NCBI GenBank assembly: GCA_965644265.1
Contig: OZ286466.1
Span: 70,500,589 to 70,558,000 of the forward strand
Direction of reading: 5' to 3'
DNA from: Glycera tridactyla
Taxonomy: Eukaryota
Length of the DNA stretch: 57,412 nt
The notes beneath the pieces were generated by a model. The model did not search any database, was not told the origin of the DNA, and saw only the letters and a list, made by a program, of their open reading frames with translations. This document shows, one piece after another, positions 1 to 57,412 of the stretch. The position numbers and the translations under genes were made by a program. Each line of letters begins with the position of its first letter. The stretch's first letter is position 1.

Positions 1-24
1 AGACGTCATACGTCAATTACGTAC

Positions 25-288
25 CAGTGGAGGAGGCGCTGGTTGGCGTAGTGCCGCAGAAGACTCGACGGTACTGGTCGACGTTGTTGGCGGGAACCTT
101 GAGGTTGGTCGTCTCGAGTGAAGCGGGGCTCAGATGAAGGTAACAGCGGAGCGAGGCGGTGAAGTCGAACGCCACACAGTTCATGTCTTGCCGACAGAGG
201 GCCTCGCATTCCGGTACCGTACTCACATACATCTCCGTACCACCGTATGCCAACGTGTTGGCGAGGAACTGGAAGGTATCCATGCATT
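25..288 (-). CDS. Exon: divergent PAN-like domain (ECMDTFQFLANTLAYGG...CEALC...CVAFDF...CYLH...VDQYRRVFC)
   Basis: Acceptor cttttgtag|AA at 288, donor ACT G|gtacgt at 25; 264 nt, phase 1-1; the donor shows the gene continues beyond base 1. Confidence 0.88.
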
Positions 289-3200
289 CTACAAAAGAGA
301 GATCAAGTGTTTGAGTCGGTTTTTGTTTAACGTCATGTCAGCTGTATTTGCGCTATATTCTGAACCCATTCGGGTACTCCTGGGTCCCCAACAGAAGGTC
401 AATTTTTTTTAATTCGCTCACTCTCAAGGTGTCATTTTTATTAGGGAAGGGAACGGGATTTATTAAAGATTACTTGAATCTGAATGGAGAACCAGGTTCA
501 AATCCACAACATATGAATTCTAAGAATGTAATTCATACATTGATACATTAATTTGAATCTGAGAAAAAAATGGAAAATGGAGACATTGCGTAGAGAAAGG
601 GTGGTAATCTATTTAGGATGCTGCGCATTCGGACAGTGGGAAGGGGATGGGTCTGGTCTAACGTCACGTCAGCTCTATTTGTGCAACATCGAGACGCCCA
701 CGCAATGAGCATGGGTGAGATCATTCAAGACTCCACCTTCCGAGTATCCGACAGAGGGCGATAATTTATGAAATTCACACACCCCAGGTGTCATTTCTGC
801 TGGGAAAAGAGACCCACAAGGAGTTCACTTAACATGAATCTTGATAGACCCATCTTCCAATCTACACATTCATCAGGGTCCGAGTGAAGAGACCCAAAGA
901 GGGGGATGATGAATGGAGATCCCATAATTTTGACATCAAATTCAAATGATGGTTTGCTCTTTTACCCTGTTTCTAGTTCCACCATGATAATCTCATTGAT
1001 TTCGAGATAGGTTTCCGAGTGCCTTTCAGCAAAATATTTGGTATAGCCGACTTGAAATGTCATCCTTATCATCGAATGTGACTGATGAATTGGAATAATT
1101 GTATCGTACACCTAACAAGCTTGAACTATGACTAAAACAGGAACATGCCATGAATTCCCCAATTTACCAAGAAATCATTATCAAGGCTCATACATTTTCA
1201 ACATTATGTCCCAAAACAAAGATTCCACCTGTATAAAAGTCTATGCCTATCTCTATGCTATGAATTTTGCTTGAATTTCTCTATCAGTTATCTAGCAAAT
1301 GAAGAGGAATTATTATGTCCACTGGTTGCCACGAGGTTTCACTCTAACCAATGAGCAACTCACCGAGTGGCTAGTTCCTAGTGAGGAAAGTTGTTAAAAT
1401 TAACATCGAAAATATAGGATTTTGTATTAGTAGGTGTTGGCCTTACGGGCAATAGAGGAGCTGGGGATGATGACGCATGGAACCCTGGTATAGAAGTCAG
1501 CACCGGAGTCGAAGGTCAAGTCAGTGAGGTCACTCTGCATCGTGTGGATGTAGCACCTGAAACAGATTGATTGATTGATTGATTGATGATTTGGAGAGTT
1601 ATGATATATGTCAGCCCAGAAGATTAAGTATACCACTTGTTCCTGATCTATGGAAGTTGGCTGCTTTGTGCCTTGCCGGCATCACTCTCACAATCCGCAA
1701 ACATAGGATGATGGAAACCATAGAGAATATCAAGTGGAAGTTTATCAAATTGAATTGAAAAACGAGGGATGAATTCAATTCATATGGACAACGTACATTG
1801 AATTGAATTGAATTGGATAATTTACCTTGAATTTGATTTAATTAGATGACGTACGTTGAATTGAATTTTATAATGTTGATAATGTACGTTAAATTTAATG
1901 TAATTGGATAATGTACATTGAATTGAATTCAATCCCATAACGTACGCTGAATTGAAGTGAATTAGATAACGTACGTTGAATTGAATCGGATAATGTACCT
2001 TGAATTGAATTGAATTAAATTGGATACTGTACGTTGAATTAAATTAAATTGGATGACGTCCATTAAATTGAATTAAAATTGGATAACGTACGTTGACTTG
2101 AATTGAATTAGATAACGTACGTTTTGGAGCCAGACATCCAGGTGTAGCCCAGGCAGACTCCGAGAGCCAGACAGGCATTACGGCATTGAGACTGTTTTCT
2201 CGCTCCCGCATCCACGCTTCCACCATTTGACCGTGTATTATCCAGCTTATCAAACGTATCCACGCAAGCTGTAATAAAGAGAATCATACATGAATTCAAG
2301 TCTAGGGTGATGAACATTCCCGCCACATTTGGGATATCAAATGTCAGTCAAGTGGGTGGGACTCTATTCCTGTATGCACGTAAAAGTACCACTGTTTCTC
2401 CGCAAATAGTAGGGATTGCAGCGCTGCTATCTCACGCCTATCTCAGTTTTTCAGTCCGATATAACCCAAGGAGGTTGGAAGAACGTTAAACTAGAAAAAT
2501 CGAACAACTCTACTGGAAACCTTTTCGGCCAATCTCCTATCGGGAGGGCAGACTCGGAAAATCAGTCCCTGAAAAATTTACTTTCCCGAAGGAATAAATC
2601 TCCCGAAAAGAAAACAAGTTTCGATAAGGCTATTCGGAGAGCATGGCAATTGTGTTATCGAACGTCTCATCATAGATATGAATTTCAACTTCATGAAATC
2701 CGCTTGAAATTGATCCTCCCTCAGTAAGTAGCAGACATATTATTGAGCCCGATACTACATCAAAACTCAATTTCCAATATCAATTTTCAACACATCCAAA
2801 GTGTTACATATTATTTCTTTTGATGTAAACTTTTAACGTTCAGCGGGTATCTGAATTCCTGCGTGTATATGGATAATTAAATTGAATAGAACATTATTTA
2901 ACCTCGTAATATAAACATATGTTGAGGTAGTTTCCTTCACTGTGATAAAGTCGAACCTGTCCACAAAGACCGACGTTGGTGAGATAAAAGTGTAGCCCTG
3001 TAGGCACCACGTAAACTGATCTATACGAAAAAGTGGGGAAAATGAAGAGAAAGAAGGGAAAAAAAACTATAATACTCACATGCACTTGTTGTCGCTGTAT
3101 CCAAGGATGAAAGAAAAAGAAAAAATATCGAGATTAGTTCCTCAGAAGTTGTTCCTTTACACATGTGCAATGAAATAGGATGACCATAATCCATACTATA

Positions 3201-6200
3201 ATCGGGAGCGACTTGATCTAAGGCGTCAGCTGAAAGTCCGTGTAACGCATTGATCCATAATCATTTATTCATTATCTTTATATTAGATAGGCTTATGGAT
3301 CATTCGTGTTAATAATTATTAAATGCCAATGCTTATTGATTATTATTGATGTCAACAGAGTGTCAGCAACAGGACTAATTCGAGATAGCGCCAATCTCCC
3401 ACTGCTATGGGTTCTTGTTATATTACCTCACTGACCGTGTCATATTTCGTGCCTTCACTCTGCTGATACATTCACATTATTTGGGACGGGAATTACTGAT
3501 AAATATTACTTCAAGTGAAGGATTTCGGGGGAAAACATGCAGTATTAATTCGAACAATTTCTTCAGACTGGTATTACGTATATCATCAACATCAATTTAC
3601 AATATTATGCACTGAATAATGGATCATAATTTCAGAGAATGACCATTGTTTGAGAAACTTCGATATAATTCAAAAGTTATCCAATATTTACTGATAATGA
3701 CAGTTGTCATCGATAAGAATGAACAAAACTGACAGTTGATGATACAAATATTCATATCCAGTACTGGAACACCTGTGATGGTATATAAATGATATGCGCA
3801 GTAATCGATCTTGAAAAATAATAGAGAAAACTATATGATGTTAGTTATTTACACTAGAAAGAATTTAGTAATTCGTTCACGCCCGAGAGAAGCAGCATTA
3901 TGTTTTTGACGACGTCGAAGCGACGTCAAGCAGCATTCTTCCATAAAAGTGAACACTCGGCAGCATTCTCCCATGAAAATAAACAGGCAGCATTCTTCCA
4001 TAAAAAACAGGCAGTATTCTTCCATAAAAGAAACAGGCAGCATTCTTCCATAAAAATAAACAACAGGCAGCATTCTTCCATAAAAATGAGATATAATCAG
4101 CATTTTTTCAAGGAAATGAACAATCAGAGTCATATCATCAGCGAAACCTAAGAACGAAATAAATGTAGGACGTATTGGTGTTAGAGGAAGAGAATCGTTA
4201 GACACAGAGAAGCAGTGGTCACGTTCGAGACAGATTATTGGTCTCGAATATGGAAAGTGGAACATTCCGCCGAATTTACGTTGTTCTGCATTTGTCCAAT
4301 CTCATGCAATTTTAACAGGTGTGATATAACCTACAATATTTGATACCCTCCTTAATATATGTCCTCTCTCTGTACCAATGAGCCTCTGCACCAGCAATGC
4401 CACAATGAGGACGACGAAGACGATGACGACGACGACGACCACAACCACCGGTACCTCCAGTCGCACCACAAAGCCACCAACTCCTCCTCTTCCTTCTGCA
4501 CCACCACCACCACAACCACCACCACCACCACCGCCACCACCACCATCACCATCACTATCTCTGCCATAACCACACCAGTAGCAGCAACATCACAACCACC
4601 ACCTCAACTTGGGGCATCACCATCACCACCACAGTTACCGCCACTGCCATAAACACCGCCACTACCACCACAACCAGCACAGCCACCACTACCAACATTA
4701 CCATTACTTTTCCTACCATAATTATGACACAACGACCACAACCACGACTGCTATCACCAACTCCATCGTCATCGTTGACCTCCGAAAATATATGAAAACA
4801 ATCTTCCCCATCACTACTAGTTATGTATGTTTCATGACACGACTCCTTCCAAGACCTTTTCTTTGGGGGCACATATGAGTGATTTGTTTGTTTGTTTGTT
4901 TGAGGCTTAACGGCATGTATCAACCCTAGGGTTATGTTTGCCGTGTGTTCTTGGTTATTGAGAGTTAGATGTTCTCTCCCCCGCAGACATCACTCTCACA
5001 AATCCCGAACACAAGATGATGGAAGCATAGACATAATGTTTCATATCTCAATCATGACATCATGACTGGGCTGGAAGACCACAATCCTGTCCAGGAAAGA
5101 TGCAGACTAGGAGGACAAGAAGAATCGAGCAGCATCGGGCCTGACAATCCAGCTCTAACGGTAATAATTAGACTAGAAAAACTTCATGCATATGTCAATA
5201 TATAAGGTAGGCGTGTATGATTAGAGAAAAAACGACGGAAATCGGAATACTCGAGCCTTTTACGTCAACTGCTTTCGCGACATGACGCAAATACCACAAA
5301 AACGACTTCATCTCTAGTTGGAAATGTGGGTTGAAAAAGCTCCTACGAGGATCGCACTGAGCCTAAGCTGTCACAGAAAAGATATGAGTGGATTGAACTG
5401 TATCGTTTTGGACGCCCGTGGCTTGAACATGATCATAGATGAAATAGATGAGAGAAACTCTAATTAGTGAATATTTTCACAACTCAAGTTTTCTAGCGAG
5501 AAACATCGAATCCAGCTAATGGCCAAGTATCATACCGATACAGTATCGTCCGAATTCGTCTGTCTGTCAATAGTTGGATGAATTCCACTAGAGAAATATT
5601 TCGGTCTGAAAAGATGCCAACATTGCCATGGAAACTACAGTTCCTTGGTTGTCTCACTTTCCTCACTAGATGTGACCCATCCATCACTAATGAGCAATTC
5701 TGAAGCCTCTCGAAGCCTCTAAATCTTAGGAGAATCATATGAGACACAGTTGACTTTATATCATCCTGATATGGCGAATTGTGGCTCGGACACCCCGATG
5801 GTGGTTATGTAATAGGGATTAATACCGAATTTGATCACCATGTGAGCGTTACTGCAAGTGCTCTTGTGAAGCAAAATGAAACAGTTTCACACATCAATCA
5901 AAGTGCAACCTTCAAGTATTAAGTGCAACTCATGTGGAGCAAAATATAATTTTACGGGTCAGTTCAAGTGCGACATTCAAGTATTAAGTGCGTCAAAATA
6001 TGATTTTACGGGTCAGTTCAAGTGCGACATTCACATATTAAGTGCTTCTGCATGCCATTCACAGCGTTGACGATCCATTAACTGCCTACGACTAGATATA
6101 TGTGTATGTCTATGCAGACTTCATGCAAATGTTACACGAAATACTGCCACCAGCGGTGCGCCATCTCGTGGAAGTTGATTGCAAACACAAGTTGCGGTAA

Positions 6201-9200
6201 AAGTGCGCCCCTCATGCAAGCGGCGTGGCCAGCGAGCCCGATATATGTATGTAAACATACGTTGCGTGCTTGGCGAACTTTGCGGACTTGGTGTACTCAT
6301 GACTGTTGTCGGTGAGGTCGCTAGACATTCTTCACTCCAGACATATTGATCAACATTAGGCTTGTTCAACTGGATTCTATCAGCCCAATCGGTGGCCTGG
6401 TGCAGGAAGCACCGATCATCGGCAGTGAAGTCGATGGCAAAACAAGGTGGATCCGCGCTCAGACATGCCATTTGGCAGTCTTCTAGACTCATCGCTGCAC
6501 TGGCGATATTTCCACCAAGTGCCAGTTGTTCTGGATACTCAGTCCAAATGATCACACACTCAGCTGGAAAACCAGCAAACAAGACATTAATTCTTTCGTT
6601 CGTTGTTCGTTTATTGCTGTAAACAATTGCCAAATTAGTCCGTCATTCATCGAGTCATAGATGAAGCGAGAGTCATATTTCTTGTAATTCTGTCCAGTTA
6701 AAACCTCGCAGCCACCTTTGTTTATGAATCGAAATTTTCCTAATGTTCAAAGCAAACCCATGTCTGTTGAAGCTATTCATTTTAGAATGCAAATCATTGG
6801 TGCCAAGTTGAAGTTGAGCCAACAGTAAACCGCAGTGCCCCTTTTGGCGAAGCGTGGCTTTGGTGGACATTTTACCTATGCATGTATATATGTATAGCGG
6901 TTTGCTTGCAGTGATTCAGGATGTTTCATCAGTGTATACATGTACATTCATGACATCATGAATCTAGCACCATTCCATGTTCGGTTCATTTCACCGCTCC
7001 AAGCTATTGTTCAAATATTAGTTGCAAAATGGAGGAGAACTACACTGGGGAAATCAGAAATTCTTAATTCGATTTTGGATATGCGAACTTTGGTCAGGTC
7101 ATTTCAGTCAACTTGACCTAAATATAACACATATCGTCATAACAGTGAGAGGAAACTTTTTGATAGGCAGCAGAGGTTGATGCTGGGGTGGGAGCAAGAA
7201 CAGAAGGTGCTGCAACGAAAATGTCACATCTTTGTGTAACAGAAACATTGCTATCAGGAGTCATGTAGCAGTCTATATAATCATGTCTAGGTCGGTAGTC
7301 ATTGATGTATATTATGCCAATAACAGGATAAAATTGTCAAGAAAGGAGAACTGATTGAACATAATATACAGCTAGACATAGATGAATATGTGAGATACAA
7401 TCAAAATGAGTAATGGATGGATGGTAGAGTGAGGTGAAAACGAATCAAGTCACACAAACCTTCTACTCCCTCAAAAAAGTAAGTATGAATATTCTACATC
7501 ATAATGACAAATGAATACAATGAACCTGCAACCATTGAAGATTTTAGAAGCACAAAATACATAACAACTTCAGTCAGATCGAATGTCAAACCATCTACCC
7601 CAGTGATTAAGTAAAGTATAAGTGGTTCGACATCATCAAGTTGTCGTAACATTACCAGGAGTGTCAGAAGATGTCAACTTAGCAGTTGTCTCTGTCGTGA
7701 CAGATGTCTGACTGGTCTGCGATGTCGGACTTGTCATTCCTGAAATATATGTTGGTTGCATAAATGTGTCGTCTCAGTAAGAGAGGCCTGTTTATTAGCA
7801 CAGTAGTTCAGTCAGGTGCTTGAGATGACCCTGACATCATAATTGGATGGGAACTTCCCCTATATCGATACACACTGCGAAAAGACAGTAAATATGTTGC
7901 TACATTCGCTTTCTCTCTCTCGAAATTCTGACGAAGTTCTCAGAAGTATNNNNNNNNNNNNNNNNNNNNNNNNNNNNNNNNNNNNNNNNNNNNNNNNNNN
8001 NNNNNNNNNNNNNNNNNNNNNNNNNNNNNNNNNNNNNNNNNNNNNNNNNNNNNNNNNNNNNNNNNNNNNNNNNNNNNNNNNNNNNNNNNNNNNNNNNNNN
8101 NNNNNNNNNNNNNNNNNNNNNNNNNNNNNNNNNNNNNNNNNNNNNNNNNNNNNNNNNNNNNNNNNNNNCTTTCATCCATTGCTAAATCAATTGTGCGCAC
8201 CTTTCTCTCACATGGACCGTCTCAGATATCACTAGTACTGTAACAATTCGGATGTAGTCACGACATTGCATATACCTGGGTATGTTGGAATCGTGATTCA
8301 TTTCATTCTCAATTTTAAAATGTTTTCCACTCTCAAAGTGGAATTCCGGAGAATATATCTCCTCCTAAAATGAAAAAGAACCTTTCTTCATATATAATCA
8401 CTATCTCAGTTTTATATTATGTGAAGATACTACAAACCATCACCCGACAAAAGCGTATCAGTATTAATGTGCATCGTATAATTGTTTACTTGTTTTGAAG
8501 GCTGGGTCCGATTACTGCATATGAATATGCATCTGAGCCATGACTTCTTTATATGTTGGACGTAATCCTGTACTTTGTATGTAATAAATCAATGACTTTT
8601 GGTCAGACATGGTTAGTGAGCGTTTGTCTCGTGAGCAAAAATGAATATCTCAGAAATATTCAAAAAATTCATCCTGCAGTGAGGCGAATGGAGGGATGCT
8701 TCTCTGGATCGAAGGGTCTGGTGAACTTGCTAATATTCTAGTATAATCGATCATATCAGCGTTTTATGGATAATCAGAGACCTGCCAACATCCGGACAAA
8801 TCTCCGACTTTAGTAATACTCGGGAGTTAATGACCTTGTATCTTCTTCTAATGTCAACGTATGACGAATGACTGAAGTGGGATATTAAACAACAACCAGA
8901 TATGCTGCTATCGGTTGCTGCTATCGGTTGCTGCAAATCAACCAGATATTTTCGTAATTATCGAATACTAATAATAATTATTATCATTATTATTATTATT
9001 GTTGGTCTGAAATTCTGTCTCATGACTGAATCTGGTGAAGTATTTCTTCTTCCATATGATAGATAAGAAACAAAAGTAGCCTATATCCTATGACCACGAT
9101 CGGAGGTTCATACTTCATGCATGTATTCTCCTATTATGAATCTTACGAAAATCATACCGAAGGTGTCAAAAATCCTACTAAAATATGCTTATATCGGCCA

Positions 9201-11136
9201 TAACTTTCCGAACGTGGCATTTGGGTCTATGATGATGGGTTGTTAGTGCGTATTTAGTTCAACTCCATTACGGTTGATTTATTGCTGAGACAGAGCTGAT
9301 GCTTGGTACTTTATCCGGATAATCTAGACGTACGATAATAGTAATCTTACTAGTAAGCAGTAATGGTAGTTGAAGTCAATGGTCCGTTATCGATTTATTA
9401 CTGTTAGGATTTAGAATTCACTTCTTTCAAAAATAAAGGCCAGTCTCTCCGAGGATGAATATCATGATTCACACTATAGTCATTGAGCATCTTCAGTGTG
9501 TATCTTAATCGATACTTGAGCATCATATACCCCACTCTTCTGACAACTCCATTACTATTATCGTAACATGGAGAGTTTTCAAACATTGATCTTCCTTCGA
9601 GCAGACGTTTGATATGCAGCTATCGGTTGCTGCAAATCAACCATTCTTTTTCTCTGAGAGTGAGCACATGAAGATTAGTCTTTGCTTATCCATCTACCAA
9701 AAATGTATAGTATTAGTTGAAGAAATAATCTATATCAAATGGGGTCCGACATATCAAATGAAGAATTCGAATACATATGCATATGGATATATCATATGCG
9801 AGTCCTTCTAAGTGTCCCTACCACCATATGTGCTATGGAGTTTATCCTCAGCAGATAAAATGTATAGTAACCCATTGGGAACTCATTCTTTAATCTACTC
9901 TGATGTGAAATGGGGTGTGTGAGTAGGGTGTAAAAATATCCAATACCTCTAGCATTTATTGTGAGTTTTTTCACCGTGGAATCACCAGTATATCACTGCA
10001 GGAAAATGTGATTTGTTATATAAATCTTCATTCTCCCACTTTAGCTCACAAATTATGCGCCTTCAAATTCATGCGAGGCTGCTGGTCGAAAACATGATTA
10101 AACTAAGACACTAATGTTTGGTTACTTCTGCAATTATCACAGAATTATCATGTGTTATTATAGGCAGATTAGTGTATGTGCAATATGATGAGTGTCAGCT
10201 TTACCCGATGTTGATTCTGGCTGAGAAAATGTTGGTCCTAGAATAAAAAAACACACATCTCCTTGTCAATAATTATTCGTAACAGAGGGTATTACAGATC
10301 CATTGATGCTTGACCAGCATACAGATACATACTTGATATGGTGTTGCTTTGGATAAGAAACACCTGCTAGTTTGTGCATTGTGATGTACACAGACGACGT
10401 GGATTTGTNNNNNNNNNNNNNNNNNNNNNNNNNNNNNNNNNNNNNNNNNNNNNNNNNNNNNNNNNNNNNNNNNNNNNNNNNNNNNNNNNNNNNNNNNNNN
10501 NNNNNNNNNNNNNNNNNNNNNNNNNNNNNNNNNNNNNNNNNNNNNNNNNNNNNNNNNNNNNNNNNNNNNNNNNNNNNNNNNNNNNNNNNNNNNNNNNNNN
10601 NNNNNNNNNNNNNNNNNNNNNNNNNNNNNNNNNNNNNNNNNNNNNNNNNNNNNNNNNNNNNNNNNNNNNNNNNNNNNNNNNNNNNNNNNNNNNNNNNNNN
10701 NNNNNNNNNNNNNNNNNNNNNNNNNNNNNNNNNNNNNNNNNNNCCAGATTAAGCAGAGACAACATGGATATTGAAAGATCCCAATTGGGCATCAGTATCA
10801 TTTGGGAATGGCACTGCTCACAGTGATTACACAAATCCAATCACACACACATGGACATCAATATGATTTGGAAATGACAATGCTCACAGTGATTACATAA
10901 ATCCAATCACACACAAACAAACACACACATACAAGGATATGATATTGGAAACGAAGCCCAGTCTTAGCAATCAGTAGAGTACTACAGAGAGAGGGTAAGT
11001 TGCACAGAACAATCAGCGAACATCAGCGAAAAGACAAGAGGTGAACGTTGAAAGCACTCACATCATCAGACACACTAAAGAAAAGAACCAAAGGCACCTG
11101 TTCGGTAGAAGAAAGAATGTGGACTCTCCCTTGCTG

Positions 11137-11175
<39 letters not shown>

Positions 11176-14100
11176 ATACAACATCCACATTTTCACGAAT
11201 CTCCTGGAAAACTGATATAACTTATAGTGCAAAGCACACACACACACACACACAATATACAACATCCACATTTTCACGAATCTCCTGGAAAACTGATATA
11301 ACTTATAGTGCAAAGCAATAAACACACACACACAATATACACACACACACAATATACAACATCCACATTTTCACGAATCTCCTGGAAAACTGATATAACT
11401 TATAGTGCAAAGCAATACACGGGAGGTCGATGGGATTAGCAGATAATTATATCAGGAGAGAAGACACACAGTATCATTATTGAATTAGTGGAAAATTCTA
11501 CCTTCATGACGAAATTGTTGTTTAGGAACTTACAACACTATCTAGTGTATTAGCACAAGCAGCAGCCAGGGTGATAGTCCCCACTGGAATAAATACAAAC
11601 ACTTGCAGCTGCTGCTAACGAGATGTCTGACCGGGTAAGATGGAGTCCGTGGAGGACTGATATCGCGATGGTGGCGATGTTGATACTGATGATGATGATG
11701 CTGATGATGATGATGTTGATGCCACTGTGGATTGTTGCGTTGGTACTGGAAATATGTCGTACAATATGAGTTCGATCTGCATAGCGTTGGCTTTGGTAGT
11801 ATCCTTAATTGGTATCTGATATCCTTAACTAGTTCGTCCATCTTCTTAGTTCTACCAGAGAATATATATGTCATTGAATATATTTTCATCTCATATTTTC
11901 TAACCAACGAACTGACATGAGAATATCTTATCTATCAACAGTGAATTTGCATTACGAATGGCAGGGCATTCTCAGTGGACACCACAGGATTTCCTAATTA
12001 TTACAATAACACTCCTTCAAGAAACAGGAAAACTGCTGATATGTGAAAAATGTTAATGATATGACCAGATCTACCCGGAAGGAGTAGTCTTGAATGATGC
12101 CACCCATGCACATTTCATAGGCGTACCAATATAGCACATTTGACGCCGATGTGATGTTAAACCAGAACCAATCTTCTGAACAACATACTTATCAGTAGCC
12201 TCTCTTTTTATTATGACGCCTTGATGGCAAGATATCACAATGGCATTTACTTATATACTTCTGTAGTATATATGCTTGATGGCAAGATATCACAATGACA
12301 TTTACTTATATACTTCTATAGTATATATGCTTGATGGCAAGATATCACGATGACATCTACCTATATACTTCTGTAGTATATATGCTGATGCTGAATATTC
12401 TTTGCTACTTCAATGCTACCATACCTGCAGTCAGCTTAGCCTAATGATGGGATATGTATGACATTCATCTATCCTTATGATACCAGCATCTCAATGCAGT
12501 GATTGGTATTTGCTCCTATATATTGTACATAAGTTACATGTTCTCGTGGGCCCCGAAAATATCTGGTTGTCAGATATCGGGCCATGTTTTGAGAGGAAAA
12601 TAAAGAATTAATGAAAAAAGTACAGGTGTTCTGTCCTAACTGGAGATATATAGATCAGCTGATAGGATCATGGGTGAAATTCGAAGAGAAAGGAATGATC
12701 CAATACTGACCAAATGGCTCTGTATCTCGAACACTGGTAGTGGATGTAAAGGATGCTGTAAAGGACATACCAACCAGTCAACAGAGTAAAACCAAACATT
12801 GCAAGAAGGAAATGGCAGATGATGAGACTAGGTGGGAAAATATCCATTCATAAATCAGAAAACCCTGTCTCTGTATAAAATAGCAAACGAACATGACAAA
12901 AAAGTCCTTATATGGTCGAGACTGGAATCAGGTTTCTGGAAGAAATACATTATTCGCTGAAAGAAAATGGTGCATATCCTGGAACAAGGATCTCTAAGAC
13001 ATGCACTTCAATGATGATGCAAAAGTAAACCCAAAAATGCCATACTAAAAAAACTGTGAGGTTTCACGTCTTGGAGAGATATTTTAGCAGGAGAAGAATT
13101 GCATTAAGACCAAGTTCAGGATATCAAGAAAGCATGGAACAGACTCAAGAATTGAAATATCGATATATTAATCAGAAGCAAATGAAGGAGACAGAATTGA
13201 GACAAGAAACTGCTGATGAAGAGAGCTGCTCATACTGCCCATATTAGAATGTTGCTATAGATAGGATTATGCCAGAGTTATTGAACGCAGGACAATTTGC
13301 AATTTGAAGAGCAAGATTATATGACTGTATAGCGAGTACTAACGAGGTGTACTGAGCACATGTATCTCTGTGTGAACAGGTCACAGGACACTTTCCTCTC
13401 CAAATCCTATGACATGGAGTTTTGAGGAAAATTGGGGAGTTTATGCCAATAGCATCAACCCCCTCACTCATAATCCTGATGAGTCAAGGGGTAAATAATA
13501 CCATTCCATCCTCTCATCTTCACCTGGGCATGAACGACAATTATAATCGAGCATCATGATTCCCAAAAGTGATTGGTGTTAATTTGTGTGTTAAATGGAA
13601 GATCTGAATAATCAAAATTGCCCAGTAAAATTGGATATATATACAAGAAATATAACATACCACGAGAACACCCCAGTAAAGATCATCCTTGAAGAGTAAT
13701 TCCCACAAGCATTGAGACGTTTGATAGGATGCCGATGCTCAGAAATAAGTAGTTCAGTCTAACCTGTCCTAAGCGGCAACTGTACTGAGCAACCACCTGC
13801 CCTGAGCATCAACTTTTGAAAGTCTCACCTGAGGTTTTCCACTATAGTTCACCAGCCCTAAGCAGCCACCTGCCGTAAGCAGCCACTTTATGCCTTGTCA
13901 AAGGGTGGCGGCTTAGAACAGGTTTGAATGTAACTACACATAATACTTTTGTGGTTGTTGTGGGTTAATGATAAAAAAATGAAGGCCACGCCCATGGGAT
14001 ATGCCATGGACATATGCTATCACTAACATTATATCATGCATCCATTTCCCACTGGTGTGACTGTATTAAGTATAAGATTCCCAAGTCATCTGTTATATTA

Positions 14101-16426
14101 GAATCACAGGTGCTTTAGACCCATTTAAAAGATCCATTTTCATCGGTGAGTGAGAGATCACTATCACCAGATATTCCCCAGATTGTTTTATTTGTTTGTT
14201 TGAGGTTTAACGGCATGTATCAACCCTAGGATTATGTATGCCATGCGTTCCTGGTGAATGAAAGCTAGATGTTCTCTCCTCTGCAGACATCTCTCTCACA
14301 AACCCTGAACACACTATTTCCCAGAGCGGAGAAGGCTAATACAAAATGATAGAATCCCGCCGGTAAGCCACCTCAAGATATGTATTGGCATACCAGTCTG
14401 GTCAGGGCAGTTCCTATCCAGCACCCACTGGTTGACGCTCGGCTTATTGGCTTGAATTCTGGTACTCCATGTTGGATCAACATGTAGGAAGCATCGGTAC
14501 ACCGTGTCAAAATCAAGTGCCATGCACATTTCATCCCTTATGCAGGATTTCTGGCAGGCCTCCAATGTTGTGGCATTCTTAATGTAAATTCCTCCATATG
14601 CCAGTTGCCTTGGAAACACTTGCCAGGTGTAGCTGCACTCCGATGCTGCAATACATGATGGAATATATCAGTTGCTGATGTTGTGAAAAATATATGCAAA
14701 ATAGATCTACATACAAGTGGTCTTGGCACTGGATGTAAATTGTTTTGATCATATTCATATTGGAGTGAGCTCAATTTTCGTAGAGGAATTTTGATGTTAC
14801 CATGTGGCGTGTTCAACATGGAAATTTCATTCATGATGGATGTGGTTATGTGATGACATGTTCCTTTGCAAATAATAATCAGATGGATATGAAATAACCC
14901 ATGTATGAGACATAATGATGATGAGTCCTGTCCTTACGTAATTTCCGAAATCAAACTTCAGTATCATGAAAAGAGCAAGCCAAAAGACCCTGATATGACC
15001 ATCTTGAGATATACATGTCCAATAAATTATGTCTACATGCCAGATCTATCAGTTGCGACACAGCTCACTATAGCCATCGCGGGGGTCATCAACCAGGTAT
15101 ATGATTCACGCCGGACTGTCATGAAAACAATGCTTGAAATAAAAAGAAAAGCCAAATCAGATGCCAATATCCAACCAATCACTATGGAGTAATTGCAAAC
15201 TTCAGTTGCTGTGAATTCCATAATTTTTCACCTCCAGTTGGGTACCCAGAAGAAGAGGTCTTGAATGATCCCTCCCATGCCCATTGCATGGGCGTCACAA
15301 TATAGCACATAGCGCTGATATGGCGTTGAATTAGAACCAAAATAGCAACACTTTTGTGGGAAGTACCACTCACAATCCAAGATATTCCAGTCATTCTATG
15401 ACATGGCGGTAGCACATACAAACCATATTAGGAGCCTTTGCGAACATACTTGTCATGGATATGCTTGTGGTGGGTATGCTTGTGGGTATGCTTGTCATCA
15501 GGAGAGGCAGTGTGGTTGTGTCTGTGACCTCCGGACAGATTTCTGTCATCACCCACTGGTTAACGTGTGGTTTATTGAGAGCTATGCTGCTTCTCCAAGC
15601 CGGATTGGTGTGCAGATAACAGCGAGTTGCAGAGTCAAAGTCTATGGCGAAACAGATTCCATGCATCACACAGGCACTTTTGCAAAGATCCACTGTGCCA
15701 GCGGTTGCCATGTAGATACCACCATATGCCAGCTGCTCGGGGTACAAATCCCACTCGATTCTACAGCCTGGTGCTGTAATATAATCCATCACTATTAGTG
15801 CATGCATGTATGTATTTCTAGATGAGTGATAAAATAATAAGCNNNNNNNNNNNNNNNNNNNNNNNNNNNNNNNNNNNNNNNNNNNNNNNNNNNNNNNNNN
15901 NNNNNNNNNNNNNNNNNNNNNNNNNNNNNNNNNNNNNNNNNNNNNNNNNNNNNNNNNNNNNNNNNNNNNNNNNNNNNNNNNNNNNNNNNNNNNNNNNNNN
16001 NNNNNNNNNNNNGCATATATGTTTGAATGAGTGTGTGTGCATGTATGCATGTATGTATATTCGTTTGTATGTGTGTATATGCATGTGTCTTTTGTATGCT
16101 TGTAAACATGTATATGGCACAAACGTAATATTATCACTCATCAGCCATGAACTTATAAACAAGAGTTAAAAAGCATATTGTCTTGATATGACACCGCAGA
16201 AACTGTAGGTACAGTCGCTGACTACTTGAGTCACATCTCAGCGAAAATCAAAAAGCCCAATCTTCCAAATCAGCCGAAAAACAACATGTCTGGTTTGGTT
16301 GGTGTCAGTCAATAAAAAAGCTGACTCTCAACTCATTATAGTCTTCAGGGGAAATGATGCACTAGTGTGGGCCAGAGTTCAAGCAATTATAATGATATAC
16401 ACGTAATCATCCATGTAATGTGAAGA

Positions 16427-16493
<67 letters not shown>

Positions 16494-16835
16494 CATGAGT
16501 GATCGACGAAGTGCTTGCATATCATCAGGAAACAGTTTTGAAGTGACATAAGTCAATCAATTCCTACTTCAGCGAAAATTACAGTGCATTGGCACTGGGA
16601 GATTGTGCCAGTGTACCGAAATAGGATATTTCACACTCATTGATCAATGCATATTTGAAAATTCTCATCAAGTAAATTAAAATAGAGAAAACTATTATTG
16701 ACAGTAATCAAGAGAGGGATTGGGCCATAGCCGAACCAGTTTATTTCCACATCGGAAACACCTATTCAATATATCCATCATCCATTGGGGAAAGTAGGGT
16801 AGTTCAGATTGGGGAATAAGCGTGCTCTCTCTCTT

Positions 16836-16885
<50 letters not shown>

Positions 16886-19629
16886 TCTCGCTCTCTCTTG
16901 TATAACCAGGGGTTTGGCTTACATTTCTGCGGAGATCAAACCCATTAGATATGTTTTGATATGGGGCTATTTGAGAAAAAAAAATCCAAATACTCTATGG
17001 AGGTTTCAGTACTTGGGAAAATGATTGGTATGGAATGATTAGTATGTGATATACCAACATAAGAATTGATATAAGGCAGTCACAAGTGACAAGCGAAACA
17101 CGAAAGAAAAAACAGAATGCTCTCATTATTTTCAACATATCAAATTCTTTGAAAGTTGCTTTAATCATTATAATAAATATAAAAAAAGCATATAACAAAA
17201 GTACATATAAAACAACTAATCCATAATTTTTCCCCGAAATGTTAGAAACATAGGACGGAATAAGGGTGATCCAAATATGATTCCTCAGGGAATATTCATG
17301 AAAGATACAGCCAAGACCTTCTATCGTCATAAATTTGTTAGGACAGTCATATGAAATCTTTATTTTCATATGGAGCACTGGGTCACTGTGCTGGATAAAT
17401 GGTAATAAGTGTGCGAAAAGGTTGATTGATTGGCCAATGAATCGACTGATTGATTGGGTAATTGATCGATTGATCGATCAATTAATTAGTTGATCAACTA
17501 TCTTACGTTTCTAGATCAGTGGGCAATTAGAAGAAAACATTTATCACTGGCTGGCCTGCCAAATAACTTGAAATTTGATGGATAAACCCCCCCCCCCCAC
17601 AAAACTTCCCCAATAAACCTATGATAGGGGGTTGATAAAAACTCCTAAAATATACCTATGATAGAAGGTAAGGTCGATACAATTTCACAAATCTCGTTGC
17701 CCAAGTGGAAGTCTTCAATATGCAACAGATAGTATCTGGATTCCCAAGTTATAGGCACTCTCGGTAGAGCATTTGTTGAACCCACCAAAAAGCTGGGGAT
17801 AACCCATTAGTGTTCGTGTGACTCAAAGAAAACCAGAGAATGATATTGGGGAGAGATCTCCACTTGTTGGTAGGCCATTTCAGTAGTGATTTGTCTCAAC
17901 CCACCAAAGAGCTGGGGATGACCCATAAGTGAGTAGTATGACCCAACGAAAACCAGCGATAGATGCTGCAGTGATCTACTCATTGGTAGGCGGTTTCAGT
18001 TGCGAAATGTTTCAACCCATCAAACAACTGGGGACAACCCATGAGTGTGTGGTGTGAGCCGAAGGAACCCAACGAATGCGATGGGAGAGAGACCTACTTG
18101 TTGGTAGGCAATGTCAGTAGCGAATTGTTTCAACCCATAAGTGAGTGGTGTGACCGAAAGGAACCAGCATATTGGGAAGCGACCTACTCGTTGGGTAGGC
18201 AGCTCAAGTAGCAATTCCTTTCATCCCACCAGACAGCCGGGAATGACCAATAAATGAGTGGTGCGACCCGAAGAAAACCTGCGAATGCTATTGGAGAGAG
18301 ACCTACTTGTTGGTAGGCTGGTGAGTGTGCTGCTCTCAGGACATGACCTGCTCAATACCCATTGATCAACACTGATTTTGCCCATCTGGATGTTTGAACT
18401 CCAGCCTGGGTCTGTGTGAATGAAGCATTTGTTGGCCTTGTCATAATCAATTGCTGTACAAGTGAGGTTTTGGACGCAAGCCTCCTGGCAACCCTGCAGG
18501 CTGGTGATGGCGGGCATCCAGGCGCCTCCATAAGCTAGCTGATCTGGATACACTGTCCAGGAGACCTCACAGTCAGAGGCTGCAAAATATGGAGAAAGAG
18601 CAAACATTATATGGATGACATTATAGTATGTTGGCCTGCTCACATTTTACTAATAATTTTTTCCCTATCCCTTTCTCGTGTATCATATTATTCTAAGCAC
18701 CCGCAAATGATCTACTGATACCCATATAATTGAATAAAGAGCAAACATTGTATGGCTCAGATGATAGTATGTTATCATATTCTGGCCTGACCACATGTTA
18801 CCCACTAAAAATTCTTCTTCCTCTCCCATTCTTGTATATCATATTTATCCATGCATCTGCAAATGATCTACTGATACCCATATAATTGAATAAAGAGTAA
18901 ATATTGTATGGTTGAGATGATAGCATGTCAGACATTTTTTTGCCTGATTACATGTTACCCAATAAGAGTCTTTTCTGTATCATAATTCATCTGATCACCT
19001 GAGTATGATCAACAGATGCCTATATGATTGAGGACGGTTGAAGTTCCTGCTGATTGATACAAATGTCAGGATATTTAGCATGATTCCATTTCAGGCGGAT
19101 ATGAGTATATTTGCTGTATTTTTTCTCAGAAAGATACTAATCTCATAAATTGTGAAATGGATCTCACGATCTTTGTACATTTACACGCAGATGTTAGGAT
19201 ATAGTATACTATTTGGATCACACTTGAAGCTTGGTGAATATGCCATAAATACTTACTGATCTGGCACTGAAAACATGACAATTTGAACATACCTTTTCAT
19301 ATCAAAATCACTAGGTTGAGGATATTCCTTGCTTTCAGATGAATTATTGTGTATATTGAGTGATATTCTTCATACATACCCTTTCAGGAGGCTCCAATAC
19401 AGTATTGACAAACATATAAAGATACTTCCATATGCTACCCTGCTCATTTGTTAGTACAATGATCCATGGCGACAAGTCAGTTAGCCAGTCCCATCAGTGG
19501 CAAAAAGATGAAAGCTCCGAGTAACAATCCAAAATAAGAGTTCCATTCACATACCTACAGGAACCTCTCTCTCTTTCTCTTCCTCTGTCTTTCTCTCATC
19601 CTCTCTCTTACTTTCTCTTCCTCTCTCTA

Positions 19630-19714
<85 letters not shown>

Positions 19715-19822
19715 CCTTCTTTTATTCACCCTCTCTCGGACTTGACACGCAAATGGGCATGATGAAAAAACATCTGGTATTCATGTAGTGCATATTCGGA
19801 GAATGTGTTACCAAATGAGTAT

Positions 19823-19898
<76 letters not shown>

Positions 19899-22800
19899 GT
19901 GCAAATGTGTGTGTATCAAGGACAGTATGAGGTATGAGCAACATCTCAAGTGATTAATGCAGATTTCACCAATTCTCGAAATTGCACGACAAGGTTCAGG
20001 TATACCCTGAAAATCATCTCATCATCACATTGAAAGTACAGACAATGATATATTTTCTTATTGGTCGCAGCCTAATCTAACTGCTGATACTAAATTATAC
20101 TGGCCGTTGTCAACTCTTGACTGGTTGCCATGGCAACGAAATCGGATTTTATCATGAATATTTCGTAGCAAGGCCTGGCGCAATGGCAATACTGCATAAT
20201 GTCACTCATGTTTGGTATAAAAATGTGCATCTCATTAAGCTCGACAATGTGGCATTGGCACAATTTTTAGTTAGCCAATATAACCTTTATAAAATCCGTT
20301 TTTGTGGTAAAAATTGAGAAATCTAGGCTTCAATTTCACACTAAAATGTGTATTACAGAATTTCTGAGGCCAAATTAAAAATTGTGCCAGATGTACGATT
20401 GAAAGTATTGAGAAATGGATGAATTGACACCAAATATGAACCACTGTAATGTAGATTGGCATTGCGCCATGCCAAAATGTCCTAAAATAGATCCTCTGCA
20501 TGGCATTTGTTGCCATAGCAACGGTGGCCAAGCTATCCCTGGTGACCATCTAACATCTGGTATCCAAGCTCATGAAGTGTTCTTTCAATTGATATATAGT
20601 TTCCTGTATATCATGTCATTTGTATGCATCGTATCTTGCTCTAATCCGACCCTTTGATACTCATTCTTGTGATCAGCCCACACTGCATTAACGACTTGAG
20701 ATCATGATATTGACAATTCGTGAGGAGAATGTGCCGTTGAAAGGTGACAAGCATACACATCTATGATTCACATCGCAGTAATGCACACAATTCTAACAGT
20801 ATACAACAACTCTTCAATAATGTGACATCATCAATTTTTATTATTCAATGATCAAAGCCCAACCAACACCAATATATACACAATGTTGTAATTCAATCCA
20901 ATACCCAGGGGTATTTCATCAAAGCATCGGGTATATATATCCCTCGAAATACGTGTGTGGTCAATATCACTTGTGAAACTGAATCAAAATAACAGATGTT
21001 TTGATGGTCCACTCGTGTGCGCTGAGTAAAGCTGTACACAGCTATCTGCACACCTGTACATATCACTTGTATTACGAGTTTAAATAAAGTTTATCAAATT
21101 GCATTGTAAATCATAGTATTGTTCAACATACACACACACAGTCTCCATAGCATCTGTGATTATCACCTATATTTTCTAATCAACTCATCATAGAATAAAT
21201 TTTAGAATAACTTATATTAGATTAAATAAAAGTGTTGCACTCCCGCAATCAAATTATACTCAGATCAGTATGTGTAATCAGAACGTAAACAAATCTGCCC
21301 AAACACATCAGAGAACACCAAATACCCAATCGGGAAAATTGTTTCTGAACGGGAATCAATGTGGATTTTCATCAGCATGTTTGCACACTGTGCATGATTG
21401 GTATTTAACTGAATATACACTCAAATGCCACACATTGAAGGATTCAAATATATCGCAGATGATAACAAAAAAAAAACAGCACTGGGTACATTCCTGCAAA
21501 CAATCCTAATGATCGCTCATGTTTCGTAACTGGGGTTCAAATTCCCAGCCAATAATCAGGAGTGACGCAGTGTCATTAATGACACTGCACCTGATTATCA
21601 GGGCAGAATCCTTAATGTTCACAATGGCCTGGTAATATGGTTGTGGTACATCGAGTTTTCAACCTATTTTTCAAATATTTTGCATATAATGAGCATAAGA
21701 CTTCTAGTTTATATTTTTGCATGTAACTGCCATGGTTGTCCCTGGCAACCAAGGTCAAGGTCATATGAAGGTCAAATCCCCTAATTTTTCTACCTACCAT
21801 ATTTGATGCTAAATATACAGGCCGTTCCACTCATCAGGGAAATGAGCATTAACCCTCAGCATGAAGCTATGTTGTCAACTTCCACGAAAATCATAGGGCC
21901 TTGACATATGGGACAATAGTCTGCGTTAATGTAAGAGAAGTTTCCATGGAAACTTGCAAAAATGCTGAATTTTGACATATTCCAGCTCACCTGATCGAGA
22001 AAACTTCCATCAACAATCTGGGCCCTATGGTTTTCTATTAGGGCCTTGTGGGTTGTATATTAATATGAACTCTAATCTCATGCGGAGGGGCAGGAACGGC
22101 CTGTACGAATTGAAAAAACGTGATTTTTTACCCACTTTTGGTCATTTGTCCTTGGTTACCATAGCAACCATGGAGCAAAGAACATGAACCTCTCTCAAAA
22201 ATATCTTTGTAAGTCATATGATATGATGGCATCATTTTGTCATGCATTATGTACATATATGTCAACTGAGTGGTGAATTTTGATTTCCAGCCTAATTTCA
22301 AATGGTTACCATGGCAACCAGTGACTCTGCATTCGGGAAAGCTCTATAGTAACCAGATTCTTCAGCTGTCATGTGTGAACCACATTGACATATCTTCATG
22401 TCATTGATGGCTGGATTGAAAGTATTGTGTTACACCAGCTGACAAGGGCTGAATTTCCATTCATGCCATTAATTACACTGCGGATTTGGCAATCGAGGTG
22501 CTGCAGGACTGCATCCAATATAGTGTGACATTCGGGCAAACAGCGATACATTGTTTCATATGCAGAAATCCATCCAATGAGATCATAGCTTGATAAGATG
22601 TTAGGAATAAACCAAACGTTGGCCGATTATCATCCTCGTATTTCAGGTGATGAATACTTCCTGTCCATATCTGACCATCATTTGCCTTTGATTGCCCGAG
22701 AAATAGAGATACATCCACCTAGTTGTGGCGTTAGTAGCAGATAGACCCTGAATCAATGTAGTACATTGCTTTGTGCCATTTGTAAAATATACAAGCTGAC

Positions 22801-25800
22801 CGATGAATGAGTGAAATAACCAGCATCCAACGGATCTGGATCCTGTCATAATCTTGCCGATTGTGTGGATGACCAGCTTCAACTTATGAACTCAGGCTGA
22901 TAGCTAGTTTGCCCAACCATATGATAACAACACTTTTGTAATATTAGAATTGCCGAATAAAATATATATATCATAAAGGATACCACTGCTAGCAATGACA
23001 AGAATATGCAAAGAATATTAGGAACAGAAATACACCCGTTGTCACCTTACCTTTTAGGCTTAGATTCTTTTTAGGTTTTATTTTCAAATCATTCTGTTTA
23101 TACCCTACAATTCAACAGAATGTTAGCAATAAAAACTTAAATAGACAAGCAATTATCACCCAATAGCTCCACGCCTCCATCACACCAAGCCAATTCAAAG
23201 AAATAGCATAGGCTCTTTGAATTTGGCAAGTAAAATTAACTAAGCTATGGAATAAGGGCAATGAATGGTGTTATCTTGTTGGACGGTGGTAAACAATATT
23301 ATGAAGCACGTATGCTTTGAATTTGTTTACAGGGTAAAGGTAAAGACTAGGGTTGTACAAGAACCTAACTTACCAGTGGTAATCGGGACAAAAGTACTTT
23401 TTGTGGAATGGGATGATAGGGGGCCTGATGTTGTGACATTTATTGCTTTTGTTGGTATATATTCTGTTGGTGAGGATGATAATTCTGAGGTAAGGCCTGG
23501 AGTTTCGTGAGCGGTCGATGATCCTGTGATATGTATACCAGAAGTTGATCCCTGGAATCCCTGGGTGATCGTTCTTGAAGTCGTGGGCACTAGGGTGGAT
23601 GTGGTCGGGGTCGTTGGTTGATTAGTAGATTTGGATGATTTCGTAGTCTGAGTTGCAACAAATGCAGTGGTTTTGCTGTAGGTCGATGGGCTTGCTGTTG
23701 ACCTGGCTGTCATCTTCAGTGTGGTTGTCTGCTCAGGCTTTGATATGGAACTAGTAGAATAGATGCCATTGACAGTTGATTTCGGTGTAAGAGTGGATGT
23801 AGATGCAGTGTAGGTCGGAGAAATTGGACCATCAGTACTTTTGGCACTAGTCTCTGTTCTAGGCGTGGTCTTCTCTATTCTTGGTGTGCTTGTTGGTGTG
23901 CTTGTTACAACATATGCAGTGGTTTTGCTGTAGGATGATAGGCCTGCGGTTGATCTGGCAGTATATGTTGGAGATATGGGACCATCAGTACTTTTGGCAC
24001 TAGTCTCTGTCCTAGGTGTGGTCTTCTCTGTTCTTGGTGTGCTTGTTGGTGTGCTTGTTGCAACATATGCAGTGGTTTTGCTGTTGGATGATAGGCCTGC
24101 TGTTGATCTGGCAGTATATGTTGGAGATATGGGACCATCAGTACTTTTGGCACTAGTCTCTGTTTTTGGTGTGGTCTTCTCTGTTTTTGGTGTGCTTGTT
24201 GGTGGGAGTGAACTTGAAATATCTGAAAATAGGTAGAATATTGGTTGTGTCTAAAACTACTCCTAAGCCACATCGGGATGAAATTCATAAACAGTGTGGA
24301 AAAATGAATGTCTTGAAGAAGGGCAGATTTGGGAAAACATTTTGGGGAACTCCTGAGCCAGTGTAATTTTGCAAATTGAATTGCAAACTGAAGATATTCG
24401 TCCTCACCATCAAATACATATTTCAGCTGACATGCCATATTCATTTGGGAAAATTGATGAATACATGATCAATCTGCATGATAGCAATATCCTTAATCTC
24501 TTTCATGCTTATTTCGTTGCTCTTCATTGCTCTTCTATATGAAATATTGCCACAGAAATATAAGAATATATCGTGTACATGGAGAGTAGGATTTTCAAGA
24601 TCACTTTCAGATGAGATTTGGCAATTNNNNNNNNNNNNNNNNNNNNNNNNNNNNNNNNNNNNNNNNNNNNNNNNNNNNNNNNNNNNNNNNNNNNNNNNNN
24701 NNNNNNNNNNNNNNNNNNNNNNNNNNNNNNNNNNNNNNNNNNNNNNNNNNNNNNNNNNNNNNNNNNNNNNNNNNNNNNNCGCAGCCTAACCTTGGTCACG
24801 AAGCTAATTCGGGGTTGCATCCACCAAATGAAATTTTCATTATTTATTCAAAATTAAGTGATTTGACTTAATTCTGTGTGATTCCGAGTTTTGGCTATAT
24901 CAGCCTCATCAGTCACCATTGTGAAAATAAATTATTCATTCAGATAACTATTCGACTGTCTCGCTCTCTTTGGACAGTCTACTAGCTCATCACAGTCTAT
25001 GTGACCATCCTTGTGGATTGCATTCCTCAAATGAATGAATTGATTGATGAAATGAAAGAAAAATAATTTATCTAACCTCGTGGAGGAGAGTTCCTAGGAA
25101 CATTTTGCCTCCTCCTCGAGCACAAAATGACATTTACAACGAGTATGTATAAAATACATAGACATACAATATGTACATACAATAAAATCAATGAGATCCA
25201 TTGCTCCAAAAGTTAAATTGGATGGGGATCGGATGTTAGGCTTAAAAAAATATAATATATAATATATGATATATAACTGTATATGATATATAATATATAA
25301 CTGTATATAATATATAATATATAACTGTGGATTTTCATTACCTGGACAATCTCGCTTGATCACCCATTGGTCAACATTGGGATGATTTGTTTGGATCCTA
25401 CTAGGCCAGCCGGGATCCGAATGCATGTAACACCGCCCATTGAAGTCGATTGCAAGGCAGGATTCATCGTTAACGCAGGCATTTTGACATTCCTGAACTG
25501 TAGGTGCAGATGGAACGACGACTCCGCCAAACGCTAGCTGAGCTGGGAAATATTCCCACATGATATTACAACCAGGTGCTGAAATCAAACGAACACACAA
25601 CATATACCTGGCTTTTAGGTATGGTTTGATGCTTTAAGAATGACAAAAGAGGATTTTTGGAAGACGACATAATTCGTCACTAGACTCATGACTACTTATG
25701 GAGAGCAACTTCTTTGATTTGTTTATCATGTATCTTCACTCATGTCGTTAATGCAGATTTTGGTATGTTTAATTGTGTATCCAACACCTATAACACTATA

Positions 25801-28800
25801 AATGTTTTGAACAAGATGAGTTCCACTGATACAAAATAAATGTTATCATACATGGAGGAAAGAACTTTACCTTCAAATGTTCCTTTATGGAAAGGAATTT
25901 TCATTTAGAGAGTTTTCATGCAGGAGACATGGCGCCAGAACGAAATGTGGAATTTTTCAGTGAAATATAGGTATCCTGGTTGCCATGGCAACCGTTGTCA
26001 TGGTGTCTGGTCTGTGATATGCCTCACTGTCAAGTTTTTCCTTAGAGCAATCCATTTATACCATTCATTTTTTTGTAATAATAGATACTCTTTCCAAATA
26101 CCAGAAGGAACATATATCGGATTCCTGGTTTTGACACTATTGAAATCTGCATTAAAGACATGAGCAAACTTGGATGAAGACACCATGCATCATGGCAACT
26201 GAGCCGGAAGGTGGATGTTCTGCTCAAATTCACTGATTTGCCAATGATAGCGAGATCCTTCCCTTATTCACAGACATTTAAAATGTTATCTTCCCTGTCT
26301 GTTTCCTATTCGATGGTAGATCTATATTTATTCATTCTATCGTTTCTACTCATACATAAGGAGATGGAATAACCATATTTTACTCAATCAAGTACTAAAC
26401 CAACATACAAACAATCAAAGGTAGAATAGGATGTTAGTCAAGGGTGGACTGGATTATCAACAATTTAACAATCATGATGAAGGAAGCATCACTGACAACA
26501 TATCATACAATATTACTGCCTCAAAATCCAATTGTTGTAAAACCTGGTGATGTTACTTTCCAAGATTGCAAATTGCTTGATTTCCCCTGCTTGTTCCCGC
26601 CACTCGCGACCATCAAATCTCTCCACGCGGGTACTGAAGTGGAACACACGATGAGCGGAAAGCCCTTACACTGATACTAACAACGAGATGGATTTATACA
26701 TTCTGCTCAACCTTGTCTCATTCTTCTCCATATAACTTCATCGTAAATTAACGTATCCACACAATTCTTTCAGAAAAACATTGACAGCAATATTTGTGGA
26801 TGATTCTATATAACACTGTACTAACAGATGAGAACAAAAGGCGTGAGAGTTGATCACAAGGGAGCAAGCTCACCGAGTCTAGGTGCAAATACTAATTGCA
26901 ACTAGCAAAGGCATGGGCTCACTTGTGACACTATGTCGGGAGTGAGTACATGTCCCTTCCATGCAAACCAACAATAGAACACCCGCACATATTGTTCTGA
27001 AGGGAATTGCGAAAGAACTGCGTCAGAATGATCATTTTCACGATGCGCAGAGAGTTAGAATGAGATCAGGTTAGGCTTGAATTGGCGATCTCGTCTATGC
27101 GTTGAGCTAACATATAGTCGGAAGTGTCGTGCTCACCACTTGTTCCACTCTAGAACCCGTATGTGGCGATTTACCGGCTGCGGGCGTGGCGGAAATCAAG
27201 CAATTCATAGAACCTACGTGTTATTGGGAGGGTGATTACTGGTGTTGTATCATCACAGGCTCGGTTCACCACCCATTGGTCAACATTGGGATGATTTGTC
27301 TGGATCCGGTCGGACCAGCTGGGATCCGAATGTATGTAACATTTGCCATTGAAGTCAATAGCTAGGCATGAATCATCATTAAGACATGCAGTCTGACATT
27401 CTGGTACTGAGGATGCTGATGGAACAACGACGCCACCGAACGCTAGTTGAGATGGGAAGAAATCCCATGTGATGGAACAACCTGTTGCTGAAGTTGAAAT
27501 GAATAGAAATGAGACAAGGAATGAATGAACATGATCAATCTCTCAATGGAATCAGTGCTGAGGGGTAGAGTCTGATTCATTAATCAAGCTCATGGAGTAT
27601 AGTGGTATGCATTGGGAGAGTATGGCTACATAGGTCACACAAGTGACATCTCCTGAGGCATACCACTTGTGTAGTCTGCGACTGTTAGTGTAGTGCATGC
27701 TTCTGTCATTCTGGTAGGCTTTTCAACCCTCTTGTCACTGTCACCTATCCCACCACCAGGTACAACAACAGTTCTTTCACATTTGAGTCAAGTGTGAAGA
27801 CACTACCATTACACCACATGACATATCATATCCGGTAATTCCATATCCTCGTGGCTATGCCATGTGTTTGACAGAATCTTTCCAGGCCCTTGTCAGAAGG
27901 GGGAAATCAATAGAACCTTTTTGGAAATGATGGTTCCACATCATTGGTGTCTCTATAACAAGAACACAGCACAGAGGATATCCCTCAATAAATGCATGTC
28001 ACCACAAACACATTGTGTTCAACACTTGTTTGATTGACTGTTTTGATGATGAGTATGTGTCTGTGTCTTTCCTTGGTTAGACACATCCCCGAAAATAGCT
28101 GAAAAAGTAGCAATAGAATGGTCAAGACTGTTCAGGCTTGACAATGTCACAGGGCTGAAATAGAACAAGCCAACCAAGACGGTCAATCGAAGGATCGAGT
28201 AACCAATCGAGAGAATGGTCAATAAAATGTACAACATCAATGGTGGGTCTGGTATCAAGCAATTCTGATATCACACTTGAGGCAGCACCACTCCACTGCG
28301 TTGGAAGATTCCCAGAAATATATAATTTGGGAATCTGTTTGTTGAACCAGAACCAACCAACAATCCTGTGAGGAATACTGCAACAGGCAGTGGCCTCATT
28401 CGAAGATACACATAGCATGCCACCTTGCAAGTTACAGTTTGAGTAAAATTATATATTAAAGTAATTTTGAATGGTTACTACCATGTGATGAGTTTGTGAT
28501 CATTCTAAAACAGCTCTGAAGATTGAATGGCAATTGAATACAAAGTCTGGATCAGTCCATGTTGAATATGTTGTCTGGTTGATTGAATGTGGTCATTTCT
28601 CTGACGAAAGAATCCTATTTAGTGTCCTATGCCGTGTGATAGTCTATCGATATAACGTCTTGATTTGACAAAATAGAAAGATAGTATCGAAAGTACCATC
28701 TCTCCCCAAATTTTGTCAAACTTGATGAATATCATGGGAAAACGAACCGAAAATAAGCCCAACTCCTATCAATAATACAGAGATTTAGGTGGGGCATATT

Positions 28801-31800
28801 CCATCAAAAGCCAGCATATTTGAAAAAAAAAAACGTATGAAAATCCCTAACCAGGTTTTGGCATGGTTAGACAGAGTTGTGTTGACATGTTTGGCATGTA
28901 TTCCTTGCATGATTCTTCGGCTTCGTCTCATCAGTGCACAGAGTAAGATGTTACAAAGTGGGTTTGTGTCACAGGGATCATATTTACCTATTGTAGTGCC
29001 ACAGGCCCTGTTCAGCACCCACTGATCAACATTTGGATGGTTTGTTTGAATTCTATCATACCAGTTAGGATCAATGTGCATGTAACACTTTCCATTGAAG
29101 TCAATGGCCAGGCACGACTGATTGGAAATACAGGCAGTCTGACATTGTTGAATATCAGGCGCAGATGGAACAACGATTCCGCCGAACGCTAGCTGATTCG
29201 GATAAGATTCCCATGAGACGGTACAATCTGAAATTGGATATATGGGTGTGATTGAATGGTTTTGCCATCCATGTATAGTTACATTGTGGAGTTGATTTAG
29301 TAATGCATAAGGTCTCTTCAACTCAAGCTGAATCTACTTGCGGAGGCTTCCCCCATTTTGGAAATACCTAGAGTAAGGGAAATCAGTTAACTCCTCCCTT
29401 ATGAGAAGGGTATGTCTTATTCTCTCTGTATCTTTGATCTATAACAAGCTACTATCATCCACTATCATCAACCGTAAACATGCCGATACTATTATCATTA
29501 ATTATCACCATCATCATTAATGTCATCATCATCGTTGGTATCATCATCATCTTCACGGTCCAAAATGACCCATGTGGTGTCAAGAGGACCTTAAACAATA
29601 CTCAATCAATGAATCATCTCCACGCTGATCATATATGTATCCTGTGTGTGCTATGTGTCCTGTCCTGTTTAGTACATTTTGTCCCACCTGTATTGTCGAA
29701 TGTGTCCTGTTTTCCATGTCTTGTATAGAATGTACCATTTCGTTCTACTGCTGATAATAACTAATCCACTTGAGCATGCAATACGACCTGAATGTCCATG
29801 CTATGTAGATGCAATTATCAAGTCAAATAAAACTCAAACTGAAGCTTCAAAGTAAGCATAATGCGAAATATGTATTACCTTCACAGTCTCGGTTCACCAC
29901 AAACTGGTCAACATTGGGGTGATTTGTTTGAATTCTGTCTTGCCAATTAGGATCCACATGCATGTAACACTTGCCATTGAAGTCAATGGCAAGGCATGAA
30001 CGATTGTTGAGACAAGCATTCTGACATTCCTGTACATTGGATGCTGATGGGACAACAATCCCACCAAATGCTAGCTGGGATGGGAAAAAATCCCATGTGA
30101 TTTTACAGCCTCCCGCTGAAATGGATTCCATCGAATCATGAAATGGATTAGTATCTGAGAAGCGTTTCATAGGTGATGGATATATCATTTTCTTTTGTTC
30201 ATTAAAATTGGCATGACCTTTCATCATATTGTAAATCGGTCCCCAGATTCTATATACATTTATATACAGGTATTCGCCTTAAATCTCAATGTACATTATT
30301 CTCAACGATTACTGTGATTTTGGATTTGTATCGAATTGTTATATCATAATTGTTTGTGTTAGCACTTGATACGACCTTTTAGGTCAAGTGTGATTATGTA
30401 TATATTTTTAACACAATAAAAAATTTCAAGTTCAAGTTCATTTGTCATATTGTGAGATTGATTTTTTTTCACATGTAATACATACATAAAATTGCCCTTA
30501 TAAAAGGACATCTCCGGATTGACGTATTATGCAAATACTGAGACCATACATCTGTTCAATAATTTTCTGACAACTTATAAATTTGAGTTAGTTGTGATGA
30601 TGACAATCATCGCTCGCCTAAGTTAGTTCATTGAACACTTGAAAGCTCATATTTAAATGAATCATATGCAAATGGAATCTGATTACCTTTGGAGCAGCCC
30701 TGAATTTATATGGCAATTTTTCGGAGAATTATAAGGAATGAAAATTATGATCAATTGTCCAAAAAAGTGCATACGGATCTTCTTTGGATGATGGATACCA
30801 ATTTCCTTGGTTATATATTGATGAGTTAAGACTTGTGGGATTCACCTGATGCATTTCGAGATGCAAAAATTAATTACCAATAATGCTAACCAGAATTTGA
30901 GAAGTATATCCGGATATGGAAGGGAAAGACACACCCTCAATATGACTAAAATTACCTTTGATATTTTAAGGTCACCTGTGGTAGTTGAAATTACGTTTCA
31001 CCGAAATTAATTATGATTTCACATTTGTACCTGGGGCTACATATGAATCATCTGGAGAGGAAAGACTGTTTTACCGGTCCACCACTTTCCATGCTGATAG
31101 AAGCGGAAATATGGGTTAATTCTTGGAAAAAAGCTATGGTTTGAAGCTGTAGGGTTAGATAAAGAAAGCTTTGAGCATGATAATTACCTATTGTGGTTCC
31201 ACAGGCTCGGTTTGGCACCCATTGATCAACATTAGGATGGTTAGTTTGAATTCTGTCTGACCAGTTAGGATCAACATGCATGTAACATTTTCCATTGAAA
31301 TCAATGGCAAGACACGATCGATTGTTTAGGCAAGCATTTTTACATTCCTCGACTGTAGGGGCACTAGGAACAACGATTCCACCGAAGGCAAGTTGATTAG
31401 GGAAAGATTCCCATGTAATACTACAATCAGGAGTTGCTGAAAATGAAGAGACATGTTTGAATTCCTTATGAATTTCGAAGGCGAACTTCGTTCCAGTATT
31501 GAAGCAGTTGTCACAAGATATGTTATCTGGGTATTGTTCATCGTAATTTATTCATTTCCAACTCATCACTATTGAATGCATTTTTGGCGGGTGCCCATTT
31601 TTCGAGGTGCCATCACATAACTATGATTGGATAACCAGCCATACCTCGAATGGTTGACATTCATGCATGTTCACCAGGGGATTTTCATGGAATTGAGAGC
31701 TGTGAATCTGTGGAGGCTTGTTTGTGATTCATTCTGGTTTGGCGGAGAACTGGTTTGCATTCCGGATATCCGGTGGTGTCATGTTTGTTTGCATTTATTG

Positions 31801-34800
31801 AAAGTCAGAGCAACTGTGGCTGATCGAGTGATTTGAAATGGTTTGTAATAATGCGCATGCGGTATTCTTGTTTGTATAATGATTTACAATCACAGATCTC
31901 TAGCAACATGCTCATTGAAAATACCCCATGTGACAGTTTATACTGGTGTAGTGCATGATGTTGAACAAGAAAAGGTAAGAATTACCTATTGTGGTGCCAC
32001 AGGCTCTGTTCAGTACCCATTGGTCTACATTTGGATGGTTGGTCTGGATGTTGTCAGACCAGTTAGGATCCAGATGCAAGTAACACTTGCCATTAAAGTC
32101 AATGGCTAGACATGACTGGTCATCGAGACAGGCCTTTTTACACTCCTCAGCGTTGGATGCTGATGGAACAACGATTCCACCAAAGGCTAGCTGGTTTGGG
32201 AAAGATTCCCATGAGATGCTACAGTCTGAAATTGAATGAGTATGAAATACAAGATGTATCCATAAAAAGATGGTTTGGATTTTGGAAGATGAGGACATGA
32301 CCAGAATACATGGTACAAACTTCAGAATGGTGGATGATTAGAAAATATATTCCGTGGAAATCTGGGCAGGATTACAAAACCTATCGTATTCTATTAGTTT
32401 TTTACTTCCACCCAAGTTATAGTTTTTGAGAGTATGTGACACATATTGTGATAAAAAGGTGAATTACCATCTGCACAGTTTTTTTCCAGCACCCATTGGT
32501 CAACCTCAGGATGATTCGTTTGGATTCTGTCTGGCCAGTTAGGATCCACATGCATGTAACACTTGCCATTGAAGTCAATAGCTAGGCATGACTGATTATT
32601 CAGACATTCATTCTGACATTCCTGTACATTGGATGCTGATGGGACAACAATCCCACCAAATGCTAGCTGTGATGGGAAGAAATTCCATGTAATGCTGCAG
32701 CCACCAGCTGAAATGAATAAGCATGGGTTCATCAATTGCGGAGATATATACATGTGTGGGTTTGCGACTTTACCCGGAGATTCTTATGTCATAATATCTT
32801 GCTTGAGTATAGTTGACACGGTAATGAATCAGGGCCGAATGCCTTAGATTGAACCGATTTCATATGCGAAATCGTCTACATTTCTGAAATCATGTGACAA
32901 TGCGAAAAATAAACTCTTTACCGCTATTGTATCATGCTATATCATTTCCAGCAAATGTCATGCCATCCACCAGCTATTTTGTTTCATATTGTCTGTTGTG
33001 TGCATCATGAACTGCAGAAATGATGTGATTGTATCATCAGTCAGAGATTATTCTCCCAAATTGAAATCCTGCATTGCTGAGTGATTTGAGTGTACATAAT
33101 TGAAGAAGACTGCATTTGAGGGTTTGTTTTAGCCAGAAAAGGGTTCGCACTGAGTAGGATATTTACCTATTGTGGTTCCACAAGCTCGGTTCGGCACCCA
33201 TTGATCAACATTAGGATGGTTAGTTTGAATTCTGTCTGACCAGTTAGGATCAACATGCATGTAACATTTTCCATTGAAATCAATGGCAAGACACGATCGA
33301 TTGTTCAGGCAAGCATTTTTACATTCTTCGACTGTAGGGGCACTAGGAACAACGATTCCACCGAAGGCCAGTTGATTAGGGAAAGATTCCCATGTGATAC
33401 TACAATCAGGAGTTGCTGAAAATGAAGAGACATGTTTGAATTGCGCATGGTTTTCAAAGGTGAACTTGGTTCAGTATTTATGCAGTTGTCACGAGATATG
33501 TTTCCTAGGTATTGTTCATTGTATTTTATTCATTTCCGACTATTTCTGACTCATCACAATGGGATGCAATTTTGGTGAGTGCCCATTTTTTTTGAGGTGT
33601 CATCACATCGCTATGATTGGATGACCAGCCATACCTCGAATGGTTGACATTCATGCATGTTTACCAGAGGATTTTCAGCGAGTTGAGAGCTGTGAATCTG
33701 TGGAGGCTTGTTTGTGATTCCTTTTGGTTTTGCGGAGAACTGGTTTGCATTCCAGATATCCGGTGGTGTCATGTTTGTTTGCATTTGTTGAAAGTCAGAG
33801 CTACTTTAGCTGATCGAGTGATTTGAAATGGTTTGTGATATAGCACATGCGGTATTCTTGTTTGTATCATGATTTACAATCACAGATCTCTAGCAACATG
33901 CTCATTGAAATAACCCCATGTGACAGTTTATACTGGTGTAGTGTATGATGTTGAACAAGAAAAGGTAAGAATTACCTATTGTGGTGCCACAGGCTCTGTT
34001 CAGTACCCATTGGTCTACATTTGGATGGTTGGTCTGGATGTTGTCAGACCAGTTAGGATCCAGATGCAAGTAACACTTGCCATTAAAGTCAATGGCTAGA
34101 CATGACTGGTCATCGAGACAGGCCTTTTTACACTCCTCAGCGTTGGATGCTGATGGAACAACGATTCCACCAAAGGCTAGCTGGTTTGGGAAAGATTCCC
34201 ATGAGATGCTACAGTCTGAAATTGAATGAGTATGAAATACAAGATGTATCCATAAAAAGATGGTTTGGATTTTGGAAGATGAGGACATGACCTGAATACA
34301 TTGTACAAACTTCAGAATGGTGGATGATTAGAAAATATATTCCGTGGAAATCTGGGCAGGATCACAAAACCCATCGTATTCTATTAGTTTTTTTACTTCC
34401 ACCCAAGTTTTAGTTTTTGAGAGTATGTGACACATATTGTGATAAAAAGGTGAATTACCATCTGCACAGTTTTTTTCCAGCACCCATTGGTCAACCTCAG
34501 GATGATTCGTTTGGATTCTGTCTGGCCAGTTAGGATCCACATGCATGTAACACTTGCCATTGAAGTCAATAGCTAGGCATGACTGATTATTCAGACATTC
34601 ATTCTGACATTCCTGTACATTGGATGCTGATGGGACAACAATCCCACCAAATGCTAGCTGTGATGGGAAGAAATTCCATGTAATGCTGCAGCCACCAGCT
34701 GAAATGAATAAGCATGGGTTCATCAATTGCGGAGATATATACATGTGTGGGTTTGCGACTTTACCCGGAGATTCTTATGTCATAATATCTTGCGTGAGTA

Positions 34801-37800
34801 TATTTGACACAGGTATCAATCAGGGACAAAAGCCGTAGATTGAACCGATTTCATATGCGAAATGGTCTACATTTCTGAAATCATGTGACAATGCAATAAA
34901 TAAACTCTTTACCACTATTGTATGATGCTCTAACATTTCCAGCAAACGTTATGCCATCCATCAGCTATTTTGTTTCATATTGTCTGTTGTGTGCATCATG
35001 GCCAGCAGAAATGATGTGAATGTATCATCAGTCAGAGATTATTCTCCCAAATTGAAATCCTGCATTGCTGAGTGATTTGAGTATACATAATCGAAGAAGA
35101 CTGCATTTGAGGGTTTGTTTCAGCCAGAAAAGGGTTTGCACTGAGCAGGATAATTACCTATTGTGGTTCCACAGGCTCGGTTCGGCACCCATTGATCAAC
35201 ATTAGGATGGTTAGTTTGAATTCTGTCTGACCAGTTAGGATCAACATGCATGTAACATTTTCCATTGAAATCAATGGCAAGACACGATCGATTGTTTAGG
35301 CAAGCATTTTTACATTCTTCGACTGTAGGGGCACTAGGAACAACGATTCCACCGAAGGCAAGTTGATTAGGGAAAGATTCCCATGTGATACTACAATCAG
35401 GAGTTGCTGAAAATGAAGAGACATGTTTGAATTCCTTATGAATTTCGAAGGCTTACTTCGTTCCAGTATTGAAGCAGTTGTCACAAGATATGTTATCTAG
35501 GTATTGTTCATTGTAATTTATTTATTTTCAACTCATCACTATTGGATGCAATTTTGGCGGGTGCCCATTTTTCGAGGTGCCATCACATAACTATGATTGG
35601 ATAACCAGCCATACCTCGGATGGTTGACATTCATGCATGTTCACCAGGGGATTTTCATTGAATTGAGAGCTGTGAATCTGTGGAGGCTTGTTTGTGATTC
35701 ATTTTGGTTTGGTGGAGAACTGGTTTGCAGTCCGGATATCCGGTGGTGTCATGTTTGTTTGCATTTATTGAAAGTCAGAGCTACTTCAGCACATCAAGTG
35801 ATTTGGAAGGGTTCGTAATAATGCGCATGCGGTATTCTTGTTTGTATCATGATTTACAATCACAGATCTCTAGCAACATGCTCATTGAAATTACCCCATG
35901 TGACAGTTTATACTGGTGTAGTGCATGATGTTGAACAAGAAAAGGTAAGAATTACCTATTGTGGTGCCACAGGCTCTGTGCAGTACCCATTGGTCTACAT
36001 TTGGATGGTTGGTCTGGATGTTGTCAGACCAGTTAGGATCCAGATGCAAGTAACACTTGCCATTAAAGTCAATGGCTAGACAAGACTGGTCATCGAGACA
36101 GGCCTTTTTACACTCCTCAGCGTTGGATGCTGATGGAACAACGATTCCACCAAAGGCTAGCTGGTTTGGGAAAGATTCCCATGAGATGCTACAGTCTGAA
36201 ATTGAATGAGTATGAAATACAAGATGTTTCCAGAAACAGATGGTTTGGATTTTGGAAGATGAGGACATGACCTGAATAGATTGTACAAACTTCAGAATGG
36301 TGGATGATTAGAAAATATATTCCGTGGAAATCTGGGCAGGATCACAAAACCCATCGTATTCTATTAGTTTTTTTACTTCCACCCAAGTTTTAGTTTTTGA
36401 GAGTATGTGACACATATTGTGATAAAAAGGTGAATTACCATCTGCACAGTTTTTTTCCAGCACCCATTGGTCAACCTCAGGATGATTCGTTTGGATTCTG
36501 TCTGGCCAGTTAGGATCCACATGCATGTAACACTTGCCATTGAAGTCAATAGCTAGGCATGACTGATTATTCAGACATTCATTCTGACATTCCTGTACAT
36601 TGGATGCTGATGGGACAACAATCCCACCAAATGCTAGCTGTGATGGGAAGAAATTCCATGTAATGCTGCAGCCACCAGCTGAAATGAATAAGCATGGGTT
36701 CATCAATTGAGGAGATATATACATGTGTGGGTTTGCAACTTTACCCGGAGATTCTTATGTCGTAATGTCTTGCGTGAGTATAGTTGACACAGTTATGAAT
36801 CAGGGCCAAATGCCTTAGATTGAACCGATTTCATATGCGAAATCGTCTACATTTCTGAAATCATGTGACAATGCAATAAATAAACTCTTCACCACTATTG
36901 TATCATGCTATATCATTTCCAGGAAACGTTATGCCATCCACCAGCTATTTTGTTTCATATTGTCTGTTGTGTGCATCATGGCCAGCAGAAATGATGTGAT
37001 TGTATCATCAGTCAGAGATTATTCTCCCAAATTGAAATCCTGCATTGCTGAGTGATTTGAGTGTACATAATTGAAGAAGACTGCATTTGAGGGTTTGTTT
37101 CAGCAAGAAAAGGGGCTGCACTGAGCAGGATAATTACCTATTGTGGTTCCACAGGCTCGGTTCGGCACCCATTGATCAACATTAGGATGGTTAGTTTGAA
37201 TTCTGTCTGACCAGTTAGGATCAACATGCATGTAACATTTTCCATTGAAATCGATGGCAAGACACGATCGATTGTTCAGGCAAGCATTTTTACATTCTTC
37301 GACTGTGGGGGCACTAGGAACAACGATTCCACCGAAGGCTAGTTGATTAGGGAAAGATTCCCATGTGATACTACAATCAGGAGTTGCTGAAAATGAAGAG
37401 ACATGTTTGAATTCCTCATGGTTTTCGAAAATGAACTTGGTTCAGTATTGATGCAGTTGTCACGAGATATGTTTCCTAGGTATTGTTCATTGTATTTTAT
37501 TCATTTCCGACTATTTCTGACTCATCACAATGGGATGCAATTTTGGTGAGTGCCCATTATTTTTGAGGTGTCATCACATCGCTATGATTGGATGACCAGC
37601 CATACCTCGAATGGTTGACATTCATGCATGTTTACCAGGGGACTGTCATGGCATTGAGAGCTGTGAATCTGTGGAGGCTTGTTTGTGATTCCTTTTGGTT
37701 TGGCAGGGAACTGCTTTGAATTCCAGATATCCGGTGGTTTATTTTTGTTTGCATTTATTGAAAGTCAGGTTTTCCTCAGCAGATTGAGTGATTTGAAAGG

Positions 37801-40800
37801 GTTCTTAATAATGCGCATGCGGTATTCTTGTCTGTATCATGATTTACAATCACAGATCTCTAGCAACATGCTCATTGAAATCACCCCATGTGACAGTTTA
37901 TGCTGGTGTAGTGCACGATGTTGGACATGAAATGGTAAGAATTACCTATTGTGGTGCCACAGGCTCTGTTCAGTACCCATTGGTCTACATTTGGATGGTT
38001 GGTCTGGATGTTGTCAGACCAGTTAGGATCCAGATGCAAGTAACACTTGCCATTAAAGTCAATGGCTAGACAAGACTGGTCATCGAGACAGGCCTTTTTA
38101 CACTCCTCAGCGTTGGATGCTGATGGAACAACGATTCCACCAAATGCTAGCTGGTTTGGGAAAGATTCCCATGAGATGCTACAGTCTGAAATTGAATGAG
38201 TTTGAAATACAAGATGTATCCATAAAAAGATAGTTTGGATTTTGGAAGATGAGGACATGACCTGAATACATGGTACAAACTTCAGAATGATGGATAATTA
38301 GAGAATATATTCCGTGGAAATCTGGACAGGAGGATTACAAAACCCATTGTATTCTATCAGTTCTATACTTTCACCCAAGTTTTAGTTTTTGGAGTATGTG
38401 ACACATATTGTGATAAAAAGGTGAATTACCATCTGCACAGTTTTTTTCCAGCACCCATTGGTCAACCTCAGGATGATTCGTTTGGATTCTGTCTGGCCAG
38501 TTAGGATCCACATGCATGTAACACTTGCCATTGAAGTCAATAGCTAGGCAGGACTGATTATTCAGACATTCATTCTGACATTCCTGTACATTGGATGCTG
38601 ATGGGACAACAATCCCATCAAATGCTAGCTGTGATGGGAAGAAATTCCATGTAATGCTGCAGCCACCAGCTGAAATAAATAAGCATGGGTTCATCAATTG
38701 CGGAGATATATACATGTGTAGGTTTGTGACTTTACCCGGAGATTGTTATGTCGTAATATCTTGCGTGAGTATATTTGACACAGGTATTAATCAGGGCCAA
38801 ATGCCTTAGATTGAACCGATTTCATATGCGAAATCGTCTATATTTCTGAAATCATCTGACAATGCAATAGATAAACTCTTTACCACTATTGTATGATGCT
38901 ATATCATTTCCAGCAAACGTTATGCCATCCATCAGCTATTTTGTTTCATATTGTCTGTTGTGTGCATCATGGCCAGCAGAAATGATGTGAATGTATCATC
39001 AGTCAGAGATTATTCTCCCAAATTGAAATCCTGCATTGCTGAGTGATTTGAGTATACATAATCGAAGAAGACTGCATTTGAGGGTTTGTTTCAGCCAGAA
39101 AAGGGTTTGCACTGAGCAGGATAATTACCTATTGTGGTTCCACAGGCTCGGTTCGGCACCCATTGATCAACATTAGGATGGTTAGTTTGAATTCTGTCTG
39201 ACCAGTTAGGATCAACATGCATGTAACATTTTCCATTGAAATCAATGGCAAGACACGATCGATTGTTTAGGCAAGCATTTTTACATTCTTCGACTGTAGG
39301 GGCACTGGGAACAACGATTCCACCGAAGGCAAGTTGATTAGGGAAAGATTCCCATGTGATACTACAATCAGGAGTTGCTGAAAATGAAGAGACATGTTTG
39401 AATTCCTTATGAATTTCGAAGGCTTACTTCGTTCCAGTATTGAAGCAGTTGTCACAAGATATGTTATCTAGGTATTGTTCATTGTAATTTATTTATTTTC
39501 AACTCATCACTATTGGATGCAATTTTGGCGGGTGCCCATTTTTCGAGGTGCCATCACATAACTATGATTGGATAACCAGCCATACCTCGGATGGTTGACA
39601 TTCATGCATGTTCACCAGGGGATTTTCATTGAATTGAGAGCTGTGAATCTGTGGAGGCTTGTTTGTGATTCATTTTGGTTTGGTGGAGAACTGGTTTGCA
39701 GTCCGGATATCCGGTGGTGTCATGTTTGTTTGCATTTATTGAAAGTCAGAGCTACTTCAGCACATCAAGTGATTTGGAAGGGTTCGTAATAATGCGCATG
39801 CGGTATTCTTGTTTGTATCATGATTTACAATCACAGATCTCTAGCAACATGCTCATTGAAATTACCCCATGTGACAGTTTATACTGGTGTAGTGCATGAT
39901 GTTGAACAAGAAAAGGTAAGAATTACCTATTGTGGTGCCACAGGCTCTGTTCAGTACCCATTGGTCTACATTTGGATGGTTGGTCTGGATGTTGTCAGAC
40001 CAGTTAGGATCCAGATGCAAGTAACACTTGCCATTAAAGTCAATGGCTAGACAAGACTGGTCATCGAGACAGGCCTTTTTACACTCCTCAGCGTTGGATG
40101 CTGATGGAACAACGATTCCACCAAAGGCTAGCTGGTTTGGGAAAGATTCCCATGAGATGCTACAGTCTGAAATTGAATGAGTTTGAAATACAAGATGTTT
40201 CCATAAACAGATGGTTTGGATTTTGGAAGATGAGGACATGACCTGAATACATGGTACAAACTTCAGAATGGTGGATGATTAGAAAATATATACCGTGGAA
40301 ATCTGGGCAGGATTACAAAACCCATCGTATTCTGTTAGTTTTTTACTTCCACCCGAGTTTTAGTTTTTGAGAGTATGTGACACACATTGTGATGAAAAGG
40401 TGAATTACCATCTGCACAGTTCTTTTCCAGCACCCATTGGTCAACCTCAGGATGATTCGTTTGGATTCTGTCTGGCCAGTTAGGATCCACATGCATGTAA
40501 CACTTGCCATTGAAGTCAATAGCTAGGCATGACTGATTATTCAGACATTCATTCTGACATTCCTGTACATTGGATGCTGATGGGACAACAATCCCACCAA
40601 ATGCTAGCTGTGATGGGAAGAAATTCCATGTAATGCTGCAGCCACCAGCTGAAATGAATAAGCATGGGTTCATCAATTGAGGAGATATATACATGTGTGG
40701 GTTTGCAACTTTACCCGGAGATTCTTATGTCGTAATGTCTTGCGTGAGTATTGTTGACACAGTTATGAATCAGGGCCAAATGCCTTAGATTGAACCGATT

Positions 40801-43800
40801 TCATATGCGAAATCGTCTACATTTCTGAAATCATGTGACAATGCAATAAATAAACTCTTCACCACTATTGTATCATGCTATCTCATTTCCAGGAAACGTT
40901 ATGCCATCCACCAGCTATTTTGTTTCATATTGTCTGTTGTGTGCATCATGGCCAGCAGAAATGATGTGATTGTATCATCAGTCAGAGATTATTCTCCCAA
41001 ATTGAAATCCTGCATTGCTGAGTGATTTGAGTGTACATAATTGAAGAAGACTGCATTTGAGGGTTTGTTTCAGCCAGAAAAGGGGCTGCACTGAGCAGGA
41101 TAATTACCTATTGTGGTTCCACAGGCTCGGTTCGGCACCCATTGATCAACATTAGGATGGTTAGTTTGAATTCTGTCTGACCAGTTAGGATCAACATGCA
41201 TGTAACATTTTCCATTGAAATCGATGGCAAGACACGATCGATTGTTCAGGCAAGCATTTTTACATTCTTCGACTGTGGGGGCACTAGGAACAACGATTCC
41301 ACCGAAGGCTAGTTGATTAGGGAAAGATTCCCATGTGATACTACAATCAGGAGTTGCTGAAAATGAAGAGACATGTTTGAATTCCTCATGGTTTTCGAAA
41401 ATGAACTTGGTTCAGTATTGATGCAGTTGTCACGAGATATATTTCCTAGGTATTGTTCATTGTATTTTATTCATTTCCGACTATTTCTGACTCATCACAA
41501 TGGGATGCAATTTTGGTGAGTGCCCATTATTTTTGAGGTGTCATCACATCGCTATGATTGGATGACCAGCCATACCTCGAATGGTTGACATTCATGCATG
41601 TTTACCAGGGGACTGTCATGGCATTGAGAGCTGTGAATCTGTGGAGGCTTGTTTGTGATTCATTTTGGTTTGGCAGGGAACTGCTTTGAATTCCAGATAT
41701 CCGGTGGTTTATTTTTGTTTGCATTTATTGAAAGTCAGGTTTTCCTCAGCAGATTGAGTGATTTGAAAGGGTTCTTAATAATGCGCATGTGGTATTCTTG
41801 TCTGTATCATGATTTACAATCACAGATCTCTAGCAACATGCTCATTGAAATCACCCCATGTGACAGTTTATACTGGTGTAGTGCACGATGTTGGACATGA
41901 AATGGTAAGAATTACCTATTGTGGTGCCACAGGCTCTGTTCAGTACCCATTGGTCTACATTTGGATGGTTGGTCTGGATGTTGTCAGACCAGTTAGGATC
42001 CAGATGCAAGTAACACTTGCCATTAAAGTCAATGGCTAGACAAGACTGGTCATCGAGACAGGCCTTTTTACACTCCTCAGCGTTGGATGCTGATGGAACA
42101 ACGATTCCACCAAATGCTAGCTGGTTTGGGAAAGATTCCCATGAGATGCTACAGTCTGAAATTGAATGAGTTTGAAATACAAGATGTATCCATAAAAAGA
42201 TAGTTTGGATTTTGGAAGATGAGGACATGACCTGAATACATGGTACAAACTTCAGAATGATGGATAATTAGAGAATATATTCCGTGGAAATCTGGACAGG
42301 AGGATTACAAAACCCATTGTATTCTATCAGTTCTATACTTTCACCCAAGTTTTAGTTTTTGGAGTATGTGACACATATTGTGATAAAAAGGTGAATTACC
42401 ATCTGCACAGTTTTTTTCCAGCACCCATTGGTCAACCTCAGGATGATTCGTTTGGATTCTGTCTGGCCAGTTAGGATCCACATGCATGTAACACTTGCCA
42501 TTGAAGTCAATAGCTAGGCAGGACTGATTATTCAGACATTCATTCTGACATTCCTGTACATTGGATGCTGATGGGACAACAATCCCATCAAATGCTAGCT
42601 GTGATGGGAAGAAATTCCATGTAATGCTGCAGCCACCAGCTGAAATAAATAAGCATGGGTTCATCAATTGCGGAGATATATACATGTGTGGGTTTGTGAC
42701 TTTACCCGGAGATTGTTATGTCGTAATATCTTGCGTGAGTATATTTGACACAGGTATTAATCAGGGCCAAATGCCTTAGATTGAACCGATTTCATATGCG
42801 AAATCGTCTATATTTCTGAAATCATCTGACAATGCAATAGATAAACTCTTTACCACTATTGTATCATGCTATATCATTTCCAGGAAACGTTATGCCATCC
42901 ACCAGCTATTTTGTTTCATATTGTCTGTTGTGTGCATCATGGCCAGCAGAAATGATGTGATTGTATCATCAGTCAGAGATTATTCTCCCAAATTGAAATC
43001 CTGCATTGCTGAGTGATTTGAGTGTACATAATTGAAGAAGACTGCATTTGAGGGTTTGTTTTAGCCAGAAAAGGGTTCGCACTGAGCAGGATATTTACCT
43101 ATTGTGGTTCCACAGGCTCGGTTCGGCACCCATTGATCAACATTAGGATGGTTAGTTTGAATTCTGTCTGACCAGTTAGGATCAACATGCATGTAACATT
43201 TTCCATTGAAATCGATGGCAAGGCACGATCGATTGTTCAGGCAAGCATTTTTACATTCTTCGACTGTGGGGGCACTAGGAACAACGATTCCACCGAAGGC
43301 TAGTTGATTAGGGAAAGATTCCCATGTGATACTACAATCAGGAGTTGCTGAAAATGAAGAGACATGTTTGAATTCCTCATGGTTTTCGAAAATGAACTTG
43401 GTTCAGTATTGATGCAGTTGTCACGAGATATGTTTCCTAGGTATTGTTCATTGTATTTTATTCATTTCCGACTATTTCTGACTCATCACAATGGGATGCA
43501 ATTTTGGTGAGTGCCCATTATTTTTGAGGTGTCATAACATCGCTATGATTGGATGACCAGCCATACCTCCAATGGTTGACATTCATGCATGTTTACCAGA
43601 GGTTTTTCAGCGAGTTGAGAGCTGTGAATCTGTGGAGGCTTGTTTGTGATTCCTTTTGGTTTTGCGGAGAACTGGTTTGCATTCCAGATATCCGGTGGTG
43701 TCATGTTTGTTTGCATTTGTTGAAAGTCAGAGCTACTTTAGCTGATCGAGTGATTTGAAATGGTCTGTGATATAGCACATGCGGTATTCTTGTTTGTATC

Positions 43801-46800
43801 ATGATTTACAATCACAGATCTCTAGCAACATGCTCATTGAAATCACCCCATGTGACAGTTTATACTGGTGTAGTGCACGATGTTGGACCTGAAATGGTAA
43901 GAATTACCTATTGTGGTGCCACAGGCTCTGTTCAGTACCCATTGGTCTACATTTGGATGGTTGGTCTGGATGTTGTCAGACCAGTTAGGATCCAGATGCA
44001 AGTAACACTTGCCATTAAAGTCAATGGCTAGACAAGACTGGTCATCGAGACAGGCCTTTTTACACTCCTCAGCGTTGGATGCTGATGGAACAACGATTCC
44101 ACCAAATGCTAGCTGGTTTGGGAAAGATTCCCATGAGATGCTACAGTCTGAAAACGAATGAGTTTGAAATACAAGATGTATCCATAAAAAGATAGTTTGG
44201 ATTTTGGAAGATGAGGACATGACCTGAATACATGGTACAAACTTCAGAATGATGGATAATTAGAGAATATATTCCGTGGAAATCTGGACAGGAGGATTAC
44301 AAAACCCATCATATTCTATCAGTTCTATACTTTCACCCAAGTTTTAGTTTTTGGAGTATGTGACACATATTGTGATAAAAAGGTGAATTACCATCTGCAC
44401 AGTTTTTTTCCAGCACCCATTGGTCAACCTCAGGATGATTCGTTTGGATTCTGTCTGGCCAGTTAGGATCCACATGCATGTAACACTTGCCATTGAAATC
44501 AATAGCTAGGCAGGACTGATCATTCAGACATTCATTCTGACATTCCTGTACATTGGATGCTGATGGGACAACAATCCCACCAAATGCTAGCTGTGATGGG
44601 AAGAAATTCCATGTAATGCTGCAGCCACCAGCTGAAATAAATAAGCATGGGTTCATCAATTGCGGAGATATATACATGTGTGGGTTTGTGACTTTACCCG
44701 GATATTCTTATGTCGTAATATCTTGCGTGAGTATATTTGACACAGGTATCAATCAGGGCCGAATGCCTTAGATTGAACCGATTTCAAATGCAAAATCGTC
44801 TATATTTCTGAAATCATGTGACAATGCAATAAATAAACTCTTTACCACTATTGTATCATGCTATATTATTTCCAGGAAACGTTATGCCATCCACCAGCTA
44901 TTTTGTTTCATATTGTCTGTTGTGTGCATCATGGCCAGCAGAAATGATGTGATTGTATCATCAGTCAGAGATTATTCTCCCAAATTGAAATCCTGCATTG
45001 CTGAGTGATTTGAGTGTACATAATTGAAGAAGACTGCATTTGAGGGTTTGTTTCAGCCAGAAAAGGGTTCGCACTGAGCAGGATAATTACCTATTGTGGT
45101 TCCACACGCTCGGTTCGGCACCCATTGATCAACATTAGGATGGTTAGTTTGAATTCTGTCTGACCAGTTAGGATCAACATGCATGTAACATTTTCCATTG
45201 AAATCGATGGCAAGACACGATCGATTGTTCAGGCAAGCATTTTTACATTCTTCGACTGTGGGGGCACTAGGAACAACGATTCCACCGAAGGCTAGTTGAT
45301 TAGGGAAAGATTCCCATGTGATACTACAATCAGGAGTTGCTGAAAATGAAGAGACATGTTTGAATTCCTCATGGTTTTCGAAGGTGAACTTGGTTCAGTA
45401 TATGATGCAGTTGTCACGAGATATGTTTCCTAGGTATTGTTCATTGTATTTTATTCATTTCCGACTATTTCTGACTCATCACAATGGGATGCAATTTTGG
45501 TGAGTGCCCATTTTCTTTTAGGTGTGTTCACATCGCTATGATTGGATGACCAGCCATACCTCGAATGGTTGACATTCATGCATGTTTACCAGGGGATTGT
45601 CGTGGAATTGAGAGCTGTGAATCTGTGGAGGCTTGTTTGTGATTCATTTTGGTTTGGCGGGGAACTGCTTTGCATTCCAGATATCCGGTGGTCTATTTTC
45701 GTTTGCATTTTTTGAAAGTCGGAGAATCTTCAGCAGATTGAGTGATTTGAAAGGGTTCTTCATAATGCGCATGCGGTATTCTTGTCTGTATCATGATTTA
45801 CAATCACAGATCTCCAGCAACATGCTCATTGAAATCACCCCATGTGACAGTTTATACTGGTGTAGTGCATGATGTTGAACAAGAAAAGGTAAGAATTACC
45901 TATTGTGGTGCCACAGGCTCTGTTCAGTACCCATTGGTCTACATTTGGATGGTTGGTCTGGATGTTGTCAGACCAGTTAGGATCCAGATGCAAGTAACAC
46001 TTGCCATTAAAGTCAATGGCTAGACAAGACTGGTCATCGAGACAGGCCTTTTTACACTCCTCAGCGTTGGATGCTGATGGAACAACGATTCCACCAAATG
46101 CTAGCTGGTTTGGGAAAGATTCCCATGAGATGCTACAGTCTGAAAACGAATGAGTTTGAAATACAAGATGTATCCATAAAAAGATAGTTTGGATTTCGGA
46201 AGATGAGGACATGACCTGAATACATGGTACTAACTTCAGAATGATGGATAATTAGAGAATATATTCCGTGGAAATCTGGGCTGGATTACAAAACCCATCG
46301 TATTCTATTAGTTTTTTACTTCCACCCAAGTTTCCGTTTTTGGGAGTATGTGACACATATTGTGATAAAAAGGTGAATTACCATCTGCACAGTTTTTGTC
46401 CAGCACCCATTGGTCAACCTCAGGATGATTCGTTTGGATTCTGTCTGGCCAGTTAGGATCCACATGCATGTAACACTTGCCATTGAAGTCAATAGCTAGG
46501 CATGACTGATTATTCAGACATTCATTCTGACATTCCTGTACATTGGATGCTGATGGGACAACAATCCCACCAAATGCTAGCTGTGATGGGAAGAAATTCC
46601 ATGTAATGCTGCAGCCACCAGCTGAAATAAATAAGCATGGGTTCATCAATTGCGGAGATATATACATGTGTGGGTTTGTGACTTTACCCGGAGATTCTTA
46701 TGTCGTAATATCTTGCATGAGTATAGTTGACACAGTTATGAATCAGGGCCAAATGCCTTAGATTGAACCGATTTCAAATGCAAAATCGTCTATATTTCTG

Positions 46801-49800
46801 GAATCATGTGACAATGCAATAAATAAACTCTTTAACACTATTGTATCAAGCTATATTATTTCCAGGAAACGTTATGCCATCCACCAGCTATTTTGTTTCA
46901 TATTGTCTGTTGTGTGCATCATGGCCAGCAGAAATGATGTGATTGTATCATCAGTCAGAGATTATTCTCCCAAATTGAAATCCTGCATTGCTGAGTGATT
47001 TGAGTGTACATAATTGAAGAAGACTGCATTTGAGGGTTTGTTTCAGCCAGAAAAGGGGCTGCACTGAGCAGGATAATTACCTATTGTGGTTCCACAGGCT
47101 CGGTTCGGCACCCATTGATCAACATCAGGATGGTTAGTTTGAATTCTGTCTGACCAGTTAGGATCAACATGCATGTAACATTTTCCATTGAAATCAATGG
47201 CAAGACACGATCGATTGTTCAGGCAAGCATTTTTACATTCTTCGACTGTAGGGGCACTAGGAACAACGATTCCACCGAAGGCAAGTTGATTAGGGAAAGA
47301 TTCCCATGTGATACTACAATCAGGAGTTGCTGAAAATGAAGGGACATGTTTGAATTCCTCATGGTTTTCGAAGGTGAACTTGGTTCAGTATTGATGCAGT
47401 TGTCACGAGATATGTTCTTCAGGTATTGTTCATTGTATTCTATTCATTTCTGACTCATCACAATGGGATGCGTTTTTGGTGATTGCCCATTTTTCGAGGT
47501 GTCATCACATCGCTATGATTGGTTTACCAGCCATACCTCGAATGGTTGACATTCATGCATGTTTACCAGGGGATTGTCATGGCATTGAGAGCTGTGAATC
47601 TGTGGAGGGTTGTTTGTGATTCATTTTGGTTTGGCGGGGAACTGCTTTGCATACCAGATATCCGGTGGTCTATTTTTGTTCGCATTTATTGAAAGTCAGA
47701 GCTTCTTCTGCGGATTGAGTGATTTGAAAGGGTTCTTCATAATGCGCATGCGGTATTCTTGTCTGTATCATGATTTACAATCACAGAACTCTAGCAACAT
47801 GATCATTGAAATTACCCCATGTGACAGTTTATACTGGTGTAGTGCACGATGTTGGACTTGAAAAGGTAAGAATTACCTATTGTGGTGCCACAGGCTCTGT
47901 TCAGTACCCATTGGTCTACATTTGGATGGTTGGTCTGGATGTTGTCAGACCAGTTAGGATCCAGATGCAAGTAACACTTGCCATTAAAGTCAATGGCTAG
48001 ACATGACTGGTCATCGAGACAGGCCTTTTTACACTCCTCAGCGTTGGATGCTGATGGAACAACGATTCCACCAAAGGCTAGCTGGTTTGGGAAAGATTCC
48101 CATGAGATGCTACAGTCTGAAAACGAATGAGTTTGAAATACAAGATTTATCCATAAAAAGATGGTTTGGATTTTGGAAGATGAGGACATGACCTGAATAC
48201 ATGGTACTAACTTCAGAATGATGGATAATTAGAAAATATATTCCGTGGAAATCTGGACAGGAGGAATACAAAACCCATCGTATTCCATTAGTTCTTTACT
48301 TCCACCCAAGTTTTAGTTTTTGGAGTATGTGACACATATTGTGATAAAAATGTGAATTACCATCTGCACAGTTTTTGTCCAGCACCCATTGGTCAACCTC
48401 AGGATGATTCGTTTGGATTCTGTCTGGCCAGTTAGGATCCACATGCATGTAACACTTGCCATTGAAGTCAATAGCTAGGCATGACTGATTATTCAGACAT
48501 TCATTCTGACATTCCTGAACATTGGATGCTGATGGGACAACAATCCCACCAAATGCTAGCTGTGATGGGAAGAAATTCCATGTAATGCTGCAGCCACCAG
48601 CTGAAATAAATAAGCATGGGTTCATCAATTGCGGAGATATATGCATATGTGGGTTTGCGACTTTACCCGGAGATTCTTATGTCGTAATATCTTGCATGAG
48701 TATAGTTGACACAGTTATAAATCAGGACCGAATGCCTCAGATCGAACCGATTTCATATGCGAAATCGTCTACATTTCTGAAATCATGTGACAATGCAATA
48801 AATAAATTATTTACCACTATTGTATCATGCTATATCATTTCCAGGAAACGTTATGCCATCCACCAGTTATTTTGTTTCATATTGTCTGTTGTGTGCATCA
48901 TGGCCAGCAGAAATGATGTGATTGTATCATCAGTCAGAGATTATTCTCCCAAATTGAAATCCTGCATTGCTGAGTGATTTGAGTGTACATAATTGAAGAA
49001 GACTGCATTTGAGGGTTTGTTTTAGCCAGAAAAGGGTTCGCACTGAGCAGGATATTTACCTATTGTGGTTCCACAGGCTCGGTTCGGCACCCATTGATCA
49101 ACATTAGGATGGTTAGTTTGAATTCTGTCTGACCAGTTAGGATCAACATGCATGTAACATTTTCCATTGAAATCAATGGCAAGACATGATCGATTGTTCA
49201 GGCAAGCATTTTTACATTCTTCGACTGTGGGGGCACTCGGAACAACGATTCCACCGAAGGCTAGTTGATTAGGGAAAGATTCCCATGTGATACTACAATC
49301 AGGAGTTGCTGAAAATGAAGAGACATGTTTGAATTCCTCATGGTTTTCGAAGATGAACTTGGTTCAGTATTGATGCAGTTGTCACGAGATATATTTCCTA
49401 GGTATTGTTCATTGTATTTTATTCATTTCCGACTATTTCTGACTCATCACAATGGGATGCAATTTTGGTGAGTGCCCATTTTTTTTGAGGTGTCATCACA
49501 TCGCTATGATTTGATGACCAGCCATACCTCGAATGGTTGACATTCATGCATGTTTACCAGGGGACTGTCATGGCATTGAGAGCTGTGAATCTGTGGAGGC
49601 TTGTTTGTGATTCATTTTGGTTTGGCGGGGAACTGCTTTGCATTCCAGATATCCGGTGGTCTATTTTTGTTTGCATTTATTGAAAGTCGGAGCTTCTTCA
49701 GCAGATTGAGTGATTTGAAAGGGTTCTTCATAATGCGCATGCGGTATTCTTGTCTGTATCATGATTTACAATCACAGATCTCTAGCAACATGCTCATTGA

Positions 49801-52800
49801 AATCACCCCATGTGACAGTTTATACTGGTGTAGTGCACGATGTTGGACATGAAAAGGTAAGAATTACCTATTGTGGTGCCACAGGCTCTGTTCAGTACCC
49901 ATTGGTCTACATTTGGATGGTTGGTCTGGATGTTGTCAGACCAGTTAGGATCCAGATGCAAGTAACACTTGCCATTAAAGTCAATGGCTAGACAAGACTG
50001 GTCATCGAGACAGGCCTTTTTACACTCCTCAGCGTTGGATGCTGATGGAACAACGATTCCACCAAAGGCTAGCTGGTTTGGGAAAGATTCCCATGAGATG
50101 CTACAGTCTGAAAACGAATGAGTTTGAAATACAAGATGTATCAATAAAAAGATGGTTTGGATTTTGGAAGATGAGGACATGACCTGAATACATGGTACAC
50201 ACTTCAAAATGATGGATAATTAGAAAATATATTCCGTGGAAATCTGGACAGGAGGATTACAAAACCCATCGTATTCTATTAGTTCTTTACTTCCACCCAA
50301 GTTTTAGTTTTTGGAGTATGTGACACATATTGTGATAAAAATGTGAATTACCATCTGCACAGTTTTTTTCCAGCACCCATTGGTCAACCTCAGGATGATT
50401 CGTTTGGATTCTGTCTGGCCAGTTAGGATCCACATGCATGTAACACTTGCCATTGAAGTCAATAGCTAGGCATGACTGATTATTCAGACATTCATTCTGA
50501 CATTCCTGTACATTGGATGCTGATGGGACAACAATCCCACCAAATGCTAGCTGTGATGGGAAGAAATTCCATGTAATGCTGCAGCCACCAGCTGAAATAA
50601 ATAAGCATGGGTTCATCAATTGCGGAGATATATACATGTGTGGGTTTGCGACTTTACCCGGATATTCTTATGTCGTAATATCTTGCGTGAGTATATTTGA
50701 CACAGGTATCAATCAGGGCCGAATGCCTTAGATTGAACCGATTTCATATGCGAAATGGTCTATATTTCTGGAATCATGTGACAATGCAATAAATAAACTC
50801 TTTAACACTATTGTATCATGCTATATTATTTCCAGGAAACGTTATGCCATCCACCAGCTATTTTGTTTCATATTGTCTGTTGTGTGCATCATGGCCTGCA
50901 GAAATGATGTGATTGTATCATCAGTCAGAGATTATTCTCCCAAATTGAAATCCTGCATTGCTGAGTGATTTGAGTATACATAATCGAAGAAGACTGCATT
51001 TGAGGGTTTGTTTCAGCCAGAAAAGGGTTTGCACTGAGCAGGATAATTACCTATTGTGGTTCCACAGGCTCGGTTCGGCACCCATTGATCAACATTAGGA
51101 TGGTTAGTTTGAATTCTGTCTGACCAGTTAGGATCAACATGCATGTAACATTTTCCATTGAAATCAATGGCAAGACACGATCGATTGTTCAGGCAAGCAT
51201 TTTTACATTCTTCGACTGTAGGGGCACTAGGAACAACGATTCCACCGAAGGCAAGTTGATTAGGGAAAGATTCCCATGTAATACTACAATCAGGAGTTGC
51301 TGAAAATGAAGAGACATGTTTGAATTCCTCATGGTTTTCGAATTTGAACTTGGTTCAGTATTGATGCAGTTGTCACGAGATATGTTTCCTAGGTATTGTT
51401 CATTGTATTCGATTCATTCCTGACTCATCACAATGGGATGCATTTTTGGGGAGTGCCCATTTTTCGAGGTGTCATCACATCGCTATGATTGGATTTCCAG
51501 CCACACCTCGAATGGTTGACATTCATGCATGTTTACCAGGGGATTGTCATGGCATTGAGAGCTGTGAATCTGCGGAGGCTTGTTTGTGATTCATTTTGGT
51601 TTGGCGGGGAACTGCTTTGCATGCCATATATCCGGTGGTTTCATATTTGTTTGTATTTATTGAGTCAGAGCTGCTTCAGCAGATCAAGTGATATGAAAGG
51701 GTTCATAATAATGCGCATGTGGTATTCTTGTCTGTATCATGATTTACAATCACAGACCTCTAGCAACATGCTCATTGAATTTACCCCATGTGACAGTTTG
51801 TACTGGTGTAGTGCACGACGTTGGACATGAAAAGGTAAGAATTACCTATTGTGGTGCCACAGGCTCTGTTCAGTACCCATTGGTCTACATTTGGATGGTT
51901 GGTCTGGATGTTGTCAGACCAGTTAGGATCCAGATGCAAGTAACACTTGCCATTAAAGTCAATGGCTAGACAAGACTGGTCATCGAGACAGGCCTTTTTA
52001 CACTCCTCAGCGTTGGATGCTGATGGAACAACGATTCCACCAAAGGCTAGCTGGTTTGGGAAAGATTCCCATGAGATGCTACAGTCTGAAAACGAATGAG
52101 TTTGAAATACAAGATGTATCCATAAAAAGATGGTTTGGATTTTGGAAGATGAGGACATGACCTGAATACATGGTACTAACTTCAGAATGATGGATAATTA
52201 GAAAATATATTCCGTGGAAATCTGGACAGGAGGAATACAAAACCCATCGTATTCTATTAGTTCTTTACTTCCACCCAAGTTTTAGTTTTTGGAGTATGTG
52301 ACACATTTTGTGATAAAAATGTGAATTACCATCTGCACAGTTTTTTTCCAGCACCCATTGGTCAACCTCAGGATGATTCGTTTGGATTCTGTCTGGCCAG
52401 TTAGGATCCACATGCATGTAACACTTGCCATTGAAGTCGATAGCTAGGCATGACTGATTATTCAGACATTCATTCTGACATTCCTGAACATTGGATGCTG
52501 ATGGGACAACAATCCCACCAAATGCTAGCTGTGATGGGAAGAAATTCCATGTAATGCTGCAGCCACCAGCTGAAATGAATAAGCATGGGTTCATCAATTG
52601 CGGAGATATATACATGTGTGGGTTTGCGACTTTACCCGGAGATTCTTATGTCGCAATATCTTGCATGAGTATAGTTGACACAGTTATGAATCAGGGCCGA
52701 ATGCCTCAGATCGAACCGATTTCATATGCGAAATCGTCTACATTTCTGAAATCATGTGACAATGCAATAAATAAATTATTTACCACTATTGTATCATGCT

Positions 52801-55800
52801 ATATCATTTCCAGCAAACGTTATGCCATCCACCAGCTATTCTGTTTCATATTGTCTGTTGTGTGCATCATGAACAGCAGAAATGATGTGATTGTATCATC
52901 AGTCAGAGATTATTCTCCCAAATTGAAATCCTGCATTGCTGAGTGATTTGAGTGTACATAATTGAAGAAGACTGCATTTGAGGGTTTGTTTCAGCCAGAA
53001 AAGGGTTCGCACTGAGCAGGATATTTACCTATTGTGGTTCCACAGGCTCGGTTCGGCACCCATTGATCAACATTAGGATGGTTAGTTTGAATTCTGTCTG
53101 ACCAGTTAGGATCAACATGCATGTAACATTTTCCATTAAAATCAATGGCAAGACATGATCGATTGTTCAGGCAAGCATTTTTACATTCTTCGACTGTGGG
53201 GGCACTCGGAACAACGATTCCACCGAAGGCTAGTTGATTAGGGAAAGATTCCCATGTGATACTACAATCAGGAGTTGCTGAAAATGAAGAGACATGTTTG
53301 AATTCCTCATGGTTTTCCAAGGTGAACTTGGTTCAGTATTGATGCAGTTGTCACGAGATATATTTCCTAGGTATTGTTCATTGTATTTTTATTCATTTCC
53401 GACTATTTCTGACTCATCACAATGGGATGCAATTTTGGTGAGTGCCCATTTTTTTCGAGGTGCCATCACATCGCTATGATTGGATGACCAGCCATACCTC
53501 GAATGGTTGACATTCATGCATGTTTACCAGGGGATTGTCATGGAATTGAGAGCTGTGAATCTGTGGAGGCTTGTTTGTGATTCATTTTGGTTTGGCGGGG
53601 AACTGCTTTGCATTCCAGATATCCGGTGGTCTATTTTTGTTTGCATTTATTGAAAGTCGGAGCTTCTTCAGCAGATTGAGTGATTTGAAAGGGTTCTTCA
53701 TAATGCGCATGCGGTATTCTTGTCTGTATCATGATTTACAATCACAGATCTCTAGCAACATGCTCATTGAAATCACCCCATGTGACAGTTTATACTGGTG
53801 TAGTGCACGATGTTGGACATGAAAAGGTAAGAATTACCTATTGTGGTGCCACAGGCTCTGTTCAGTACCCATTGGTCTACATTTGGATGGTTGGTCTGGA
53901 TGTTGTCAGACCAGTTAGGATCCAGATGCAAGTAACACTTGCCATTAAAGTCAATGGCTAGACAAGACTGGTCATCGAGACAGGCCTTTTTACACTCCTC
54001 AGCGTTGGATGCTGATGGAACAACGATTCCACCAAAGGCTAGCTGGTTTGGGAAAGATTCCCATGAGATGCTACAGTCTGAAAACGAATGAGTTTGAAAT
54101 ACAAGATGTATCCATAAAAAGATGGTTTGGATTTTGGAAGATGAGGACATGACCTGAATACATGGTACTAACTTCAGAATGATGGATAATTAGAAAATAT
54201 ATTCCGTGGAAATCTGGACAGGAGGATTACAAAACCCATCGTATTCTATTAGTTTTTTTACTTCCACCCAAGTTTTAGTTTTTGAGAGTATGTGACACAT
54301 ATTGTGATAAAAAGGTGAATTACCATCTGCACAGTTTTTTTCCAGCACCCATTGGTCAACCTCAGGATGATTCGTTTGGATTCTGTCTGGCCAGTTAGGA
54401 TCCACATGCATGTAACACTTGCCATTGAAGTCAATAGCTAGGCATGACTGATTATTCAGACATTCATTCTGACATTCCTGTACATTGGATGCTGATGGGA
54501 CAACAATCCCACCAAATGCTAGCTGTGATGGGAAGAAATTCCATGTAATGCTGCAGCCACCAGCTGAAATGAATAAGCATGGGTTCATCAATTGCGGAGA
54601 TATATACATGTGTGGGTTTGCGACTTTACCCGGATATTCTTATGTCGTGATATCTTGCGTGAGTATATTTGACACAGGTATCAATCAGGGCCGAATGCCT
54701 TAGATTGAACCGATTTCATATGCGAAATGGTCTATATTTCTGAAATCATGTGACAATGCAATAAATAAACTCTTTAACACTATTGTATCATGCTATATTA
54801 TTTCCAGCAAACGTTATGCCATCCACCAGCTATTTTGTTTCATATTGTCTGTTGTGTGCATCATGGCCAGCAGAAATGATGTGATTGTATCATCAGTCAG
54901 AGATTATCCTCCCAAATTGAAATCCTGCATTGTTGAGTGATTTGAGTATACATAATCGAAGAAGACTGCATTTGAGGGTTTGTTTCAGCCAGAAAAGGGG
55001 CTGCACTGAGCAGGATAATTACCTATTGTTGTTCCACAGGCTCGGTTCGGCACCCATTGATCAACATTAGGATGGTTAGTTTGAATTCTGTCTGACCAGT
55101 TAGGATCAACATGCATGTAACATTTTCCATTGAAATCAATGGCAAGACACGATCGATTGTTCAGGCAAGCATTTTTACATTCTTCGACTGTAGGGGCACT
55201 AGGAACAACGATTCCACCGAAGGCTAGTTGATTAGGGAAAGATTCCCATGTGATACTACAATCAGGAGTTGCTGAAAATGAAGAGACATGTTTGAATTCC
55301 TCATGGTTTTCGAATTTGAACTTGGTTCAGTATTGATGCAGTTGTCACGAGATATGTTTCCTAGGTATTGTTCATTGTATTCTATTCATTCCTGACTCAT
55401 CACAATGGGATGCATTTTTGGTGAGTGCCCATTTTTCGAGGGGTCATCACATCGCTATGATTGGATTTCCAGCCACACCTCGAATGGTTGACATTCATGC
55501 ATGTTTACCAGGGGATTGTCATGGCATTGAGAGCTGTGAATCTGTGGAGGCTTGTTTGTGATTCATTTTGGTTTGGCGGGGAACTGCTTTGCATGCCATA
55601 TATCCGGTGGTTTCATATTTGTTTGTATTTATTGAGTCAGAGCTGCTTCAGCAGATCAAGTGATATGAAAAGTTTCATAATGATGCGCATGTGGTATTCT
55701 TGTCTGTATCATGATTTACAATCACAGACCTCTAGCAACATGCTCATTGAATTTACCCCATGTGACAGTTTGTACTGGTGTAGTGCACGACGTTGGACAT

Positions 55801-56541
55801 GAAAAGGTAAGAATTACCTATTGTGGTGCCACAGGCTCTGTTCAGTACCCATTGGTCTACATTTGGATGGTTGGTCTGGATGTTGTCAGACCAGTTAGGA
55901 TCCAGATGCAAGTAACACTTGCCATTAAAGTCAATGGCTAGACAAGACTGGTCATCGAGACAGGCCTTTTTACACTCCTCAGCGTTGGATGCTGATGGAA
56001 CAACGATTCCACCAAAGGCTAGCTGGTTTGGGAAAGATTCCCATGAGATGCTACAGTCTGAAAACGGATGAATTTGAAATACAAGATGTATCCATAAAAA
56101 GATGGTTTGGATTGTGGAAGATGAGGACATGACCTGAATACATGGTACACACTTCAGAATGGTGGATAATTAGAAAATATATTCCGTGGAAATCTGGACA
56201 GGAGGATTACAAAACCCATCGTATTCTATTAGTTCTTTACTTCCACCCAAGTTTTAGTTTTTGGAGTATGTGACACATATTGTGATAAAAATGTGAATTA
56301 CCATCTGCACAGTTTTTGTCCAGCACCCATTGGTCAACCTCAGGATGATTCGTTTGGATTCTGTCTGGCCAGTTAGGATCCACATGCATGTAACACTTGC
56401 CATTGAAGTCAATAGCTAGGCAGGACTGATTATTCAGACATTCATTCTGACATTCCTGTACATTGGATGCTGATGGGACAACAATCCCACCAAATGCTAG
56501 CTGTGATGGGAAGAAATTCCATGTAATGCTGCAGCCACCAG
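25..56541 (-). CDS. Giant multi-exon PAN/Apple-like tandem-domain protein with mucin-like linkers (partial: no start/signal peptide or stop codon found in window)
   Basis: About 54 exons flanked by polypyrimidine-AG and GT splice sites join into one open frame of about 4,400 aa; 49 repeats of C-x3-W-x5-Q-L-A-[FY]-G-G-x11-C-x3-C-x5-C-[LF]-A-I-D-F...C-Y-x-H...V-D-Q-W...C or diverged versions; six-Cys spacing typical of PAN/Apple modules. Confidence 0.85.
321..880 (+). repeat. Two diverged copies (about 321-560 and 650-880) of a putative interspersed repeat
   Basis: Both share TAACGTCA.GTCAGCT.TATTTG.GC and ACAGA.GG...AATT...AATTC.C.CAC.C.C.AGGTGTCATTT.T..T.GGGA. Confidence 0.5.
1447..1556 (-). 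CDS. Exon: C-terminal half of a split PAN-like domain (CYIHTMQSDLTDLTFDSGADFYTRVPC + Ser linker)
   Basis: Acceptor tctgtttcag|G, donor GCC C|gtaagg; 110 nt, phase 2-1, complements the exon at 2121-2268. Confidence 0.78.
1745..2120. repeat. Degenerate satellite, ~25-30-bp units of (GAATT)n + GATAACGTACGTT
   Basis: About 11-12 visible copies filling most of the intron that splits the PAN domain. Confidence 0.9.
2121..2268 (-). CDS. Exon: N-terminal half of a split PAN-like domain (CVDTFDKLDNTRSNGG...QCRNACLALGVCLGYTW)
   Basis: Acceptor ctttattacag|CT, donor AAA AC|gtacgt; 148 nt, phase 1-2; CxDTF..NT..GG start resembles exon 25-288. Confidence 0.78.
3080..3094 (-). CDS. Candidate 15-nt micro-exon (TTSA in phase 1)
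   Basis: Long pyrimidine tract + tacag acceptor and perfect GTGAGT donor; a 59-nt intron leads to another strong acceptor at 3021; frame and partners unresolved. Confidence 0.4.
3197..3229 (-). CDS. Candidate 33-nt micro-exon (DALDQVAPDY)
   Basis: ggactttcag acceptor, A|gtatgg donor, phase 1-1; no homology support. Confidence 0.25.
3928..4090. repeat. Minisatellite, ~22-32-bp unit CAGCATTCTTCCATAAAA..AAACAGG, about 6 copies
   Basis: Direct reading. Confidence 0.85.
4385..4780. repeat. Degenerate (CAC/ACC/GAC)n trinucleotide low-complexity tract, intronic
   Basis: Produces poly-T/P/H/D ORFs on + and poly-V/W on -; frames break and no splice-bounded frame fits the gene. Confidence 0.8.
4881..5030 (+). 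mobile_element. Dispersed non-autonomous repeat headed by (TTTG)n, copy 1
   Basis: (TTTG)n-AGG.TTAACGGCATGTATCAACCCTAGG.TTATGT.TGCC...TAGATGTTCTCTCC..GCAGACATC.CTCTCACAAA shared with 14183-14312 and the reverse strand at the window end. Confidence 0.7.
5905..6045. repeat. 54-bp tandem duplication (ATTTTACGGGTCAGTTCAAGTGCGACATTCA..TATTAAGTGC)
   Basis: Two full copies plus a partial one. Confidence 0.85.
6261..6563 (-). CDS. Exon: PAN-like domain + Ser/Thr/Pro linker
   Basis: ggttttccag|CT acceptor, CAA C|gtatgt donor; 303 nt, phase 1-1; ECVIIW..QLALGG..CQMACLSADPPCFAIDF..CFLH..VDQYVWSEEC. Confidence 0.9.
7144..7209 (-). CDS. Candidate linker exon (PSVLAPTPASTSAAYQKVSSH)
   Basis: Good acceptor ttttcgttgcag, P/S/T/A-rich frame; donor (T|gttatg) weak. 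Confidence 0.33.
7656..7739 (-). CDS. Ser/Thr-rich linker exon (MTSPTSQTSQTSVTTETTAKLTSSDTP)
   Basis: atatttcag|GA acceptor, CCT G|gtaatg donor; 84 nt, phase 1-1; not in ORF track. Confidence 0.7.
7950..8168. other. Assembly gap (N run)
   Basis: 219 N. Confidence 1.
10409..10743. other. Assembly gap (N run)
   Basis: 335 N. Confidence 1.
11138..11415. repeat. (CA)n tracts alternating with three copies of a ~65-bp unit (AATATACAACATCCACATTTTCACGAATCTCCTGGAAAACTGATATAACTTATAGTGCAAAGCA)
   Basis: Direct reading. Confidence 0.9.
11632..11745 (-). CDS. Ser-rich linker exon (PTQQSTVASTSSSSASSSSVSTSPPSRYQSSTDSILP)
   Basis: catatttccag|TA acceptor, CCC G|gtcaga donor; 114 nt, phase 1-1; the (TGA)n repeat on + reads as poly-Ser on -. 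Confidence 0.65.
12220..12385. repeat. 55-bp tandem repeat, three copies
   Basis: CTTGATGGCAAGATATCAC at 12220, 12275 and 12330. Confidence 0.9.
12711..12755 (-). CDS. Small linker exon (SFTSTTSVRDTEPF)
   Basis: gtcctttacag|CA acceptor, TTT G|gtcagt donor; 45 nt, phase 1-1. Confidence 0.55.
13755..13930. mobile_element. Tc1/mariner (pogo/Tigger-like) MITE
   Basis: Imperfect TIRs CAGTCTAACCTGTCCTAAGCGGC / reverse complement CATTCAAACCTGTTCTAAGCCGC; TA on the right flank; internal repeated AAGC.(G/A).CCAC motifs. Confidence 0.6.
14183..14312 (+). mobile_element. Dispersed (TTTG)n-headed repeat, copy 2
   Basis: Aligns by eye with 4881-5030. Confidence 0.7.
14394..14645 (-). CDS. Exon: PAN-like domain (SECSYTWQVFPRQLAYGG...)
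   Basis: gtattgcag|CA acceptor, ACT G|gtatgc donor; 252 nt, phase 1-1; six Cys. Confidence 0.9.
15450..15773 (-). CDS. Exon: PAN-like domain + Thr-rich tail (PGCRIEWDLYPEQLAYGG...TSIPTSIPTTS)
   Basis: tatattacag|CA acceptor, ACA A|gtatgt donor; 324 nt, phase 1-1. Confidence 0.88.
15843..16012. other. Assembly gap (N run)
   Basis: 170 N. Confidence 1.
16428..16490. repeat. (GT)n microsatellite
   Basis: About 31 units. Confidence 0.98.
16826..16897. repeat. (CT)n microsatellite
   Basis: Direct reading. Confidence 0.95.
17760..18320. repeat. Degenerate ~90-120-bp tandem repeat, about 5 copies, overlapping the donor of exon 18307-18579
   Basis: Recurring ACCTACT.GTTGG(G)TAGGC and TTCAACCCA motifs. 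Confidence 0.8.
18307..18579 (-). CDS. Exon: PAN-like domain (SDCEVSWTVYPDQLAYGG...)
   Basis: catattttgcag|CC acceptor, ACA A|gtaggt donor; 273 nt, phase 1-1. Confidence 0.88.
18598..19030. repeat. Degenerate ~140-160-bp tandem repeat, three copies, starting next to the acceptor of exon 18307-18579
   Basis: GCAAATGATCTACTGATACCCATATAATTGAATAAAGAG identical in two copies; third copy more diverged. Confidence 0.8.
19565..19915. repeat. (CT)n (19565-19710) and (GT)n (19820-19915) microsatellites
   Basis: Direct reading; source of the ERERER/THTHTH pseudo-ORFs. Confidence 0.97.
20124..20522. mobile_element. Fold-back (inverted-repeat) MITE-like element with ~150-bp arms ending in GTTGCCAT[GA]GCAAC
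   Basis: Left arm 20124-20278 matches the reverse complement of 20368-20522 (GGC.TGGCGCAATG.CAAT; TGGCACAATTTTTA.TT.GCC). Confidence 0.7.
21720..22180. mobile_element. Fold-back element with a perfect 18-bp palindrome AAGTTTCCATGGAAACTT (21938-21955) near its centre
   Basis: Inverted pairs CCATGGTTG/CAACCATGG, TACAGGCCGTTCC/GGAACGGCCTGTA, CATAGGGCC/GGCCCTATG. Confidence 0.7.
23374..24222 (-). CDS. Mucin-like (PTS) exon, 283 codons, with 51-aa internal repeats
   Basis: ctattttcag|AT acceptor, ACT G|gtaagt donor; 849 nt open in the Thr/Ser/Pro frame (ORF track shows only the part from Met at 23713); phase 1-1. Confidence 0.88.
23800..24205 (-). repeat. Coding tandem repeat, 153-bp unit, about 2.6 copies (TSTPxTEKTTPxTETSAKSTDGPISPTYTARSTAGLSSxSKTTAYVxTSTP)
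   Basis: GAGATATGGGACCATCAGTAC recurs at 23971 and 24124 (153 bp apart); third partial copy near 23820. Confidence 0.9.
24627..24779. other. Assembly gap (N run)
   Basis: 153 N. Confidence 1.
25252..25326. repeat. AT-rich 24-bp tandem repeat, about three copies
   Basis: ATATAATATAT.ATATATAACTGT repeats; gives the YIIYYIQL read-through in the ORF track. Confidence 0.85.
25342..25578 (-). CDS. Exon: PAN-like domain (PGCNIMWEYFPAQLAFGG...)
   Basis: gatttcag|CA acceptor, CCA G|gtaatg donor; 237 nt, phase 1-1. Confidence 0.92.
25950..26240. mobile_element. Fold-back element with GTTGCCATGGCAAC (25979-25992)
   Basis: Inverted pairs TCAGTGAA/TTCACTGA and CATGGTGTCT/AGACACCATG. Confidence 0.5.
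27218..27487 (-). CDS. Exon: PAN-like domain (TGCSITWDFFPSQLAFGGVVVPSASSVPECQTACLNDDSCLAIDFNGKCYIHSDPSWSDRIQTNHPNVDQWVVNRAC + linker)
   Basis: caacttcag|CA acceptor, ACA C|gtaggt donor; 270 nt, phase 1-1; absent from ORF track on - (no in-frame Met). Confidence 0.9.
28988..29227 (-). CDS. Exon: PAN-like domain, diverged relative of array types B/C
   Basis: caatttcag|AT acceptor, ATA G|gtaaat donor; 240 nt, phase 1-1. Confidence 0.92.
29879..30115 (-). CDS. Exon: PAN-like domain, diverged relative of array type A
   Basis: catttcag|CG acceptor, GAA G|gtaata donor; 237 nt, phase 1-1. Confidence 0.92.
31188..31436 (-). CDS. Array exon C, unit 1 (TPDCSITWESFPNQLAFGG...VPNRACGTTI)
   Basis: 249 nt, cag acceptor/gt donor, phase 1-1. 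Confidence 0.92.
31986..32225 (-). CDS. Array exon B, unit 1 (DCSISWESFPNQLAFGG...VLNRACGTTI)
   Basis: 240 nt, cag/gt, phase 1-1. Confidence 0.92.
32468..32707 (-). CDS. Array exon A, unit 1 (GGCSITWNFFPSQLAFGG...VLEKNCAD)
   Basis: 240 nt, cag/gt, phase 1-1. Confidence 0.92.
33167..33415 (-). CDS. Array exon C, unit 2
   Basis: 249 nt, cag/gt, phase 1-1. Confidence 0.92.
33976..34215 (-). CDS. Array exon B, unit 2
   Basis: 240 nt, cag/gt, phase 1-1. Confidence 0.92.
34459..34698 (-). CDS. Array exon A, unit 2
   Basis: 240 nt, cag/gt, phase 1-1. Confidence 0.92.
35158..35406 (-). CDS. Array exon C, unit 3
   Basis: 249 nt, cag/gt, phase 1-1. Confidence 0.92.
35956..36195 (-). CDS. Array exon B, unit 3 (LNR->LHR variant)
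   Basis: 240 nt, cag/gt, phase 1-1. Confidence 0.92.
36439..36678 (-). CDS. Array exon A, unit 3
   Basis: 240 nt, cag/gt, phase 1-1. Confidence 0.92.
37138..37386 (-). CDS. Array exon C, unit 4
   Basis: 249 nt, cag/gt, phase 1-1. Confidence 0.92.
37946..38185 (-). CDS. Array exon B, unit 4
   Basis: 240 nt, cag/gt, phase 1-1. Confidence 0.92.
38430..38669 (-). CDS. Array exon A, unit 4 (AFGG->AFDG variant)
   Basis: 240 nt, cag/gt, phase 1-1. Confidence 0.92.
39129..39377 (-). CDS. Array exon C, unit 5
   Basis: 249 nt, cag/gt, phase 1-1. Confidence 0.92.
39927..40166 (-). CDS. Array exon B, unit 5
   Basis: 240 nt, cag/gt, phase 1-1. Confidence 0.92.
40409..40648 (-). CDS. Array exon A, unit 5
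   Basis: 240 nt, cag/gt, phase 1-1. Confidence 0.92.
41108..41356 (-). CDS. Array exon C, unit 6
   Basis: 249 nt, cag/gt, phase 1-1. Confidence 0.92.
41916..42155 (-). CDS. Array exon B, unit 6
   Basis: 240 nt, cag/gt, phase 1-1. Confidence 0.92.
42400..42639 (-). CDS. Array exon A, unit 6 (AFGG->AFDG variant)
   Basis: 240 nt, cag/gt, phase 1-1. Confidence 0.92.
43099..43347 (-). CDS. Array exon C, unit 7
   Basis: 249 nt, cag/gt, phase 1-1. Confidence 0.92.
43908..44147 (-). CDS. Array exon B, unit 7
   Basis: 240 nt, cag/gt, phase 1-1. Confidence 0.92.
44392..44631 (-). CDS. Array exon A, unit 7 (NNQS->NDQS variant)
   Basis: 240 nt, cag/gt, phase 1-1. Confidence 0.92.
45091..45339 (-). 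CDS. Array exon C, unit 8
   Basis: 249 nt, cag/gt, phase 1-1. Confidence 0.92.
45900..46139 (-). CDS. Array exon B, unit 8
   Basis: 240 nt, cag/gt, phase 1-1. Confidence 0.92.
46382..46621 (-). CDS. Array exon A, unit 8 (EKN->DKN variant)
   Basis: 240 nt, cag/gt, phase 1-1. Confidence 0.92.
47081..47329 (-). CDS. Array exon C, unit 9
   Basis: 249 nt, cag/gt, phase 1-1. Confidence 0.92.
47877..48116 (-). CDS. Array exon B, unit 9
   Basis: 240 nt, cag/gt, phase 1-1. Confidence 0.92.
48361..48600 (-). CDS. Array exon A, unit 9 (EKN->DKN variant)
   Basis: 240 nt, cag/gt, phase 1-1. Confidence 0.92.
49060..49308 (-). CDS. Array exon C, unit 10
   Basis: 249 nt, cag/gt, phase 1-1. Confidence 0.92.
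49868..50107 (-). CDS. Array exon B, unit 10
   Basis: 240 nt, cag/gt, phase 1-1. Confidence 0.92.
50352..50591 (-). CDS. Array exon A, unit 10
   Basis: 240 nt, cag/gt, phase 1-1. Confidence 0.92.
51051..51299 (-). CDS. Array exon C, unit 11
   Basis: 249 nt, cag/gt, phase 1-1. Confidence 0.92.
51846..52085 (-). CDS. Array exon B, unit 11
   Basis: 240 nt, cag/gt, phase 1-1. Confidence 0.92.
52330..52569 (-). CDS. Array exon A, unit 11
   Basis: 240 nt, cag/gt, phase 1-1. Confidence 0.92.
53029..53277 (-). CDS. Array exon C, unit 12
   Basis: 249 nt, cag/gt, phase 1-1. Confidence 0.92.
53838..54077 (-). CDS. Array exon B, unit 12
   Basis: 240 nt, cag/gt, phase 1-1. Confidence 0.92.
54324..54563 (-). 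CDS. Array exon A, unit 12
   Basis: 240 nt, cag/gt, phase 1-1. Confidence 0.92.
55023..55271 (-). CDS. Array exon C, unit 13
   Basis: 249 nt, cag/gt, phase 1-1. Confidence 0.92.
55818..56057 (-). CDS. Array exon B, unit 13
   Basis: 240 nt, cag/gt, phase 1-1. Confidence 0.92.
56302..56541 (-). CDS. Array exon A, unit 13 (EKN->DKN variant; most 5' exon found)
   Basis: 240 nt, cag/gt, phase 1-1; it has an acceptor, so upstream exons must lie beyond the window or be unrecognised. Confidence 0.92.
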
Positions 56542-57299
56542 CTGAAATGAATAAGCATGGGTTCATCAATTGCGGAGATATATGCATGTGAGGGTTCGTG
56601 ACTTTACCCAGAGATTCTTATGTCGTAATATCTTGTTCAGGGTCTCTATAGATGGCAGCCACCAATGGGCGCGGGTCATTTTCTTTAAAGTGTTGCCATC
56701 GGGGATGATGTGGCCTAGGTGTAGCATCATCCCTTCTCTTCTTCTCTATATCTTTTGGAGTGGGGGGTTGAATGGAAACATACCTTGAAATTTCTCTATC
56801 ATCTGTCTAAAGGCATTTTCTACCAAAATTACACTATCACCAGATTTCTTTCTCTTCACCTCTTTCCAATCCCTCTAAGCTTTTCTTATCTCTTCAGTGA
56901 AATGGTCTCAGGTGTGGGTAGCTGACGGTTTGCCTGTAGCAGATATTGTCACTATGCAAAAAGCAGGTACCAGGCACACCAGTTCTGGGTTACTAGGGCT
57001 GCGACTAGGTTACTAGGTTGTGTGATGGCATTGTACTGCGAGCATAGGGCATACCATGATTGTAAAGCTGGCTAGAAGGTGACAGTTTGTCATTGAACAC
57101 ATTGGTTGAGTATTCTCCGAATCTAATGCCTCTCCTAGTGTCAAGTGCTGCGCTTTGCAAAAAAAAAGCATTGCTATCAGACTTGAGTGTTAACTTCCAG
57201 CCAGTTACATAGCTAGATATGCCATCATTAGATTCACTTTTTTTCATGAAGAGTAGGTAGAGGTGTGTCTGAACTGTCAGCTACTTCAACTTGACAACT

Positions 57300-57412
57300 T
57301 CTCAGGTTCCCCATCATCTTGTGTCCAGGGTTTGTGAGAGTGATGTCTGCAGTGGAGAGAACATCTAGCTTTCATTGACCAGGAACATACGGCATACATA
57401 ACCCTGTGGGTT
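57300..57412 (-). mobile_element. Dispersed (TTTG)n-headed repeat, copy 3 (truncated by window end)
   Basis: Reverse complement AACCC..GGGTTATGTATGCCGTATGTTCCTGGTCAATGAAAGCTAGATGTTCTCTCCACTGCAGACATCACTCTCACAAACCCTG matches the copies at 4921 and 14221. Confidence 0.72.

Follow-up and report, generated by a model that had tools for sequence, protein, structure and literature searches.

The minus strand of a 57-kb window of the Glycera tridactyla genome (57,412 nucleotides, the whole stretch of DNA that was analysed) carries 49 six-Cys PAN/Apple modules together with one Ser/Thr/Pro-rich (PTS) exon. We consider it likely that this window is the inner segment of one very large, expressed gene for a secreted, multivalent PAN glycoprotein. 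PAN modules are extracellular, disulfide-locked binding units, which normally occur in one to about a dozen copies, while PTS segments act as O-glycosylated spacers. Giant modular extracellular proteins as such are common in invertebrate genomes. In the present case, 39 of the modules form a tandem array, which is spliced in frame according to contigs from two public runs that are presumed to be RNA, and whose modules are under purifying selection. Given the type of domain, we assume that the protein is secreted; its glycosylation and a role as mucus, adhesive or lectin appear plausible in the same way.

Gene layout and PAN modules

A search for the six-Cys pattern returned 48 complete modules on the minus strand and, by chance, a single match on the plus strand. 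With a profile of 12 representative modules, the same 48 were recovered (91-140 bits), as was one half-module at 2266-2117. The latter turned out to be part of a 49th module, which is split over two minus-strand exons: the first half at 2121-2268 contains Cys 1-4 and has a phase-1 acceptor and a phase-2 donor, the second half at 1447-1556 contains Cys 5-6 and a short S-rich tail and has a phase-2 acceptor and a phase-1 donor. Joined (2268-2121 plus 1556-1447), both halves give 258 nt with six Cys, scoring 26.7 bits against the module profile (E 2e-10). The 49 six-Cys modules of the original prediction were thus counted exactly, 48 of them occupying one exon each and one being split. A 29-nt minisatellite (1748-2123; 12.8 copies, 71% matches) occupies much of the phase-2 intron within the 49th module and starts 1-2 bases before the first-half exon ends. 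It may be a trace of how a single exon became split, or it may have expanded in a pre-existing intron.

In each of the 48 single-exon modules, the first Cys lies at most a few codons from a phase-1 AG acceptor, and the last Cys is soon followed by a phase-1 GT donor, so that 48 of the 49 modules are single phase 1-1 exons and one is split by a phase-2 intron; the exon structure bears out a design of one exon per module, with about 77 residues in each. Donors mostly read GTAAxT, and nearly all acceptors are preceded by a pyrimidine tract of 13-16 in 20 bases, with only 9-10 at exon 15773-15450. The Cys spacing in the array modules is C-x26-C-x3-C-x5-C-x8-C-x27-C and varies slightly in the diverged modules. 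Beyond this Cys framework, an alignment of 12 modules has 16 invariant and 8 near-invariant positions.

The assignment of the modules to the PAN/Apple domains, which had been made from the letters alone, was borne out at the level of profiles and of fold. Single modules reached 22.5-28.1 bits against Pfam PAN_1 (PF00024; cut-off 21.4), with a Pfam match at E<=0.01 in 11 of the 12 representative modules, and PAN_2, PAN_3 and PAN_4 matched more weakly than PAN_1. A one-module sequence search of solved structures gave marginal kallikrein matches only (E 0.75) and a spurious SUVH4 match, which made a fold search necessary. The AlphaFold model of the A module of the array (12-row alignment; mean pLDDT 94.6) consists of strands and one central helix, in line with the PAN fold, in which a curved beta-sheet packs on a central helix. 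Nearly all of its top 30 structural matches (Foldseek) were PAN/Apple domains, free or as modules within larger proteins. The best match in VIA-align was leech anti-platelet protein (LAPP; Z 10.8, rmsd 2.0 Å, 75 of 79 residues); further matches were plasminogen, the HGF N-domain and the apples of Factor XI (FXI) and prekallikrein (Z 8-9) as well as TgMIC4 and SML-2 (Z 7.6-7.8), whereby the best fold match indicates a common fold and not a function. PAN clusters were also among the matches of a language-model atlas search. Based on alignment to PAN structures, disulfides C1-C6, C2-C5 and C3-C4 would be expected in each module. A Pfam scan of the larger non-PAN open frames in the window gave no match.

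Downstream of the array, the minus strand carries four unique PAN exons. The first one (29879-30115) is A-like, with 86% nucleotide identity to the A exon; its acceptor may be 30115, 30109 or 30154, all in phase 1, and the bin 29901-30100 has a depth of 17.6 in run X1, one of the two public runs. It is followed by the unique exons 28988-29227, 27218-27487, which ends in a 12-residue T/P-rich tail, and 25342-25578, which was defined by module profile and splice sites. The more diverged PAN exons begin with 18307-18579, which is 54.5% identical to the public ORF P0024 and has its S/T-rich tail in common with it. Exon 15450-15773 has a 28-residue S/T/P tail and an ambiguous and weak acceptor (15767, 15773 or 15791), while exon 14394-14645 was again defined by module profile and splice sites. 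Exon 6261-6563 ends in an S/T/P tail, its donor being 6297, 6288, 6279 or 6261, all in phase 1. Downstream of the split module, the last PAN exon in the window (25-288) has an S/T tail and a donor at 25, which leads out of the window.

The mucin-like PTS exon is located at 23374-24222 on the same strand. It measures 849 nt and encodes 283 residues, of which 56% are S/T/P and none is Cys. Its open frame (23330-24250) contains one strong acceptor (24222) and one canonical donor (23374, G|GTAAGT), and with these best splice sites the 283-aa PTS segment of the original prediction is exact. The exon includes 2.6 copies of a 153-nt (51-aa) repeat, and a Pfam scan of it returned no family match. Relaxed splice filters yielded two candidate S/T-rich linker exons in phase 1-1 on the minus strand, 11632-11745 and 7656-7772 (the acceptor of the latter may be 7739), and strict filters for separate S/T linker exons or microexons left a single 33-nt candidate at 10237-10205. 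S/T linkers are mostly the 3' tails of PAN exons. The S/T linkers and mucin segments that had been predicted for the protein are found in the 3' part, as PTS exon and tails, and are almost lacking in the array, where linkers between modules are 2-8 residues long.

Together, the spliced PTS exon and the 48 PAN exons amount to 12,726 nt, and their 4,241 codons include no stop. The predicted product, of ~467 kDa before glycosylation, has 288 Cys, 56 N-X-S/T sequons and a pI of 4.6. The split module adds 86 aa to the joined model, and together with the two candidate linker exons this comes near the one uninterrupted frame of ~4,400 aa called originally. Since the gene model opens on an acceptor (56541) and closes on a donor (25), it runs past both window ends, and neither start nor stop lies within the window. 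The same two positions had been the limits of the original model, which was right in letting the gene run off both ends.

Four assembly gaps may conceal exons or misjoins. All of these N runs are intronic in the model, with 70, 405, 1,387 and 3,651 nt to the nearest exon edge, and the reading frame is independent of gap length because every exon or exon pair is phase 1-1. One gap (24627-24779) interrupts the intron that separates PAN exon 25578-25342 from the PTS exon, with 405 nt to the closest exon edge; a second one (15843-16012), likewise intronic, precedes exon 15773-15450 by 70 nt. The remaining two are located between exons 14645-14394 and 6563-6261, one in a long intron region (10409-10743) and one 178 nt upstream of a candidate linker exon (7950-8168). 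Introns also contain (CA)n-type microsatellites and 66-97-nt tandem repeats (10786-11417, 16390-16556 and 19725-20018); the block 10786-11417 is <=50 bases from one gap and the block 16390-16556 ~400 bases from another, which fits assembly breaks at simple repeats. Further intronic tandem repeats have units of 116 nt (3.1 copies, 17779-18137) and 80 nt (2 copies, 3930-4086). The region 4305-4989 is of low complexity, with long open frames in several minus-strand frames (poly-Gly, poly-Val and poly-Trp-like); no Pfam family matched it, and it is probably intron DNA of simple sequence, not an exon. When the whole window was scanned with Rfam, there was no match either.

We also considered a gene on the plus strand and rejected it: the long plus-strand ORFs inside the array are mirror images of PAN exons, and the six-Cys pattern matched this strand just once, by chance. 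These ORFs of 72-151 aa appear once per array unit (48522-48977, 52491-52946 and similar) and are the antisense of A exons plus adjoining intron, not independent genes.

Splicing and evolution of the 13-unit array

Pattern search and splice sites delimit a tandem genomic array at 31188-56541 on the minus strand, which consists of 13 units of 1978-1994 bp with three PAN exons each, i.e. 39 modules. The exons A, B and C measure 240, 240 and 249 nt, respectively, and the introns about 244, 546-560 and 459 nt. A spliced unit comprises 729 nt; the whole array has 9,477 nt after splicing and stays open through all 3,159 codons. On the minus strand, A exons start at the acceptors 56541, 54563, 52569, 50591, 48600, 46621, 44631, 42639, 40648, 38669, 36678, 34698 and 32707. 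B exons start at 56057, 54077, 52085, 50107, 48116, 46139, 44147, 42155, 40166, 38185, 36195, 34215 and 32225. C exons start at 55271, 53277, 51299, 49308, 47329, 45339, 43347, 41356, 39377, 37386, 35406, 33415 and 31436. Open frame, six Cys and both splice sites are retained in all 39 exons. The array is PAN-only, almost free of S/T linkers, and its predicted bead chain is acidic (pI ~4.5).

Expression was assessed in two public runs of one study (X1 and X2), the run type of which was guessed to be RNA. Both contain about one tenth of the 31-mers of positions 25000-32900, which is close to the exon share. When placed on 26901-32900, a 759-nt contig of X1 and a 744-nt contig of X2 show the joints 31436>31986 and 32225>32468. 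These joints carry CT..AC ends on the plus strand, corresponding to GT..AG on the gene strand, exactly at the predicted ends of the A, B and C exons. The contigs then return from 32707 to 31188 (1520 back), from the A exon into the C exon, and as their length equals the 729-nt unit plus a k-mer overlap, the assembler closed the repeated spliced unit into a circle. In the last unit, the minus-strand A-type exon (32468-32707) is covered by the joint 32225>32468 and by a piece with 0-2 differences, as found for X1 exon pieces in general; both splice sites of the B-type exon (31986-32225) are seen in the contigs of X1 and X2, and the C-type exon (31188-31436) is entered from the A exon. Intron bins were without any X1 contig. 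Such intron-free joints at GT..AG sites are typical of RNA, and they show that the array is spliced in frame in the order A, B, C and next A. As repeats collapse in contigs, the latter cannot count units per transcript.

Downstream of the array, contigs of X1 and X2 cover exon 27487-27218 at ~98% identity and end at the predicted splice sites. RNA depth on exon 29227-28988 was ~0, with no RNA contig on it, and a joint from the array (31188) to exon 30115-29879 is absent from the listed contigs. In the upstream direction, the contig of exon 27487-27218 goes on for ~30 nt that would encode a T-rich linker; this extension was not found in the window, either with <=3 mismatches or by short-word BLAST. 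The contig may stem from a paralogous transcript or from a splice to an exon beyond the window.

The array units are 94-99.6% identical to each other (0.4-5.8% difference), with an edge unit that differs by ~15-17%. Across the 13 units, exons are 99.0% identical versus ~91% for introns. The 729-nt spliced unit has 25 variable sites, 21 of them at third codon positions, and the units encode six distinct proteins. Twenty of these 25 sites are synonymous, while roughly one synonymous change in four would be expected by chance, which shows that selection on the protein maintains the array copies. When the A, B and C types are compared with each other and with the unique modules of the flank, synonymous sites are saturated (dS 0.5 to >2) at a dN/dS of 0.05-0.27, and homology of array unit and flank is confined to the exons, with no intron homology left. 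The 13-fold amplification is recent, the module types themselves being old.

The array is a higher-order repeat made of exons. Its units fall into two length classes of about 1978-1980 and 1990-1994 bp, and the nearest pairs are units two apart: U1 and U3 (98.4%), U2 and U4 (98.7%), U8 and U10 (99.6%) as well as U9 and U11 (98.6%). This pattern implies that the array grew in part by doubling of two-unit blocks (~3.97 kb, six exons).

Proposed function and rival explanations

Why should an animal string so many copies of one small binding fold together? Most likely they would hold on to a ligand that is itself repetitive, e.g. a glycan, collagen, another polymer of the matrix or the surface of a microbe. 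In this protein, the 5' part within the window is a recently amplified and homogenised array of 39 beads, which form an acidic and probably stiff chain. The 3' part consists of ten older, diverged modules, several of them with short Ser/Thr/Pro tails that would carry O-glycans, and of the 283-residue mucin-like exon. Multivalency of this kind would be fitting for a material such as mucus, cuticle, tube, adhesive or matrix. Strong constraint on 39 acidic modules that are almost identical suggests avidity for such a ligand, in a material that would be secreted. In the window itself, we found neither a signal peptide nor a membrane anchor or a polymerising domain.

Whether the window holds one gene depends on how the array is connected to the exons downstream. 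The unique 3' exons and the PTS exon lie on the same strand as the array, agree with it in phase and follow no internal start exon, from which we infer one transcript across the whole window. The original prediction had placed all modules on one chain. It stands for the array, by virtue of the RNA joints A-B-C-A; beyond the array, it agrees with these three features. The main rival reading, that the window instead contains two or more neighbouring PAN genes, e.g. a PAN-only array gene (31-57 kb and beyond) and a separate PAN-mucin gene (0-30 kb), seems unlikely to us. Such an arrangement would agree with RNA joints being found inside the array only and with introns that lengthen from ~0.5 kb in the array to 1-8 kb past it. 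Moreover, exons that are symmetric in phase 1 always join in frame, which makes an uninterrupted frame a poor argument for a single transcript. On its upstream side, the contig of exon 27487-27218 runs on into sequence absent from the window, but with ~98% identity it may derive from a paralogue. Against two genes, we found on the minus strand of the window neither a signal-peptide-like first exon, the search for which returned only simple-repeat artefacts, nor any other start, and no in-frame terminal stop at a plausible last exon after the array. The final array exon keeps an intact phase-1 donor identical to the internal ones, and the next exon, A-like and in phase 1, follows 1,072 nt on.

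One could also suspect that the array is inflated or misassembled, or that most of its units are skipped or are pseudo-exons, leaving a real protein with far fewer modules. Near-identical 2-kb repeats are indeed difficult to assemble, assembly gaps are nearby and the RNA contigs, collapsed to one 729-nt circle, give no copy count. We nevertheless regard this as very improbable: the differences between units are structured in extent (0.4-5.8%), length class and pairing, unlike a duplicated consensus, frame, Cys and splice sites are kept throughout the 39 exons, and synonymous sites prevail by 20:5, which speaks for translation of the copies. Another possible, though rather doubtful, reading accepts the single gene and takes its PAN beads mainly as inert spacers, stabilised by disulfides, which do not bind ligands but give structure to a fibre or to a coat such as an egg envelope, a tube or a cuticle. 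Very short linkers and near-identical modules would suit a rod or fibre, the 294 Cys could also cross-link between molecules, and PAN domains are present in nematode cuticle and apical-matrix proteins (PMC4970718). However, many non-Cys positions, charged and aromatic ones included, are conserved across old paralogues, which goes beyond the needs of six Cys, and characterised PAN modules are binding modules (PMC7191736, PMC4970718).

We thus prefer the reading of one gene for a secreted, ligand-binding PAN glycoprotein. In a bolder version, which we put forward tentatively and hold to be a less probable possibility, a single gene of well over 100 PAN modules (>10,000 residues) would encode the largest PAN-domain protein known, forming a PAN-bead network in a mucin-like material. 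If this were true, the network would be built by multivalent PAN beads rather than by VWD or cystine-knot polymerisation, and symmetric exons in a homogenised exon array would permit rapid variation of copy number and isoform length. At least 49 PAN modules, 39 of them nearly identical and with constraint at the protein level, would represent extreme avidity by repetition. The array is also a clean case of an exon-made higher-order repeat that stays in frame through symmetric splicing, and the A-B-C unit of 243 residues offers a simple recombinant unit. Our results point towards a little-studied class of invertebrate extracellular materials, the multi-PAN proteins of annelids, molluscs and others.

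Public relatives and described systems

Searching 1.84 billion representatives with the module profile yielded 1,470 matches at E<=0.001. The best relatives reached E-values of 1e-123 to 1e-47, with a module identity of just 30-43%. The top relative was Helobdella robusta T1FVV8 (2,524 aa), in which 21 PAN stretches are followed by VWA and C1q, and the second an intron-less JGI contig protein of 1,969 aa with 17 PAN stretches and C1q. Octopus sinensis LOC118764742 combines 21 PAN with Sushi, an ENA protein of 5,928 aa contains at least 53 PAN_1 stretches, and other relatives include a Dimorphilus protein and dinoflagellate proteins. As extracellular-type multi-PAN proteins with VWA, C1q or Sushi, these relatives were counted in favour of a secreted glycoprotein. 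The architecture search for proteins with >20 PAN domains had been suggested together with the original prediction: public chains with 20-53 PAN do exist, so that such proteins are not unheard of, but all of them are unnamed. Full-text literature searches found neither a named orthologue nor a paper describing giant or tandem multi-PAN proteins. Short ORFs on public contigs of 0.5-1.8 kb (P0024-P0033; NCBI GCA_013332675.1, 1-kb contig) are 53-58% identical to single modules and, judged by sequence, are probably single exons of orthologous giant PAN genes in related species.

Among described proteins, the closest in fold is LAPP (PDB 1i8n), a secreted invertebrate protein with 24% identity to the Glycera module, whose single PAN domain binds collagen (PMC7191736). 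LAPP is from leech, as are the nearest multi-PAN sequence relatives (Helobdella), yet it is a small one-domain salivary protein, whereas the Glycera gene has 49 modules and a mucin-like exon. PAN/Apple modules occur together with a PTS segment in C. elegans LET-653, an apical luminal matrix glycoprotein composed of a signal peptide, two PAN domains, a PTS region and a ZP domain, in which the PAN domains tether the protein to the fibrillar luminal matrix (PMC4970718). LET-653 differs by having two PAN domains instead of at least 49 and shows no sequence orthology to the Glycera gene; a ZP domain of its type was without match in the window, and the 3' gene end lies outside.

Tandem PAN modules serving as lectins or adhesins are found in TgMIC4, with six apple domains, and in Sarcocystis SML-2, which provides a structural likeness. 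These apicomplexan adhesins, however, serve invasion by protists, have few modules, lack a mucin exon and are not close to Glycera in sequence. The apples of Factor XI and prekallikrein and the N-domains of plasminogen and HGF have the fold and the Cys framework in common with the Glycera modules, but occur as 1-4 modules joined to kringle or serine-protease domains, which the window lacks; with 49 modules and no protease match in the window, membership in the Factor XI/prekallikrein family, in which four apple domains precede a trypsin-like protease domain, was rejected. Gel-forming mucins are characterised by long PTS domains, a feature that the 283-codon exon shows, although it is small beside true mucin PTS domains. 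The larger non-PAN open frames in the window yielded neither the polymerising VWD-C8-TIL assemblies nor a C-terminal cystine knot, both gene ends being located outside.

Long chains of back-to-back PAN modules make the T1FVV8-type multi-PAN proteins similar to the Glycera gene. These relatives have VWA, C1q or Sushi, none of which was found in the window, with the 3' gene end outside of it, and an array of 13 x 3 near-identical units is not known from any of them. With multi-PAN relatives already public, the Glycera gene represents neither a new fold nor a new principle, but an extreme variant.

Follow-up and report, generated by a model that had tools for sequence, protein, structure and literature searches.

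A block of three exons with their introns recurs head to tail across much of a 57,412-nucleotide stretch of the Glycera tridactyla genome, hereafter called the window. This raises the question of whether the repetition is a genuine amplification within one gene, how the units multiplied while keeping their reading frame, and what kind of protein they encode. We consider it highly probable that the locus is a real intragenic tandem array in a giant minus-strand gene, in which a trimer of exons was amplified by unequal crossing-over.

Anatomy and limits of the array

An earlier note on this DNA had described a 13-fold amplification of a three-exon (A-B-C) cassette in units of ~1.98-1.99 kb. When a 1,990-bp unit taken from 31170 was compared with the window by BLAST, 13 head-to-tail copies of 93-97% identity were found between 31170 and 56635, and the individual units measured 1978-1994 bp, in agreement with that description. 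A splice-aware scan resolved the core array, which runs from 56541 to 31188 on the minus strand, into thirteen successive sets of exon A (240 nt), exon B (240 nt) and exon C (249 nt), or 39 exons in all. The core array and one example of each exon type are located as follows.

31188..56541, minus strand: core array of 13 tandem A-B-C units, with unit 1 (U1) at 56541 and unit 13 (U13) at 31188
32468..32707, minus strand: example of exon A, 240 nt, with a 75-aa PAN core, CSITWNFFPSQLAFGG...VLEKNC
31986..32225, minus strand: example of exon B, 240 nt, CSISWESFPNQ...CLDDQSC...VLNRAC, followed by a GTTI linker
31188..31436, minus strand: example of exon C, 249 nt, TPDCSITWESFPNQ...VPNRAC, followed by a GTTI linker; this is the final exon of the array

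Upstream of every one of the 39 exons lies a pyrimidine-rich acceptor (...tttcAG), and downstream of each a GTAA donor. All 39 are of phase 1-1, each length is a multiple of 3, and no stop or indel occurs in any of them, which bears out the earlier claim that each exon had kept its splice sites and frame. The coding sequence amounts to 729 nt (243 codons) per unit, and the 13 units thus yield 3,159 aa of PAN/apple domains. The A-to-B intron measures 242-246 bp across the core units and the C-to-A intron 459 bp in every one of them. The B-to-C intron occurs in two length classes, short (S, 546-549 bp) and long (L, 559-560 bp), which are distributed along the units in the sequence S L S L S L L L S L S L S.

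The 13 copies of the earlier note were all found, but its end of the array at 56635 did not hold: this position is the insertion point of a retroposon, and a 14th unit lies behind it.

56636..57412 in the window, continuing to window-equivalent 57451, strand not assigned: interspersed retroposon of ~816 bp, recognised from its genome copies and its flanks

Unit homology ends at 56635 because the retroposon has landed in the C-to-A intron that separates unit 0 from unit 1. The element ends in a tail of the (CAAA)n type. In the genome its candidate copies number more than 13,000, and the 39 others that were scored are 94-95% identical to it. Comparison of its flanks with the intact intron revealed a ~13-bp target-site duplication of the intron target, TCGTAATATCT(T/C)G. 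No tRNA-like gene was called in the retroposon by ARAGORN run over 31000-57412, and neither ARAGORN nor an Rfam gathering scan found anything in that interval, giving no sign of intronic RNA genes.

The 14th unit (unit 0) occupies window-equivalent 57452-59458, outside the window. Exons A, B and C of this unit remain intact, as do their splice signals, but its introns share only 84-88% identity with those of the other units, and its A-to-B intron includes an incomplete, ~200-bp copy of exon A's 3' half that contains stops. A further C-like exon at 61005 was placed in a tree of the modules as sister of the C clade. At the 3' edge of the array, homology ends ~16 bp past exon C of U13. The full array comprises 14 units with 42 intact exons, encoding ~3,400 aa. 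The greater divergence of the edge unit fits the rarer exchange expected at array ends, and the 5' edge unit, once cut off by the retroposon, would have drifted further. Alternatively, the edge unit may stem from a sister lineage.

Origin of the trimer and exchange between units

In the tree, which covers 89 module cores, A, B and C each formed one clade (SH-aLRT 98-99%) with a stem of 0.10-0.12 substitutions per site and tiny internal branches. Between exon types, pS is saturated (0.55-0.75). The three kinds of intron were compared with one another for an origin of the trimer from an exon-plus-intron monomer, and no similarity among them is left. The three types are therefore distinct and the amplified unit is a domain trimer, as had been proposed from the window. 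Collectively, the saturated pS between types, the unrelated introns and the long stems suggest that the trimer is old and was amplified as a block.

Whole units are pairwise 94.1-99.6% identical. Identity between units is 98.3-99.6% in the exons and 92-95% in the introns, where divergence averages 4.6-7.9% (0.046-0.079) and reaches up to 12%. Variable columns are far rarer in exons (25/729) than in introns (266/1268; Fisher P = 2e-31), and the ten indel events in introns compare with none in exons (P = 0.003). Twenty of the 25 variable exon sites are synonymous, and the 39 exons show only 5 amino-acid differences. Within exon types, pS was 0.040 and pN 0.0020, giving a pN/pS of 0.049. Purifying selection acts on every copy. 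Since pS is close to the intron divergence and pN/pS is low, the near-identity of the peptides comes from purifying selection and not from an extra homogenisation of the exons. The "strong homogenisation" of the earlier note was thus overstated in its strength, these introns and synonymous sites having diverged appreciably, although the exchange that it implies was found (see below).

That every copy is under purifying selection also speaks for the translation of them all. A different reading is that the array serves as a bank of alternative exons, from which transcripts take subsets of units by cassette or mutually exclusive splicing in the manner of Dscam, so that the protein is shorter and variable in length. 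The exons would allow this, because with phase 1-1 and lengths divisible by 3 the skipping of any of them keeps the frame. However, within each type the peptides of the 13-14 copies hardly differ, and choosing among them would create no diversity. The strong purifying selection and the strong, uniform splice signals on every copy point the same way, and the Rfam scan found no conserved intronic element of the docking or selector type and no RNA family. We consider such an exon bank quite improbable. Constitutive splicing is most likely, as the purifying selection on all 42 exons suggests that all of them are joined in one mRNA.

The haplotypes of the units are mosaics, with blocks common to non-adjacent units. 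The first third of U12, for example, resembles U11 and U13, and its middle resembles U7. The four-gamete test was failed by 24% of informative site pairs, the incompatibilities cluster by distance (PHI-like statistic, 0/2000 permutations), and the Hudson-Kaplan lower bound indicates at least 27 events (Rm >= 27). The exchange between units that had been suspected from the window is supported by each of these results.

The closest pairs of units lie two units apart (U1/U3 98.4%, U2/U4 98.7%, U8/U10 99.6% and U9/U11 98.6%), and mean identity is 97.2% at lag 2 compared to 95.8% at lag 1, an excess that was reached in 9/5000 shuffles. Together with the alternating intron classes, this lag-2 pairing suggests that the latest events duplicated two units at once. 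The two-unit register constitutes a six-exon, ~3.97-kb higher-order repeat above the trimer. Exact tracts shared between units in register are 140-767 bp long, sufficient by far for homologous recombination, compared to 14-17 bp between exon types, suggesting that misalignment occurs by whole units only. Misalignment of this kind keeps A, B and C distinct and never breaks the reading frame.

Tandem 2-kb units that are up to 99.6% identical, as U8 and U10 are, are classically mis-assembled, and the assembler could have expanded or collapsed the array so that 13-14 units is not the true number. Against this, 13 of the 13 units are distinguishable by 2-19 private substitutions each, no pair within the above range of identities reaches 100%, and the haplotypes are structured mosaics with two intron length classes. 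No N gap interrupts the array, all four N runs of the window lying below 24780, and the assembly of 207 contigs, which contains only one haplotype of the array, has no second copy of it elsewhere. We hold an assembly artefact to be very improbable.

A further question is whether a single recent burst of amplification, followed by passive divergence with no ongoing homogenisation and a copy number fixed in the species, could account for the array. The mean neutral divergence between units is appreciable (4-8%), and selection accounts for the identity of the peptides without homogenisation, both of which suit a burst. Unit pairs, however, are of widely differing age, with differences from 0.4% to 6%, and the mosaic units, the lag-2 periodicity and the more diverged edge unit are likewise at odds with it. 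The range of ages, the mosaics, the lag-2 pattern and the divergence at the edge together suggest repeated events over time, the latest of them very recent. We regard a single burst as unlikely; it and continuing concerted evolution are not cleanly separable from one haplotype of one species.

Repeated unequal crossing-over remains the reading that we prefer. Fourteen copies would have arisen from an old, diverged block of three exons (A, B and C) and three unrelated introns, ~1.98 kb in all, as misaligned units crossed over unequally, with recombination adding or removing only whole trimers. The most recent events would have copied two units at a time, producing the six-exon super-repeat of ~3.97 kb, and exchange between units would have turned them into mosaics. 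As the youngest duplicates differ by only 0.4%, segregating length variants, and with them a present-day copy-number polymorphism of the array, are plausible.

PAN/apple domains and the wider gene

Each exon of the array holds one PAN/apple domain. The Pfam family PAN_1 (PF00024) was matched at 28.1 bits by A, 27.3 bits by B and 26.5 bits by C (gathering cut-off 21.4), the aligned region being confined to the middle of the profile (positions 17-58 of 76). An AlphaFold model of exon A was built with a 41-sequence alignment, consisting of the gene's own diverged modules and single-domain relatives, and had a pLDDT of 96.2, whereas the single-sequence model was poor (pLDDT 50). The leading Foldseek matches of the model in the PDB were all PAN/apple modules, with TM-scores of 0.57-0.68 and E-values of only 1e-3 to 1e-1. 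Leech anti-platelet protein (LAPP, 1i8n) was the top match (TM 0.68), and others were the PAN domain of a fungal copper oxidase, the N domain of HGF, the PAp domain of plasminogen, the apple domains of factor XI and prekallikrein, and the Sarcocystis lectin SML-2. A profile of the 41-sequence alignment searched against PDB sequences also returned 1i8n first, nearly end to end (E = 0.0011), and an ESM Atlas feature search returned PAN clusters with scores of 0.95-0.96. All searches and folds used single exons.

The PAN/apple fold has a central helix packed on an antiparallel sheet, and its cysteine framework consists of four core cysteines, or six in apple domains. Each array module has six cysteines, at positions 3, 30, 34, 40, 49 and 77 of exon A, and these are invariant or nearly so in the 41-sequence alignment. 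Only 3 residues link the last cysteine of A to the first of B; the B-to-C and C-to-A linkers have 7-8 residues (GTTIA...). The Pfam score, the fold and the cysteine framework agree that the array exons encode PAN/apple domains.

The genome that contains the window (2.04 Gb, with the window at C18:70500589-70558000) was searched in six frames. This gave ~100 occurrences of the array module, on one and the same strand, in a region that extends 20 kb below and 40 kb above the window. The cysteine framework is intact in 93 cores of 75-78 aa, located between window-equivalent 94430 and 6325. Two other arrays lie upstream: a one-exon array with a period of 1.09 kb and 5 units that are 93-99% identical, and a four-exon array with a period of ~2.6 kb and units that are 88-89% identical. 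The following features were located on the 3' side of the A-B-C array.

25342..30109, minus strand: set of four single PAN exons, diverged in sequence, on the 3' side of the array and in the same exon series, with cores at 30107-29883, 29225-29001, 27479-27255 and 25570-25346
23330..24250, minus strand: Ser/Thr/Pro-rich open frame that encodes 307 aa and includes 2.6 tandem copies of a 153-bp repeat
6325..18571, minus strand: four more distant PAN exons with cores of 77-78 aa, at 18571-18341, 15765-15535, 14637-14407 and 6558-6325

At the protein level, the cores of the four single exons nearest the array are 72-85% identical to exon A, and those of the four more distant ones 43-51%. The Ser/Thr/Pro-rich frame matched no Pfam family and probably belongs to the same gene, as a linker exon of mucin-like type. 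The array is thus part of a very large gene on the minus strand, in which PAN exons number at least 93 and two further exon arrays occur, although the exons of this wider region may be distributed over more than one gene.

Relation to known coding repeats and the putative product

That coding repeats become amplified is established knowledge, with LPA, NBPF, mucins and nebulin among the examples. The array is an unusually tidy case of this known kind, in another domain family and another lineage, and with a hierarchical periodicity of exon, trimer and hexamer.

The KIV-2 coding VNTR of LPA has a 5.6-kb, two-exon unit that is present in 1-40 copies per allele (PMC11462820, PMC11201333). Both KIV-2 and the array consist of a kilobase-sized, multi-exon domain unit that is repeated with its introns, in tandem and in frame, within one gene, and both are attributed to unequal crossing-over. 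Since the exons are in frame in both, copy number sets protein length. In KIV-2, two exons encode one kringle, whereas the three exons of the 2-kb array unit encode three PAN domains. Among themselves, KIV-2 units hardly differ, and their variation in copy number is known; the array units, in contrast, differ by 0.4-6%.

The Olduvai triplets of NBPF are three-domain (3mer) higher-order repeats (PMC9584774). There, as in the array, a trimer of diverged copies of one domain type was amplified and the subtypes remained distinct. The primate-specific NBPF repeat is built of the Olduvai/DUF1220 domain, with two exons per domain and a unit of ~4.7 kb; in contrast, the array has one exon per domain and an additional two-unit (six-exon) super-repeat.

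Concertedly evolving domain repeats of metazoans were surveyed in cDNA and protein sequences by Schueler and Bornberg-Bauer in 2016, and such repeats were proposed to be volatile in copy number and often extracellular or related to host-pathogen interaction (PMC5100051). The array resembles them in combining high repeat purity with a recombination (PHI) signal in one protein, and the exchange of sequence between units that marks concerted evolution was found in it. Unlike in the cDNA and protein survey, introns are available here, and synonymous divergence proved to be close to intron divergence.

Only 108 matches to the array modules were found among 1.84 billion representatives, with per-domain identities of 30-55%. 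No close relative or sister-species orthologue was present among these representatives, in which the best per-domain identity was 55%. The nearest named proteins are from Helobdella robusta and combine a PAN array with VWA and C1q domains (e.g. T1FVV8). The nearest fragment lies on a 503-bp ENA contig without context. T1FVV8 and LAPP gave the best sequence and structure matches and belong to the same domain subfamily as the array modules. Long runs of PAN modules are found both in the leech multi-PAN proteins and in the array gene, but the leech proteins have at most ~16 PAN modules, compared to at least 93 PAN exons at the array locus.

PAN/apple modules (PF00024) are extracellular domains that bind protein or carbohydrate. 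LAPP (1i8n), the closest solved relative of the array modules, is a leech protein that binds collagen, and the array modules resemble it in sequence and fold. With its 42 PAN modules, or ~3,400 residues, the array would lengthen an extracellular binding protein that is beaded and multivalent. These 42 nearly identical modules are predicted, on the basis of their fold family and of the distant leech relatives, to act as binding modules of high valency, and the product, presumably secreted, is most likely a very long, glycosylated, beaded protein of extracellular adhesion, matrix or recognition. More tentatively, and with some doubt, the whole locus may be one gene of at least 93 modules and >7,500 aa, possibly the largest PAN/apple-repeat protein described, with three independent arrays (periods of 1, 3 and 4 exons) and the six-exon super-repeat, and with a segregating number of A-B-C units that would give LPA-like variation in valency between individuals.

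The array shows, with its introns resolved, a clean case of growth in a modular extracellular protein. Because its exons are symmetric and hold one domain each, whole trimers can be added by unequal crossing-over without a break in frame, and its introns make it possible to separate selection (pN/pS 0.05) from homogenisation. If the number of units varies between individuals, the array would be useful as a benchmark for the long-read assembly of coding repeats, and would provide a natural system for the valency of PAN-type adhesion and recognition.

The edge of the A-B-C array

The earlier note ended the array of tandem A-B-C units at 56635, but this end is only the position of an interspersed retroposon, beyond which lies a 14th, more diverged unit (the edge unit). 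Coordinates past either window end continue the window numbering (window-equivalent).

56636-57412, on to about 57451 past the window end: interspersed retroposon, ~0.8 kb
58974-59143 (window-equivalent; in C18:70558001-70568000): partial exon A copy within the edge unit's A-to-B intron

A genome search returned >13,000 candidate copies of the retroposon. The copy at 56636 is 94-95% identical to others (n = 39 scored), has a (CAAA)n-type tail and is accompanied by a target-site duplication of ~13 bp; no tRNA-like gene was called in it by ARAGORN. The partial exon A copy comprises the 3' half of the exon and the beginning of its intron, and contains a stop. It is probably a scar of out-of-register or illegitimate recombination.

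Other arrays, a predicted linker and flanking repeats

Two more exon arrays, probably of the same gene as the A-B-C array, are at window-equivalent 68797-79192 and 82053-87705. These are at least as old as the A-B-C array.

four-exon array: unit ~2.6 kb, 88-89% identity unit to unit
one-exon array: unit 1.09 kb, 5 copies, 93-99% identity
23330-24250, minus strand: open frame of 307 aa, rich in Ser, Thr and Pro
1-20 and the flanking stretch (window-equivalent -1200 to 12): long tetranucleotide microsatellite
about 101000-101700 (window-equivalent): long tetranucleotide microsatellite

Within the 307-aa frame, a 153-bp tandem repeat runs for 2.6 copies (93% matches). The frame belongs to no Pfam family and resembles a mucin-type linker exon. 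Both microsatellites, which border the PAN exon series on either side, are (TCTA)n-type and translate as (SIYL)n.

PAN-like clusters elsewhere in the genome

PAN-like exon clusters with 28-45% identity to exon A were located on three other contigs.

C42:45739975-45788525: PAN-like exon cluster
C42:73300018-73463311: PAN-like exon cluster
C28:31599583-31615451: PAN-like exon cluster
C32:47040649-47056822: PAN-like exon cluster

This suggests that the genome contains several additional multi-PAN genes.
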